From Gemmatimonadota bacterium (GTDB lineage Bacteria; Gemmatimonadota; Gemmatimonadetes; Palauibacterales; Palauibacteraceae), in NCBI GenBank assembly GCA_965116475.1, contig OZ220691.1, positions 3,556,670-3,620,669 of the forward strand: a stretch of 64,000 nucleotides of DNA, read 5' to 3'. Each line of letters begins with the position of its first letter. Position 1 is the stretch's first letter. The position numbers and the translations under genes were made by a program. A model generated the notes under the pieces. It was not told the origin of the DNA and ran no database searches. It saw only the letters and a list, made by a program, of their open reading frames with translations. This document shows, piece by piece, positions 1 through 64,000 of this stretch.

Positions 1-2
1 TG

Positions 3-899
3 GGCGAACGGCTGCGCGAACGGTGGCGCGGGTTGTCCGTCGAATACCGGTTCATCTCCACCGCCGGGGACCGGGATCGCGGGACGCCGCTTCCGGAGAT
101 CGGAGGGAAGGGGCTGTTCACCGAAGACCTCGAACGCGCGCTCCGCGAGGGGGACATCGACGTCGCGGTGCATTCCCTGAAGGACCTGCCGGCGGACCTC
201 CCGAATGGGTTGATGCTGGGGGCGATCCCTTCCCGTGAAGATGCCCGCGACGTGCTCGTGGTCCGGGATTCCCCGGTCTCCGCGCCGCGGAGCGCCGATG
301 GACGCGACCTCCTGCGACTCCTCCCCTCCGGGGCACGCGTCGGCACGTCATCGCTGCGCCGCGCCGCGCAGTTGCGCGTCGTCCGCGCCGACCTCGAGCC
401 GCGGCCGATCCGCGGGAATGTCGACACGCGGCTCCGCAAGCTGGAGGAGGGCCGCTTCGAAGCGCTGGTCCTGGCGGCGGCCGGGCTGCGGCGCCTCGGG
501 CTGTGGCCCCGCGGCGCCCACGCCCTGGATGAGAGCTGGCTGCCGGCCCCCGGGCAGGGCGCGCTCGGGCTCCAGTGTCGAGCCGGCGAGGATGACATGG
601 CTGCCCGCGTCCGGGCGCTCGACGATCCGGCCGCCCGAGCGGAGGTGACCGCCGAGCGGGCGCTCCTGGCGGCGCTCGAGGGGGGGTGCCGCGTCCCCAT
701 CGCCGCCCGTGCTTCACTGCAGGGGGAGGATCTTCTGCTGCGCGCGGCCGTCTACGATGTGGGCGGCGGCCCGCCGCTCGAGGCGGCCGACACGGGGTCG
801 CGCGCTTCGGCCGGCATGCTCGGTCGCCGGTTGGCGGAACAGTTGCTGGAGGCGGGGGCGTCCGGCCTCGTGGAGCGTGCGCGGCGGGTCAGTCCGTGA
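3..899 (+). CDS. hemC: Hydroxymethylbilane synthase (porphobilinogen deaminase), 5' end outside the window
   Basis: Motifs GKGLFT, AVHSLKD, GTSSLRR, IRGNVDTRL and LEGGC (cofactor Cys). The frame is open from position 3. Confidence 0.97.
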   Translation, partial: GERLRERWRGLSVEYRFISTAGDRDRGTPLPEIGGKGLFTEDLERALREGDIDVAVHSLKDLPADLPNGLMLGAIPSREDARDVLVVRDSPVSAPRSADGRDLLRLLPSGARVGTSSLRRAAQLRVVRADLEPRPIRGNVDTRLRKLEEGRFEALVLAAAGLRRLGLWPRGAHALDESWLPAPGQGALGLQCRAGEDDMAARVRALDDPAARAEVTAERALLAALEGGCRVPIAARASLQGEDLLLRAAVYDVGGGPPLEAADTGSRASAGMLGRRLAEQLLEAGASGLVERARRVSP

Positions 900-1533
900 G
901 GCGCCGCGAACCGTCCCCCTGAAACCCGTACACGAAGGTTACGCAGCCGGGCGTCGCCTGGGGGCAGTAGTAGCTCAGGATCCTCAGCTTCGCGTAGCCC
1001 CCCTCCGCCGTCCGGATCACGTACGTTTCATCCTTCGGCTCGAGGAGGTGGGAGAAGAACCCATACCGGTACCAGCGTTCGAGTCCGGGCGTCGCGGGGC
1101 CATCTTCCAGCCCACCCTCCGTCGTCGCGTAACCGGATGCCGGAGCCTCCGTCACGGCCTCCCACCGCGCACTCGTGGCGATGGCCCCACCGGCTCCGGG
1201 ATACCCGCTCCCGCCGTTCACGACGAGGTGGTATCGGTTGAGCGCGAGATCCCAGCCCGCGAGGGGCCCGTCGATCGCGCTCCCCTTGTCGAAATCGAAG
1301 TGGACCCACCGCGACCCGTCCCGCGCATCGACGGTGACGGTGTCCACGACGAACCGGTCCACGGGCGGGCGCGGGGCGACGGGCGTGGGAACGAAGGTGA
1401 CCGGGTCGGGCCTCACGAACGAGCCGGCGACGACGACCACGATGACCAGCAGGAACACGGCACCCGCGGCGTACAGCACAACCGGCCGGCCCCCGCCCAC
1501 CGGTTCCTCGCGCCTCACCGCCCCCGGTACCAC
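889..1533 (-). CDS. HmuY-family heme-binding protein with an N-terminal membrane anchor
   Basis: WVHFDF, WDLALNRY..VNGG, WYRY..FSHLL, YVIRTAEGGYAKLRILSYY are characteristic of HmuY-like proteins. Hydrophobic N-terminal segment. Confidence 0.8.
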   Translation of the reverse strand: MVPGAVRREEPVGGGRPVVLYAAGAVFLLVIVVVVAGSFVRPDPVTFVPTPVAPRPPVDRFVVDTVTVDARDGSRWVHFDFDKGSAIDGPLAGWDLALNRYHLVVNGGSGYPGAGGAIATSARWEAVTEAPASGYATTEGGLEDGPATPGLERWYRYGFFSHLLEPKDETYVIRTAEGGYAKLRILSYYCPQATPGCVTFVYGFQGDGSRRLTD

Positions 1534-1742
1534 GGAGAGTCGTGCCGCGTGCCGCTCAGGAACCTGGCCAGGTTGGCCAGATAGTAGGCCAGCGCCGCCG
1601 CCGCGAGCGCAAAGACCACGCCGATCGCCAGCGCTCCGAGACTCCCGGCGCGCGCGAAGATCCGGAACTCCCAGGCGGCGAAGACGGCGCAGAAGACGAT
1701 GGCTGTGGCGATGAGAAAGCGGTGAAACCCGATGATCGACAT
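1515..1742 (-). CDS. Small two-TM membrane protein (75 aa, MSIIGFHRFLIATAIVFC...)
   Basis: ATG at 1742, two hydrophobic helices, overlaps the start of the HmuY-like gene. Confidence 0.65.
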   Translation of the reverse strand: MSIIGFHRFLIATAIVFCAVFAAWEFRIFARAGSLGALAIGVVFALAAAALAYYLANLARFLSGTRHDSPWYRGR

Positions 1743-1870
1743 GGGATGTTCCGATTCACGGTGGACTTCGGTCCGTCTGCCGAACATCGTACGAAAGCGG
1801 GACACGCGCCGAAACGTCGCGTCCGCCCCCTGTTGACCCTCCACCGGCCCGATTGGAGCTTCCACTCCCC

Positions 1871-2761
1871 ATGAGTTCCGGATTTCGTACCTACCACGAC
1901 GTGGACGAACTGCGTTCCGATCTCCCGGATCAGATCGCGGCCGGGGACGAGCGCGTGTCGGTGCGGCTCGCCTCCGTCGCGCGCGTCATCGCCGTGATGA
2001 GCGGCAAGGGCGGCGTGGGGAAGAGCCTCGTCTCCGCCCTCCTCGCGACCGCGCTTGCCCGCCGCGGGGATCGCGTGGGCCTCGTCGACGCGGACCTGAA
2101 CGGCCCCAGCGTGCCGCGCCTGCTCGGTGTCGAGCCGGGGCCTCTCGCCGAATCCCGGGACGGGTTCGCGCCGCCGTCCTCGCGCGCCGGGGTCCGCGTC
2201 ATGTCGATGGCGTTCCTCGTGGAGCCGGACCGCGCCCTCACATGGCGCGAGCCCGCCGACGCCGGCTTCGTGTGGCGGGGCGCCCAGGAGCGGGGGGCGC
2301 TGCGGGAATTCCTGTCGGATGTCGCGTGGGGGGAGCTGGATGTGCTCCTCGTGGACCTTCCGCCGGGCACCCAGCGGCTCGCCGAACTCCACGCGCTCGT
2401 CCCCGGACTCGCGGGCATCCTCGCGGTCACCATCCCGAGCGCGGCCTCCCGCGATGCCGTGGCCCGTTCGCTCGATCTCGCCCGGAGACGTGGTCTCCCC
2501 CTCCTGGGACTCGTGGAGAACCTGTCGGGGGTTCGCTGCGACGCCTGCGGAGGGCTCGCGCCTCTGCACGCCGGAGATGCCGGGGCGGAACTGGCGAAAC
2601 GCTTCCAGACCCGCCTGCTCGCCCGCCTCCCCTTCGACGCGGCGCTGGGGGCCGCGGCGGATGAGGGGCGGCTCGAGCGGTGGCTGGCCGACGGGGGCGG
2701 AACCGCCGTTGCGCTCCGGAGGATGGTCGACGCCCTTCGCGCGGCGCCCGTGACGCCATGA
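1871..2761 (+). CDS. Mrp/NBP35 (ApbC-like) P-loop ATPase, Fe-S carrier
   Basis: SGKGGVGKS Walker A, DADLNGPS, WRG, DLPPGT, VENLS..RCDAC. Confidence 0.92.
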   Translation: MSSGFRTYHDVDELRSDLPDQIAAGDERVSVRLASVARVIAVMSGKGGVGKSLVSALLATALARRGDRVGLVDADLNGPSVPRLLGVEPGPLAESRDGFAPPSSRAGVRVMSMAFLVEPDRALTWREPADAGFVWRGAQERGALREFLSDVAWGELDVLLVDLPPGTQRLAELHALVPGLAGILAVTIPSAASRDAVARSLDLARRRGLPLLGLVENLSGVRCDACGGLAPLHAGDAGAELAKRFQTRLLARLPFDAALGAAADEGRLERWLADGGGTAVALRRMVDALRAAPVTP

Positions 2762-3201
2762 AGTTCCTCTGCGTGGACTGCGATCGGCAGATGGCCTTCG
2801 ACGAGCGGGCCGTACCCGGCGACGGCACGATGGCCGCCGTGTTCCGGTGTCCCGCCTGCGGCCGCAAGACGGCGATGCTTGCGAACCCGATGGAGACGCA
2901 ACTCGTGAGTTCGCTCGGCGTGAAGGTGGGAGGCCGGACGGTACCGAACGAGAACTTCGAGGGCATTCGCGGCGGCGTGGCGGAGCCGCGCGACGAAGCC
3001 CTGTCCCAGCCCCCGTTGACGAAGCCCGGGCCTGTACGCTGGAACGTGGACGCGGTCGAGCGCCTGGGTCACGTCCCCTCCTTCGTGCGGGGGATGGTGA
3101 AGAAGATCTACAACGAATACGCCCTGGAGCGCGGGATCGAGGAGATGACGCCCGCCGTCATGGACCGGGCCCGGTCCGATCTCGGGCTGGAAGGGATGTA
3201 G
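2758..3201 (+). CDS. Zn-ribbon-like (CxxC...CxxC) protein with a C-terminal PCP_red-like domain
   Basis: ATGA overlap with the Mrp stop. CVDC and CPAC motifs; C-terminus WNVDAVERLGHVPSFVRGMVKKIYNEYALERGIEEMT. Confidence 0.8.
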   Translation: MKFLCVDCDRQMAFDERAVPGDGTMAAVFRCPACGRKTAMLANPMETQLVSSLGVKVGGRTVPNENFEGIRGGVAEPRDEALSQPPLTKPGPVRWNVDAVERLGHVPSFVRGMVKKIYNEYALERGIEEMTPAVMDRARSDLGLEGM

Positions 3202-3207
3202 GGGGCC

Positions 3208-3498
3208 GTGACGGACGGCGGTGAACGCGTGGGAGACCCGGGGGAAGGGATGGAGGTTCCGGACCCGTCCGTGGAGCGCGAGGTCCACGGACTCCGCGCC
3301 GTCATCGACCGCGACCTGTGCGTCGGCTTCGGAGACTGCATCGAGGAAGCGCCGGAGGCCTTCGATCTGGACGAGGATGGGGTGGCCGTGTTCACCGCAC
3401 CGGAGCATGCCTCGCGCAAGCGTTTCGTCGAGGCGTGCGCGTCCTGCCCGGTCGATGCGATTACCGTCCTCGAAGATGGGATTGAGATCGTTCCGTGA
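3208..3498 (+). CDS. Single-cluster ferredoxin, probably [3Fe-4S]
   Basis: IDRDLCVGFGDC...APEAF...CPVDAI; the second Cys position is Phe. Confidence 0.88.
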   Translation: MTDGGERVGDPGEGMEVPDPSVEREVHGLRAVIDRDLCVGFGDCIEEAPEAFDLDEDGVAVFTAPEHASRKRFVEACASCPVDAITVLEDGIEIVP

Positions 3499-4442
3499 AC
3501 GCCGGCTCCGGGCCGAAGCCGCCGCTGGTCACGGCGGAGGCGGTCTCCTGGGGCTACCCCGACGGGAGCCCGGCCCTCCGCGATCTCTCGCTCGAAGTCC
3601 GGCAGGGAGAACGCCTCGCGCTGCTCGGCCCGAACGGATCCGGCAAGTCGACCTTCCTCCGCCTCCTCGGCGGCGACGGCGCCCCGGGGATTCGCCGGGA
3701 CCCCACCGTCGACGATGCCCGACAGCGCTGGCTCGCCCCCGATCGGCCCGCCCTCCGCACATGGCTCAGCGGGCGCGAGAATGCGGCCGTCCTCCTCGAA
3801 CTCCACGGCGCCGGACCCGGTGAGGCCCGCGCCACGGCGGACGCGTGGCTCGCGCGCTTCGGGCTCGAGGCGGACGCGGACCGCCCCGCCGGCGCCTATT
3901 CGAGCGGCATGCGGAGGCGGCTTGCCCTCGCGACCGCATTCGGGGTCGCGGCCCCGCTCCTCCTTCTCGACGAACCGCTGGCCGGGCTCGACCCCGCCGG
4001 CCGGGCCGTCTTCGCCGAGGCCCTCGCCGACCACCGCGCCGCGGGTGGGACCGCGGTGCTATCCGCCCATGATCCGGCCTTCGCGGCGGCGCACTGCGAC
4101 CGCGTCGCATTCATCGTCGACGGCCGGTGCGCCGTCGCCGACACCCCGGCGCGGCTCCTGGAGCGCGTCGGCGTCCGTCCGCGCGTGGAGATCCGGTTTG
4201 CCGCCGGACAGAGTCCCGATCCGGACACCCTCGGCCCCGCCCCGGAGGAGGTGCGCACGACGACCCGGGACGAGAGCACCGTGATCCTCGAGGTCGAGGA
4301 TCCGAGCCGGGCCCTCCCCGAGACGCTGGCCTGGGTGCTGCGCGGCGGCGCCTCCGTCGCCTCCGTCGACGTCCGGGAACCGGATCTCGCGGACGCCTTC
4401 GCGCTGCTCACGGGCCGACGCCTGAAAGAGCGCGTCCGGTGA
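3495..4442 (+). CDS. ABC transporter ATP-binding protein
   Basis: GPNGSGKS Walker A, YSSGM signature, LLLDEP Walker B, H-loop. Confidence 0.92.
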   Translation: MNAGSGPKPPLVTAEAVSWGYPDGSPALRDLSLEVRQGERLALLGPNGSGKSTFLRLLGGDGAPGIRRDPTVDDARQRWLAPDRPALRTWLSGRENAAVLLELHGAGPGEARATADAWLARFGLEADADRPAGAYSSGMRRRLALATAFGVAAPLLLLDEPLAGLDPAGRAVFAEALADHRAAGGTAVLSAHDPAFAAAHCDRVAFIVDGRCAVADTPARLLERVGVRPRVEIRFAAGQSPDPDTLGPAPEEVRTTTRDESTVILEVEDPSRALPETLAWVLRGGASVASVDVREPDLADAFALLTGRRLKERVR

Positions 4443-5146
4443 CGATCGGGCGTCTGGCGTGGCGCTCGGCCCTCCGACGGCGGCGGTTGTTCCTGTGGAA
4501 CGTCGCCGTCCCCCTCCTCCTCCTCACGCCCGTCGCCCTCAGCGCCGCCGCGGCGCCCCACCGGGTCGCCGTCTTCGGCGTATTCATCGTCTTCTTCGGG
4601 GCCTTCGGCTCCTCCATCCCCGCCGTGCGCGACGCCCGCGACGGCTGGCTCGATGAGATCCTCCGCACCGGTTACTCCGCGCCCCGCTGGCTCCTCGAGC
4701 GCACGCTCGCCGGCACGACGCTTGACGCCCTCCAGCTCGCGCCCGCGCTTCTCGTGCTCCTGTGGTCGTCCGGCGGCGCCGGCGCGGCCCCCGCCGTGCT
4801 CCTGTCCGTCCTCGCGACGCTGTGGTTCGCGAACCTGCTCGGTCCGCTCGTGGCCGCTGCGGTGCGTTCGCTCGCCGAAGCGGCCCTCGCCTCCGCGGCG
4901 CTTTCCCTCCTTCTCCTGCACTTCGCGGGCTTCTTCCGGACCCCCGGTCCGGGCTGGACCTCCCTCGTCGCCGAGTGGAACCCGTACACGCCGCTTCGGG
5001 CCGCGCTCACGGCGGGCACGGGCGGGATGCCCATGGACGCTTCGGTCTGGCTGCGCAGCCTTCTCGTCGCGGCCGGTCTCACCTTCGGAGCCGCCGTTTT
5101 CGCCTCGGATTGGACCCGCCGCCTCCGCTGGCCGAGGACGCCGTAG
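4439..5146 (+). CDS. ABC-2-type transporter permease
   Basis: GTGA overlap with the ATPase gene, about 6 hydrophobic segments, WNPYT-like motif near the C-terminus. Confidence 0.8.
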   Translation: MTIGRLAWRSALRRRRLFLWNVAVPLLLLTPVALSAAAAPHRVAVFGVFIVFFGAFGSSIPAVRDARDGWLDEILRTGYSAPRWLLERTLAGTTLDALQLAPALLVLLWSSGGAGAAPAVLLSVLATLWFANLLGPLVAAAVRSLAEAALASAALSLLLLHFAGFFRTPGPGWTSLVAEWNPYTPLRAALTAGTGGMPMDASVWLRSLLVAAGLTFGAAVFASDWTRRLRWPRTP

Positions 5147-5405
5147 GGTGGTGTCTCGGAGGTCCCCGGCTATTCGAGCGCCGATGCCTCCGTCCCCGTT
5201 TGACTTTCCCTATGGGCAGCCGCACCTTCTTGGCGCATAAGCGGGGTTCCGGACCTTCCGGCAGCCCCGAAAACCGTGGACCAGCGTCGCCGAATTCCTC
5301 GTCCGTGGCCGATTTGCGCGGGCTGCGTACATCCGGGCTTCGCACCCGGGCGAGGTTGGTGCGAGCAGCGTGAACCGGCCGCAGCAAGCCGTCCAGCGGA
5401 GCGCC

Positions 5406-7694
5406 ATGTATCGAGAGGTATTCGTCCCGGTCGATAACTCGCGCGAGTCGGACTGGGCCGTGGACCGAGCCATCGAACTTTGCGCTCGCTCCGGTGGCCG
5501 CATCACCGGCTCCCACGTCTACGCCGCACGCCTCCACGACATCCGGTTCCGCCAGCTCGAGATCGGGCTCCCGGCCCAGTTCCAGGAGCCGGCGGAAATT
5601 CGCAGACAACGCAAGATCCACGACAAGCTGATCGAGAAGGGGCTTCAGCTCATCTCCGACAGCTTCCTCGACCAGCTCCACCGCCGTTGCGCCGAAGCCG
5701 GGGTGACCCTCACGCGGCAGCTCCTCGAGGGCATCAACTACGAGGAGATCATCAACGAGGCGAACCGCGGCGGCGGGCGCCTCCCGAGCCTCATCGGCTT
5801 CGATCCCAACATCGCCCACAACTACGACGGCAGCGAGAAGCAGCGCACGGACGTCAAGCTGGGCGAGGACGGCCGCCTGCTCGCCGAAGACGAAGAGCAG
5901 GAGGAAAAGCTCGCCGGCACCTCCGGCCGCGACTACGACCTCGTCACCATCGGCGCCCACGGCCTCGGGCGGCAGGAGCGGAGCCGCCTCGGCGGCGTCG
6001 TGGCGCGCGCGCTGCGCGGGATCGAGAAGGACGCGCTCATCATCCGCGACGACCGGCCGCTGGAGGGCGGAAAGTGGCTCGTCGGCGTGGACGGCTCGGC
6101 CTACGCCTACAAGGGCCTGCGGATCGCGCTCGACATGGCCCGCGAATACGGCGCCAAGGTCTACATCGCGAGCGCCTTCGACGTGCAGTACCACCACGTC
6201 GTCTTCCACAACATCAAGGACGTGCTCTCGGTCCAGGCCTCGAAGGTGTTCAAGTTCGAGGAACAGGAAGAGCTCCACAACAACATCATCGACAAGGGCC
6301 TGCTCCGCCTCTGCAAGGCGAACATCAAGCGGGCGGAGGTGATGGCGAGCGAGTATCCCGAGGTCGAGATCGAGACCCAGGTGCTCATCGGGAAGCCCTT
6401 CGACGCGCTCCTGAAGTGGGCCGACGAGATCGACCCTTCGCTGCTCGTCGTGGCCCGCCACGGCTCGCACCGCATCGAGGGCACGGACATCGGCTCGCAG
6501 GCCGACAACCTCGTCTCCCTCGCCGACACGAACATCCTGCTCATCGGGACGGGGAACGTCCGGCCCGAGGAGATCCCCTGGATCGAGGAGGATGGCGAAG
6601 CCGGGCTCGAGTGGGCGCCCGAAGCGGAGGTGAGGATCCTGCGCGTGCCGCCGTTCGCGCTGGGGATCGCGCGCAAGGCCGTCGAGGAGTTCGTCCTCGA
6701 GCACTACGGCCCGGGGAGCCGTTACGCGGCCGCCTTCGTACCAAACCCGAAGGATGAGAAGCAGTACCGGACCTCCCGGCCGGCGGACGGAAACGCTGCG
6801 GACGGAAACGCTGCGGACGGCAAAGCCGCGACCGGCAACGGGGCCAACGGCACGGCGCAGGTGGCGCGCGACGCCCTCGAGACCGGCGCGGCCCCGTCGA
6901 TCGCCGAGGTCGGACAGGCCGCCAACGGGCGCGCCAACGGAGAGAAGGCCGAACTCTGGAACCGCGACCAGTTGCCCGTCGTGACCAACGAACGCCTCGA
7001 CGAGGCGATCAAGAAGCTCCTTCCGACCCACATGCAGCTCGTGATGGGGATCGGCGATGCGGAGGAACTCGCTCTCGCCGAGGTGAAGGCGGACGAGGCG
7101 ATGAAGCGGACCGTCGTGGAGACGAGCGACGCCGACGCCTTCGAGGCCCCGCTCCCCGTCATGGCGAAGTGCCCGGTGACGGACAACCAGATCCCTCGCG
7201 ACCGCACGGCCGCCGACCCGATCGTCTGGACGCACGAGGCGTTCGACCGGCTGGGCCGCGTGCCGCTCATCGCCCGCCCCCTCGCGCGCAACACCGTGGA
7301 GCGCTTCGCCCGCGACCAGGGCATGTGGCGCGTGACGACGCTCGTGATGGATGAGAACAAGGACGCGATGATCGCGGCCGACGAGTTCGACCTCGACACG
7401 ATGCTCGTGATGTTCAACGAGTTGAAGGCGAAGCAGGCCCGGGCCGAAGCCGCCGGCGTCGACGGCATGAGCGAGGAGATGAAGCGCTTCATCGAGGAGG
7501 CCAAGGCCTCGGGCGTGACGCGCTGTCCGATCCGCGACATCGAGCAGCAGGCGGACGACTGTCCCGTCGACTTCAAGATGGTCTCGCCCGACGACGCCCG
7601 CGCGGCGGTAGAGAAGTTCGCGCGCACGGAACTGGGAGACGAGACGGGAGCGGACACCCCTCCCGCTTCGGAGCAGGGATCTCCCGCGAAGTGA
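5406..7694 (+). CDS. Tandem universal-stress-protein domains plus two PCP_red-like domains and three Cys-Pro motifs
   Basis: MYREVFVPVDNS and WLVGVDGS USP starts; DLVTIGAHG..LGGV and LLVVARHG..IGS USP motifs; C-terminal W..EA..R..VP repeats. Strong high-expression codon bias. Confidence 0.85.
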   Translation: MYREVFVPVDNSRESDWAVDRAIELCARSGGRITGSHVYAARLHDIRFRQLEIGLPAQFQEPAEIRRQRKIHDKLIEKGLQLISDSFLDQLHRRCAEAGVTLTRQLLEGINYEEIINEANRGGGRLPSLIGFDPNIAHNYDGSEKQRTDVKLGEDGRLLAEDEEQEEKLAGTSGRDYDLVTIGAHGLGRQERSRLGGVVARALRGIEKDALIIRDDRPLEGGKWLVGVDGSAYAYKGLRIALDMAREYGAKVYIASAFDVQYHHVVFHNIKDVLSVQASKVFKFEEQEELHNNIIDKGLLRLCKANIKRAEVMASEYPEVEIETQVLIGKPFDALLKWADEIDPSLLVVARHGSHRIEGTDIGSQADNLVSLADTNILLIGTGNVRPEEIPWIEEDGEAGLEWAPEAEVRILRVPPFALGIARKAVEEFVLEHYGPGSRYAAAFVPNPKDEKQYRTSRPADGNAADGNAADGKAATGNGANGTAQVARDALETGAAPSIAEVGQAANGRANGEKAELWNRDQLPVVTNERLDEAIKKLLPTHMQLVMGIGDAEELALAEVKADEAMKRTVVETSDADAFEAPLPVMAKCPVTDNQIPRDRTAADPIVWTHEAFDRLGRVPLIARPLARNTVERFARDQGMWRVTTLVMDENKDAMIAADEFDLDTMLVMFNELKAKQARAEAAGVDGMSEEMKRFIEEAKASGVTRCPIRDIEQQADDCPVDFKMVSPDDARAAVEKFARTELGDETGADTPPASEQGSPAK
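6783..6827 (+). repeat. In-frame 15-bp tandem repeat (GCGGACGGAAACGCT x2 plus one degenerate copy; ADGNA)
   Basis: Read directly from the sequence. Confidence 0.85.
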
Positions 7695-9103
7695 CCGGGG
7701 CCCCGCTGGCCGCGGAAGCTGTCGCGAACCGGAGCCCCGCCGTGCCCGGTCCACTCTGGGACGGCGCCCCCGCCGCCGCCTCTCCGCGGGCCGAACCCGA
7801 TGTCGCCATCCCGCACGTCGTCGCCTGGAACCTGACGCGCCGCTGCAACCTCGCCTGCGCCCATTGCTACATCTCCGCCGGGTCGTGGCACGCGGCCGCG
7901 GAGGAACTCGATACCGCGGCCTGCTTCCGCGTCATCGATCAGATCCTCGAAACGAGCCCGTCGCCGCTCCTCATCCTCAGCGGGGGGGAGCCCCTCGTGC
8001 GCTCCGACCTCGAGGAGATCGCGGCCTACGCCTCGGGGCGCGGCGCCACGGTGACGGTGGGCACGAACGGCACCGGGCTCACCGATGAACGCATCGCGTC
8101 GCTGAAGGCGGCCGGCGTCCAGGGCGTCGCCCTCAGCGTCGACTCCCTCGATCCGCGCTATCACGACCGCTTCCGGCACGGGGAGGGCGCGCTCGAAGAC
8201 ACGCTCGCCGCGGTCGACCGGCTGGCCGAGCACCGCCTCGACTTCCTCATCCAGTTCACGGTCACGCGCGGGAACCGGGATGAACTCGACGCCATGGCCG
8301 CCTGGGCGGATGCGAAGGGCGCCGTCTGTCTCAACGTCTACTTCCTCGTCGAGACGGGGCGGGGCGAGGGGATGCGCGGCCTCGCCCCCGCGGAGAACGA
8401 CGAACTCGTGGCCCGGCTGGCCGAACTCCAGCGCGACTACCGCGGGCGGCTCATGATCCGCTCCAAGTGCCAGCCCCAACTCATGCGACACGTGTACGAG
8501 CGTGATCCCGACTCTCCGCTCCTGAACTACCGCACGCGCTGCCCCTGCGGCGTCCAGTACTGCCGCATCACGCCCGAGGGCAAGGTGACGCCGTGCCCGT
8601 ACATGCCGGAGGTGGCCGGCGACCTCTCCGACGCCTCCTTCGGCGAGATCTGGCGCGAGGCGACCGTCTTCCGCCTGCTGCGCGACGGCGAACCGGGCGG
8701 GAAGTGCGGGCGCTGCGAGTACCGCGCGCTGTGCGGCGGGTGCCGCGCCCGCGCCTACGCGGTGGACGGAGACCTGCTCGGTCCCGATCCTTCCTGCGCC
8801 TACGAGCCGGCGCCCGGCGTCGCGGATGCGATCGAGCCCAGCCGGCCCGTCACGTACGGCTCGGCGGCCGAACAGGAGCTTCCGTGGAGCCCGGAGGCCG
8901 ATGCCCGGCTCAACGCCATTCCCAGCTTCGTGCGCGGCGTGGTCGCACAGCGGGTGGAGAAGTTCGCGCGCGCGCGCGGCCATGCCCAGGTGACGCTCGA
9001 CACGATGACCGAGGTCCGCCGCGCCATGCCGGTGGACTTTTCGAAACGGATGCCCTTCTTCGCCCGGAGTCGGCGGAGCGCGGGACGGGGGGATAAGCGA
9101 TGA
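7691..9103 (+). CDS. Radical SAM/SPASM protein, AhbD/AhbC/NirJ-like, with a C-terminal PCP_red-like domain
   Basis: WNLTRRCNLACAHC, LSGGEPL, GTNG; SPASM Cys set CPCG, TPCPY, KCGRCEYRALCGGCRARA, DPSC. Confidence 0.88.
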   Translation: MTGAPLAAEAVANRSPAVPGPLWDGAPAAASPRAEPDVAIPHVVAWNLTRRCNLACAHCYISAGSWHAAAEELDTAACFRVIDQILETSPSPLLILSGGEPLVRSDLEEIAAYASGRGATVTVGTNGTGLTDERIASLKAAGVQGVALSVDSLDPRYHDRFRHGEGALEDTLAAVDRLAEHRLDFLIQFTVTRGNRDELDAMAAWADAKGAVCLNVYFLVETGRGEGMRGLAPAENDELVARLAELQRDYRGRLMIRSKCQPQLMRHVYERDPDSPLLNYRTRCPCGVQYCRITPEGKVTPCPYMPEVAGDLSDASFGEIWREATVFRLLRDGEPGGKCGRCEYRALCGGCRARAYAVDGDLLGPDPSCAYEPAPGVADAIEPSRPVTYGSAAEQELPWSPEADARLNAIPSFVRGVVAQRVEKFARARGHAQVTLDTMTEVRRAMPVDFSKRMPFFARSRRSAGRGDKR

Positions 9104-10872
9104 AGCGCTGGTTGACCCGTGGCGTCGCCACCCGCGGCGTGCTGCTCGCCGCCCTCGCACTGGCGGTCGCCCTCCCGCTCCTCGCGCAGGTGCCGGGGCC
9201 CGACTACGGCGAGTTCAACTTCCTCGGGCTCGACCGCCGCGGCGCGGTCTGGATCGCGGCCCAGCTCCACCTGCTGTTCGCGGCCTTCGTGCTCGGCGTG
9301 CCGATGTTCGCGGTCGTCATCGAGGCGATCGGGATGTTCGGCGGGGATGAGAAGTACGACAAGCTCGCCAAGGAATTCACCCGCCTCCTGCTCGTGGCCT
9401 ACAGCGCGACCGCGATCTGGGGCGCGATCCTCGTCTTCTTCCTCTCGACGCTCTACCCCCGCTTCTGGGCCTACCTGACGGCGATCTTCGCGCCGTCGAT
9501 GTGGGTGTACGCGGGCCTCTTCTTCCTCGAATCGTTCACGCTCTACCTCTACTACTACGGGTGGGACGCGTGGAAGAAGGGCGCGGCGAAGAAGGCCCAC
9601 TGGTGCCTGGGGATCATGCTCAACGTCTGGGGCACGATCGTCATGTTCATCGCGAACGGGTGGCTCACCTACATGATGAGCCCGCCCGAGGGACTCACGG
9701 CCGACACGGCCCCGCAGACCGTCCAGCTGTGGAGCGCGATCAACAACGCGACCTGGATGCCGATCAACATCCATCGGCTGTTGGCGAACGTGGTGTTCGG
9801 CGGCGCGGTGGTCGGCGCCTACGCGGCGTACCGCTTCCTCACGAGCAAGACCGACGAGGAGCGCGCGCACTACGACTGGATGGGCTACACCGGCAACCTG
9901 ATCGCGATCGGCGCGCTCATCGTCCTCCCCTTCGCCGGCTACTGGCTCGGGCGGGAGATCTACGAGTTCAGCCAGCAGATGGGCATCACGATGATGGGCG
10001 GCTTCATGAGCTGGCTCTGGATCATCCAGGCCTTCCTCATCGGCATCCTCTTCCTCGCGGGCAACTACTACCTGTGGATCGGCATGGGACGGATCCCCGG
10101 GGCGGAACGGTTCCAGCCCTACATCAAGTGGATGCTGCTCGTGCTGGTCCTCGGGGTCATCGTGTGGGCCACGCCGAACACGATGATCGCGGATCGCGAT
10201 GAGATCGCGGCCATGGGAGGGATCCGGCACCCGTTCCTGCAGGTGCTCGGGGTGATGAGCGCGAAGAACACGGCCGTCAACCTCATGATCCTGACGACGT
10301 TCCTCTCCTTCCTCATGTACCGGAGGGCGAACAAGGATCCCGTGGTGCCGTGGGCCCGCGCGGGGACGATGCTGCAGGGCGCGGCCTTCGCGCTGTGCGC
10401 CGTCATCGTCGTGTTCTACGGCGTGTACGGCTACTTCGTGACCGCGATCGTGCGGATCGGCTTCTCCGTCTACCAGGTGCTCGCGGTTCTGGCGACGATC
10501 CTGTTCGTCATCGGGATCGACATGGCGATGCTGCGGGGCGCCAGATCCCGGGGCGAGATCCGGTGGGGGCGGATGCCGGACCGGTCGCAGTACGCGCTGC
10601 TCATCCTCGCCGTCACGTTTACGTGGCTCATGGGGCTGATGGGCTTCGCGCGCAGCGGGATCCGGCAGCACTGGCACGTCTACGAAGTGATCCGTGACAC
10701 GAGCGAGCAGGCGTTCACGCCGGCGCTCGGGCCCGCGGCGACGATCATCAGCATCTGCGTGCTCATCTTCTTCGCGCTCGTCGGCCTCATATTCTGGCTC
10801 GGCGGCCTGGCCGAACGCTCCGTCTACCAGGAAGCCGAGGCGAAGGTGAAGGCCGGGCAGGAGGGGCGATGA
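9100..10872 (+). CDS. Cytochrome bd subunit I (CydA)-like membrane protein, non-canonical
   Basis: QLHLLFAAFVLG, FFLES..LY.YYYGW, ANGWLTYMMSP, NIHRLLA, GIRQHWHVY (GRQPW equivalent). Many TM helices. Confidence 0.85.
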   Translation: MKRWLTRGVATRGVLLAALALAVALPLLAQVPGPDYGEFNFLGLDRRGAVWIAAQLHLLFAAFVLGVPMFAVVIEAIGMFGGDEKYDKLAKEFTRLLLVAYSATAIWGAILVFFLSTLYPRFWAYLTAIFAPSMWVYAGLFFLESFTLYLYYYGWDAWKKGAAKKAHWCLGIMLNVWGTIVMFIANGWLTYMMSPPEGLTADTAPQTVQLWSAINNATWMPINIHRLLANVVFGGAVVGAYAAYRFLTSKTDEERAHYDWMGYTGNLIAIGALIVLPFAGYWLGREIYEFSQQMGITMMGGFMSWLWIIQAFLIGILFLAGNYYLWIGMGRIPGAERFQPYIKWMLLVLVLGVIVWATPNTMIADRDEIAAMGGIRHPFLQVLGVMSAKNTAVNLMILTTFLSFLMYRRANKDPVVPWARAGTMLQGAAFALCAVIVVFYGVYGYFVTAIVRIGFSVYQVLAVLATILFVIGIDMAMLRGARSRGEIRWGRMPDRSQYALLILAVTFTWLMGLMGFARSGIRQHWHVYEVIRDTSEQAFTPALGPAATIISICVLIFFALVGLIFWLGGLAERSVYQEAEAKVKAGQEGR

Positions 10873-11705
10873 CGAACCTGAAGATCCTGTTCACGGTCGT
10901 GGCGACGCTGGCGGTGTTCACCTTCGTGGCGAACGTGATCCCGCAGGTGCAGTCGGCGGTCCCCCGGGAGATCGTGCTCAGCGCGGACATGCCGCCGGAG
11001 GAGCTGGCGGCGATCGGCGAGGAGATCTACGCGGGGGCGGGCGGCTGCACGGCGTGCCACGGCCTCGGCACGCGCGCGCCGGACCTCCTCGGCGTGGTGG
11101 GCGGCGTGTGCGCGACGCGCGTCCCCGGGCAGAACTGCAAGGACTATCTGTGGGAGTCTCTGGTCAACCCGACGGCCTACATCGTGGAGGGCTTCGACCC
11201 CATCATGATCGACCAGAGCATCGTTTCGTCGCAGGCCGAGTTGTGGACGCTCGTCGCCTTCCTGCAATCGCAGGGCGGCGAGATCACGGTGAACGCGGAC
11301 GACTTCGCCGCGGCGCTGGCGGCCGACGACGCGGCCGCGTCCGCTCCGCCGCCTCCCGTCGTGACCGACCCGAACCAGGTCGACGCGGTCGCGCTGATCA
11401 CGGCACAGGGCTGCCTCGCCTGCCACGCGCTCGGCGGGGAGGGCGGCATGGTCGCGCCCCCCTTCGAGGAGTTGCGGGGACAGGATCCCGCCTTCGTCCG
11501 CGAGGGGATCGTGGATCCGATGGCGACGATCAACGAGGAATACTCGACCTTTGCCGGGACGATGCCGACGATCTTCGGCGATCTCATGTCTCCGGTCGAA
11601 CTCGATGTGCTGGTGGACTTCTTCGTGGGCGGCTCGGGAGCCGGGGAGGAGGCTCCCGGCGACGCGGCGGAAGTCCCGCCCGACAGCGCGGGAGGTAGCC
11701 GATGA
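10869..11705 (+). CDS. Membrane-anchored diheme cytochrome c
   Basis: N-terminal TM; CTACH and CLACH motifs with downstream Met candidates. Confidence 0.9.
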   Translation: MTNLKILFTVVATLAVFTFVANVIPQVQSAVPREIVLSADMPPEELAAIGEEIYAGAGGCTACHGLGTRAPDLLGVVGGVCATRVPGQNCKDYLWESLVNPTAYIVEGFDPIMIDQSIVSSQAELWTLVAFLQSQGGEITVNADDFAAALAADDAAASAPPPPVVTDPNQVDAVALITAQGCLACHALGGEGGMVAPPFEELRGQDPAFVREGIVDPMATINEEYSTFAGTMPTIFGDLMSPVELDVLVDFFVGGSGAGEEAPGDAAEVPPDSAGGSR

Positions 11706-12499
11706 AGCGTTACCTGTCCCATCCGTTCTGGCAGGGCGCGATCGTCATCGTCGTGTCCTACATAGCGTTCGAGTGGGTGATCGGCTACGTGCTCCCGGTG
11801 ATCGGCGTGGCGAGCGCTCCCGTGCCGAGTTCGGTCATCCTCCAGTACATGCTCACCGTCCTGGTGGGCATCGTCCTCTACATGAGCGCGGACGAGGCGC
11901 GCTGGAAGCGCTTCAAGAAGCCGATCCACGAGACGATGGTGCAGCCGGACCGCCGGACCGTGCGGGGCATCCTCATGGTGGCGATCCCGGCGATCATCGG
12001 CTGGCTCGCCTACGAGCGGGTGAAACCCAGCTACGCCGCGCCGGCCACGTTGCGCGCCGTCCACCCCGCGCCGCCGAACCAGCTCACCTTCCGCGGCGAG
12101 ACGATCGAACTCACGGGGCTCGAGAACCCGCTGCACGAGGAAGGCTCCCTGGAGGAGCACCTGGCGGTCGGGAAGCGGATCTACGTGCGCAACTGCGTGC
12201 CCTGCCACGGCGACCTGCTCGACGGACAGGGCCACTACGCGCCGGCCTTCAACCCGGTGCCCGCCGACTTCACGAGTTCGGGCAACCTGCCCCAGCTCAC
12301 GGAGAGCTACGTGTTCTGGCGCATCGTCAAGGGCGGCCCCGGCCTCCCGCGCGAGGGCACGCCGTGGGATTCGGCCATGCCGGCGTGGGAGACGATCCTC
12401 GAGCAGGACGAAATCTGGGCGACGATCCTCTATCTCTACGACCAGACGGGGTTCACGCCGCGCACCTGGGAGGAAGAAGGGGAAGGGGGGCACGAATGA
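11702..12499 (+). CDS. Membrane-bound monoheme cytochrome c (about 3 N-terminal TM segments)
   Basis: CVPCH motif, SAMPAW distal Met. Confidence 0.9.
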   Translation: MKRYLSHPFWQGAIVIVVSYIAFEWVIGYVLPVIGVASAPVPSSVILQYMLTVLVGIVLYMSADEARWKRFKKPIHETMVQPDRRTVRGILMVAIPAIIGWLAYERVKPSYAAPATLRAVHPAPPNQLTFRGETIELTGLENPLHEEGSLEEHLAVGKRIYVRNCVPCHGDLLDGQGHYAPAFNPVPADFTSSGNLPQLTESYVFWRIVKGGPGLPREGTPWDSAMPAWETILEQDEIWATILYLYDQTGFTPRTWEEEGEGGHE

Positions 12500-14076
12500 G
12501 CGCGCCCCGGCGCCGGGCCCGCGGGATGTTCGCGCTTGGCGGACTCGTCGTCATCGCCGCCGCCGCCGCGCCCCCGCTATCGGGACAGGAAGACGCGGCC
12601 GCCGCGGGCAAGGTCGTGTACGACCGCTGGTGCGCGGAGTGTCACGGCGAAACCGGGCAGGGAGATGGCTCCGCCGCCGCCTCGATGCTGCCCCGGCCCC
12701 GGGACTTCACGCAGGCGCTCTACCAGATCCGGACGACCGGCAGCGGACAGCTCCCGACGGACGCGGACATCCGGTTCGCGATCGAGAACGGGCTCCCCGG
12801 GACGACGATGCCGGGCTGGCCCAATCTCACGGACCAGGAGATCGACGACCTCATCGTCTATCTGAAGAGCTTTTCGCGGTTCTTCGGCCAGGGTCCGGCC
12901 CCCGAACCGCTCGACTTCGGGTCCGATCCCGGCGGCGGTCCCGCGGCGATCGAGGCGGGGGCGGCCGCCTACCTCACGATGCTGTGCGAGGAGTGCCACG
13001 GCCTGTCCGGGCGGGGAGACGGGACCTCGGCGCCGACGCTGGAGGATTGGCGGGGCCTCCCCATTCGCGCGGCCGACCTCACGGAGGCGTGGGTGCTCAA
13101 CGGCGGCAGCAGCGTCGAGGACATGCACACCCGGATGTTGACCGGACTGGACGGCACGCCGATGCCGTCGGCGATCGACGCCATGAACTCGGGCGTCGTC
13201 TCGCCCGATGAAGTCTGGCAGTTGGCGCACTATCTCGCCTCCCTCGGGCCGCGCGAGATACCGCCGCTGCGCGAGGTGATCCGCGTGGGCCGCGCCGAAG
13301 GCGGGCTCCCCGCCGACGGCGGAGAGGAGGCGTGGGCGGGCGTCGAGGCCTTCTACTTCCCGATGTCGGGCCAGGTCGTCCAGGTGCCCCGCAACTTCGC
13401 GCCGACGGTCGACGGGCTCTGGGTGCAGGGGCTGCACGACGGGAACGACATGGCGCTGCGCGTCCAGTGGAACGACCCATCGAACAGCCCGGACCCGAAC
13501 TGGGACGAGTGGCAGGACAAGATCACGACCGCGCTCGACCTCGATGGCGCGGAACCGATCGCCCTCGACAGCGCCGGCGCACCGACCGTGCGACCCCCGG
13601 ATGCGGTGCTCCTCCAGTTCCCCTTCGAGCTGCCGGAGGGCACCGACCGGCCGTACTTCCTGATGGGGGACGCCCGCGAACCGGTCTACGTCTGGACGTG
13701 GGATTCGGAGACCGGTCTCGGCGCGGGCCGCGGCCGCGGCCTGGACTCCGTCGAACCGCTCGCGGAGGACCCGGTAACGGGGGAAGCGACGTGGGAGGAG
13801 GGGCGCTGGACGCTCTATCTGCGCCGTCCGATCGAGCTCGAAAGCGACGGTCTCGACTTCGTCGAGGGCACGCCGACGCCCATCGCTTTCCAGGCGTGGG
13901 ACGGGTCCAGCGCCGAGGTCGGGAAGCGCAGCTCCGTGAGCACGTGGTACTACATTCTTCTCGAACCTCCGGCATCCAGCACGGTCGTCGTTACGCCCCT
14001 GCTGGCCATGCTCTTGACGGGGGCCTTCGGTCTCGTTCTCGTGCGCCGGGCCCAGGACCGCCGGAGGGATGGCTAA
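12496..14076 (+). CDS. Diheme cytochrome c fused to a DOMON/ethylbenzene-dehydrogenase-gamma-like heme b domain, C-terminal TM anchor
   Basis: Signal peptide; CAECH and CEECH; PRPRDFT, GTTMPGW, GTPMP; C-terminal domain LRVQWND...LQFP...YFLMGD...AFQAWDG..E.GKRS.STW. ATGA overlap at the start. Confidence 0.85.
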   Translation: MSAPRRRARGMFALGGLVVIAAAAAPPLSGQEDAAAAGKVVYDRWCAECHGETGQGDGSAAASMLPRPRDFTQALYQIRTTGSGQLPTDADIRFAIENGLPGTTMPGWPNLTDQEIDDLIVYLKSFSRFFGQGPAPEPLDFGSDPGGGPAAIEAGAAAYLTMLCEECHGLSGRGDGTSAPTLEDWRGLPIRAADLTEAWVLNGGSSVEDMHTRMLTGLDGTPMPSAIDAMNSGVVSPDEVWQLAHYLASLGPREIPPLREVIRVGRAEGGLPADGGEEAWAGVEAFYFPMSGQVVQVPRNFAPTVDGLWVQGLHDGNDMALRVQWNDPSNSPDPNWDEWQDKITTALDLDGAEPIALDSAGAPTVRPPDAVLLQFPFELPEGTDRPYFLMGDAREPVYVWTWDSETGLGAGRGRGLDSVEPLAEDPVTGEATWEEGRWTLYLRRPIELESDGLDFVEGTPTPIAFQAWDGSSAEVGKRSSVSTWYYILLEPPASSTVVVTPLLAMLLTGAFGLVLVRRAQDRRRDG

Positions 14077-14106
14077 AGCAACGGTGAAGCAACGGTGAAG
14101 CAACGG
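14076..14106 (+). repeat. 11-bp direct repeat AAGCAACGGTG, about 2.8 copies
   Basis: Units at 14076, 14087 and 14098. Confidence 0.9.
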
Positions 14107-14160
14107 GTAAGGGCTCTCAACAGCCGATAGCGCAACAGCTTCTTGTACGGAGGTAAGTCA

Positions 14161-15021
14161 ATGCGATCGCATTTCTGGAACCGCTCGGCCGCCCTGCTGG
14201 CCGTCGCGGCGATGGCCGCCTGTGGCGGCGGCGGCGGATCGTCCGAAGGTGCCGCGGACGACGCGGGCGAGGCGGCCCCGGCCGCGGCGGCGGTGGATCC
14301 GTCCACGGTGGGGACGATCTCGGGCATGGCCAACTTCGGAGGGATGGTCCCGACGATGGAGGCCATCGACATGTCGGCCGAGGCGGATTGCGCCGCCGGC
14401 TACGGCGCGGACGGGCCCATGGCCCAGAGCGTCCTCGTGTCCGAAGGCGGCCTCGCCAACGTGTTCGTCTACCTGAGCGAAGGCGTCTCCGGCGCGCCGG
14501 CCGCGTCCGGCGCCGCGGCGCTCGACCAGGTGAACTGCCGCTACACGCCGCACGTGCTCGGCGTGCAGAGCGGTCAGGACATCGAGATCTCGAACAGCGA
14601 CAATCTGCTCCACAACATCAACGCCACGCCGACCGAGAACCGCGGCTTCAACATCAGCCAGCCGCGGGCGGGGATCACGAGCACGCAGCGCTTCCAGGTG
14701 GCGGAGGTGATGGTGCCGGTGCGCTGCGACGTGCACGGCTGGATGCAGGCGTACATCGGTGTCGTCGACCACCCGTACTTCGCGGTGACGGGCGCCGACG
14801 GGAGGTTCTCGATCGCCGACGTTCCCGCCGGTGACTACACGCTGACGGCGTGGCACGAGGAGTTCGGCACGATGACGACGAACGTGACCGTCATGGCGGG
14901 CGAGATGGCCGTGGCCACCTTCGACTACAACGCCGAGATGATGGGCGCCGATGTCCCGCTGGGCGAGGCGCTCGTCCTCGGGCACGGTACGAACCGCATC
15001 CGGGTGGAGCGCACCCAGTAA
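14161..15021 (+). CDS. Lipoprotein with a cupredoxin-like and a carboxypeptidase-regulatory-like domain
   Basis: GGAGGT RBS; lipobox-like MAAC; DQVNCRYTPHV, LHNIN, CDVHGWM, HPYFAVT. Confidence 0.8.
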   Translation: MRSHFWNRSAALLAVAAMAACGGGGGSSEGAADDAGEAAPAAAAVDPSTVGTISGMANFGGMVPTMEAIDMSAEADCAAGYGADGPMAQSVLVSEGGLANVFVYLSEGVSGAPAASGAAALDQVNCRYTPHVLGVQSGQDIEISNSDNLLHNINATPTENRGFNISQPRAGITSTQRFQVAEVMVPVRCDVHGWMQAYIGVVDHPYFAVTGADGRFSIADVPAGDYTLTAWHEEFGTMTTNVTVMAGEMAVATFDYNAEMMGADVPLGEALVLGHGTNRIRVERTQ

Positions 15022-15027
15022 CTCCGG

Positions 15028-15068
15028 GGGCGGGACCCGGCGGCCCGAACGGCCGTCCGGTCCCGCTC
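15028..15068 (+). other. GC-rich intergenic stem-loop upstream of coxB
   Basis: GGGCGGGACC..CGGCC / GGCCG..GGTCCCGCTC inverted repeat with no U-tract. Confidence 0.5.
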
Positions 15069-15121
15069 GCGTTGCCGTTCATCCGAAGGGCTCATCTGGC
15101 TCATCTGGAAGGAGATCGCTC

Positions 15122-15793
15122 GTGGATTGGGCGCTGCCCCCGAACTATTCGACATTCGGCGTCGTGATCGACCAGCTGTTCTGGATCATCCTCGTCATCA
15201 CCGGCATCGCGTTCCTCCTCGTGGAGGGCGGGATCGTCTGGTTCTGCGTCAAGTACCGGGGACGCGAAGGGGCGAGAGCGCACTACACGCACGGATCGAA
15301 CCGGCTGGAGATCATCTGGACGGTGATCCCCGCGATCATCATCGCGATCCTCGGCGCCTATTCGGCGGTCGTGTGGAACGACATCAAGGGAAGCTCCAAC
15401 CGTCCTGCCGACGCCCTCGAATTCCTCGTCGTCGGCAAGCAGTTCGAGTGGAACATCACCTACCCCGGAGTCGATGAGACGCTGGGGACGGGCGACGACT
15501 TCACGGTCCGCAACCAGTTCCATTTCCCGGTGAACGAGGACATCACGATCCTGCTCGAGTCCGAGGACGTGATCCACTCCTTCTTCATCCCCGAACTCCG
15601 CGTGAAGCAGGACGCGGTGCCGGGCATGACCATCCCGGTGTGGTTCGACGCGACCCAGACCGGGAACTTCGAGATCGCGTGCGCCGAGCTTTGTGGCCTG
15701 GGCCACTACTACATGATGGCGAGCGTGACCGTGCACAGCGCGGCGGACTTCGACGCCTGGCAGGCCAGCCAGGCGCCGGCCGCCGCCCAGTGA
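15122..15793 (+). CDS. coxB: Cytochrome c oxidase subunit II (CuA)
   Basis: AAGGAG RBS and GTG start; LEIIWT, QFEW, DVIHSF, CAELCGLGHYYM. Confidence 0.95.
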   Translation: MDWALPPNYSTFGVVIDQLFWIILVITGIAFLLVEGGIVWFCVKYRGREGARAHYTHGSNRLEIIWTVIPAIIIAILGAYSAVVWNDIKGSSNRPADALEFLVVGKQFEWNITYPGVDETLGTGDDFTVRNQFHFPVNEDITILLESEDVIHSFFIPELRVKQDAVPGMTIPVWFDATQTGNFEIACAELCGLGHYYMMASVTVHSAADFDAWQASQAPAAAQ

Positions 15794-15808
15794 TCGAGAA
15801 AGGCTGAT

Positions 15809-17575
15809 ATGGCGACGATCGTAGCGGAGGCGACCGGGCAGGCGATCCTGCACGAGGAGCACGAGCAGTCCTTCCTGCGCAAGTACATCTTCTCGACCGA
15901 CCACAAGGTCATCGCGATCCAGTTCCTGATCTACACGCTGTTCTTCCTCATGATCGGCGGACTGCTGGCGATGCTCATGAGGTACCAGATCGCGTGGCCG
16001 GCGCGGGGCGAGCTGCCGCTGGGCGGGATCTTCCCCGAGAGCATGGTCGCGAGCGGGTACATCCTGCCGGAGTTCTACAATGCGCTCGTCACGATGCACG
16101 GCTCGGTGATGGTCTTCCTCGCCATCATGCCGATGCTCGTGGGCGTGTGGGCGAACTACCTCATCCCGCTCCAGCTGGGCACGCACGACATGGCGTTCCC
16201 GCGGCTCAACATGCTCTCCTTCTGGGCCATGGTGCCCGCGGGCATCCTCACGCTGGCGAGTTTCTTCGTCGTCGGAGGCGCGGCGGGGGCCGGCTGGACG
16301 CTGTACGCGCCGCTGAGCGCCCGCCCCGACCTGTCCGGCGTCGGACTCGGGCAGATCCTGTGGCTGGCCGCGCTCGTCTTCATCGGGCTCTCATCGATTC
16401 TCGGATCGGTGAACTACATCACCACGACGATCAACATGCGCGCCCCGGGCATGACCTGGATGCGCATGCCGCTCACCATCTGGTCGCTGTTCATCACGGC
16501 CATCCTCGCGCTGCTTGCGATGCCCGTCCTGTCGGCGGCCGGGATCATGCTCATCTTCGACCAGACCATCGGGACGAGCTTCTTCCTCCCGGAGGGCGGG
16601 GGACAGCCGCTCCTCTGGCAGCACCTGTTCTGGTTCTTCGGCCACCCGGAGGTCTACATCCTCATCCTCCCGGCCATGGGCTTCACCTCCGAGATCCTCT
16701 CCGTGGGTTCGCGGAAGCCGGTGTTCGGCTACAAGGCGATGGTCCTGGCGCTCGTCTCGATCGCCTTCCTCGGGTTCATCGTGTGGGGTCACCACATGTT
16801 CCAGAGCGGGATGAACCCGATGCTGGGACTCACGTTCACGGTCTCGACGCTCTTCATCGCCGTGCCCTCGGCGATCAAGACGTTCAACTGGATGGGCACG
16901 ATGTGGCGCGGGAACCTCCAGCTCCACTCGGCGATGCTGTTCGCGATCGGGTTCGTGGCGATGTTCGCGATCGGAGGCCTGTCGGGCGTCTTCATGGCCT
17001 CGACGCCGGTCGACATCTACATCCACGACACGTACTTCATCGTGGCGCACATCCACTACGTGCTCTTCGGCGGAAGCCTCTTCGCGCTCTTCGGGGCGAT
17101 CTACTTCTGGTATCCGAAGATGTTCGGACGGATGATGAACGAGACGCTGGGCAAGATCCATTTCTGGCTCACGTTCGTCTTCTTCAACCTGGTCTTCTTC
17201 CCGATGCACGGCGTGGGGATGGTGGGGATGATGCGGCGCATCTACGACTCCACCGGCTACGCGCACCTGCAGGGGATCGAGGACACGAACGCGCTCATCA
17301 CGTGGTCGGCGTTCGGGCTCTTCGCATCCGGCTTCCTGTTCGCGTTCAACTTCTTCTGGAGCCTGAAGAAGGGGAGGAAGGCCGAGGCGAATCCGTGGAA
17401 CGCGACGACGCTGGAGTGGCAGACGCCCTCGCCGCCGAAGCACGGCAACTGGGAGGAAGTCCCGGTCGTCTACCACGGTCCGCACGAGTACAGCCACCCG
17501 GATGTGGAGGACAAGGACTGGCTGGCGCAGAACGAACGGCCGGATGTCGTGAGCCCGGCCGCCGGCAGCCACTAA
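15809..17575 (+). CDS. coxA: Cytochrome c oxidase subunit I, A1 type
   Basis: STDHK, TMHG, WFFGHPEVY, WGHHMF, HDTYFIVAHIHY, MMRR. Confidence 0.98.
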   Translation: MATIVAEATGQAILHEEHEQSFLRKYIFSTDHKVIAIQFLIYTLFFLMIGGLLAMLMRYQIAWPARGELPLGGIFPESMVASGYILPEFYNALVTMHGSVMVFLAIMPMLVGVWANYLIPLQLGTHDMAFPRLNMLSFWAMVPAGILTLASFFVVGGAAGAGWTLYAPLSARPDLSGVGLGQILWLAALVFIGLSSILGSVNYITTTINMRAPGMTWMRMPLTIWSLFITAILALLAMPVLSAAGIMLIFDQTIGTSFFLPEGGGQPLLWQHLFWFFGHPEVYILILPAMGFTSEILSVGSRKPVFGYKAMVLALVSIAFLGFIVWGHHMFQSGMNPMLGLTFTVSTLFIAVPSAIKTFNWMGTMWRGNLQLHSAMLFAIGFVAMFAIGGLSGVFMASTPVDIYIHDTYFIVAHIHYVLFGGSLFALFGAIYFWYPKMFGRMMNETLGKIHFWLTFVFFNLVFFPMHGVGMVGMMRRIYDSTGYAHLQGIEDTNALITWSAFGLFASGFLFAFNFFWSLKKGRKAEANPWNATTLEWQTPSPPKHGNWEEVPVVYHGPHEYSHPDVEDKDWLAQNERPDVVSPAAGSH

Positions 17576-17599
17576 ATCGCATGGAAGGGAACTGACGAG

Positions 17600-18214
17600 A
17601 TGGCACACGCCGCGACCGCAGGCCGGGTCCCCGAGAGAGGGCTCGATGTCTACACCCAGAAGGTGGGCATGTGGGTGTTTCTGTGCTCGGAGGTGATGTT
17701 CTTCGCGGGCCTCATCGGCTCGTACGTGGTGCTCCGTTTCGGGGCATCCGATACCTGGGCGGAGCCGAACGAGGTACTGGCGGTCCCCATCACCGCGTTC
17801 AACACCTTCCTCCTCATCTGCAGTTCGGTGACGATGGTGAAGGCCTTCGCGGCCGCGCAGATGGGAGACCAGAAGGGGATCAAGCTCTGGCTCCTGTCGA
17901 CGACGATCCTCGGAGCCACCTTCCTGGGCGTGCAGGTGTTCGAGTACACCGAACTCGTGCTGCACCAGTCGTGGCAGGGGAGCCACGGGTTCACGCCGGC
18001 GTCCGGGCTGTACGGGGCCACCTTCTACACGATGACGGGCTTCCACGGCTTCCACGTCCTCCTCGGTGTGATCTGCCTCGCCTGGGCCACGATCCGCGCC
18101 TGGCGGGGCCACTGGGGCGCGGACAACACCCACGGGATCGAGGTGCTCGGCCTCTACTGGCACTTCGTCGACCTCGTGTGGATCATCCTGTTCACGATCG
18201 TCTACCTCATCTAG
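17600..18214 (+). CDS. coxC: Cytochrome c oxidase subunit III
   Basis: GMWVFLCSEVMFF, TGFHGFHV, LYWHFVDLVWI. Confidence 0.96.
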   Translation: MAHAATAGRVPERGLDVYTQKVGMWVFLCSEVMFFAGLIGSYVVLRFGASDTWAEPNEVLAVPITAFNTFLLICSSVTMVKAFAAAQMGDQKGIKLWLLSTTILGATFLGVQVFEYTELVLHQSWQGSHGFTPASGLYGATFYTMTGFHGFHVLLGVICLAWATIRAWRGHWGADNTHGIEVLGLYWHFVDLVWIILFTIVYLI

Positions 18215-18257
18215 CCAGACACCTGGGGCTGTTGGCCGAGAGATACGGAGCGAACGA

Positions 18258-18563
18258 ATGAGTGAAGCCGGAGGACACGCGGCGGGCGCCGCGGACGATC
18301 ACGGGCACGAGCACCCGAAGTACATGCTCATCTGGCTGTACCTGGCCATCCTCACGGCCCTCGAGGTGGGGGTGGTCTACCTCGATATTCCGAAGTGGAT
18401 GATCGTTACGTCGCTGCTCATCATGGCGGGGTGGAAGGCGCTGCTCGTCGCGCTCTACTACATGCACCTGAAGTTCGAACCCAACCGTTTGCGGCTGGTG
18501 GCGCTGGCGCCGCTTCCGGCCGTGGCCATCATGATCATCGCGATCATGATGGAGTACGTGTAG
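18258..18563 (+). CDS. Cytochrome c oxidase subunit IV (CtaF/CyoD-like)
   Basis: Y..IW..L.ILT..EV, KA.LV..YYMHLKFE. Confidence 0.9.
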   Translation: MSEAGGHAAGAADDHGHEHPKYMLIWLYLAILTALEVGVVYLDIPKWMIVTSLLIMAGWKALLVALYYMHLKFEPNRLRLVALAPLPAVAIMIIAIMMEYV

Positions 18564-18576
18564 GCGCGACCCCGTC

Positions 18577-19500
18577 GTGGAGGCCGGAACGCTGCTCAAG
18601 ACGCGCGGAGTCCCGCGCGCGGGGATCTCGAGACGGGTGCGCTCGCTGCGGGCGACGCTTCCCGCATACGTCGAACTGACGAAGCCACGCATTACGGCGC
18701 TCGTCGTCGCGAGCGCGGCCGCCGGCTTCCTTCTTGGCGCGGCGAGTTTCGACTTCGCCCTCTTCGCGCAGGCCATGGCCGGCGTGGCGCTCGTCGCCTC
18801 CGGGACGAGCGCGATGAACCAGGTGCTGGAACGGGATGTGGACGCGCTCATGGGGCGCACGCGCGCGCGGCCGCTGCCGGCCGGCCGGATCGCGACGCCG
18901 CCGGCCGCGGTCGTCTCCGGGGTTCTGGCCGCGGCGGGGATCGTCTGGCTGTGGATCGCGGTCAATCCGATCACGGCGGGACTCGCGCTCGCCACGTTCG
19001 TCTCCTACGACTTCGTCTACACGCCGCTCAAGCGCGTCCACTCCCTCTCCACCATCGTGGGCGCAGTGCCCGGGGCGCTGCCGATTCTCGGGGGCTGGAC
19101 CGCCGCCACCGGGCAGTTCGGTCCCGGCGGATGGGCGCTGTTCGCGATCCTCTTCGTCTGGCAACTGCCACATTTTCTCGCCCTCGCGTGGCTGCTCCGC
19201 GACGACTACCAGGCCGCGGGGCTTCGCATGCTCTCCGTCGGCGACTTCGAGGGCCGCCGGACGCGTCACCAGGCGCTGCTCTACGCGCTCACTTTGATCC
19301 CGGTGAGTCTCCTCCCGAGCGTTCTCGGCCTCACGGGCGTCGTCTACTTCGCGGTCGCGCTCGGACTCGGGGGGTGCTTCCTGTGGACCGCGCTCCGGTT
19401 CGCCCGCTCCGCGACGCCGGCGCACGCCCGGGGTTTGTTCCGGGCCTCGATCCTGTATCTTCCACTGCTGATGGCCGTGCTCGTCCTCGACAAGCTGTAG
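18577..19500 (+). CDS. cyoE: Protoheme IX farnesyltransferase (heme o synthase)
   Basis: LTKPRI, NQVLERDVDALMGRTRARPLP, YTPLKR, WQLPHF. Confidence 0.96.
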   Translation: MEAGTLLKTRGVPRAGISRRVRSLRATLPAYVELTKPRITALVVASAAAGFLLGAASFDFALFAQAMAGVALVASGTSAMNQVLERDVDALMGRTRARPLPAGRIATPPAAVVSGVLAAAGIVWLWIAVNPITAGLALATFVSYDFVYTPLKRVHSLSTIVGAVPGALPILGGWTAATGQFGPGGWALFAILFVWQLPHFLALAWLLRDDYQAAGLRMLSVGDFEGRRTRHQALLYALTLIPVSLLPSVLGLTGVVYFAVALGLGGCFLWTALRFARSATPAHARGLFRASILYLPLLMAVLVLDKL

Positions 19501-19505
19501 CAGCC

Positions 19506-19748
19506 GTGCCGAACACTCTCGCCGTCCTCGCGGCGGCCCCGCAGATGCAGCATACGCCGGACGAACAGGCGGGATTCCTCCTGATGTTCGTGTTCATGGC
19601 GGCGATGCCCTACCTGCTGCTCGTCGTCATCGGGGGCGGGATCTTCCGGGCGCGCCGCCGGCAGCGCCAGCGGGAGGTCGAGAGAGCGCTGGAGGAACAG
19701 CGCGAATGGGAGGCGGCCCGCGCCGTCGACCCGGACTCCGCGTGCTGA
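19506..19748 (+). CDS. Small single-TM protein
   Basis: GTG 5 nt after cyoE; FLLMFVFMAAMPYLLLVVIGGGIF followed by a charged helix. The start is uncertain. Confidence 0.65.
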   Translation: MPNTLAVLAAAPQMQHTPDEQAGFLLMFVFMAAMPYLLLVVIGGGIFRARRRQRQREVERALEEQREWEAARAVDPDSAC

Positions 19749-19794
19749 GCCCATGCTGACTCCGATGTTGACCCCATGCTGAGCCCATGCTGAC
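19743..19794 (+). repeat. Degenerate 11-12-bp tandem repeat TGCTGA(G/C)CCCA, about 4.5 copies
   Basis: Units at 19743, 19754, 19766, 19777 and 19788; spans the upstream stop codon and the downstream ATG. Confidence 0.8.
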
Positions 19795-20749
19795 GCTGAG
19801 GCGGAGGATCCGGGCCGGGCTCGTCGGAGGGCTGCTGGGCGGTTTCGTCCTCGCGGTGCTCTTCTACTTCTACGATCTCGGGCAGGGGACGCCGCTCCAG
19901 ACCCCCGCCTTCCTCTGGGGGGCCATCATCAGCCGTGCCGAGGTCGAAGCGTCCGCCGGCGTCATCGTGGGGTTCACGTTCATCCACTTCACGGCCTGGG
20001 CCGGGCTCGGGATGCTGGCCGCGGCGCTCGTTCAGTGGGCGGGCCTCCCGCGCAACGTGTTCATCGGCGCGCTTTACGGGCTCTTCGTGTGTTCCCTCGT
20101 GTTCTACGTCGGACTCATCCGGGCGCCCGCCGGACTCGTGATCTCCGCGCCGGGATGGCCGGCGGTCTTCTTCGGGAACGCGCTCGCCGGGGTCGTGATG
20201 TTCACTCACATGCACTGGGTGAGTTCGGAGCCCGGCATCGTGGGGATGATGAACTTCCTCCAGACGCACAGGGTCACGCGCCACGGCATCTACGCGGGGC
20301 TCCTCGGCGCCCTCGTCGTCGCGCTCTGGTTCCTCATCATCGACACCATGCTCCGGCAGCCGCTCTATACGCCGGCAGCGCTGGCGACCGTCCTCTTCCG
20401 CGGTGCCCCCACGCCGGCCGCGGTCGAGATCTCCCTCGCGCCCGTCCTCGGATACACGCTCGCCCACTTCGCCTTCTTCGTGCTGTTCGGCGTCGCGGTG
20501 TCCGGCCTCGCGCGACAGGTGTCCAGGTTCCCGCCCCTGGCCCTCGGCATCATCGTGCTGTTCGTCATCTTCGAGGTCTTCTTCATCGCCATGGTCGCGA
20601 TGCTGGGCGGCTGGATCCTCGAGGAACTCGCCTGGTGGTCGATTCTGGTCGGGAACGTTTTCGCGGCGCTCGTCATGGGCGGATACCTCTGGAAGGTCTA
20701 CCCGGAGTTCGCGGAGAGTCTCACGGCGGAGAGCCTTTGGGCGGACTGA
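19787..20749 (+). CDS. Polytopic membrane protein made of two homologous halves
   Basis: The pattern G..AGLLG....A..F...D....PL.TPA.L...G.T..HF...GN..A..M occurs twice. Confidence 0.8.
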   Translation: MLTLRRRIRAGLVGGLLGGFVLAVLFYFYDLGQGTPLQTPAFLWGAIISRAEVEASAGVIVGFTFIHFTAWAGLGMLAAALVQWAGLPRNVFIGALYGLFVCSLVFYVGLIRAPAGLVISAPGWPAVFFGNALAGVVMFTHMHWVSSEPGIVGMMNFLQTHRVTRHGIYAGLLGALVVALWFLIIDTMLRQPLYTPAALATVLFRGAPTPAAVEISLAPVLGYTLAHFAFFVLFGVAVSGLARQVSRFPPLALGIIVLFVIFEVFFIAMVAMLGGWILEELAWWSILVGNVFAALVMGGYLWKVYPEFAESLTAESLWAD

Positions 20750-21375
20750 ACCCGCCCCCGGTCCTCGTCGCCACGCGCAGCACCCACAAACTCCGCGAAA
20801 TCCGCGGCCTCCTCGCCGACCTTCCCGTGCGGTTGCTCGGCCCGGAGGATCTCGGCCTGCCTGAACACGAGGAAGAGGACGACCTCGAACCCTTCGACAC
20901 CTTCGCGCGCAACGCTTTGTCCAAGGCGAAGTACTTTCACCGCCGGTCCGGCCTCCCCGTGCTCGCGGACGATTCCGGGCTCTGCGTGGACGCGCTCGGG
21001 GGCGGCCCGGGCGTGCGGACGCGGCGCTTCGCTCCCCCCGACCGGGTCGCGCGCTGGGGACGGGACGAAGCGAACAACCGCTGGCTGCTCGAGCGGCTGG
21101 AAGACGTGGACGCGGGACGCCGCGGGGCGCACTATCGTTGCGCGGTTGCGCTCACGGACGATCTGCGGCACGAAGTCGTGGAGGGCGTCGTGCGCGGCCG
21201 GATCGCGCGCCGACCCAGCGGCTCGGGAGGCTTCGGCTACGACCCGCTCTTCGTGCCGGAGGGCCACGACCGCCCCTACGCCGAACTGCCGGACGCGGTG
21301 AAGACGGCGACGAGTCACCGTGCGAAGGCGATTCGGCAGGCGAGGGGATGGATCGAAAGGGAAGTCCTGCGGTGA
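20746..21375 (+). CDS. rdgB: Non-canonical purine NTP pyrophosphatase
   Basis: ATRSTHKLRE, ADDSGLCVDALGGGPG, GFGYDP, SHR. Start is CTG 20746 or TTG 20737. Confidence 0.95.
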   Translation: MNPPPVLVATRSTHKLREIRGLLADLPVRLLGPEDLGLPEHEEEDDLEPFDTFARNALSKAKYFHRRSGLPVLADDSGLCVDALGGGPGVRTRRFAPPDRVARWGRDEANNRWLLERLEDVDAGRRGAHYRCAVALTDDLRHEVVEGVVRGRIARRPSGSGGFGYDPLFVPEGHDRPYAELPDAVKTATSHRAKAIRQARGWIEREVLR

Positions 21376-21392
21376 CGAAGTCCTGCGGTGAC
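21361..21392 (+). repeat. Perfect 16-bp tandem duplication GAAGTCCTGCGGTGAC
   Basis: Copies at 21361-21376 and 21377-21392; includes the rdgB stop codon. Confidence 0.92.
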
Positions 21393-21407
21393 CTTGCGCA
21401 CGTTCAA

Positions 21408-21481
21408 TCGGGGCGGCCGGATTTGAACCGGCGACCCCCTGCTCCCAAAGCAGGTGCGCTACCGGACTGCGCCACGCCCCG
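21408..21481 (-). tRNA. tRNA-Pro(TGG), CCA not encoded
   Basis: Reverse complement CGGGGCGTGGCGCAGTCCGGTAGCGCACCTGCTTTGGGAGCAGGGGGTCGCCGGTTCAAATCCGGCCGCCCCGA folds as a cloverleaf. Confidence 0.97.
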
Positions 21482-21538
21482 AAGTCCCGAAAGATGGACC
21501 GACCGGGGGGCCGAAGCCACCCCGGCCTCGGAGAGGAC

Positions 21539-24500
21539 ATGAAGTTGCGCGCGGCCTTCGCGCGGGGGGGCGGGGCGGGCAAGCTGTTCGCCATGATGGG
21601 GCTGGCGGCGCTTGTGCTCTTCGTCATCGGGATCCTGCGTCCCCTGCGCAGCGCCTTCGCGCTCTCGGGCCTCGCCGCGGGCGATTTCTACCAGGTGTAC
21701 TTCATCAGCGCGGCGGTCGTGGTCGTCGCCCCCTTCTACAACTTCCTCTCGGACCGCATCTCGTGGCGCCGCCTCATCCCCCTGACGGCGGCGTTCTTCG
21801 CCCTCAGCATGGTTGCCTTCCGCCTTCTCTACCAGCCGGGGGAGGCCTGGTTCGGGCTGGTCTTCTACGGATGGTACGACGTGCTGGCGGCCTCGCTCGT
21901 CACGCACTTCTACATCGCGACGCAGGTCTTCTACAACGCCCGCGATGCGAAACGCGCCTATCCCATCGTCATCGCCTCGGGTTCGGCCGGGGCCACGCTC
22001 GGAGCGCTCCTCACGACCGTCTTCACCTCGGGCGGCGGCCCGTCCGAGAACCTGCTGCTGGTGGCCGGGGCCGCGCTCCTCGTGCTGGCGGGCGGCCTCG
22101 CCCTCGTCTGGTCGCGGGAGCCTCCGGAGCCGCCGTCGGAGTACGCGCACGCGGAAGATCCCGAACTCGAGCGCAGCGACCTGCGGCGCATGGCCGCGAA
22201 TCCGCAGGTGCGGCTCATCGCGGCCACCGTGCTCCTGACGATCGTCGTCAAGCAGTTCATCGACTACCAGTACAACACGCTCACGCGCGAGGTCTTCACC
22301 GATCTGGGCGCGATCGCCGGCTTCCTTGCCTTCGTCGACGTCCTCACGCAGTGGCTGCCGATCGTCGTCCTCCTCGCGCTGCGTCCCGTTCTGCGCCGCT
22401 GGGGGGCCGCGGTGGCCGTCATCATCTTCCCCGTGGCCGTGATCCTCGCGACCGGGGCGCTCGCCGCCGCCGTGTGGCTGTCCACCGCCGCGCTCGCCGT
22501 CGCCGTCGGGGCCCGGACGACGGAGAAGACGTTCCGCTATTCGGCCGAGCGCACGGGCCGCGAGATCCTCTATGTCCCTGTCCCGGAGGACATCAAGCTC
22601 AAGGCGAAATCCTACATCGACGTCGCGGTGGAGAAGGGGCTGGGGAAGGCGCTTTCGGGGGTGCTCATCGCGATCCCTTCGCTGGCGCTCGCGGGCCTTT
22701 CGATCATGGGCCGGCTCATCATCCTCGGGGTTGTTGGCGTGGCCCTGGCGGGCGTCCTGCTGTTCGCCTTCCTCAGGGTGCGAAAGTCGTACGTCGCGAG
22801 TCTCGCCCAGTCCTTCGAGGGGCGCTTCGCGAGCCTGCGCGGAACGTTCGTGTCGATGGCGGACGTGGGCGCGCTGGCTCTGGCGCGGGAGGCGCTCGAG
22901 GATGAGCGGCCGCTGAAGGTCGCCTTCGCCTTCGACGTGCTGCGCGGCGCCACGCCGGAGGATATCGAGGCGCTCTCGCCCGAACTGTACCGCCTCCTCG
23001 AGCACGAGAACCCCGGCCTTCGGGCACGGGCGCTGCGATCGCTGTCGCGCGCCCCCGGCCTCTCGAACGAGGCCGCCGTGCGGGCCCGGCTCGAGGATCC
23101 GGATTCGGCCGTGCGGCGCGCCGCGGCCCGGCTCCTCGCGCTGAAGGCGGCGCCGCGCGCCCGCGATGTCCTCATCCCGCTCCTCGACTCGGACTCGACG
23201 AACGCCCGCTCGGCCGCGCTCGACTGCCTGTTCAGCGACTTCGGCGCGGCGCGGGCCGAACGCATCGCGACCCCGCGCTTCGAACACCTGCTGCGGGAAC
23301 ACGAGCGGGGGACGCTCGAAGGCCCCGCCGCCCGCGAATTGGCGATGGCGGCGGGGCTCGTCCCCGGTCATCCGGCGGTGGAGCGCGTCCTCCTCGAACT
23401 CATCTCGGATCCGCGCGAGGAGGTCGCGGCGGCGGCCGCGCGCAGCGCCTCCCGGCTTCCGCAGCCGGAGCTCGTGCAGGCGGCCATCGCGTCCCTGGCG
23501 CTCCCACGGACCCGGAGTGCGGCTCGCGACGGCCTCGCGGGACGGGGAGAGGAAATCGTCAAGCCGCTCCTTGCGGCGCTTTCCGACCCGGCCGGCGACC
23601 CCTGGGTACGCCGGGGCGTGGCGAGCGTGCTCGGCGAGATCGCGACGCCCGCGACGATCGATGCCCTCATCACGTCCTACCTGCTGCCTGAGACCGAACA
23701 GGCCCTCGACGACCAGGCCCTCGTGTCGCTCCACCGGCTGCGCACCAGTCACGACCACCTCACGTTCCCGGAGGGGAGGGTGCTCGAGGCCGTGGAGCGC
23801 GAGGTCCAGGCGTCCCGGCGCTACGCCCGCGCGGCCTCCGCGCTCGAGGGTGTGCCGGCGTCGATGCCCGGAGCGCTGCTCCTCCGGGCGCTCGAAGAGG
23901 CGAGGAGAGACCGGCGGGCGAGTGTCTTCCGGTGGCTTGGGCTCGTGTACCCCGAACAGCCGATGCGGCGCAGCTATCTGGCCCTTGAGAGCGGACAGCC
24001 GCGGCGCCGCGCGAATGCGCTGGAGTGGATCGAGACGACCGTCGGGCACCGCACCTTCCTGGACCTCAGGCCGGTGCTCGCGGAGGAGATCCCCGAGGGG
24101 CCCTCGCGCGAGGCGGGGGATGTGCTGCGGGAGCTGTGGGACGATGAGGACGCCTGGATCGCGAGGTGCGCGCTCTGGACATCCTTCGAAACCGACCCCG
24201 GTGCGATGGGAGAAACCCTCCACGGTTTCACGCCGGCGGAACCGGCGCTGGCGCTGGTCGCCCGCCGGCTGGCGCGACGGGTGGCGACCTCCGCGCGGGA
24301 GCCGGGAGACGAACGAGATGAGGAAGAGATGGAACTGATCGAAAAAGTGTTCCGCCTGCAGAACGTGGATCTCCTTTCGGGCGTGGAGAGCCGGCAACTC
24401 GCGCTCCTCGCCTCCATCGCGAGGGAGGTCGAGGTACGGCCGGACGCCATCTTCATCCGCAGGGGGGAGCCGACGGACGCCCTTTACCTCGTGATCCACG

Positions 24501-24742
24501 GCGACGTTTCGCTCGAGGGGGAGGGGGAGGGATCGATCTCCATCACGGACGGAGAGGCGTTCGGAACGTGGGCGCTGATCGACGAACACCCGAGCGTCGT
24601 CGAGGCGCGCGCCGTCGCGCCCACCCGCGTGCTGCGCATCACCCGGGAGGATTTTCGAGACCTCCTCATCGACCATCCGGAACTCGGCCTCGACCTGCTC
24701 CGGGGGCTCGCGAGTCGCGTTCGCGGCCTGGCGATGACATGA
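21539..24742 (+). CDS. NTT/TLC (Npt1/Npt2-like) nucleotide carrier fused to HEAT repeats and a C-terminal cyclic-nucleotide-binding domain
   Basis: ILRPLR, FYNARDAKRAYP, FIDYQY, RYSAERTGREILYVPV..KLKAKSYID; VRRAAA-type HEAT repeats; IRRGEPTDALYLVIHG...GEAFG. Confidence 0.85.
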   Translation: MKLRAAFARGGGAGKLFAMMGLAALVLFVIGILRPLRSAFALSGLAAGDFYQVYFISAAVVVVAPFYNFLSDRISWRRLIPLTAAFFALSMVAFRLLYQPGEAWFGLVFYGWYDVLAASLVTHFYIATQVFYNARDAKRAYPIVIASGSAGATLGALLTTVFTSGGGPSENLLLVAGAALLVLAGGLALVWSREPPEPPSEYAHAEDPELERSDLRRMAANPQVRLIAATVLLTIVVKQFIDYQYNTLTREVFTDLGAIAGFLAFVDVLTQWLPIVVLLALRPVLRRWGAAVAVIIFPVAVILATGALAAAVWLSTAALAVAVGARTTEKTFRYSAERTGREILYVPVPEDIKLKAKSYIDVAVEKGLGKALSGVLIAIPSLALAGLSIMGRLIILGVVGVALAGVLLFAFLRVRKSYVASLAQSFEGRFASLRGTFVSMADVGALALAREALEDERPLKVAFAFDVLRGATPEDIEALSPELYRLLEHENPGLRARALRSLSRAPGLSNEAAVRARLEDPDSAVRRAAARLLALKAAPRARDVLIPLLDSDSTNARSAALDCLFSDFGAARAERIATPRFEHLLREHERGTLEGPAARELAMAAGLVPGHPAVERVLLELISDPREEVAAAAARSASRLPQPELVQAAIASLALPRTRSAARDGLAGRGEEIVKPLLAALSDPAGDPWVRRGVASVLGEIATPATIDALITSYLLPETEQALDDQALVSLHRLRTSHDHLTFPEGRVLEAVEREVQASRRYARAASALEGVPASMPGALLLRALEEARRDRRASVFRWLGLVYPEQPMRRSYLALESGQPRRRANALEWIETTVGHRTFLDLRPVLAEEIPEGPSREAGDVLRELWDDEDAWIARCALWTSFETDPGAMGETLHGFTPAEPALALVARRLARRVATSAREPGDERDEEEMELIEKVFRLQNVDLLSGVESRQLALLASIAREVEVRPDAIFIRRGEPTDALYLVIHGDVSLEGEGEGSISITDGEAFGTWALIDEHPSVVEARAVAPTRVLRITREDFRDLLIDHPELGLDLLRGLASRVRGLAMT

Positions 24743-24748
24743 TCCGAC

Positions 24749-25234
24749 ATGGATGAGATCAAGCCGGACGGCGGCACCGTGATGGTCGTCGACGACGAGG
24801 ACATGGTCGTGGACGCCATTCAGGGATTCCTGGAGCTGGAAACCGACCATCTCGTGCTCCCCTTCACATCCGTGCGCGACGCGCTCGCCCACCTCGAGGA
24901 GGAACCGGTCCACGCGATCGTGGCCGACCTGATGATGCCCGAACTCGATGGGGTGCAGTTCCTGACGCGAGCCCGCCGGCTGAGGCCGGAGGCGACCCGG
25001 ATCCTGCTCACGGGCTACGCTGACAAGGAAAACGCCATCCTCGGGATCAACGAGGCCGGACTCTACCAGTACCTCGAGAAGCCGTGGAACAACGACGCGC
25101 TGGCCTTCGCCATCCGCAACGGCGTCGAGCGAAGCCGCCTCTTTCGCGCGCTGACCGAACGCATCGCCGAACTCGAGGCGGCCAACGACGAACTCGCCGG
25201 GCTCCGGCAGCGCTGGATACAGGCTTTTCTGTGA
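24749..25234 (+). CDS. Response regulator (receiver plus short coiled coil)
   Basis: VVDDE, ADLMMP, LLTG, YLEKPW. Confidence 0.93.
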   Translation: MDEIKPDGGTVMVVDDEDMVVDAIQGFLELETDHLVLPFTSVRDALAHLEEEPVHAIVADLMMPELDGVQFLTRARRLRPEATRILLTGYADKENAILGINEAGLYQYLEKPWNNDALAFAIRNGVERSRLFRALTERIAELEAANDELAGLRQRWIQAFL

Positions 25235-26028
25235 GCGACCCGCGACTCGAGCCGACAGCCCGGGAGATCACGCAGGCCCGACTGGCGACGCTCGGCATGC
25301 TGGTCGCGGGGATCGCCCACGAACTCAACACCCCGCTGGGCGCGCTGAACAGCAACCACCACGTCATCGAGCGCGCGCTCCTCAAGCTGGGGGAGATCCT
25401 CGAGGACGAGGTCGTCACGCCGGACGAACTCGACGAGGTCCGGAGGGTCGTGCGGGCCACGGAATCGGTGCTGCGAACCAATGGCATCGCGGTGGAACGC
25501 ATGGTGAATCTCGTGCGGAACCTGCGGAACTTCGGCCGGCCCACGACCTCCGAGCCTCGCCCCGTGGACCTGCACGAGGGGATCGAGGGCACGCTGGCCC
25601 TGCTCGGACACGAGCTGAGGGAGATCGAGGTCGTCCGCGACTTCGGGGACCTGCCGCCGGTCGTGTGCCATCCGAACCGCATCAACCAGGTGTTCATGAA
25701 CCTCGTGCACAACGCGGCCCAGGCCATGCACGACGGTGGCGTACTCACGATCCGGACGCGCACGGAAGGGGACCACGCGCATGTCCGCGTCGCGGACACG
25801 GGCCGGGGCATCCCGCACGACGTCATCGATCAGATCTTCGAGCCCGGCTTCACCACCAAGGGCGAGCGGATCGGGATGGGGCTGGGTCTCGCGATCACAC
25901 TCCAGATCGTGCACCAGCACGGAGGAGACATCGCGGTGGAGAGCGAACCGGGACGCGGGACGACGTTCGACGTAGCCATCCCGCTCCGGCAGCCCATGGG
26001 TCCCGCACGGAAGGAGGCTTCGGCATGA
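25231..26028 (+). CDS. Cytoplasmic histidine kinase without a sensor domain
   Basis: IAHELNTPL H-box, NQVFMNLVHNA, DTGRGI, FEPGFTTK, GMGLGL. GTGA overlap at the start. Confidence 0.93.
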   Translation: MSDPRLEPTAREITQARLATLGMLVAGIAHELNTPLGALNSNHHVIERALLKLGEILEDEVVTPDELDEVRRVVRATESVLRTNGIAVERMVNLVRNLRNFGRPTTSEPRPVDLHEGIEGTLALLGHELREIEVVRDFGDLPPVVCHPNRINQVFMNLVHNAAQAMHDGGVLTIRTRTEGDHAHVRVADTGRGIPHDVIDQIFEPGFTTKGERIGMGLGLAITLQIVHQHGGDIAVESEPGRGTTFDVAIPLRQPMGPARKEASA

Positions 26029-27023
26029 CGCGATGCGCCGATCCGTTACGCGCCCTTGTCCTCGTCGCGGCGCTGGCCGCAGTTGCGGCGCCGGCTCCCG
26101 CGGCGGCTCAGGACGCCAATTTTCTTCTCCCCATCGCCGAGATCGAACGGATCCTGCGCGAGGGCGAAATCCAGGTCCTCGACGTACACCCGTCCCGCGG
26201 TCTTCCCGGCGAGCGCACGTATCGCGTGACGCTGCAGTCCGGCGACCACGTGCTCCAGGTCAAGTACGCCCCGGCCGCCGAGGGGGCGGACGAGTTCAAC
26301 AACCGGCCCCGCTACGAGCTCGCGGCCTACGACGTCCAGTCCCTTTTCCTCGACGAACGGGAAATGGTCGTCCCTCCGACCGCGATCCGCGCGTTCCCGC
26401 TCGATGTGGTCCGGGCCACGGTCGCCGGGACGGGAGACGCGGCCACTCCACCGGAGCCGACGTTCGACGAGTGGCCCATGACGCTCGTCGCGCTCCAGTA
26501 CTGGATGTTCAACGTCGACCTTCCGGAGGAGCTGCCGGACGAAGACCGAATCGAGGAAGACGAGGCCTACGAGCGCCTGCTCGGGAACTTCAACCTGCTC
26601 ACCTACATCATCCGCCACAGCGACTCGAACGAGGGGAACTTCGTGCAGTCGATGGACCCCGCCTGGCCGCGCGTGTTCAGCGTCGACAACGGCGTGGCGT
26701 TCGCCAGCGAGGAGAGCAACCGCGGCACGCGCTGGCGCAATCTCCAGCTCGACCGCTATCCGGCCTCCGCGATCGACCGGCTGCGCGGCCTCTCGGTCGA
26801 AGAGCTGCAGGCCCAACTCGGGGTCCTCGTCCAGCTCGAGCTGCGGGGCGGAAACTTCGTGGAGGTGGAGCCGACGGAGAACCTCGACCCCGGCCGCGGG
26901 GTCCGCCGCGACGGGGAGCGGATCCAGCTCGGTCTCACGGAGTCCGAGATCCGGGCCATGCACCGGCGCATCGTCCGCCTCCTCGAGCGGGTGGACGAAG
27001 GCCGCTACGAGTTGATCCCCTGA
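26025..27023 (+). CDS. Secreted atypical kinase-like protein (PI3/4-kinase/Fam20-like motifs)
   Basis: AAGGAGG RBS; signal peptide ending AAA-QD; VKY, YELAAY, MVVPPT..R, IRHSDSNEGN, VDNGVAF. Confidence 0.65.
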   Translation: MTRCADPLRALVLVAALAAVAAPAPAAAQDANFLLPIAEIERILREGEIQVLDVHPSRGLPGERTYRVTLQSGDHVLQVKYAPAAEGADEFNNRPRYELAAYDVQSLFLDEREMVVPPTAIRAFPLDVVRATVAGTGDAATPPEPTFDEWPMTLVALQYWMFNVDLPEELPDEDRIEEDEAYERLLGNFNLLTYIIRHSDSNEGNFVQSMDPAWPRVFSVDNGVAFASEESNRGTRWRNLQLDRYPASAIDRLRGLSVEELQAQLGVLVQLELRGGNFVEVEPTENLDPGRGVRRDGERIQLGLTESEIRAMHRRIVRLLERVDEGRYELIP

Positions 27024-27037
27024 GGCGTCGGCGTTGG

Positions 27038-28339
27038 ATGTCCGGTCTGCTGGGCGTTGCCGTCGCCGGCGCGGGGGCGGGCTGGACCGGCTCCATGCCC
27101 GCTCCCGGCGACGCGACGCCGGCGGCCGGACAGCCTCCGCGGCCGGGGCAGCCCGGCTGGCACGTCGCGGGGGAGTACGGACTCTACGTCGCGTTCGCCG
27201 ACGCCGGCCTCGAAGTCCGCTGGCTGACGGAGAAGGAGGGGCCCGGCCTGGTCCGGGCGATCGTGGACGGACAGGTCGTCGATGAGCAGAGGACGGACCC
27301 GGGATACGCGCACACGGCTCGCCTGCGGGTACGGGCGCCCGAAATCGCGCTCGAATTCGGGGGGGAACCTCGGGACGGCGCCGACGGGGCCGCGGTTCTT
27401 CACCGCACCCGCATCTGGGCGGAGCCCCCGCCCGCGGAAGTCGACCTCGCGGGCCACGACTCGGTGTTCGTGTTCGGAGACGTACACGGCGAGTTCGACC
27501 GGGTCGTCTCGCTGCTCGGCCTGGCCGGCCTGATCGACGCCGAGCTGCGCTGGACGGGCGGCGACGCCGTCGTCGCCTTCCTCGGAGACCTGTTCGATCG
27601 GGGCAACGACGTCACCCGCCTGCTCTGGTTCGTCTACGGCCTGGAACGGGAAGCCATGGCGGCGGGCGGCCGGGTCGTCACCCTCCTCGGCAACCATGAA
27701 GCGATGGTTCTGTCCGGCGACCTCCGCTACGTGGCGCCGAAGGAACAGACGATCGGCGAGCTGCACGGCATGTCCTATGAGACGCTGTTCGATCCGGACC
27801 GGTCCGTCCTCGGAAACTGGATCGCCGCCAAGCCCGGGCTGGTGCGGCTGGAGGACCTGCTGTTCGCGCACGGAGGCGTGAGTCCGGCCTACGTCGATCA
27901 CTCCCTCGAGGCGTACCAGGACACACTGCGGACCTTCATCGCGGAACCGCTGTTCACGAGCTGGCGGGACGAAGCGTTCCTCCGGGAATACGCGCGCGAA
28001 ACCCGGCTCGATACCGCCCAGATCTACCGCAGGTATGACTTCTTCTTCGGACCGGAGAGCGTGCTCTGGTATCGGGATCTCGTGCTCAGCGACTCGCTCG
28101 GGGCCCACCTCGATGCCGTCCTGGAGCGCTTCGAGGCCCGCATCCACGTCGTCGGCCACACGCCCGTGCGCACGATCCGCGAGAGCTACGGCGGCAAGCT
28201 CATCGCCGCGGACCTGCTCGACGCGGCCGCGGAGATGCTCCGCCTCATCCGACGACGCGACAGCGGCTGGAACCGCACTGTGATCAGGCTGGACGGGGAC
28301 ACCGTCACGCTCGACTCCGCGGCGAATCCCGGCGCCTGA
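27038..28339 (+). CDS. Calcineurin-like metallophosphoesterase (PPP/Shelph-like), probably exported
   Basis: GDVHG, GDLFDRG, GNHE, AHGG, VGHT; hydrophobic N-terminus. Alternative start CTG 27020 would add RRRRW. Confidence 0.9.
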   Translation: MSGLLGVAVAGAGAGWTGSMPAPGDATPAAGQPPRPGQPGWHVAGEYGLYVAFADAGLEVRWLTEKEGPGLVRAIVDGQVVDEQRTDPGYAHTARLRVRAPEIALEFGGEPRDGADGAAVLHRTRIWAEPPPAEVDLAGHDSVFVFGDVHGEFDRVVSLLGLAGLIDAELRWTGGDAVVAFLGDLFDRGNDVTRLLWFVYGLEREAMAAGGRVVTLLGNHEAMVLSGDLRYVAPKEQTIGELHGMSYETLFDPDRSVLGNWIAAKPGLVRLEDLLFAHGGVSPAYVDHSLEAYQDTLRTFIAEPLFTSWRDEAFLREYARETRLDTAQIYRRYDFFFGPESVLWYRDLVLSDSLGAHLDAVLERFEARIHVVGHTPVRTIRESYGGKLIAADLLDAAAEMLRLIRRRDSGWNRTVIRLDGDTVTLDSAANPGA

Positions 28340-28348
28340 TCCCGCGCT

Positions 28349-28384
28349 GCCGCGGCCCCGCTCGAGACGCCGCGGGGCTGCGGC
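28349..28384. terminator. GC-rich hairpin between convergent genes
   Basis: 13-bp stem GCCGCGGCCCCGC / GCGGGGCTGCGGC with no U-tract. Confidence 0.5.
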
Positions 28385-28390
28385 CTGCGG

Positions 28391-29623
28391 CTATGCCCTT
28401 TGGAGCCCTCCATGGCGGAGCTCGCCACCGCTCGCTACGGCGACGCACGCGTTGGGGCGGAGGTGGTAGAGCCAGTGCTCCACGTCCGGCGCATCGATGA
28501 CCGCGAAATCCGCCGCGGCACCCGGCTCCAGCGACCCGACCTCACCTTCGCGGCCGACGGCGCGGGCCGCGTAGCGCGTCGCGCCCTTGAGCACTTCGGC
28601 GGGTGTCATCCGCTGTCGCGCGCAGGCCAGCGTCATGGCGAAGGGCAGGTGATAGGACGGGGCCGTGCCGGGGTTGAAATCGCTGGCCACCGCCACCGCG
28701 ACGCCGCCGTCGATGAGCGCCCGGGCGGGGGCCGGAGCCTGGTTCAGGTAGAGGCTGGCGAGAGGGAGCGTGACCCCGACCACACCGGCCACCGCGAGCG
28801 CCTCGATCCCGGCTTCCGACACGTACTCCAGGTGATCCGCGGATACCGCCCCGAGAGACCCCGCGAGTTCGGCCCCGCCACCCCCGGAGAGCTGGTCCAC
28901 GTGGAGTTTCGGCCGTAACCCCAATTCGCGTCCCCGTTCACAAATCCGCCGCGCCTCGTCCGCCGAGAAGGCGGAGTCCTCGACGAACACGTCGCAGAAC
29001 TCGGCCAACCCCTCCTCGGCCACGGCGGGCAGGATCCGCTCCGTGACGAGCCTCACGTAGCCCGCCCGGTCCGCGGCCCATTCCGGAGGCACGACGTGCG
29101 CGGCGAGGCAGGTCGCGACAATCCGTGCGGGGCCCATCTCGCCGAGCCGCCGGTACACCCGCAGGAGCCGGAGTTCCGCCTCGAGGTCCAGCCCGTACCC
29201 GCTCTTCGCCTCGACCGTCGTGATCCCGAGGGACACCATCTCCGCGAGGAATCCGTGCGCCCGCGCGAGAAGAGCCTCCTCGTCGAGCGCGCGCGTGGCC
29301 CGCACGGTGGATGCGATCCCGCCGCCGGCCGCGGCGATCTCCAGGTAGTCGCGGCCCCGGAGCCGCTCGGAGAACTCGCCCGCCCGCCAGCCGCCGAACG
29401 CCAAATGGGTGTGCGCGTCCACGAGTCCAGGAATGACGAGCTTCCCGTCAGCGCTCCACGCAGGCTCGGTCTCGTATTCCGCCGGTCGCGCCGCGGCGGG
29501 CCCGGCCCAGCGGACCATCCCATCGCGCCACACCAGTTCGGCGTCCCGGATGAGCCCGATGTCGTCCTGGCCGACGGGGTTCGCACAGGTGGCGAGACAG
29601 CCGATGTTCGCGAGGCGCGGCAT
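28391..29623 (-). CDS. hutI: Imidazolonepropionase
   Basis: PGLVDAHTHL, GGGIASTV, EAKSGYGL, CDVFVE, SADHLE, ASDFNPG. Confidence 0.97.
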   Translation of the reverse strand: MPRLANIGCLATCANPVGQDDIGLIRDAELVWRDGMVRWAGPAAARPAEYETEPAWSADGKLVIPGLVDAHTHLAFGGWRAGEFSERLRGRDYLEIAAAGGGIASTVRATRALDEEALLARAHGFLAEMVSLGITTVEAKSGYGLDLEAELRLLRVYRRLGEMGPARIVATCLAAHVVPPEWAADRAGYVRLVTERILPAVAEEGLAEFCDVFVEDSAFSADEARRICERGRELGLRPKLHVDQLSGGGGAELAGSLGAVSADHLEYVSEAGIEALAVAGVVGVTLPLASLYLNQAPAPARALIDGGVAVAVASDFNPGTAPSYHLPFAMTLACARQRMTPAEVLKGATRYAARAVGREGEVGSLEPGAAADFAVIDAPDVEHWLYHLRPNACVAVASGGELRHGGLQRA

Positions 29624-29639
29624 GGCGGAATGCGGACGG

Positions 29640-31298
29640 TTATTCGAGCATGGGAAGGTCGACCCCACGCTCGCGGGCCGTGCGGATCGCCTCCGGGTAT
29701 CCCGCGTCGGCGTGTCGCATGACGCCGCTCCCCGGATCCGCCGTGAGTACGCGTTCCAAACGCCGGCTGCCGGACTCGGTCCCGTCGGCGACGCACACCA
29801 TGCCCGCGTGCGTCGAATATCCGATGCCCACGCCGCCCCCGTTGTGAATCGAGACCCAACTCGCCCCGCAGGCGGTGTTGAGCATCGCGTTGAGCAGCGG
29901 CCAGTCGGCGATCGCGTCCGAGCCGTCCCGCATGCCCTCTGTTTCCCGATTCGGCGACGCCACGGAGCCGGTGTCGAGGTGGTCGCGGCCGATCACGATC
30001 GGCGCCCGCACCCGTCCCGTCTTCACGAGCCAGTTGAAGCGCTCGCCCATCTCTGCCCGCTCGCCGTACTCGAGCCAGCAGATGCGCGACGGGAGACCCT
30101 GGAAGCGCACCCGCTCGCGCGCCTGGCGGATCCATCGGCCCAGCGCGTCCTTCCCGGGGAACGTCTCGAGGACGGCGGCGTCCGTCGCCGCGATGTCCTC
30201 GGGGTCGCCGGAGAGAGCGGCCCAGCGGAAGGGGCCCGCACCCCGGCAGAAGAGGGGGCGAATGAAGGCCGGGACGAAGCCGGGGATGTCGAAGGCCTCC
30301 GCCATGCCGCGCAGGTCGGCCACCTGGCCGCGCAGGTTGTTCCCGTAGTCGAACGCGATCGCCCCTCGGGCCTTGAGCGCGAGCATGGCCGACACGTGCG
30401 CCACCATCGAATCGAGTACCCGCTCGACGTAGCCGTCCGGGTCCGAATCGCTCATGGTCGCCGCCTCCTCCACCGACAGGCCCGCCGGGATGTAGCCGAG
30501 GCGGAGGTCGTGCGCGGAGGTCTGGTCCGTGAGCACGTCGGGCACGATGCCGCGCGCCGCCAGCGCCGGCAGGACTTCGGCGACGTTTCCGAGCAGGGCC
30601 ACCGAAAGCGCCTCCCGCCGGTCCATGGCGGCGGAGAGCCACTCCAGCGCTTCGTCGAGGTCCGTCGCCATGCGGTCGCAGTAGCCCGTGTCGAGGCGGC
30701 GGCGAATGCGATCCTCGCGGACCTCGATCCCCAGGAAGGCCCCGCCGTTCATCGTGGCGGCGAGCGGCTGCGCTCCCCCCATCCCGCCCAGCCCGGCGGT
30801 CACCACCAGCCGGCCCGCGAGGGAGCCGCCGAAGTGCTGCCGCGCGAGTTCCGCGAACGTCTCGTACGTCCCCTGGAGGATCCCCTGCGTGCCGATGTAG
30901 ATCCACGAACCCGCCGTCATCTGCCCGTACATCGTGAGCCCCAGGGCGTCGAGACGCCGGAACTCGTCGATATCCCCCCAGCGGGGCACGAGGTGGGCGT
31001 TGGCGATGAGGACGCGCGGCGCCTCGTCGTGAGTGCGGAACACGCCGACCGGCTTTCCACTCTGGACGAGGAGGGTCTCGTCGTTCTCGAGTCGGCGGAG
31101 CGTCTCCACGATCCTGGCGTACGCCGTCCAGTCGCGCGCCGCCTTGCCCGCGCCCCCGTACACGATGAGGTCCCCCGGACGCTCCGCCACGTCCGGATCG
31201 AGGTTGTTCATGAGCATCCGGAGGGCCGCCTCCTGGTGCCACCCCCTGCAGGAGAGCGTCGTTCCCCTCGGCGCCCGGATGGGTCCGCCCGGTTTCAT
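29640..31298 (-). CDS. hutU: Urocanate hydratase
   Basis: [53 protein letters not shown]. Confidence 0.98.
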
Positions 31299-32212
31299 GC
31301 CTCTCCTCCCTCTTCGCCGTCCCCGGTCGCCGGCAACTCCAATATCTGGTCCGGCTGGAGTTCCGCGTCCAGCCGCGCCGGATCGAGGCCGCGGATGGCC
31401 GCGGCGGGCACCGGACCGATGAACTCGCATCCCGCGAGGGCCACGCCCTCCGCCCGCGCGCCTGCGGCGACCCGCTCGTACACCGTATCGATCCCGGTCG
31501 CCGCGTAGCGCGTCAGGTTCATGGACACCTGCGTCAACCCCCGTCGCCGGAGCGGAATGCCGAGCGCCCGGACGTGCCGGAGCCCGCCGCCCGACTCCCG
31601 GATCGCCGCCGCGATGCGCCGGGCCGGCGCCGGATTCGCCGTATCGAGGTTCACGTTGAAGCGCACGAGCGGCCCCCGCACGCCGATGGCGACGGCCCCC
31701 AGCGACGGATGAGGCGCCGAGGGGCCGAGGTCCGGTTTCCATTCGGGGCTGGACAGTTTCCCGGCCAGACCCTCGAACTGTCCGGATCGGACACGGGGGA
31801 GGGAAGCGCGCTCCTCGGCCGTCGCCGCCCGTTCATAGAAGAAGACCGGGACGCCCCGCCGCGCCACCCACGCGCCGAAGGACCGGGCCGCCCCGAGCGC
31901 ATCGACCTCGGGACAGCCGGGGCCGCGCACGAAGGGAACGACATCCAGCGCGCCGATGCGGGGGTGCCGGCCCCGGTGCCGCCGAAGGTCCACTTCCGCA
32001 AACACGGCGGCCGCGAGCGCGGTCGTCGCGCGGACGACATCCGGCGGGGCTCCCCGGTAGGCGAGCACCATGCGGTGGTGGTCCGGGTCGGCTGATGTGT
32101 GGAGACATTCAACGCCGCGAACTCCCTCGACCGCCGCCGCGAAGCGGGCCATCCTGCGTGGGTTGCGTCCCTCGCTCACGTTGGGCTCGCAGAGGAGCCA
32201 CCCGCCGCTCAG
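31295..32212 (-). CDS. ftcD: Glutamate formimidoyltransferase
   Basis: [37 protein letters not shown]. Probable CTG start overlapping the hutH stop. Confidence 0.93.
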
Positions 32213-33828
32213 AGCGGCGCGGGGGGCCAGAGATCCCCCAGGGCGTCGGCGGCGGCCCGTTCCAGCGTCCCATCGTCGATGGCCCCCTCCAGCCGCGCGA
32301 CATCCTCCGCCAGGGAGCGGTCCTCGACGACGGGCCGCACGCAGTCGCGCACGACCTCGTAGACAGCCCGCGTGCCGGCGCCCAGTCGATCCCGACCCGC
32401 GGCACGGAGGTAGACCGCCTGCGCGGCGCCGAGCAGTTCGATCGCGAGCACCGTGCGCGTGTTGTCGAGGATCTCGCGCGCGTGCCGCGCCGCGTTGGCC
32501 CCCATGCTCACATGGTCCTCCTGGTTCGCGCTCGTCGGGATCGAGTCGACGGAATCCGGGTGCGCGAGCGTCTTGTTGTCCGACACGAGCGCCGCTCCCG
32601 TGTACTGGAGCGACATCAGGCCGCCGTGCAGCCCCGGAGACTCCACGAGCATGGCGGGAAGCCCCGCGGAGAGTTCCGGCGTCAGCATGCGGAACATCCG
32701 GCGGTCCGACAGGCTCGCGACGTCCGCGAGCGCGACCCCGATCGTATCGAGCCACAGCGCCGGCCCGGCGCCGTGGAAATTCCCGCCCGAAACGACCTCT
32801 CCCGGATCCCGCCCAGCGGCGGGGAAGACCAGCGGATTGTCCGACACCGCGTTGAGCGACGCCTCCACCCGCCCCCACAGAAAGCCGACCATGTCGTGAA
32901 CGGGCCCGAGAACCTGAGGTGTGCAACGGAGACTGTAGGCATCCTGCACGCGTTCGGCGTCCGAATCGACGAGCCGGCTCCCGGCAAGGAGCGAACGGAG
33001 CCTCGCCGCGGTTCCGACTTGCCCCGGCTGGTTGTTCGCCTCGTGCAGCGCCGGGTTCAGCGCGGCCGAACGAGCCAGCAGCCCCTCGAAACTCAGCGCC
33101 GCCGCCAGTTCCGCGTGAAGGAGCAGCCGTCGCGCGTCGTGCAGTTGCAGGGCGGCGCCCGCGACCATCATCGTCGTCCCGTTCGTCAGCGCCAGCCCCT
33201 CCTTGGCCTGCAGGCCCGGGCGGGAGATTCCCGCCGCGGCCATCGCGCCCGCCCCGTCCATGCGGCGCCCCTCGAACCAGGCCTCGCCGCTGAACGCCGT
33301 CGGATTCTCGCCGCCTCCGACATCCGGCTCCGGACCCGGGGAGCGGGTCGCGACCGCCGCCATGTGCGCGAGCGGGGCGAGATCGCCGCTCGCCCCGAGC
33401 GAACCCTTACCCGGCACCACAGGCGTGACCCCGCGGTTCAGCATCCGGACCAGGGTGTCGATGATCACCGGCCGGACGCCTGAAGCACCGAGTGCGAGCG
33501 AGTTCGCCCGCACGAGCAGCATCGCCCGCACCCAGTCCGCGGGCAGGGGGGGACCCGTTCCCGTGGCACACTTGAGGATCAGGTTCCACGACAGCCGGGC
33601 CGCATCCGACGCCGCGATGCGGGTTCCGGAGAGCGACCCGTAGCCGGTGGTGATCCCGTAGATCCGGGCCCCGGGTCGGGCCAGCGCCTCCACGACCGTG
33701 TTCCGGCTCGCCTCCACCCGCTCGAGCGCGTCCCCGTCGAGTTCCCGCACCCGCGCGCCTCCGCGCGCCACGGCGACGACATCGGGAATCGAGAGCTTCC
33801 GGGAGAGCCCTACGGTTGCAGCGCTCAT
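32209..33828 (-). CDS. hutH: MIO-dependent aromatic amino-acid ammonia-lyase (HutH by context)
   Basis: YGITTGYG, GASGDL (MIO), KEGLALTNG, VQDAYSLRC, SGGNFHG, NQEDHVSM; lies in the hut operon. Confidence 0.88.
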   Translation of the reverse strand: MSAATVGLSRKLSIPDVVAVARGGARVRELDGDALERVEASRNTVVEALARPGARIYGITTGYGSLSGTRIAASDAARLSWNLILKCATGTGPPLPADWVRAMLLVRANSLALGASGVRPVIIDTLVRMLNRGVTPVVPGKGSLGASGDLAPLAHMAAVATRSPGPEPDVGGGENPTAFSGEAWFEGRRMDGAGAMAAAGISRPGLQAKEGLALTNGTTMMVAGAALQLHDARRLLLHAELAAALSFEGLLARSAALNPALHEANNQPGQVGTAARLRSLLAGSRLVDSDAERVQDAYSLRCTPQVLGPVHDMVGFLWGRVEASLNAVSDNPLVFPAAGRDPGEVVSGGNFHGAGPALWLDTIGVALADVASLSDRRMFRMLTPELSAGLPAMLVESPGLHGGLMSLQYTGAALVSDNKTLAHPDSVDSIPTSANQEDHVSMGANAARHAREILDNTRTVLAIELLGAAQAVYLRAAGRDRLGAGTRAVYEVVRDCVRPVVEDRSLAEDVARLEGAIDDGTLERAAADALGDLWPPAPL

Positions 33829-34673
33829 CGCCCGGCCACCGATGGCAGCAAGCCCTCGAAATCCTCCCCGGCCATCCGTTTTCCGACCACGAAGGGACCG
33901 AACTCCGCGTACTCCGCGCTTGCCGCGTCGTAGCGCATCTCGCTGATGATCGCCTTGAACTCGAGCGGGTCCCCGGCCCACAGCGTCACGGCCCACTCCC
34001 AGTCGTCCAGGCCCATCGACCCGCTGATCACCTGTACGATCCGGCCCGCGAAGCGCCGTCCCAACCGGCCGTGCGCCGCCATCAGCCCCGCCCGCTCCTC
34101 GAGCGACAGCGTGTACCAGTTCTGTCCCGGGTTGCGCCGCTTGTCCATCGGGTAGTAGCAGACGTACGGCATGTGATCCGGCTGTCTCGGTTCGAGCCGG
34201 CGCTGCACGTACCCCTTCCGCCGCTCCTCCGCGAGGGCGTCGGCCGCTGCGGCATCCCACGCCTCGCGGTCGCCCGTATCGATCCGGGCGGCGAGTTCCC
34301 GGGTCAGCGAGTAGAGCCCCAGCTCCACGACGGACAGATACTCCTCGCGAACGAGGACGTGATCGCCCCAGGCGGAGAGCTGCATCTCCCGCACCGCTTC
34401 AACGACGCGGTCGAAGGAGTCCCGGAAATGGAGGATGAGAAAATCGATCCCGCTCCCCGCCACGCGGTAGACACCGGACCAGCCGGGCTCCGATCCGGCG
34501 CTCCACTTCTCCTCCAGCGCGGCGAAGCTCCTCAGCGCCTCCCGGGCCTCCGCCGGATCCGCCCCCTTGAGGCCGGCCCAGTCGAGTTCGATCGATTGAT
34601 GAAGGACATACCACCCCTCGAGGGAGGCGGGCGGGAGTTCGGAGGCATGCGGGAGCGGAGGGCTCGTCGTCAC
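33825..34673 (-). CDS. chdC: Coproheme decarboxylase (HemQ/ChdC, chlorite dismutase family)
   Basis: EGWYVLH, SVVELG.Y, YPMDKRR..NWYTL, MAAHG, VQVISGSMGLDDWEWAVTL, EMRYD. Confidence 0.88.
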   Translation of the reverse strand: MTTSPPLPHASELPPASLEGWYVLHQSIELDWAGLKGADPAEAREALRSFAALEEKWSAGSEPGWSGVYRVAGSGIDFLILHFRDSFDRVVEAVREMQLSAWGDHVLVREEYLSVVELGLYSLTRELAARIDTGDREAWDAAAADALAEERRKGYVQRRLEPRQPDHMPYVCYYPMDKRRNPGQNWYTLSLEERAGLMAAHGRLGRRFAGRIVQVISGSMGLDDWEWAVTLWAGDPLEFKAIISEMRYDAASAEYAEFGPFVVGKRMAGEDFEGLLPSVAGR

Positions 34674-35272
34674 TTGAACGGGCCGGCCAGGCCCGGAAAA
34701 CGGTACACGATCACACCGCTGTCGGCCGCGTTGTCGACGTCCACATGCCCCTTCACGACCATTTCCCGCAGGGCTTCCTCCACCTCCTCGAAGCTGAGGC
34801 CCGTGGCCAGGACGCCCTGGGTCACGGTCAGCAGTCCGCCGTTCGCCTGCGCGGCCTTGAGCAGGATCTGCTGCCTGGTTTCCGCCTTGGCCAACTGCCG
34901 CGACGGGGCGGCCGACTCGGCGGTCCCGGCGAGGCGCGGGTGCGGAAGATACCCGTCGCGGATGTTCGCCGTCCGCACGAGCCGCTTCATCCGGAAGAGG
35001 TCGAAGAACTGGCCGATGCCGAAGAGACCCAGCGTGAGCAACCACAGGATGCCCGTAAAGTACATCCCCAGGTAGAAGCGGTGGATCCCGCATGCACCGA
35101 CGAGGGCGCAGCACCAGAGGGCGAAACCGACGCCGTTCGTGTACCGGTCGCCGGTGTCGGGCGTCCGTTCCGCCGGCGGCTGGGGGGGAGCGGCGACGAG
35201 CGGCACGACGGCGTACGGAGGTGCCGGGCCCTCGGGTCCGCCGCCGTCGGGTTCGTTGGGCTGTTCGGTCAT
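34670..35272 (-). CDS. TM2-domain membrane protein with a C-terminal winged-helix-like segment
   Basis: GIHRFYLG...GILWLLTLGLFGIGQFFDL. Confidence 0.88.
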   Translation of the reverse strand: MTEQPNEPDGGGPEGPAPPYAVVPLVAAPPQPPAERTPDTGDRYTNGVGFALWCCALVGACGIHRFYLGMYFTGILWLLTLGLFGIGQFFDLFRMKRLVRTANIRDGYLPHPRLAGTAESAAPSRQLAKAETRQQILLKAAQANGGLLTVTQGVLATGLSFEEVEEALREMVVKGHVDVDNAADSGVIVYRFPGLAGPFK

Positions 35273-35460
35273 CGCTCGCTCGTACGCGCCGGTCACTCCG
35301 GAGGTTTCCTCTTTAGAGAGGCACGTTACCACGGAGACCGCACCGCCGCACCCTGCCGAATCCCCCGCCCGCCCTTCGGGGCCGCCGGCGACTCGCAAGG
35401 GACACCGCTTTCCTCTAGATTGTCGCGCTCGCAGCCCCGCGACGGGGCGCGGAACGACGT

Positions 35461-47180: not shown

Positions 47181-49670
47181 ATGAACTACAACTTTACGGA
47201 TCGTGTTCGGAAAGTGCTCGCCATGGCGCGCGAGGAGGCCATCCGCCTCAAGCACGATTACGTGGGCACGGAGCACATCCTCCTCGGCCTGATTCGTGAA
47301 GGCGAGGGTGTAGCCGCCGCGGTTCTGGCCAACCTGTCCGCAGACCTCGACGAGTTGAAGCGGCTCGTGGAGGGGAACATCCGGTCGGGGAAGAGCAGTT
47401 CGTCGATCGGCGAACTCCCCTACACGACGCAGGCGAAGAACGTGCTCGAGCACGCAATGGCCGAGACCGAGGAGCTCAACCACACCTACGTGGGCACGGA
47501 GCACCTCCTGCTCGGCCTCCTCCGGCAGGAGAAGGGACTCGCGGCGAAGGTGCTCGGCGAGGCCGGCATCGGGCTCGACGGGGCGCGGGCCGAGACGCTG
47601 AAGCTGCTCGGGACGGACATGCCGGCCGGCGGCACGCCCGCCGCGGCCTCCGTTTCGGATCCCGCGAGTTCGTCCGGCAAGAAGGGCGACAAGAAGTCGA
47701 AGACTCCGGCGCTGGATCATTTCTGCCGCGATCTCACGCAGCTCGCAAGACAGGGGAAGCTCGACCCGACGATCGGGCGGCTGGGCGAGATCGAACGCAT
47801 GATGGAGGTCCTGTCGCGCCGCAAGAAGAACAATCCCGTGCTCATCGGCGAGCCGGGCGTGGGCAAGACGGCGATCGTCGAAGGGCTCGCCCAGGCGATC
47901 CAGCGGGGCGACGTGCCGGACAGCCTGAAGCGGCACCGCGTCCTTGCGCTCGACATGGCGGCGGTCATCGCCGGCACCAAGTACCGGGGCCAGTTCGAGG
48001 AGCGCCTCAAGGCGATCGTCAACGAGACCTCGCAGGCGAAGGGCGTCATCCTCTTCATCGACGAACTGCACACGCTCGTCGGCGCTGGCGCGGCGGAAGG
48101 CGCGATCGACGCGTCGAACATGCTCAAGCCGGCCCTCTCCCGCGGAGAGCTGCAGTGCGTTGGCGCTTCCACGCTGAACGAGTACCGGAAGTACATCGAG
48201 AAGGACGGGGCGCTCGAACGCCGCTTCCAGACCGTAATCGTCGAAGCTCCGACCATCGATGAGACCGTCGAGATCCTTCAGGGCCTGCGGAAGTACTACG
48301 AGGACCACCACAACGTGGAGATCCCGGATGCGTCGCTTTCCGCCGCCGCCCGGCTGGCGGAGCGCTACATCACGGACCGCTTCCTGCCGGACAAGGCCAT
48401 CGACGTGATCGATGAGGCGGGCGCGCGGTCGAGACTCGCCGCGCAGGTGCCGCCGGCCGAGGTGCAGGAGTTCCACACGAAGCTCGAGGAACTCGCGGAG
48501 TGGAAGGACGCGGCGATCAGCGACCAGGACTTCGAGCGCGCCGCCTACCTGAGGGACCGCGAGAAGGAGGTTCAGGAGGAGATCAAACGCCGGCGCGACG
48601 AATGGGAGCGCGCGCGCGCCGAGTTCCGTCCCACGGTCGACGAGGACGATATCGCCTTCATCGTGGGCCGCTGGACGGGGATCCCCGTGACCCGGCTGCG
48701 GGAGGCGGAGACGGACCGCCTGCTCCGCATGGAGGACGAACTGCATGAGAGCATCGTCGGACAGGACGAGGCCATCGAGGCGGTGAGTCGCGCCATCCGT
48801 CGCGGGCGGGCGGGCCTGAAGGACCCCGACCGCCCCATCGGGAGCTTCATCTTCTGCGGGCCGACGGGCGTGGGGAAGACGGAACTGGCGCGGGCGCTGG
48901 CGCGCTTCCTGTTCGCGGAGGAAAGCGCGCTCGTGCGCGTCGACATGTCGGAGTACATGGAGAAGTTCTCCGTGAGCCGTCTCATCGGCGCTCCGCCGGG
49001 CTACATCGGCTACGAGGACTCCGGCGCGCTCACGAAGGCCATCCGGCGGCGGCCCTACAGCGTCGTCCTGCTCGACGAGATCGAAAAGGCGCATCCCGAC
49101 GTCTTCAACATCCTCCTCCAGGTGCTCGACGAGGGCCGGCTCACGGACAACTACGGCCGGGTCATCGACTTCAAGAACACCGTGGTCATCATGACGTCGA
49201 ACGTAGGCAGCCGGGACATCGGCACCTCGACGCGGGTGGGGTTCACGGAAGACAACGACGGGATCGACTACGACCGGATCCGGGAACGGGTCTCGGACGA
49301 GATCGAACGCGTGTTCACGCCCGAATTCCTGAACCGGGTCGAAGAGACGATCGTCTTCCATCCGCTGTCGAAGGAGCAACTGGGAGAGATCGTGCACATC
49401 CAGCTCAGGGACGTGCAGAAGCGTCTCGCGGAGGAGAGGCTCGAACTCGAGCTGACCGATGCGGCGATCCGGTTCCTGGTGGACCGCGGCTATGACGAGA
49501 AGTTCGGGGCGCGCCCGCTCAAGCGGACGATTCAGCGGCACGTCGAGGATGCGCTCTCCGAGCGGATCCTGATGGCCGATTTCGAGCCCGGCGACCGGAT
49601 CCGGGTGGACATCGCCGACGACGAGGACAGCCTGGTGTTCGCCACGCCCACGACGTCCTCGGCGAAGTGA
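47181..49670 (+). CDS. clpC: ATP-dependent Clp protease ATPase subunit
   Basis: Clp N-repeats, [11 protein letters not shown] middle domain, [15 protein letters not shown]. Confidence 0.97.
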
Positions 49671-52096
49671 ACCGCTGGCGGCCGCCTGCCGGCGCGGCGG
49701 GCGGACTGTGGCTGACGGGCCTGGTGCTCGGGCTCGCCGCGGTGCAGCCGGCGGCGGGGCAGATCCAGCTCGACCAGTCGTCGGTCCGCGTCGATTCCGT
49801 CGTGGTCGTGGGGAATCAGCGCCACTCCGCGAACATCATCATCACCCGCAGCGGTCTCCGCGCGGGCAACGTCGTGCGCCAGCCGCAGATCCAGGACGCG
49901 ATCCGCCGCCTGTTCGGCTCCGGGGACTTCTCTGATGTCGAGATCGGAGTCGTGGAGTCGGACGACCCCGAGCGCGGCGTGTTCTACATCCGCGTGGAGG
50001 AACGGCCCTACATCACGCAGTACGCGTTCCGGGGACTGGAACGGGTGGACGAAGATGTCATCCGCGACACGATCGGTCTCGCGCAGAACAGTCCGCTCGA
50101 CCCCAGTCGGATCGGGCGGGCCCGCGTCACGCTCCTCGAGCTGCTGTCGAACGAGGGATTCCCGACGGCGAGCGTGGATACGCTCATCCGTCCGGACCCG
50201 GCGTTTCCTTCGGACCTGCTTGTCGTGTTCGATGTGAACGAGGGGCCGCGGCTCGGGATCACCGCGATCACGTTCGAGGGGAACGATGCCTTTACGGACG
50301 CGGAACTCCGGGCGTCGATGGCCACGGACGAGGAGGGGTTCTTCTGGTTCGATTCGGGCGAACTCAAGCGGGATGAGTTCCGCCGCGACCTGACGGAGCG
50401 GCTCCCGGAGTTCTACCGCGCGAACGGCTATCTCGACTTCGAGGTCCTCGGGGACACGGTCATCTCGGACCGCGTCACCGGGAAGGGCCGGATCGAGATC
50501 CGGGTGGCGGAGGGCGCCCAGTATCTCCTCGAGGACCTCAGGATCACGGGCAACCGCGCCTTCCCGCTCGCGACGATCGAGCCGATCGTCCGCCGCGGCC
50601 AGCATGAAGCCGAAGGGGACGAGGAGTACCCTCCCTTCAACTTCACCGCCTTCTACGCTTCGCCGGCGGACCTCGGGGACCTGTACCGCAACAACGGATA
50701 CCTCGGGTCCCGCGTCACGCCGGACGTGCGGCGCGTGGACGTCCCCGAGGGCGAGGCGCCGCGGGTCAGGGCCCATCTCGTCATCCAGGAAGGCGCGCGG
50801 AGCTATATCCGCGAGATCGCCATCGAGGGGAACACGGCCACGCACGACCGCGTGATCCGGAACCGTCTGCTCATCTTCCCCGGGGACGTGTACTCGCAGG
50901 AGCGCCTGATCCAGTCGTTCCAGAACATCCAGGGGCTGAACTTCTTCGAGCCGCTGCCGCCGGACGAGGCGATCGACATCCGCCCGCGCCCGGACGGGGA
51001 CATCGACATCTCCCTGCGCGTCCAGGAGAAGCAGACGGGGACGCTCAACTTCGGGATCACGGCCTCCGGCTACACGGGACTCGCGGGGTTCATCGGCTAT
51101 ACGCAGCCGAACCTCTTCGGTCTCGCGAAGACGGGAAGCTTCCGCTGGATCTTCGGCCGCCGGCAGCGGGACCTCGACATCAGCTACTCCGATCCGGAAC
51201 TCCTCGGAAGCCACTACTCCGCGAACGTCTCACTTCGGGATTCGCGCGATCAGTTCACCGGCTTCAGCCTCGGGGACCGCCGCCAGAGGGGCGGCCTGAC
51301 GGAGGTCGGCATCCCCATCTTCGGGATTCGGAACACGCGCGTCTTCGTGGGCTACTCGCTGTTCGACGACGACGTGCGGGGACTGGACACGACGAACGTG
51401 ATCGGGCGGCGTTTCTCGCTCTTCTCCGGTCTGCGCTCCACGCTGTCCGGGCGCTTGGTGCAGGACAGCCGGAACAATCCGCTGTTCGCGACGGCCGGCG
51501 CCCGCAACCAGCTCGCGTTCCGGCAAACGGGCGGCTTCCTGGGAGGCGACGGGAACTACCAGAAGCTCGACTTGACGAGCGAATGGTTCGTGCCGGTGGG
51601 CCGGCTCGGCGGAGGGCCGGGGAGCACGAGCCCTCCCATCGAACTCACCTTCGGCCTCAGCTTCGAGGCGGGGCTCATCCTGGGCCGGAATCCGTTCTTC
51701 ACCGAACGCTACTACGCGGGCGGCACGCAGGCGGGGATCCAGTTACGAGGGTACGACGAAGCCTCGATTACACCGTCGGGGCACATCCCGGACAACGCCC
51801 CCTTCAGCGACCTCGACCGCGTGGGCGAGTCGTTCTTCCGGACCGGGGTGACTTTCGGGATCAAGCTCACGAGCAGCATTTTCATGAGCGCCTTCATGGA
51901 CGCGGGGAACGTCTGGCTGGACGCCAGCCAGCTCAACCCGACGGATCTCCTGGTGGGGGCGGGGATCGGAGCGAGTCTCGTGACGCCGTTCGGTCCGCTG
52001 GGCCTCGACTACGCATACGGGTTCGACCGGCGCGATGTCCTGGGCCGGCCGGATCCGGGTTGGCAGTTGCACTTCAAGTTCGGACGTGTGTTCTGA
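49667..52096 (+). CDS. bamA: Outer membrane protein assembly factor
   Basis: POTRA repeats, PNLFG, LRGY, TPFGPL..DY, C-terminal Phe. Confidence 0.96.
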
Positions 52097-52114
52097 ACCG
52101 AGAGGGATACCGAC

Positions 52115-52759
52115 ATGAACTGGATCCACAGGGGCGCGGGGCGGCCGGCGGTAAGCGCGGCGGTGAGCGCGGCCATGCGCGCGGCCGGGTGCGCGCTCGC
52201 GCTCGGCGCGCTGCTCGCGGGCCCTCTGGCCGGGCAGGAGCCGCCGGGGGCGCCACCGGTACTCGAAACCGTCCCGCTGCCCCCCGAGGGGACGCCGATC
52301 GTCTACGTGAACACGCAGGCGATCCTTCCGGTCGCGCCCGGCGCCGATTCGGCCGGCGCGGCATTTCAGCGGCTTTCCGTCGAGTTCGAGGATGAACTCG
52401 GGGCCTTCGCGGCGGAGATCGACTCGCTCATCGGGGCGTACCAGCAGCAGCAGTCCCTTCTCGATCCGGCGGGTCGCCAGCAGAAGGAGCAGGAGATCCG
52501 CGACAAGCAGCAGGAGGCGTCCACGAGGCAGCAGGAGCTGAACGTGGAGCTGGACCGGCGGCGCGCGGAACTGCTCGAACCGATCGTGGTGCGCGTGAAC
52601 GAGGTGATCGAGGAGATCCGGGCGGAACGCGGCTACTCGGTTGTGCTCGACGTCGCCGCGGGCCTGGTGGCGGCGGACCCGTCGCTCGACATCACCACCT
52701 CCGTGCTCGAGCGTCTCGGGGTGGACCTCGCCTCCCTCTCGGCCCCGCCCGGCAGCTAG
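52115..52759 (+). CDS. skp: OmpH/Skp periplasmic chaperone
   Basis: Signal peptide, IVYVN, coiled coil, GYSVVLD..DIT; lies after bamA. Confidence 0.92.
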   Translation: MNWIHRGAGRPAVSAAVSAAMRAAGCALALGALLAGPLAGQEPPGAPPVLETVPLPPEGTPIVYVNTQAILPVAPGADSAGAAFQRLSVEFEDELGAFAAEIDSLIGAYQQQQSLLDPAGRQQKEQEIRDKQQEASTRQQELNVELDRRRAELLEPIVVRVNEVIEEIRAERGYSVVLDVAAGLVAADPSLDITTSVLERLGVDLASLSAPPGS

Positions 52760-52812
52760 CGGCCCGCGGCGGCTAGCCTCCGGCGCGTCGCAGCTCCGGC
52801 TCCGTTCCCCGA

Positions 52813-53886
52813 ATGCCGGCGTTCACGGTCTCCGATCTTGCCCGCCGCGTGGGCGCGGATGTGCTGGGTGACCCCGACCGCCGCTTGACCGGAGTCGCCT
52901 CGCTCGACGTGGCCGGTCCGGACGACCTCGCCTTCTTCGCCCGCGAAGCGCTGCGGGAGGCCGTCCGCGGGACGCGGGCGGGGGCGGTGCTGACCCCGCG
53001 CGGCTTCGAACCCCGCGGCCTCGGGTTCAGCGTCCTCAAGGTCGACGACCCCCAGCTCTCCTTCGCCACGATCGTGCGGCTGTTTCATCCGGAGCCGGAG
53101 CCGCCGCCGGGGATCCACCCAACCGCCCGCATCGGCGAGGGAACGCGCATCGGGGAGGGGGTGGCGCTGGGCCCGGGCGCGGTGGTGGAGGACGGGGCCC
53201 GGATCGGGCGCGGGACGTGGGTGGGACCCGGAACGCTCATCGGCCGCGGGGCCCGGGTCGGGGCCGACTGCCGCCTCGGCCACGCCGTCTCCATCCTGGA
53301 CGGCGTCGAGCTGGGCGACCGGGTGCGCGTGCACGCCGGGGCGCGTATCGGGACCGACGGCTTCGGCTACGTGCCGGGGCCGGACGGCGCGCGCAAGGTA
53401 CCGCAGATCGGCGGCTGCGTGATCGGCGCCGACGTCGAGATCGGGGCGAACTGCACCATCGACCGCGGCGCGCTCGACGACACGCGGATCGGTGACCGGA
53501 CCAAGCTCGATAACCTCGTGCACGTGGCGCACAACGTGCTCATCGGGAGCGATTGCCTCATCGCGGCGCACGTCGGCATCGCGGGGAGCTGCGAGATCGG
53601 CGCCGGCACGCAGTTCGGCGGCCAGGCCGGCGTGGCCGGGCACCTGACGATCGGCGCCGGCGCCCGCATCGCGGGCCAGACGGGCGTGGTTCAGGACGTG
53701 CCGCCCGGAGCCGAGATCGGAGGGACGCCCGCCCGCCCGCAGCGGTCGTGGCTGAAGGAGGCCGCGTACCTGGCCCGGCTGCCGGACCTCTTCCATCGCG
53801 TCGCGCGGCTCGAGCGGCGGGCGGGCGCCGGCGACGGCCGGCGTCGCGGGCGGGGGCGGGGCGGATCGGACGACGGCGGCGCTTGA
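52813..53886 (+). CDS. lpxD: UDP-3-O-acyl-glucosamine N-acyltransferase
   Basis: Hexapeptide repeats, GTDGFGY, IDRGA, KLDNLVHVAHN. Confidence 0.96.
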   Translation: MPAFTVSDLARRVGADVLGDPDRRLTGVASLDVAGPDDLAFFAREALREAVRGTRAGAVLTPRGFEPRGLGFSVLKVDDPQLSFATIVRLFHPEPEPPPGIHPTARIGEGTRIGEGVALGPGAVVEDGARIGRGTWVGPGTLIGRGARVGADCRLGHAVSILDGVELGDRVRVHAGARIGTDGFGYVPGPDGARKVPQIGGCVIGADVEIGANCTIDRGALDDTRIGDRTKLDNLVHVAHNVLIGSDCLIAAHVGIAGSCEIGAGTQFGGQAGVAGHLTIGAGARIAGQTGVVQDVPPGAEIGGTPARPQRSWLKEAAYLARLPDLFHRVARLERRAGAGDGRRRGRGRGGSDDGGA

Positions 53887-54737
53887 CGGCGCCACAGCGC
53901 ACGATCGCGCGGGCCGTGGAGATCCGTGGGTACGGCATACACACCGGCGAGCCCTCGGTCGTCACGCTCCGTCCCGCACCCGAGCACGGCGGTCTGCGCT
54001 TCCGCCGCACGGATCTCCCCGGCTCACCGGAGATCCCGGCCACGGTGGACTCCGTGCACTCGGCCCACCGCGAGACCGCCCTCCGGAGGGGCCATGCCGT
54101 GGTGCGCACGGCCGAGCACGTGCTCGCGGCGGCGCACGGGCTCGCGCTCGACAACCTGTGGATCGACGTCTCCGGGCCGGAACCTCCGGCGCTCGACGGG
54201 AGCGCGGCCGCGTGGTGCGAGCGGCTGCTGGATGCCGGGCCCGTCGCGCAGGAAGCGGAGGCGCCCCGCTTCCGGATCGACCGTCCGCTGCGCCTGGAGA
54301 TCGGCGAGACCCGGTACGAGGTCCTGCCCGCGGAGGCCGGCCGCGTCTCGGCGACGATCGACTTCGACCATCCCCTCATCGGGCGTCAATCCGCAAGCGC
54401 GCCGCTGGAGCCGGCGGCGTTCGCGCGGGAGATCGCGCCGGCCCGGACCTTCGGCCTGTCGGAATGGGCGGCGGCGCTGCGGGAGCGGGGACTCGCGCTC
54501 GGGGCGACGCGCGAAAACACGCTCGTCCTCTCCGGAGACGGACTTGAAGCCGGGCAGGAACTCCGCTTCCCGGATGAGTTCGTGCGCCACAAGATCCTGG
54601 ACATCATCGGCGACCTCGCACTCGTGGGCGCGAGGCTGCAATGTCATGTGGTCGCGGAGCGGCCGGGACATCACGGCAATCTGGAACTCGCCCGCCGGCT
54701 GGCAGCCCGTCACCGGGGAGCCGGGTCGAGGGAGTAA
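53883..54737 (+). CDS. lpxC: UDP-3-O-acyl-GlcNAc deacetylase
   Basis: QRTI..GIHTG, TAEHVLAA, DGSA, APARTF, RHKILDIIGDL. TTG start. Confidence 0.96.
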   Translation: MTAPQRTIARAVEIRGYGIHTGEPSVVTLRPAPEHGGLRFRRTDLPGSPEIPATVDSVHSAHRETALRRGHAVVRTAEHVLAAAHGLALDNLWIDVSGPEPPALDGSAAAWCERLLDAGPVAQEAEAPRFRIDRPLRLEIGETRYEVLPAEAGRVSATIDFDHPLIGRQSASAPLEPAAFAREIAPARTFGLSEWAAALRERGLALGATRENTLVLSGDGLEAGQELRFPDEFVRHKILDIIGDLALVGARLQCHVVAERPGHHGNLELARRLAARHRGAGSRE

Positions 54738-54758
54738 CGAGACGAACGGGGAAGGGTG

Positions 54759-55187
54759 ATGGACGTCACCGAAATACTGAATATCCTCCCGCACCGGTAC
54801 CCGATGCTCCTGGTGGACCGCGTGCTCGAGATCGAGCCGGGGCAGCGGATCGTCGGCCTGAAGAACGTGAGCGCGAACGAACCGTTCTTCGCCGGGCATT
54901 TTCCGGGCCGTCCGGTCATGCCCGGGGTGCTCATCATCGAGGCCCTGGCCCAGTGCGGGGGCGTCCTGTTGATGAGCGGCCTCGAGAATCCGGAGGACAA
55001 GGTCATCTACTTCCTGTCGGTGGATGGCGTGAAGTTCCGGCGGCCCGTCATCCCCGGAGACCAGTTGATCCTCGAACTCGACCTCGTTCAGGGGCGGGCG
55101 AAGCGCGGGAAGCTGAAGGGGATCGCACGGGTCGACGGAAGGGTCGCGGCGGAGGCCACGATTCTCGGACAGGTCATGGACCGGTGA
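54759..55187 (+). CDS. fabZ: 3-hydroxyacyl-ACP dehydratase
   Basis: LPHRYPMLLVD, GHFP..PVMPGVLIIEALAQ. Confidence 0.97.
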   Translation: MDVTEILNILPHRYPMLLVDRVLEIEPGQRIVGLKNVSANEPFFAGHFPGRPVMPGVLIIEALAQCGGVLLMSGLENPEDKVIYFLSVDGVKFRRPVIPGDQLILELDLVQGRAKRGKLKGIARVDGRVAAEATILGQVMDR

Positions 55188-56038
55188 CCTCGGCGGGCTA
55201 CGCTCCGGGGCGCCATGCGACGGCGGTCGTCGACGCGTCGGCACGCATCGCATCCAGCGCCACCGTGGGCCCGTACACGGTGATCGGCCCCGACGTGGAG
55301 GTCGGCGAACGGGTACGGATCGGCCCGCATGTCCTCATCGAACGGGATACGCGCGTGGCCGAGGATGTGCGCATCGCGAAAGGGGCCGTCCTGGGTTCGG
55401 ATCCGCAGGACCTCAAATACGCGGGGGAACGCACCTTTCTCGAGATCGGGCCCCGCACCGTCGTGCGCGAATTCACGACGCTGAACCGGGGGACGGCCGC
55501 CAGCGGCCTGACGTCGGTCGGAGCGGACACGCTCGTGATGGCCTACGTGCACATCGCCCACGACTGCCTCATCGGAGATCGCGTCGTGCTGGCGAACGGC
55601 GTGACCATGGGGGGACACGTCGAGATCGGGGACTGGGGGATCGTCGGGGGGCTGACCGGCATCCACCAGTTCACGCGCATCGGCCGGCACGCGATGGTCG
55701 GAGGAGGCGCGCGCGTCTCGCGCGACGTCGCACCGTACACCCTCGTCGGGGGAGGCCGGACCCGCACGTACGGCGTCAACCGCATCGGCCTCGAACGCCG
55801 GGGATTCGAGCCGGATGCCATTCGCGCCCTCCAGGGCGCGTACCGGACGATCTTTCGGTCGGGTGAACCCCTTCGGGCGAGTCTCGACCGCGTCCGGCAG
55901 GGCGACATGACCCCGGAGGTGCGGGAACTCGTGGATTTCATCCGCGATTCCGAACGTGGCGTGACCCCAACCCGCGTCGGACCGGACGACGATCTGCCGC
56001 CCGAGCCGCGCGAGGCGACGAGCCGGTCGGCGGTGTGA
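55184..56038 (+). CDS. lpxA: UDP-GlcNAc acyltransferase
   Basis: PQDLKY, REFTTLNRGT, HIAHDC, IHQF. Confidence 0.96.
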   Translation: MTSAGYAPGRHATAVVDASARIASSATVGPYTVIGPDVEVGERVRIGPHVLIERDTRVAEDVRIAKGAVLGSDPQDLKYAGERTFLEIGPRTVVREFTTLNRGTAASGLTSVGADTLVMAYVHIAHDCLIGDRVVLANGVTMGGHVEIGDWGIVGGLTGIHQFTRIGRHAMVGGGARVSRDVAPYTLVGGGRTRTYGVNRIGLERRGFEPDAIRALQGAYRTIFRSGEPLRASLDRVRQGDMTPEVRELVDFIRDSERGVTPTRVGPDDDLPPEPREATSRSAV

Positions 56039-57009
56039 GCCGGATCCCGGCCGGCGTCGTCGGCGTCGGGAGGCTGGGAGCCCAGCACGCCCGGCTCCTG
56101 GCGCACAGCGACGCGTTCGAGTTGGAGGGGGTCCACGACCGATCGGCCAGGCGGGCGAAGGAGGTCGCGGACGCGCTGTCCGTGCCGGCTTTCAGGGAGG
56201 CGGAGACGCTGCTCGACCGGGTCGAAGCCGTCGTCATCGCGGTCCCCACCGTGGCGCACCGCGAGGCGGCGGTCGCCGCGATCCGGGCGGGCTGCCACGT
56301 GCTGGTCGAGAAGCCGCTCGCCGCGAGCCTCGCCGAGGCGGACGAGATCCTCGCGCTCGCCCAGGAGGAGGGCGTCGTCCTCGGAGTGGGACACGTCGAG
56401 CGCTTCAACGGCATCCTCCTCGCCGCGGATCCGTGGCTGGATCGGCCGCGGTTCATCGAGTCGCTGCGCATGGCGCCGTTTCAGGCCCGCGGAGCGGACA
56501 CCACGGTGATCCTGGACCTCATGATCCACGACATCGACCTCGTCCTCACCCTGACGGAGGCGCCCCTGGCGGAGGTCCGCGCGGTGGGCGTACCCGTGAT
56601 TTCCCCCCGGATCGACCTCGCGAACGCACGGCTCTCCTTCGAGGATGGGACGGTGGCGAACATCACCGCGAGCCGCGTGGCGCTGAAGGCGCTGAGGAAG
56701 CTGCGGTTGTTCCAGCGCTCCGGGTACTTCAGCTTGGACCTGGCGGCCGAAACGGGACATCACTACCGGCGGCGCGACCCACGGATCGGGACCGCGGTCG
56801 CGGGAGTCGAGGCCATGGTGGAGCATATCCCGCTCGCGGCTCGCGGCGGCGAGGCACTCGCCCGGGAACTCGAGGCCTTCGCCGACGCGATCTCAGGACG
56901 TCCGAGCCGCCTGGTCTCGGGTCGCGCGGGCAGGGAGGCGCTGCAGGTCGCGATCCGTATCACCCGCGAAATCGAGGAGTTCGTCCATGTCGTTGCTCAA
57001 GATTCGTGA
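56035..57009 (+). CDS. Gfo/Idh/MocA oxidoreductase (GnnA-like by position)
   Basis: GVGRLG, VEKP, GHVERFN, DLMIHDID, ASRV. Confidence 0.9.
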   Translation: MSRIPAGVVGVGRLGAQHARLLAHSDAFELEGVHDRSARRAKEVADALSVPAFREAETLLDRVEAVVIAVPTVAHREAAVAAIRAGCHVLVEKPLAASLAEADEILALAQEEGVVLGVGHVERFNGILLAADPWLDRPRFIESLRMAPFQARGADTTVILDLMIHDIDLVLTLTEAPLAEVRAVGVPVISPRIDLANARLSFEDGTVANITASRVALKALRKLRLFQRSGYFSLDLAAETGHHYRRRDPRIGTAVAGVEAMVEHIPLAARGGEALARELEAFADAISGRPSRLVSGRAGREALQVAIRITREIEEFVHVVAQDS

Positions 57010-57121
57010 GGAGCGGAAGAAGCTCGGAGGCGCGGTCAAGCGGGGACCCCGGACCCTGGTCCTGTTCATCCTCCTTGCGCTCGTCCTCATGCTGATGGCC
57101 TACCTCGGCCGACTGTCCTGA
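56987..57121 (+). CDS. Small single-TM protein (44 aa; not in the ORF track)
   Basis: GAGGAG RBS; MSLLKIREERKKLGGAVKRGPRTLVLFILLALVLMLMAYLGRLS; fills the gap before lpxB. Confidence 0.7.
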   Translation: MSLLKIREERKKLGGAVKRGPRTLVLFILLALVLMLMAYLGRLS

Positions 57122-58296
57122 CCCCGGACACGCCTCCGCGGCCGGCGATCTTCATCTCGGCCGGAGAGTCCTCGGGGGACCACCACGGCGCGGCGGTCGC
57201 ACGGGAGATCCGCGCGAGGCTGCCCGGCGCGAGCCTGTACGGGATCGGCGGCCGCGAGATGGACGCGGCCGGAGTGTCGAGGATCGCCGGGCTGGATGAG
57301 TTGTCGGTCATGGGAGGGACGGAGGTGCTGCGGCGTCTGCCGGATTTCCTTCGACTGGAGCGCCGGATCCGGCGCCTCTTTGCGAGGGAGGACGTGCGGC
57401 TGTTTCTGCCGATCGACTACCCGGGGCTGAACCTGCGACTCGCCCGCGGCGCGCGTCGGCAGGGACGACGCGTTCTCTACTACATCGCGCCGCAGGTGTG
57501 GGCCTGGCGGGAGGGCCGGGCCCGAAAGCTGCGGCGAGACTGCGACCGCGTCCTCACCGTGCTCCCGTTCGAGGCGGCGCTGCTCGAGCGGTATGGCGTG
57601 CGGGCGGAGTTCGTCGGACACCCCCTCCTGGACGCGCCGCGCACTCCCGCAGGCGGCTTCGGGACTCGCGCGACAGCCGGGGCGCACGGGGCCGCGGGGC
57701 CCGGCGCGTCCGGTTCGCGGAGGGTGGTGGGCCTCTTCCCGGGGTCGCGGGCGCAGGAGGTCCGGTACATGCTGCCGGTCTTCGCCGCAGTTGCGCGGCG
57801 ACTCGCGCGGCGGCATCCGGACCTCGACTTCATCGTCGCGCGACCGCCGCATCTCCCGGAATCGCTCTACGCGGAAGCGGGATTGCCGACGACGGGAGCG
57901 CGCGAGGCGACGGAGCGGTCCTGGGCGGCCCTCACCAAGTCCGGCACGATCACGCTCGAACTCGCGCTCGCCGGCGTGCCGATGGTGGTGGGCTACCGCA
58001 TGGGCGCGGTGGAGTGGGCGATCGGCCGCCGGTTGGTGCGCGTTCCCTCCATCGTCCTCGTCAACCTCGTGGCGGAGGCCCCGGTCGTCCCGGAGCTCCT
58101 GCAGGACCGGCTGACGGCCGAACGCGCGGCGACGGCCCTCGAAGCGATCCTCGCCGCGGGGGCGCCGGCGCGGCGCGAGATGCTGCGCGGCTTCAACGTC
58201 GTTCGCGAACGGTTGGGCGAGCCGGGCTGCGCCGCCCGGGTTGCGGAGCACGCGGTCGGCCTCCTGGCGGCGGGCGGGGGCAGCGCGGCGTGCTGA
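57118..58296 (+). CDS. lpxB: Lipid-A-disaccharide synthase
   Basis: IFISAGESSGD upstream of the called ATG, IDYPGLN, PQVWAW, VGHPL, PGSR, KSGT.TLE. Probable CTG start. Confidence 0.96.
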   Translation: MTPDTPPRPAIFISAGESSGDHHGAAVAREIRARLPGASLYGIGGREMDAAGVSRIAGLDELSVMGGTEVLRRLPDFLRLERRIRRLFAREDVRLFLPIDYPGLNLRLARGARRQGRRVLYYIAPQVWAWREGRARKLRRDCDRVLTVLPFEAALLERYGVRAEFVGHPLLDAPRTPAGGFGTRATAGAHGAAGPGASGSRRVVGLFPGSRAQEVRYMLPVFAAVARRLARRHPDLDFIVARPPHLPESLYAEAGLPTTGAREATERSWAALTKSGTITLELALAGVPMVVGYRMGAVEWAIGRRLVRVPSIVLVNLVAEAPVVPELLQDRLTAERAATALEAILAAGAPARREMLRGFNVVRERLGEPGCAARVAEHAVGLLAAGGGSAAC

Positions 58297-60047
58297 GCGC
58301 GCGCCGGATTCCGCTGGGCATCGCGGTCGCGCTCGTGCGGGCGGCGCTTCCCGTCAGCCGGACGTGGCGCTTCCGCCACCCCGACGACCCGGGCCGGCCG
58401 TACCGGCTTCGGCTGAAGCATGAGGTCCACGCGTGCTGGCACGAACACCTGCTCCCCCTCACATGTCTGTTCGCGGGCCAGGAACTCGCCACGCTCGCGA
58501 GCCGCGATCGGGATGGCGAGATCGTTTCAAGCGTGCTCCGACGCCTCGGCTACGACGTGGCCCGCGGCTCGAGCACCCGCGGCGGGTCGGCCGGCTTCCG
58601 CCAGTTGGCCCGCGCTTTCGAGGCGGGACGCGGCGTAATCCTCACGGGGGACGGGCCGCGCGGCCCGCGGCGGTCGTTGAAGGAGGGCACGGCGCGGATC
58701 GCGGCGCTGACGGAAAGCACCGTGACCGTCGTCGGCGTGGCCGCCTCTCCGGGCCTCCGGCTCCGGAGTTGGGACCGCTTTCTCATCCCCGCCCCCGGGG
58801 CCACCGTGTTCGTGTCGCCCGCTCCGGTCCCCGCGGGGCAGGCACGGAGCACGGGAGGCGTGCAGGCTGCGCTCCGGCGCGAGGTGGCGCGCTGCGAGCA
58901 GGCCGCGCGCGAGGCCCGCTGGGCGCGTCCGCCGGGGGTCGTGCGGAGCCGAAGCGGGGTTGAGTGGGACGCTTCGCCGCGGCCCGGGCGCCGGACCGGA
59001 GCGCGGCGCTCGATCGAACTCGGTCTCCGCGACCAGTGGCGCCGTTCCCGCGCGGCGCTGCCGCTGAGGGGTCTGGCCCGCATCTACGGCGGCGTCCACG
59101 AAGGCCGGCGCCGCCTCTACGATGTCGGCTTGCTCCGTACGCACCACGCCGGCCTCCCCGTGATATCGGTCGGCGGCGTCACAGTCGGGGGCAGCGGCAA
59201 GACCCCGCTCGCCGCCTGTATTGCCCGTACGCTGCGGGAGGCCGGGCATCGCCCGGCCATCCTCGCCCGGGGATACGCCGACGAACTCGATCTGCTCGCG
59301 CACGAGGCGCCGGGAGCGTCGATCCGGGGCCATCCGGACCGGCTCCGGTCGGGGCGCCGGGCGGCGGCCGAGGGCGCGACGGTGGCCATCCTCGACGACG
59401 GCTTTCAGCATCGCCGCCTCTTTCGCGACCTCGATCTCCTCGTCCTCGACCGCGACGCCCTTCGCCGCACGAACCGGGCGCGACTCCCGGCCGGTCCGTT
59501 TCGCGAGCGCTGGGAACGCGCCGTCGGTCGCGCGGATGCGATCCTCAGCACGGGGCGGGAGCCCTGGACGGACGAGCTGTCCCGCTTCGACGGCCAACTC
59601 CGGACCCGCCTCGGGCGCTTGGCGCCCGGCGTCCCCGTGGCGACCGCCGTGTTCGGGCACGGCCCCCTCGAGGCCGCCAACCCGGGAGCGCGCGGCTGGT
59701 CCGGCTCGCCGGCCCCCCGTCTCGCCTTGACCGGGATCATGAAGCCCAATCTCTTCTTCGCGCAGGCCGGCGCCGCGTGCGCGTCGGTCCGGGAGCGACT
59801 CGCGCTGAGCGATCATGCGATTCCATCGCCGCGCGAGCGGACGGCCGCGATCCGGGCGGCGGGGCGGGGCGGCGTGCTGACCACGCGCAAGGACCTCTCC
59901 CGCCTCCGCCCGCTGTTCGAGGCGGGCCTCCCGATCTGGGTCCTCCCCGAAACGCTCACATGGAAGGCCGGCTGGGACGACGTGAGACGCCTGATTCTCG
60001 ACACGGCATCGGGCCGGGAGCACCGTGACCCGGTGGCCGAGGGGTGA
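58290..60047 (+). CDS. lpxK: Fusion of a DUF374 (LpxJ-like) acyltransferase and tetraacyldisaccharide 4'-kinase
   Basis: N-terminal WHE, S..RDGE, RGSSTRGG, DGPRGP, SWDRFLIP; C-terminal VGGSGKTP, ARGY, LDDGFQH, LPAGPFRE, TTRKD; one uninterrupted frame. Confidence 0.88.
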   Translation: MLSARRIPLGIAVALVRAALPVSRTWRFRHPDDPGRPYRLRLKHEVHACWHEHLLPLTCLFAGQELATLASRDRDGEIVSSVLRRLGYDVARGSSTRGGSAGFRQLARAFEAGRGVILTGDGPRGPRRSLKEGTARIAALTESTVTVVGVAASPGLRLRSWDRFLIPAPGATVFVSPAPVPAGQARSTGGVQAALRREVARCEQAAREARWARPPGVVRSRSGVEWDASPRPGRRTGARRSIELGLRDQWRRSRAALPLRGLARIYGGVHEGRRRLYDVGLLRTHHAGLPVISVGGVTVGGSGKTPLAACIARTLREAGHRPAILARGYADELDLLAHEAPGASIRGHPDRLRSGRRAAAEGATVAILDDGFQHRRLFRDLDLLVLDRDALRRTNRARLPAGPFRERWERAVGRADAILSTGREPWTDELSRFDGQLRTRLGRLAPGVPVATAVFGHGPLEAANPGARGWSGSPAPRLALTGIMKPNLFFAQAGAACASVRERLALSDHAIPSPRERTAAIRAAGRGGVLTTRKDLSRLRPLFEAGLPIWVLPETLTWKAGWDDVRRLILDTASGREHRDPVAEG

Positions 60048-60520
60048 CGCGGATCCTCGTGGCCTCGGTCGGACGGAGCCGGGCGACCCCTCTTCGAAGG
60101 GCGACGGAGGAGTACGAGGACCGCCTGCGGCGATACATCCGGTTCGAGACCGTGGTCGTCGACCCGGCGAGACTTCCCGATGCGCGCGCTGCGGAAGCGC
60201 GAGAGCGGGAGGCGGCGGCCCTCGAGCGACGACTCCCCGACGACCTGGATCTCATCGCGCTCACCCGCAAGGGCGAGCGCTGGACCACGCGAGCCCTTGC
60301 GGATTACCTGGACGACATGCGGACCTACGGACGGCCCGGAGCCGCGTTCGCGATCGGCGGGGCGCACGGCCTCGCCCCGGGGTTCCTCGCCCGCGCGCGG
60401 GCGCGACTCGCCCTTTCGGCCATGACGCTCCCGCACGAGGTCGCCCGGCTCGTCCTCACGGAGCAACTTTACCGCGCGGCGACGATCCTCCGTGGCGAAC
60501 CCTACCACAAGGGCCCGTGA
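60044..60520 (+). CDS. rlmH: 23S rRNA (pseudouridine1915-N3)-methyltransferase
   Basis: IGGAHG, LSAMTLPHE.AR..L.EQLYRA..I..GEPYHK. Confidence 0.96.
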   Translation: MTRILVASVGRSRATPLRRATEEYEDRLRRYIRFETVVVDPARLPDARAAEAREREAAALERRLPDDLDLIALTRKGERWTTRALADYLDDMRTYGRPGAAFAIGGAHGLAPGFLARARARLALSAMTLPHEVARLVLTEQLYRAATILRGEPYHKGP

Positions 60521-61269
60521 GCGAACCGACGAACGCCCCCGCCGAGTGGTTCAGGGACTGGTTCGGCCGCGCCTACCTCGAGCTGTATCCGCACCGGGAT
60601 GAAGAGGAGGCCGCCCGGGCGGTCGCACTCTACCGCGAGCGCGCGGGGCTGGTGGCGGGCGACCGCGTCCTCGACCTCGCCTGCGGCGCCGGACGGCATC
60701 TGCAGCGCCTACGCGCGGCCAGCCTGCAGGCGGTCGGGATCGACCTTTCCGCCCCGCTGCTCGATGCGGCGCGAACGCGCCCGGGCGTGGACGGGGCCCT
60801 CATCCGCGCGGACATGCGCGGGCTTCCCTTCGGCGACGGTACGTTCGACGGCCTGGTGAACTTCTTCACCTCCTTCGGCTACTTTCTCACGCCGGAGGAG
60901 GACGTCGAGGTCCTGCGGGAAATCCGGCGCGTGCTGCGGCCCGGCGCGCCGTTCCTGATGGACTATCTGCACTCGGCATGGGTCATTGAGCGCCTCGACC
61001 CGGAGTCGGTGGGCGAGATCAACGGAACGCCGGTGAGGCAGACGCGGTGGGTGGAAGGAGACCAGGTCTTCAAGCGAATCGAGATCGGCGGAACCGCCGG
61101 CCGGGAACCGGAAGTCTATCATGAGCGGGTGCGCCTCTATTCGCCGGACGCGCTGCGCGCCCTCCTCCGCGAGCATGGGCTCGAGGCGACGAACGCCTTT
61201 GGCGGCTATGACGGGACGCCGTTCCGGGACGACTCGGCTCGCCTGCTCCTGCTGGGACGGACCCTTTGA
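60517..61269 (+). CDS. Class I SAM-dependent methyltransferase
   Basis: WF..WF...Y..LYPHRD, VLDLACGAGRH, DMR, FTSFGYF, ERVRLY. Confidence 0.92.
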   Translation: MSEPTNAPAEWFRDWFGRAYLELYPHRDEEEAARAVALYRERAGLVAGDRVLDLACGAGRHLQRLRAASLQAVGIDLSAPLLDAARTRPGVDGALIRADMRGLPFGDGTFDGLVNFFTSFGYFLTPEEDVEVLREIRRVLRPGAPFLMDYLHSAWVIERLDPESVGEINGTPVRQTRWVEGDQVFKRIEIGGTAGREPEVYHERVRLYSPDALRALLREHGLEATNAFGGYDGTPFRDDSARLLLLGRTL

Positions 61270-62837
61270 AGCCGCCGGAGAACCCCGAAATCCTCTCACG
61301 TCCGGTGGGCGTCCCCGGCTCCATCGCGCATGCCGCGCTGGACGCCGGCGGCCCCGGCCTTCTTCCGCTCACCCGCCAGCTTCGCGGGACCCACGTCCCG
61401 GCCGCGCGGCGCTCCCGGCTCGGACCCGACGCCTTCGGCGTCTCCGGACCCGGTGTCCGCCCGCGCCTCGAGTCCGTCCTCCGGGGGCAGGGAACCTTCG
61501 TCACGACGGGGCACCAGCCCGTCCTCCTCCTCGGACCGCTGTACGTTCTGTACAAGGCCCTCACCGCCATTTCGCTTGCCGCCCGGCTCGAGCGGGCGCT
61601 CGGCACGCCCGTCGTCCCCCTCTTCTGGATCGCCTCGGATGACCACGACTGGGCCGAAGTGGGAGGCGCAACGATCCTCGACCGCTCCGACGCCCCCCGG
61701 ACGCTCGGCCTTCCGGTCCCCGCCGGTGGCGAGCGCCGATCCGTGGGGGCCCACGTCCTGGAGGGTCCCGACATCGATGTCCTCGATGCGCTGCCCGAAA
61801 TCGTGCCTGAATCGGAGTTTACGGCCCACTACCTCGAGCTGGTGCAAGATGCCTGCGCCGAGGGACGATCAGTGTCCGCTGCCTTCGCCCGGCTCCTCAC
61901 GGGCGTCCTCGGCGATCGGGGGTTCGCCTGGATCGATTCCGCGCGACCGGAGCTCCGGCGCGCCGCCGCCCCCTTCCATCGGCGGCTTCTTTCCGACTGG
62001 GACGGAACTCTCGAGGCCGAGGCGGCGGGGACGCGCGCGTTGCGGGCGTCGGGCTTCGAGGCGCCGATCCCGCGCATCGAGGATGCGCTGCCGCTCTTCT
62101 TCGACGACGGCGGCGGGCGACATCGCGTCCGCCGCAACGGGACCAGCGCCGAAGCCTGGCTCGACCGGCTGGAGGCCGCGCCCGAAGGCTTTTCGCCGAA
62201 CGTCGCGTCCCGCCCCGCGCTCGAATCCTACCTCCTTCCCGTGACCGCGACGGTGTTGGGACCGGGCGAAATTGCGTACTGGAGCCAGCTCGGACCGCTG
62301 TTCGACGCCCTCGAGGTTCCCCTGCCGTCCGTTCAGCCGCGGGCGGCGTGGACGTTGGTCGAGGCGCGCACGCGACGGATTCTGGAGCGGACCGGGCTTT
62401 CGCCGGAGGACCTCGCCTCGGGGGCGGAGGGGGTCGTCGAGCGCCTCACGCGGGAGGCGCGTCCGGAATCGGTCGAGCGGGCCCTCGGGCGTTTCCGGGA
62501 GAGCGCCGAGGTCGGCATGGCCGCGATCGAGGCGGCGGTGGCGGAAGACGTGCCGGGGCTGCGCGGGGCGGCGGGGAAAATGCGAAAAGGCGTCCTCGCC
62601 GCGGCCTCCGGACTAGCCCGCCAGGTGGACCGCGCGACCCGGGAGCGACTCGACGTCCGCCTGGGGCAGGTACACCGCGCCGGGGCGAACCTCTTTCCGC
62701 GCCGGCGCCCCCAGGAACGCGTGCTGAACCCGCTCTCCTTCCTGTGCCGCTACGGACCGGAACTCGTCGCGCGGCTGGCCCGCGAGACCGACCTTCAGGT
62801 GGCGTCCTTCTTGGCGGGTCCCTCGGAAGATGGATAG
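61266..62837 (+). CDS. bshC: Bacillithiol biosynthesis cysteine-adding enzyme
   Basis: VTTGHQP.LL.GPLY..YK, FWIASDDHDWAE, SPNV..RP, GPGEIAYW, PQERVLN. Confidence 0.92.
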   Translation: MKPPENPEILSRPVGVPGSIAHAALDAGGPGLLPLTRQLRGTHVPAARRSRLGPDAFGVSGPGVRPRLESVLRGQGTFVTTGHQPVLLLGPLYVLYKALTAISLAARLERALGTPVVPLFWIASDDHDWAEVGGATILDRSDAPRTLGLPVPAGGERRSVGAHVLEGPDIDVLDALPEIVPESEFTAHYLELVQDACAEGRSVSAAFARLLTGVLGDRGFAWIDSARPELRRAAAPFHRRLLSDWDGTLEAEAAGTRALRASGFEAPIPRIEDALPLFFDDGGGRHRVRRNGTSAEAWLDRLEAAPEGFSPNVASRPALESYLLPVTATVLGPGEIAYWSQLGPLFDALEVPLPSVQPRAAWTLVEARTRRILERTGLSPEDLASGAEGVVERLTREARPESVERALGRFRESAEVGMAAIEAAVAEDVPGLRGAAGKMRKGVLAAASGLARQVDRATRERLDVRLGQVHRAGANLFPRRRPQERVLNPLSFLCRYGPELVARLARETDLQVASFLAGPSEDG

Positions 62838-62942
62838 CTTGCGGCGTTCGCGGGTACATCCTCCCGGAGCAGGGGACGGGCACACCGCGAGCGGACGTTC
62901 TTCCACGGAGGGCGCGACAATGAGCGGCACGGGAGATCCGAG

Positions 62943-63242
62943 ATGACCTTCGCCTTCATGGTCGTCCTCGGGCTGATCGTCCTCATCCCCGTGCTCGCCA
63001 TCGTCATCGATTCTCCCCTCTCCGAAGCCCTGGCGCGCCGGATCGGGAACTCGGACTCCGGAACGAACCAGTCAGCGCGCATCGACGCGCTGGAACAGGA
63101 AGTCCAGTACCTGACGCAAGCCGTCGAGGGCATCCGGGAAGAGACCGCCTTCGTTCGCGCGCTCGTGGAAGGGGACGAAGCGCTCCCGGCACTCCCTTCC
63201 CGGGACTCGGGGTCACGGGCCGGCAGCGACGGGGAGCGCTGA
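62943..63242 (+). CDS. Small membrane-anchored coiled-coil protein
   Basis: GGGAG RBS; N-terminal TM followed by ARIDALEQEVQYL..IREE. Confidence 0.75.
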   Translation: MTFAFMVVLGLIVLIPVLAIVIDSPLSEALARRIGNSDSGTNQSARIDALEQEVQYLTQAVEGIREETAFVRALVEGDEALPALPSRDSGSRAGSDGER

Positions 63243-63243
63243 T

Positions 63244-64000
63244 CTGACCGAGGGGAAGGCGCCGGGGCAGGGCCGTTCCGCGACGCGGGTTGCGGCCGGT
63301 ATTCTCGCCAGCCGCATCACCGGGTTTCTGCGGGACGTCATCATCGCCGCCACGTTCGGCGTCGGGCCGATCACGGACGCCTATGCGGCCGCGCTCAAGA
63401 TCCCGAACGCCTTTCGCAACCTCCTCAGCGAAGGCGCGCTCTCCGCCTCCTTCGTGCCCGTGTTCTCCTCGTTGATGGAGCGGGGCGACACGGCCGCGGC
63501 GCGGCGGCTCGCACAGGGCGTGCTGGGCGGCCTCCTCATCCTCTCCGCCCTCGTCGTGGCCGCGGTCGTCGCCGCCGCACCCTGGCTCCTGGGGATCCTC
63601 GCGCCCGGCTACGACGCGGAGTTGAGCGAGCTTACGACGCGCCTGGTCCGCATCCTCTTCCCCATGTCCGGGGTGATGATCGTCGGTGCGTGGTGCCTCG
63701 GGATCCTCACCAGCCACCGCCGTTTTTTCCTCCCCTTCGTCGCGCCCGTCGTATGGAACCTGTCCCAGATCGGCGGCCTTCTGCTGGGGGCGCGGCTGGG
63801 GTGGGCGCCGCTCATCGTCGTGCTCACCTGGTCCACCCTCATCGGGAGCGTGCTGCAGGTCGGCATCCAGCTGCCCGCCGTGTACCGCCTGCTGGGGACG
63901 CTCCGGCCCCGCATCGACATCCGTTTCGAGCCCACACGCCGCGTCGCGCGCAACGCCATGCCGGTCGCGGCGGGGCAGGGCATCTTCCAGCTTTCGAGCC
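63244..64000 (+). CDS. murJ: Lipid II flippase MurJ, 3' end outside the window (not in the ORF track)
   Basis: ILASRITGFLRD, DAY..A..IPN.FR.L..EGALSASFVP, QLP. GGGGAG RBS followed by CTG. Confidence 0.93.
   Translation, partial: MTEGKAPGQGRSATRVAAGILASRITGFLRDVIIAATFGVGPITDAYAAALKIPNAFRNLLSEGALSASFVPVFSSLMERGDTAAARRLAQGVLGGLLILSALVVAAVVAAAPWLLGILAPGYDAELSELTTRLVRILFPMSGVMIVGAWCLGILTSHRRFFLPFVAPVVWNLSQIGGLLLGARLGWAPLIVVLTWSTLIGSVLQVGIQLPAVYRLLGTLRPRIDIRFEPTRRVARNAMPVAAGQGIFQLSS

What the first reader, a model, noticed from the sequence alone, without database searches (positions are those of the whole stretch)
1871..20749. Candidate undescribed respiratory module: bd-like protein plus cytochrome c chain with its own maturation genes, joined to an A1 oxidase operon
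Seen: about 19 kb of co-directional, mostly overlapping genes: Mrp, Zn-ribbon/PCP_red, ferredoxin, ABC pair, USP/PCP_red, radical SAM/PCP_red, CydA-like, three membrane cytochromes (5 CxxCH in total plus a DOMON-like domain), cupredoxin lipoprotein, coxBAC-IV, cyoE. The window has no cydB, Rieske/cytochrome b, ACIII subunits or molybdo-enzyme. Known: CuA oxidases need a cytochrome c donor, and uncharacterised bd-like proteins with c-cytochromes have been described in Nitrospira-type organisms. Inference: the module is either a cytochrome-c-fed second terminal reductase (O2/NO) or an unrecognised membrane electron conduit feeding the A1 oxidase, and its cofactor is made or inserted by the upstream genes.
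Basis: partly seen in the sequence, partly recalled or inferred. Interest (0 to 1): 0.85.

Follow-up and report, generated by a model that had tools for sequence, protein, structure and literature searches.

The report
Bd-like cytochrome complex beside aa3 oxidase
A marine Gemmatimonadota bacterium carries, next to its ordinary oxygen-respiring enzyme, an uncharacterised membrane cytochrome complex already noticed in nitrite-oxidising and anammox bacteria, and haem-handling genes sit beside that complex in many phyla.

Summary
Window 1871-20749 holds 18 co-directional genes, and five successive junctions overlap by 4 bp. One correction: haem o synthase is 18577-19500, and 19787-20749 is an unassigned membrane protein.

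The core is not undescribed. It comprises a 14-helix CydA-like protein, three c-type cytochromes and a cupredoxin. It is orthologous to kustd1709-1713 of the anammox NXR cluster, to the 'bd-like_3/alt_NxrC_2' cluster of Nitrospira, and to 'TO_1'. It fits the 'OR-N' family. Its function has never been measured.

New here:
- PCP_red-domain proteins lie beside the core in 33 of 35 fully flanked loci. An AhbD/NirJ-like radical SAM enzyme and an Mrp each do so in 18 of 35.
- The neighbours of the core change with the clade: aa3 oxidase in Gemmatimonadota, ActA-ActB-ActE without ActC/D/F in Acidobacteriota, NXR in anammox and Nitrospinota.
- In 52 Palauibacterales genomes the orphan CydA always comes with PCP_red. 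It coexists with ACIII and never occurs with cbb3.

Best reading (0.45): a terminal reductase fed by cupredoxin or cytochrome c, working in parallel with aa3 and supplied with haem by a dedicated O2-independent route. Main rival (0.30): a quinol:cupredoxin/cytochrome c conduit.

The parts
889..1533 (-). HmuY-like (haem-binding family) protein with an N-terminal anchor helix. It is divergent from the array. Its membership in the system is tentative.
   Evidence: PF14064 E 3.9e-15, 56.7 bits. GC3 0.87, and tblastn matches in 9 Gemmatimonadota loci near the module.
1871..2761 (+). Mrp/NUBPL-type P-loop Fe-S cluster carrier
   Evidence: PF10609 E 4.5e-62. MrpORP 213 bits, below the 450 cut-off. 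The same family is in 18 of 35 fully flanked loci.
2758..3201 (+). Small Zn-ribbon (2 x CxxC) + PCP_red protein
   Evidence: PF08369 E 2e-11 and Zn_ribbon_4. Small PCP_red proteins are in 19 of 35 fully flanked loci.
3250..3498 (+). Single-cluster 4Fe-4S ferredoxin (alternative start 3208)
   Evidence: Fer4_13 E 2.4e-10. tblastn matches in 13 of the 16 Gemmatimonadota loci and in no other locus.
3495..4442 (+). ABC transporter ATPase
   Evidence: PF00005. Best NCBIfam hits are DrrA and CcmA, both below cut-off. Found only in the Palauibacter-like loci, L016 and one opposite-strand hit in L063.
4439..5146 (+). ABC-2 type permease
   Evidence: PF01061 E 8.5e-11.
5406..7694 (+). Cytoplasmic protein with two USP and two PCP_red domains (alternative start 5370)
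   Evidence: Usp E 2e-28 and PCP_red E 2e-14. Second PCP_red copy at residues 413-445. This family is in 30 of 35 fully flanked loci. The Kuenenia-locus counterpart is L021:17542-18879, where the published table lists uspA kustd1706.
7691..9103 (+). Radical SAM/SPASM enzyme of the AhbD/NirJ2 kind with a C-terminal PCP_red domain
   Evidence: Radical_SAM, SPASM and PCP_red. AhbD 270.2 bits and NirJ2 269.8 bits, both below the 500 cut-offs. CxxxCxxC motif read. The C-terminus matches the ChlB C-terminus 2xdq_B, E 2.6e-6.
9100..10872 (+). CydA-like 14-helix membrane protein (bd-like, OR-N type)
   Evidence: PF01654 76.8 bits. AlphaFold2 model pLDDT 89.5, pTM 0.87, 14 long helices. Best fold matches are CydA chains, E 1.8e-9. 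Conserved H57, E144 and H225.
10869..11705 (+). c1: dihaem c-type cytochrome with an N-terminal anchor helix
   Evidence: CxxCH at residues 60 and 182. Natural CydA-like::c1 fusion P0122, 33% identity, E 4e-35.
11702..12499 (+). c2: monohaem c-type cytochrome with three membrane helices
   Evidence: CxxCH at residue 165. Three hydrophobic segments. Predicted complex with the CydA-like protein scores 0.77 against a best control of 0.00.
12496..14076 (+). c3: signal peptide, dihaem cytochrome c, NxrC/EbdC-like EB_dh domain, C-terminal anchor helix
   Evidence: CxxCH x 2. N-terminal half matches 6h5l_B, E 2.1e-48. The family profile matches NxrC 7b04_C at 1.7e-28 and EbdC 2ivf_C at 9.2e-21.
14161..15021 (+). 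Lipoprotein with a cupredoxin (type-1 Cu) domain and a CarboxypepD_reg-like beta-sandwich
   Evidence: H151, C189 and H192 are invariant and M195 is present in 42 of 43 family members. 33% identical, E 4e-41, to the gene upstream of the CydA-like gene in the Kuenenia locus.
15070..15793 (+). coxB, with a CuA site and no fused cytochrome c. The start is approximate; the ORF opens at 14951 inside the previous gene.
   Evidence: TIGR02866 175.4 bits, above the 147.7 cut-off. CAELCGLGHYYM read.
15809..17575 (+). coxA, an A-family haem-copper oxidase subunit I with a GHPEV motif
   Evidence: PF00115 507 bits. TIGR02891 654.1 bits against a cut-off of 670.75.
17600..18214 (+). coxC
   Evidence: PF00510 E 2.1e-25.
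18258..18563 (+). Oxidase subunit IV
   Evidence: PF03626 E 7.3e-17. TIGR02229 above cut-off.
18577..19500 (+). Haem o synthase (cyoE/ctaB)
   Evidence: TIGR01473 279.3 bits, above the 210.3 cut-off.
19787..20749 (+). Unassigned membrane protein, eight long helices in the model. It follows ctaB in Gemmatimonadota loci.
   Evidence: No Pfam or NCBIfam hit. ORF family in 8 loci. Model pLDDT 71.7. 0 fold matches at E <= 0.001.

Best explanation
Genes 9100-15021 encode a membrane cytochrome complex of the uncharacterised 'bd-like' (OR-N / TO_1 / kustd1709-1713) kind. It consists of a 14-helix CydA-like haem protein, three membrane-anchored c-type cytochromes carrying five c haems (one of them also has an NxrC-like domain), and a lipoprotein cupredoxin as its mobile partner.

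Most likely mechanism (inferred). Electrons from the periplasmic cupredoxin or cytochrome c pool, which ACIII encoded elsewhere keeps reduced, enter through the c haems. They pass to a b558-like haem (His225, perhaps with His377) and then to a haem at His57 near the outer face. There a small oxidant, most likely O2, is reduced with protons brought from the cytoplasm past Glu144, Glu75 and His167. On this reading the complex is a second terminal reductase sharing the cupredoxin with the adjacent A1-type aa3 oxidase. It would fill the place that cbb3 or canonical bd fills in related genomes.

The upstream genes are most likely an O2-independent haem supply line for this haem-rich island. The AhbD-like radical SAM enzyme would carry out the coprohaem-to-haem b step. 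Mrp would load its Fe-S clusters, the ferredoxin would reduce it, and the PCP_red domains on three proteins would hold or hand over the tetrapyrrole.

Shown: gene content, orthology, conserved neighbourhood, conserved residues, natural gene fusions and a predicted CydA-like/c2 interface. Inferred: the direction of electron flow, the substrate and the chemistry of the radical SAM enzyme.
For: Identity of the core:
- The same gene order CydA-like, c1, c2, c3 is found in loci from Gemmatimonadota, Planctomycetota (Kuenenia, Brocadia, Jettenia), Nitrospinota, Acidobacteriota, NC10 and others. In 35 loci with at least 9 kb on both sides, c1 is present in 34, c2 in 33 and c3 in 35.
- The Kuenenia locus matches the published kustd1709-1713 gene list.

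Physical complex:
- 3 of 14 long homologues scanned are CydA-like proteins with C-terminal cytochrome c domains. In P0122 that part aligns to the whole of c1 (E 4e-35).
- c2 and c3 are fused in the NC10 locus.
- The predicted CydA-like + c2 complex scores 0.77 against a best control of 0.00 among 3 controls. That mark was reached by 116 of 157 solved complexes and 2 of 215 mismatched pairs. The runs agree in at least 78% of contacts and the partner's pLDDT is at least 80. My own alignments were used, so these counts hold only roughly.
- In Kuenenia the orthologues are expressed and membrane-bound, and the cupredoxin is largely soluble.

Reductase reading:
- His57, Glu144 and His225 align with His19, Glu107 and His186 of solved CydA (residue roles recalled) and are nearly invariant in 54 sequences.
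- His377 and His526 are also conserved and fall in outer-face loops. Glu75, Glu144 and His167 fall in the inner half of the membrane. This is my reading of the helices together with the positive-inside rule.
- In 52 Palauibacterales genomes the 23 with orphan CydA have ACIII ActD in 21 and cbb3 ccoN in 0, against 17 of 29 others with ccoN. Canonical CydB is in 1 of the 23.
- Specialists on the bd family class OR-N as probable cytochrome c-fed O2 reductases.

Haem supply:
- A PCP_red ORF lies beside the core in 33 of 35 fully flanked loci, the radical SAM enzyme in 18 and Mrp in 18.
- The USP/PCP_red family lies beside the core under 12 of 17 named taxon labels, the radical SAM family under 10 of 17.
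- All 23 orphan-CydA genomes have PCP_red, against 2 of 29 others.
- hemC and a HmuY-like gene lie upstream in the window.
- hemH and a HemY-like oxidase lie directly upstream in 3 Acidobacteriota loci.
- AhbD is known as the O2-independent coprohaem decarboxylase and also occurs in organisms that lack the other Ahb enzymes.
Against: - No activity has ever been measured for any member of this family.
- The residue at the Glu99 position of canonical CydA is a nearly invariant Tyr (Tyr137), so the active site is not that of a bd oxidase.
- In about 17-19 Acidobacteriota-type loci the core follows ActA-ActB-ActE with overlapping genes, and no ActC/D/F is seen. This is hard to explain unless the CydA-like protein itself deals with quinol.
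- In the window the module, the cupredoxin and an aa3 oxidase whose CoxB lacks a cytochrome c domain read naturally as one chain from quinol to O2.
- Strictly anaerobic anammox bacteria keep and express the module beside NXR.
- The Nitrospira literature favours a role in reverse electron flow for this paralogue and names another paralogue as the oxidase.
- The genome-table associations are not corrected for shared ancestry. The tree shows that each gene context belongs to one clade, so the contexts count as about three events.
- The radical SAM enzyme scores below the AhbD and NirJ2 cut-offs. It is absent within 10 kb in all 7 fully flanked anammox loci.
- The PCP_red domain has no conserved His, Cys, Met or Tyr that could ligate haem iron.
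Confidence: 0.45

Rival explanations
1. [quoted passage not shown] The CydA-like protein would oxidise quinol at a new site made by its extra helices. It would pass electrons through its b haem(s) and the five c haems to the cupredoxin, which would reduce CuA of the adjacent aa3 oxidase. In nitrite oxidisers and anammox bacteria the same module would run the other way or anchor NXR.
For: - Acidobacteriota-type loci place ActA (6f0k_A, E 6.3e-72), ActB (6f0k_B, E 1.5e-287) and ActE (6f0k_E, E 3.2e-55) directly before the CydA-like gene, with overlapping stops and starts.
- No NrfD-like ActC/F or ActD was found among 53 further large ORFs of 7 such loci, nor as an ORF family present in 8 or more loci.
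- A convergent coxB follows in several of these loci.
- In all 8 fully flanked Gemmatimonadota loci the module, the cupredoxin (7 of 8) and coxBA form one array.
- In the Palauibacterales table coxA K02274 goes with orphan CydA (20 of 23 against 2 of 29).
- CoxB has no cytochrome c domain.
- Anaerobic anammox bacteria express the module.
- Lücker 2013 and Mundinger 2019 propose an ACIII-like or reverse-flow role.
Against: - ACIII (ActD) is present in 21 of 23 orphan-CydA Palauibacterales genomes, so a quinol:cytochrome c route already exists there.
- The Q-loop is missing, and with it the quinol-binding residues of CydA; no substitute site is known.
- The strict conservation of the His19 and Glu107 equivalents, and of polar residues in the inner half of the membrane, is left unexplained.
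- The absence of cbb3 from every genome with the module fits a terminal oxidase better.
Confidence: 0.3
2. The radical SAM/PCP_red, USP/PCP_red, Zn-ribbon/PCP_red and Mrp proteins make and insert a modified haem special to the bd-like active site, for example an O2-independent route to a d-type or otherwise trimmed haem. On this reading they do not simply make ordinary haem b.
For: - The enzyme is equally close to AhbD and NirJ2 (270.2 and 269.8 bits) and below both cut-offs, so it forms a family of its own.
- Its PCP_red fusion occurs in clusters from Gemmatimonadota, Nitrospinota and Acidobacteriota, phyla that also have module loci.
- The linkage to the core holds across 10 of 17 named taxon labels and through rearranged gene orders.
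- In Nitrospinota it sits inside the NXR/bd-like cluster directly before the CydA-like gene.
- In Palauibacterales, K22227 is in 22 of 23 orphan-CydA genomes.
Against: - HemY-like and HemH genes flank the module in 3 Acidobacteriota loci.
- The orphan-CydA genomes of that table mostly have HemY and HemH, and none has ChdC. This leaves the plain coprohaem decarboxylase step vacant for exactly such an enzyme.
- The anammox loci lack the enzyme within 10 kb.
- There is no chemical evidence of any kind.
Confidence: 0.15
3. The USP/PCP_red and Zn-ribbon/PCP_red proteins are regulatory or cytoplasmic accessory subunits of the complex, for instance nucleotide-sensing. On this reading they have nothing to do with haem, and PCP_red is a docking domain.
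For: - USP domains are common nucleotide-binding regulators (established knowledge).
- USP/PCP_red is the most constant neighbour (30 of 35 fully flanked loci). It stays in the anammox loci where the radical SAM enzyme and Mrp are missing.
- PCP_red has no conserved haem-ligating residue.
Against: - The same small domain is fused to a tetrapyrrole-type radical SAM enzyme.
- In DPOR this domain is part of the subunit that holds the tetrapyrrole substrate (recalled).
- Haem-synthesis genes recur nearby.
Confidence: 0.15

Closest known systems
The bd-like/cytochrome c/alt-NxrC gene cluster next to nitrite oxidoreductase: kustd1709-1713 (+ uspA kustd1706) in Kuenenia, and bd-like_3 + alt_NxrC_2 + two cytochromes c in Nitrospira and Nitrospina
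   Same: - Same proteins in the same order: cupredoxin, CydA-like, dihaem, monohaem, dihaem + EB_dh. A USP/PCP_red protein lies nearby.
- The CydA-like protein is 47% identical to that of the Kuenenia locus and 55% to that of the Nitrospinota locus.
- The cupredoxin is 33% identical to the Kuenenia-locus one.
- Sources.
   Different: - There is no NXR here. The module is joined to an aa3 oxidase operon, and ACIII is encoded elsewhere in related genomes.
- The radical SAM enzyme, Mrp, ferredoxin and ABC pair lie directly upstream.
- In the c3 protein the Lys haem-ligand position of NxrC/EbdC is not kept.
OR-N (N1/N2) family of the cytochrome bd superfamily (Murali, Gennis, Hemp preprint) and 'TO_1' of Ca. 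Manganitrophus (Yu and Leadbetter preprint)
   Same: - 14 helices, no quinol-binding loop, the His19 equivalent conserved, often no second CydA-like gene.
- Operon with two cytochromes c and a 'periplasmic cytochrome b'.
- Sources.
   Different: - I could not run the authors' classifier or see their supplements, so the subfamily (N1 or N2) is not assigned.
- Those papers do not mention radical SAM: 0 occurrences.
Canonical cytochrome bd quinol oxidase CydAB
   Same: - The fold of the first five helices (Foldseek E 1.8e-9, TM-score 0.5-0.58 normalised to the target; profile E 5.3e-18 to 5doq_A).
- Equivalents of His19, Glu107 and His186.
   Different: - No CydB.
- No Q-loop.
- Five more helices.
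- Tyr in place of Glu99.
- Partners are c-type cytochromes and a cupredoxin.
Alternative complex III (ActABCDEF)
   Same: It may work alike, as a multihaem, membrane-bound link between the membrane and periplasmic carriers, encoded next to a cytochrome oxidase. In Acidobacteriota loci ActA, ActB and ActE are encoded directly before the module.
   Different: The window has no Act subunit. The membrane subunit is CydA-like, not NrfD-like.
AhbD (haem b synthase) and NirJ/NirJ2 radical SAM enzymes
   Same: Radical SAM core with CxxxCxxC plus a SPASM domain. These are the best NCBIfam hits, each covering the full model length.
   Different: Scores are 270 bits against cut-offs of 500. There is an extra C-terminal PCP_red domain. 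The enzyme is encoded with other PCP_red proteins beside a respiratory complex.

Membership tests
Canonical cytochrome bd quinol oxidase (CydAB, qOR) | Subunit I matches the CydA family over its whole length, including the Q-loop region | tested here: not met
   PF01654 passes its cut-off (76.8 bits), but alignments to solved CydA cover only about residues 53-290 (TM1-5). Nothing matches the Q-loop.
Canonical cytochrome bd quinol oxidase (CydAB, qOR) | A CydB partner | tested here: not met
   No PF02322 in any scanned ORF of the window. In the Palauibacterales table CydB is in 6 of 52 genomes and in 1 of the 23 with orphan CydA. The window's own genome outside the window was not seen.
Canonical cytochrome bd quinol oxidase (CydAB, qOR) | Haem ligands and channel residues His19, Glu99, Glu107, His186 (E. 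coli numbering, recalled) | tested here: inconclusive
   His57, Glu144 and His225 are kept and nearly invariant. The Glu99 position is Tyr137. The Met393 equivalent cannot be aligned.
OR-N bd-like family / TO_1 / NXR-cluster bd-like module | 14 membrane helices and no quinol-binding loop | tested here: met
   The AlphaFold2 model (pLDDT 89.5) has 14 long helices. Compare the descriptions.
OR-N bd-like family / TO_1 / NXR-cluster bd-like module | Operon with two membrane c-type cytochromes and an NxrC-like (EB_dh) cytochrome | tested here: met
   c1, c2 and c3 follow with 4-bp overlaps. The c3 family profile matches NxrC 7b04_C at E 1.7e-28.
OR-N bd-like family / TO_1 / NXR-cluster bd-like module | Orthology to the members in anammox bacteria and Nitrospinota | tested here: met
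   47-55% identity with conserved gene order in L021-L042 and L053. The Gemmatimonadota sequences form one supported clade inside the family tree.
OR-N bd-like family / TO_1 / NXR-cluster bd-like module | Assignment by the authors' subfamily HMMs (N1 versus N2) | not testable with these tools
   The preprint's supplements are closed and the journal version is not held.
Alternative complex III | ActB Fe-S subunit and NrfD-like ActC/ActF | tested here: not met
   None among the window ORFs. ActABE occur only in related Acidobacteriota-type loci.
A1-type haem-copper cytochrome c oxidase (aa3) | CoxA with the GHPEV glutamate, CoxB with CuA, CoxC, subunit IV, haem o synthase | tested here: met
   PF00115 507 bits, CoxB TIGR02866 and ctaB TIGR01473 above their cut-offs, motifs read (motif meaning recalled). 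CoxA TIGR02891 scores 654.1 against a cut-off of 670.75. No haem a synthase gene was found in the window.
AhbD / NirJ2 tetrapyrrole radical SAM enzymes | Score above the equivalog cut-off | tested here: not met
   270.2 and 269.8 bits against 500. The core motif and the SPASM domain are present.
Cytochrome c maturation systems (Ccm or CcsBA) | CcmA-F/H or CcsB/CcsA | tested here: not met
   The only match is an ABC ATPase with CcmA at 98.2 bits, below the 131.6 cut-off. The permease is ABC-2, with no CcmB/C/E/F or ResB/CcsA domain.
Type-1 copper cupredoxin | His ... Cys-x2-His-x2-Met ligand set (recalled) | tested here: met
   H151, C189 and H192 are invariant and M195 is present in 42 of 43 family members. 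No Pfam cupredoxin model hits; only the C-terminal beta-sandwich is recognised.

The most novel reading that the evidence does not exclude
The PCP_red proteins, the AhbD/NirJ-like radical SAM enzyme and Mrp form a previously unrecognised, O2-independent system. It would build and insert a special (non-b) haem into the catalytic site of bd-like complexes. These complexes would be a widespread third kind of terminal reductase fed by cytochrome c or cupredoxin, used from sponge symbionts to nitrite oxidisers and anammox bacteria.
Probability: 0.12. Interest if true: 0.85.

Novelty: new member of a known kind. Interest (0 to 1): 0.5.

Why it matters
This bd-like module is among the most strongly transcribed gene sets of Nitrospira. 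It is conserved in anammox bacteria and Nitrospinota, organisms that drive global nitrite turnover. Nobody knows what it does.

Three findings give concrete handles on that question:
- The module occurs without NXR, wired to an aa3 oxidase in Gemmatimonadota and to ActABE in Acidobacteriota.
- A haem-type radical SAM enzyme and PCP_red proteins accompany it across phyla.
- It is complementary to cbb3 in one order of bacteria.

Practical consequences:
- The cofactor can be sought by co-expressing the accessory genes.
- The function can be studied in aerobic heterotrophs instead of slow-growing autotrophs.
- The current annotation 'cytochrome ubiquinol oxidase subunit I' should not be used to infer a bd quinol oxidase in metabolic reconstructions.

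Tried and rejected
- Canonical bd oxidase: rejected. There is no CydB and no Q-loop, and only TM1-5 align.
- Cytochrome c maturation role for the upstream genes: rejected.
- 'The module is needed because the genome has no complex III': rejected for this order, since ActD is present in 46 of 52 genomes.
- FNR/CRP-type box (pattern recalled): 8 matches with up to 2 mismatches against 4.1 +/- 2.1 expected, none in an intergenic gap of the array.
- Promoter and terminator scan: 0 promoter-like sites, and 5 terminator-like sites against 6.5 expected. None lies in the gaps 5146-5406, 14076-14161 or 19500-19787, so operon limits stay open.
- Was 19787-20749 a haem a synthase? No family hit. The model is moderate (pLDDT 71.7) and 0 fold matches reach E <= 0.001.
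- Haem b ligands of the c3 EB_dh domain. The EbdC Met108 column is Met in 13 of 31 sequences (in the window: yes). The Lys201 column is Arg in 15, Lys in 6 and Ser in the window. So haem b binding is not settled. An earlier reading that placed the Met ligand at Gln374 was an alignment-counting slip, corrected.
- Literature linking bd-like proteins with radical SAM, NirJ, AhbD or PCP_red: nothing found. Most subscription papers are not in the library. These include de Almeida 2011 and 2016, Kartal 2013 and the journal version of Murali 2021 (not held).
- The closed collections metagenome contigs and viral contigs were not searched.

Full report
WHAT IS THERE

The window is about 70% G+C. It comes from a Gram-negative genome with BamA, Skp and LpxD/A/B further along. 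The nearest relatives of its CydA-like protein are from Candidatus Palauibacter, phylum Gemmatimonadota: 93-94% identity among named proteins, and 98% to a Ca. P. denitrificans MAG locus.

Codon-position G+C, ORF tables and translations, together with Pfam and NCBIfam scans, give this + strand array:
- Mrp/NUBPL, 1871-2761.
- Zn-ribbon + PCP_red, 2758-3201.
- Ferredoxin, 3250-3498.
- ABC ATPase, 3495-4442.
- ABC-2 permease, 4439-5146.
- A gap, then a protein with two USP and two PCP_red domains, 5406-7694.
- Radical SAM/SPASM/PCP_red, 7691-9103.
- CydA-like, 9100-10872.
- c1, two CxxCH and one anchor helix, 10869-11705.
- c2, one CxxCH and three helices, 11702-12499.
- c3, signal peptide, two CxxCH, EB_dh domain and C-terminal anchor, 12496-14076.
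- Cupredoxin lipoprotein, 14161-15021.
- coxB, coxA, coxC, subunit IV and haem o synthase, up to 19500.
- An unassigned membrane protein, 19787-20749.

Five successive junctions from the USP protein to c3 overlap by 4 bp. A tRNA-Pro on the other strand at 21407-21482 closes the array. hemC (3-899) and a HmuY-like gene on the minus strand (889-1533) precede it.

No cydB, Rieske/cytochrome b, ACIII or molybdoenzyme domain was seen in the 58 window ORFs scanned.

THE CORE IS A KNOWN BUT UNCHARACTERISED MODULE

The CydA-like protein matches solved CydA chains only over its first five helices (phmmer E 3.1e-8, family profile E 5.3e-18 to 5doq_A).

An AlphaFold2 model built on 54 sequences is confident (pLDDT 89.5, pTM 0.87) and has 14 long helices. 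Its best fold matches are CydA chains, at partial TM-scores.

The family is large. There are 235 clusters at 50% identity with E <= 1e-30.

tblastn with the window's proteins, and an all-against-all clustering of 5275 ORFs from these loci, show the order CydA-like, c1, c2, c3 almost everywhere. Among 35 loci with at least 9 kb on both sides, c1 is present in 34, c2 in 33 and c3 in 35. The c1 ORF family also caught some ORFs overlapping the CydA-like gene, so its count is an upper bound.

The anammox loci carry, in order, cupredoxin, CydA-like, dihaem, monohaem, dihaem + EB_dh, tetrahaem, a further cytochrome c, USP/PCP_red, then NxrC and NxrB. This is the published kustd1713-to-kustd1703 gene list (gene table passages of PMC6423088; passages of PMC8387239).

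The literature I read in passages describes the same set:
- Lücker et al. 2013 (PMC3578206) found it conserved in Kuenenia, Nitrospira and Nitrospina. They list an alternative NxrC, mono- and dihaem cytochromes c, a zinc-finger protein, cupredoxins, and a 14-helix bd-like protein without the Q-loop. They call its function enigmatic and raise the possibility that it acts like an alternative complex III.
- Mundinger et al. 2019 (PMC6606698) place bd-like_3 + alt_NxrC_2 + two cytochromes c among the 40 most transcribed genes of N. moscoviensis. They suggest reverse electron flow.
- Yu and Leadbetter (preprint) call the same composition TO_1 and treat it as an oxidase.
- Murali, Gennis and Hemp (preprint) class 14-helix, Q-loop-less CydA homologues as OR-N1/N2, probable O2 reductases with other electron donors.
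- A Nitrospinota survey (PMC10839748) repeats this view and stresses that no experiment exists.
- In Kuenenia the products of kustd1705-1712 are found in the membrane fraction, and kustd1713 is a mostly soluble blue copper protein (PMC11897245).

So 'undescribed' does not hold for the core.

IT IS A PHYSICAL COMPLEX

- Three of 14 longer homologues scanned are CydA-like proteins with C-terminal cytochrome c domains. In P0122 the added part aligns with all of c1 (33% identity, E 4e-35).
- In the NC10 locus c2 and c3 are one protein.
- A complex prediction for CydA-like + c2, each given as an alignment, scored 0.77 in the median of three runs, against 0.00 for the best of three controls. That mark was reached by 116 of 157 solved complexes and 2 of 215 mismatched pairs. 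The runs agree in at least 78% of contacts and the partner's pLDDT is at least 80. My own alignments were used, so the counts hold only roughly.
- The predicted interface joins helices 7-8 and the conserved outer loop 357-380 of the CydA-like protein (which holds His377) to the c2 helices and c2 residues 112-120. These lie next to the invariant Arg118 and His121. This supports binding; it does not show it.

CONSERVED RESIDUES

In 54 sequences the following are invariant or nearly so: Arg47, His57, Glu75, Tyr137, Glu144, His167, His225, Arg226, His377, Arg409 and His526.

By the alignments to solved CydA, His57 is the His19 equivalent, Glu144 is the Glu107 equivalent and His225 is the His186 equivalent. 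Tyr137 stands where Glu99 is (residue roles recalled).

From the helices and the positive-inside rule I infer two things. His57, His225, His377 and His526 lie at or near the outer face. Glu75, Glu144 and His167 lie in the inner half of the membrane. This resembles a kept multi-haem site fed with protons from the cytoplasm.

The cupredoxin family keeps His151, Cys189 and His192 in 43 of 43 members and Met195 in 42.

In c3 the N-terminal half matches a solved Kuenenia dihaem cytochrome (6h5l_B, E 2.1e-48). The EB_dh domain matches NxrC and EbdC. The EbdC Met108 column is Met in only 13 of 31 sequences, including the window's. The Lys201 column is mostly Arg. So the label 'periplasmic cytochrome b' is not secure for the whole family.

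THE ACCESSORY GENES GO WITH THE CORE

A PCP_red profile built from the window's copies found 111 ORFs in the loci. Among the 35 fully flanked loci:
- 33 hold at least one PCP_red ORF.
- 30 hold the USP/PCP_red protein.
- 19 hold a small PCP_red protein.
- 18 hold the radical SAM/PCP_red enzyme.
- 18 hold Mrp.

The gene order differs between phyla: upstream in Gemmatimonadota and NC10, downstream in Acidobacteriota, and split in Nitrospinota. Over all 80 loci, USP/PCP_red lies beside the core under 12 of 17 named taxon labels and the radical SAM enzyme under 10 of 17. The 7 fully flanked anammox loci have USP/PCP_red but no radical SAM enzyme or Mrp within 10 kb.

The ferredoxin is matched only in Gemmatimonadota loci (13 of 16). 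The ABC pair is found only in the Palauibacter-like loci and L016, apart from one opposite-strand ATPase hit in L063.

An independent check comes from supplementary file 10 of the Palauibacterales paper (PMC10469786; rows read; numbers typed into). Of 52 genomes, 23 have more CydA than CydB ('orphan CydA'):
- PCP_red is in 23 of those 23, against 2 of the other 29.
- K22227 ('AhbD') is in 22 of 23, against 5 of 29.
- ActD of ACIII is in 21 of 23, against 25 of 29.
- cbb3 ccoN is in 0 of 23, against 17 of 29.
- coxA K02274 is in 20 of 23, against 2 of 29.
- ChdC is in 3 of 52.
- Rieske bc1 is in 1 of 52.

The Fisher values (8.5e-13 for PCP_red, 2.7e-6 for ccoN) are not corrected for ancestry. 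They may reflect only a few gains or losses.

I found no paper that links bd-like proteins with radical SAM, NirJ, AhbD or PCP_red.

WHAT THE ACCESSORY GENES DO

- The radical SAM enzyme has the CxxxCxxC core and a SPASM domain. It scores 270 bits with both AhbD and NirJ2, below their 500-bit cut-offs.
- Its C-terminal 58 residues match the C-terminus of ChlB (2xdq_B, E 2.6e-6).
- Clusters with this three-domain architecture come from Gemmatimonadota, Nitrospinota and Acidobacteriota. USP/PCP_red clusters also come from Nitrospirota and Pseudomonadota.
- AhbD is the O2-independent coprohaem decarboxylase. It also occurs in organisms that lack the other Ahb enzymes (review PMC13564367, passages).
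- hemH and a HemY-like oxidase sit directly upstream of the module in 3 Acidobacteriota loci: L036, L051 and L063.
- The orphan-CydA genomes of the Palauibacterales table mostly have HemY and HemH, and none has ChdC.

The simplest reading is therefore a dedicated, O2-independent last step of haem b synthesis and hand-over. The PCP_red domain would act as a tetrapyrrole-holding or docking module. Its consensus keeps Trp, Arg, Pro, Arg and Glu but no iron ligand. A special haem remains possible but has no direct support.

WHAT THE CORE DOES

The gene context changes with the clade of the CydA-like tree:
- aa3 oxidase in Gemmatimonadota (8 of 8 fully flanked loci).
- NXR in the Planctomycetota/Nitrospinota clade.
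- ActA-ActB-ActE in the Acidobacteriota clade. These match 6f0k chains A, B and E at E 6.3e-72, 1.5e-287 and 3.2e-55. ActB is present in 19 of the 80 loci. No ActC/D/F was found among 53 further large ORFs of 7 such loci.
- A PQQ dehydrogenase in NC10.

For a terminal reductase speak:
- the kept haem-site and channel residues;
- the coexistence with ACIII;
- the complete complementarity with cbb3 in Palauibacterales;
- the judgement of bd specialists.

For a quinol:carrier conduit speak:
- the ActABE hybrids;
- the self-contained order module, cupredoxin, aa3 in the window;
- the presence of the module in anammox bacteria;
- the Nitrospira literature.

I put the reductase reading at 0.45 and the conduit at 0.30. 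Only an activity measurement or a structure will decide.

VERDICT

The finding is real and correctly anatomised. It is a new member, in a new gene context, of a known and still unexplained kind of respiratory module.

The added value of this analysis lies in four points:
- the cross-phylum link to an AhbD-like radical SAM enzyme and PCP_red proteins;
- the ActABE hybrid operons;
- the fusion and complex-prediction evidence for the subunit composition;
- the genome-table evidence that the module coexists with ACIII and replaces cbb3.

Noticed in passing
window 889-1533 (-): HmuY-like (haem-binding family) protein with an N-terminal anchor helix, lying between hemC and the array. It is conserved at the same place in 9 Gemmatimonadota loci. 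It could be a periplasmic haem handler for the module.
   Followed up: partly
window 19787-20749 (+): 320-aa membrane protein after ctaB with no family hit and eight long helices in a moderate model. It has no significant fold match and is not recognisably a haem a synthase. No ctaA was found in the window.
   Followed up: partly
L051:5454-11623 and about 17-19 further Acidobacteriota-type loci: ActA-ActB-ActE of alternative complex III are encoded directly before the CydA-like gene with overlapping stops and starts, and no ActC/D/F is seen. This looks like a hybrid ACIII/bd-like operon.
   Followed up: partly
window 12496-14076; alignment A3: In the NxrC-like domain of c3 the EbdC Met108 column is Met in 13 of 31 sequences, and the Lys201 column is mostly Arg. 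The usual label 'periplasmic cytochrome b' may not hold for much of the family.
   Followed up: partly
window 35853-37411 (+), 35462-35537 (+), 37420-38433 (+): A complete 16S rRNA gene is preceded by tRNA-His and followed 9 bases later by an Era-type GTPase ORF instead of a spacer and 23S rRNA. This is an unlinked rRNA gene.
   Followed up: no
window 21494-24742 (+): 1082-aa fusion of an MFS/TLC-like transporter, HEAT repeats and a cyclic-nucleotide-binding domain. It is followed by a response regulator and a histidine kinase.
   Followed up: no
L018:593-2380 and 3544-4449: In the NC10 locus a PQQ-dependent dehydrogenase and two small cytochromes c lie upstream of the accessory genes and the module. 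This is another periplasmic electron source next to it.
   Followed up: no
window 28391-34260 (-): Histidine utilisation genes: an amidohydrolase, urocanase and an aromatic amino acid lyase. The last two ORFs carry N-terminal extensions of about 150 residues before the domain match.
   Followed up: no
window 45558-49670 and 61266-62837 (+): McsA-like UVR protein, McsB-type guanido kinase and ClpC, plus the bacillithiol gene bshC, in a genome with outer-membrane biogenesis genes.
   Followed up: no
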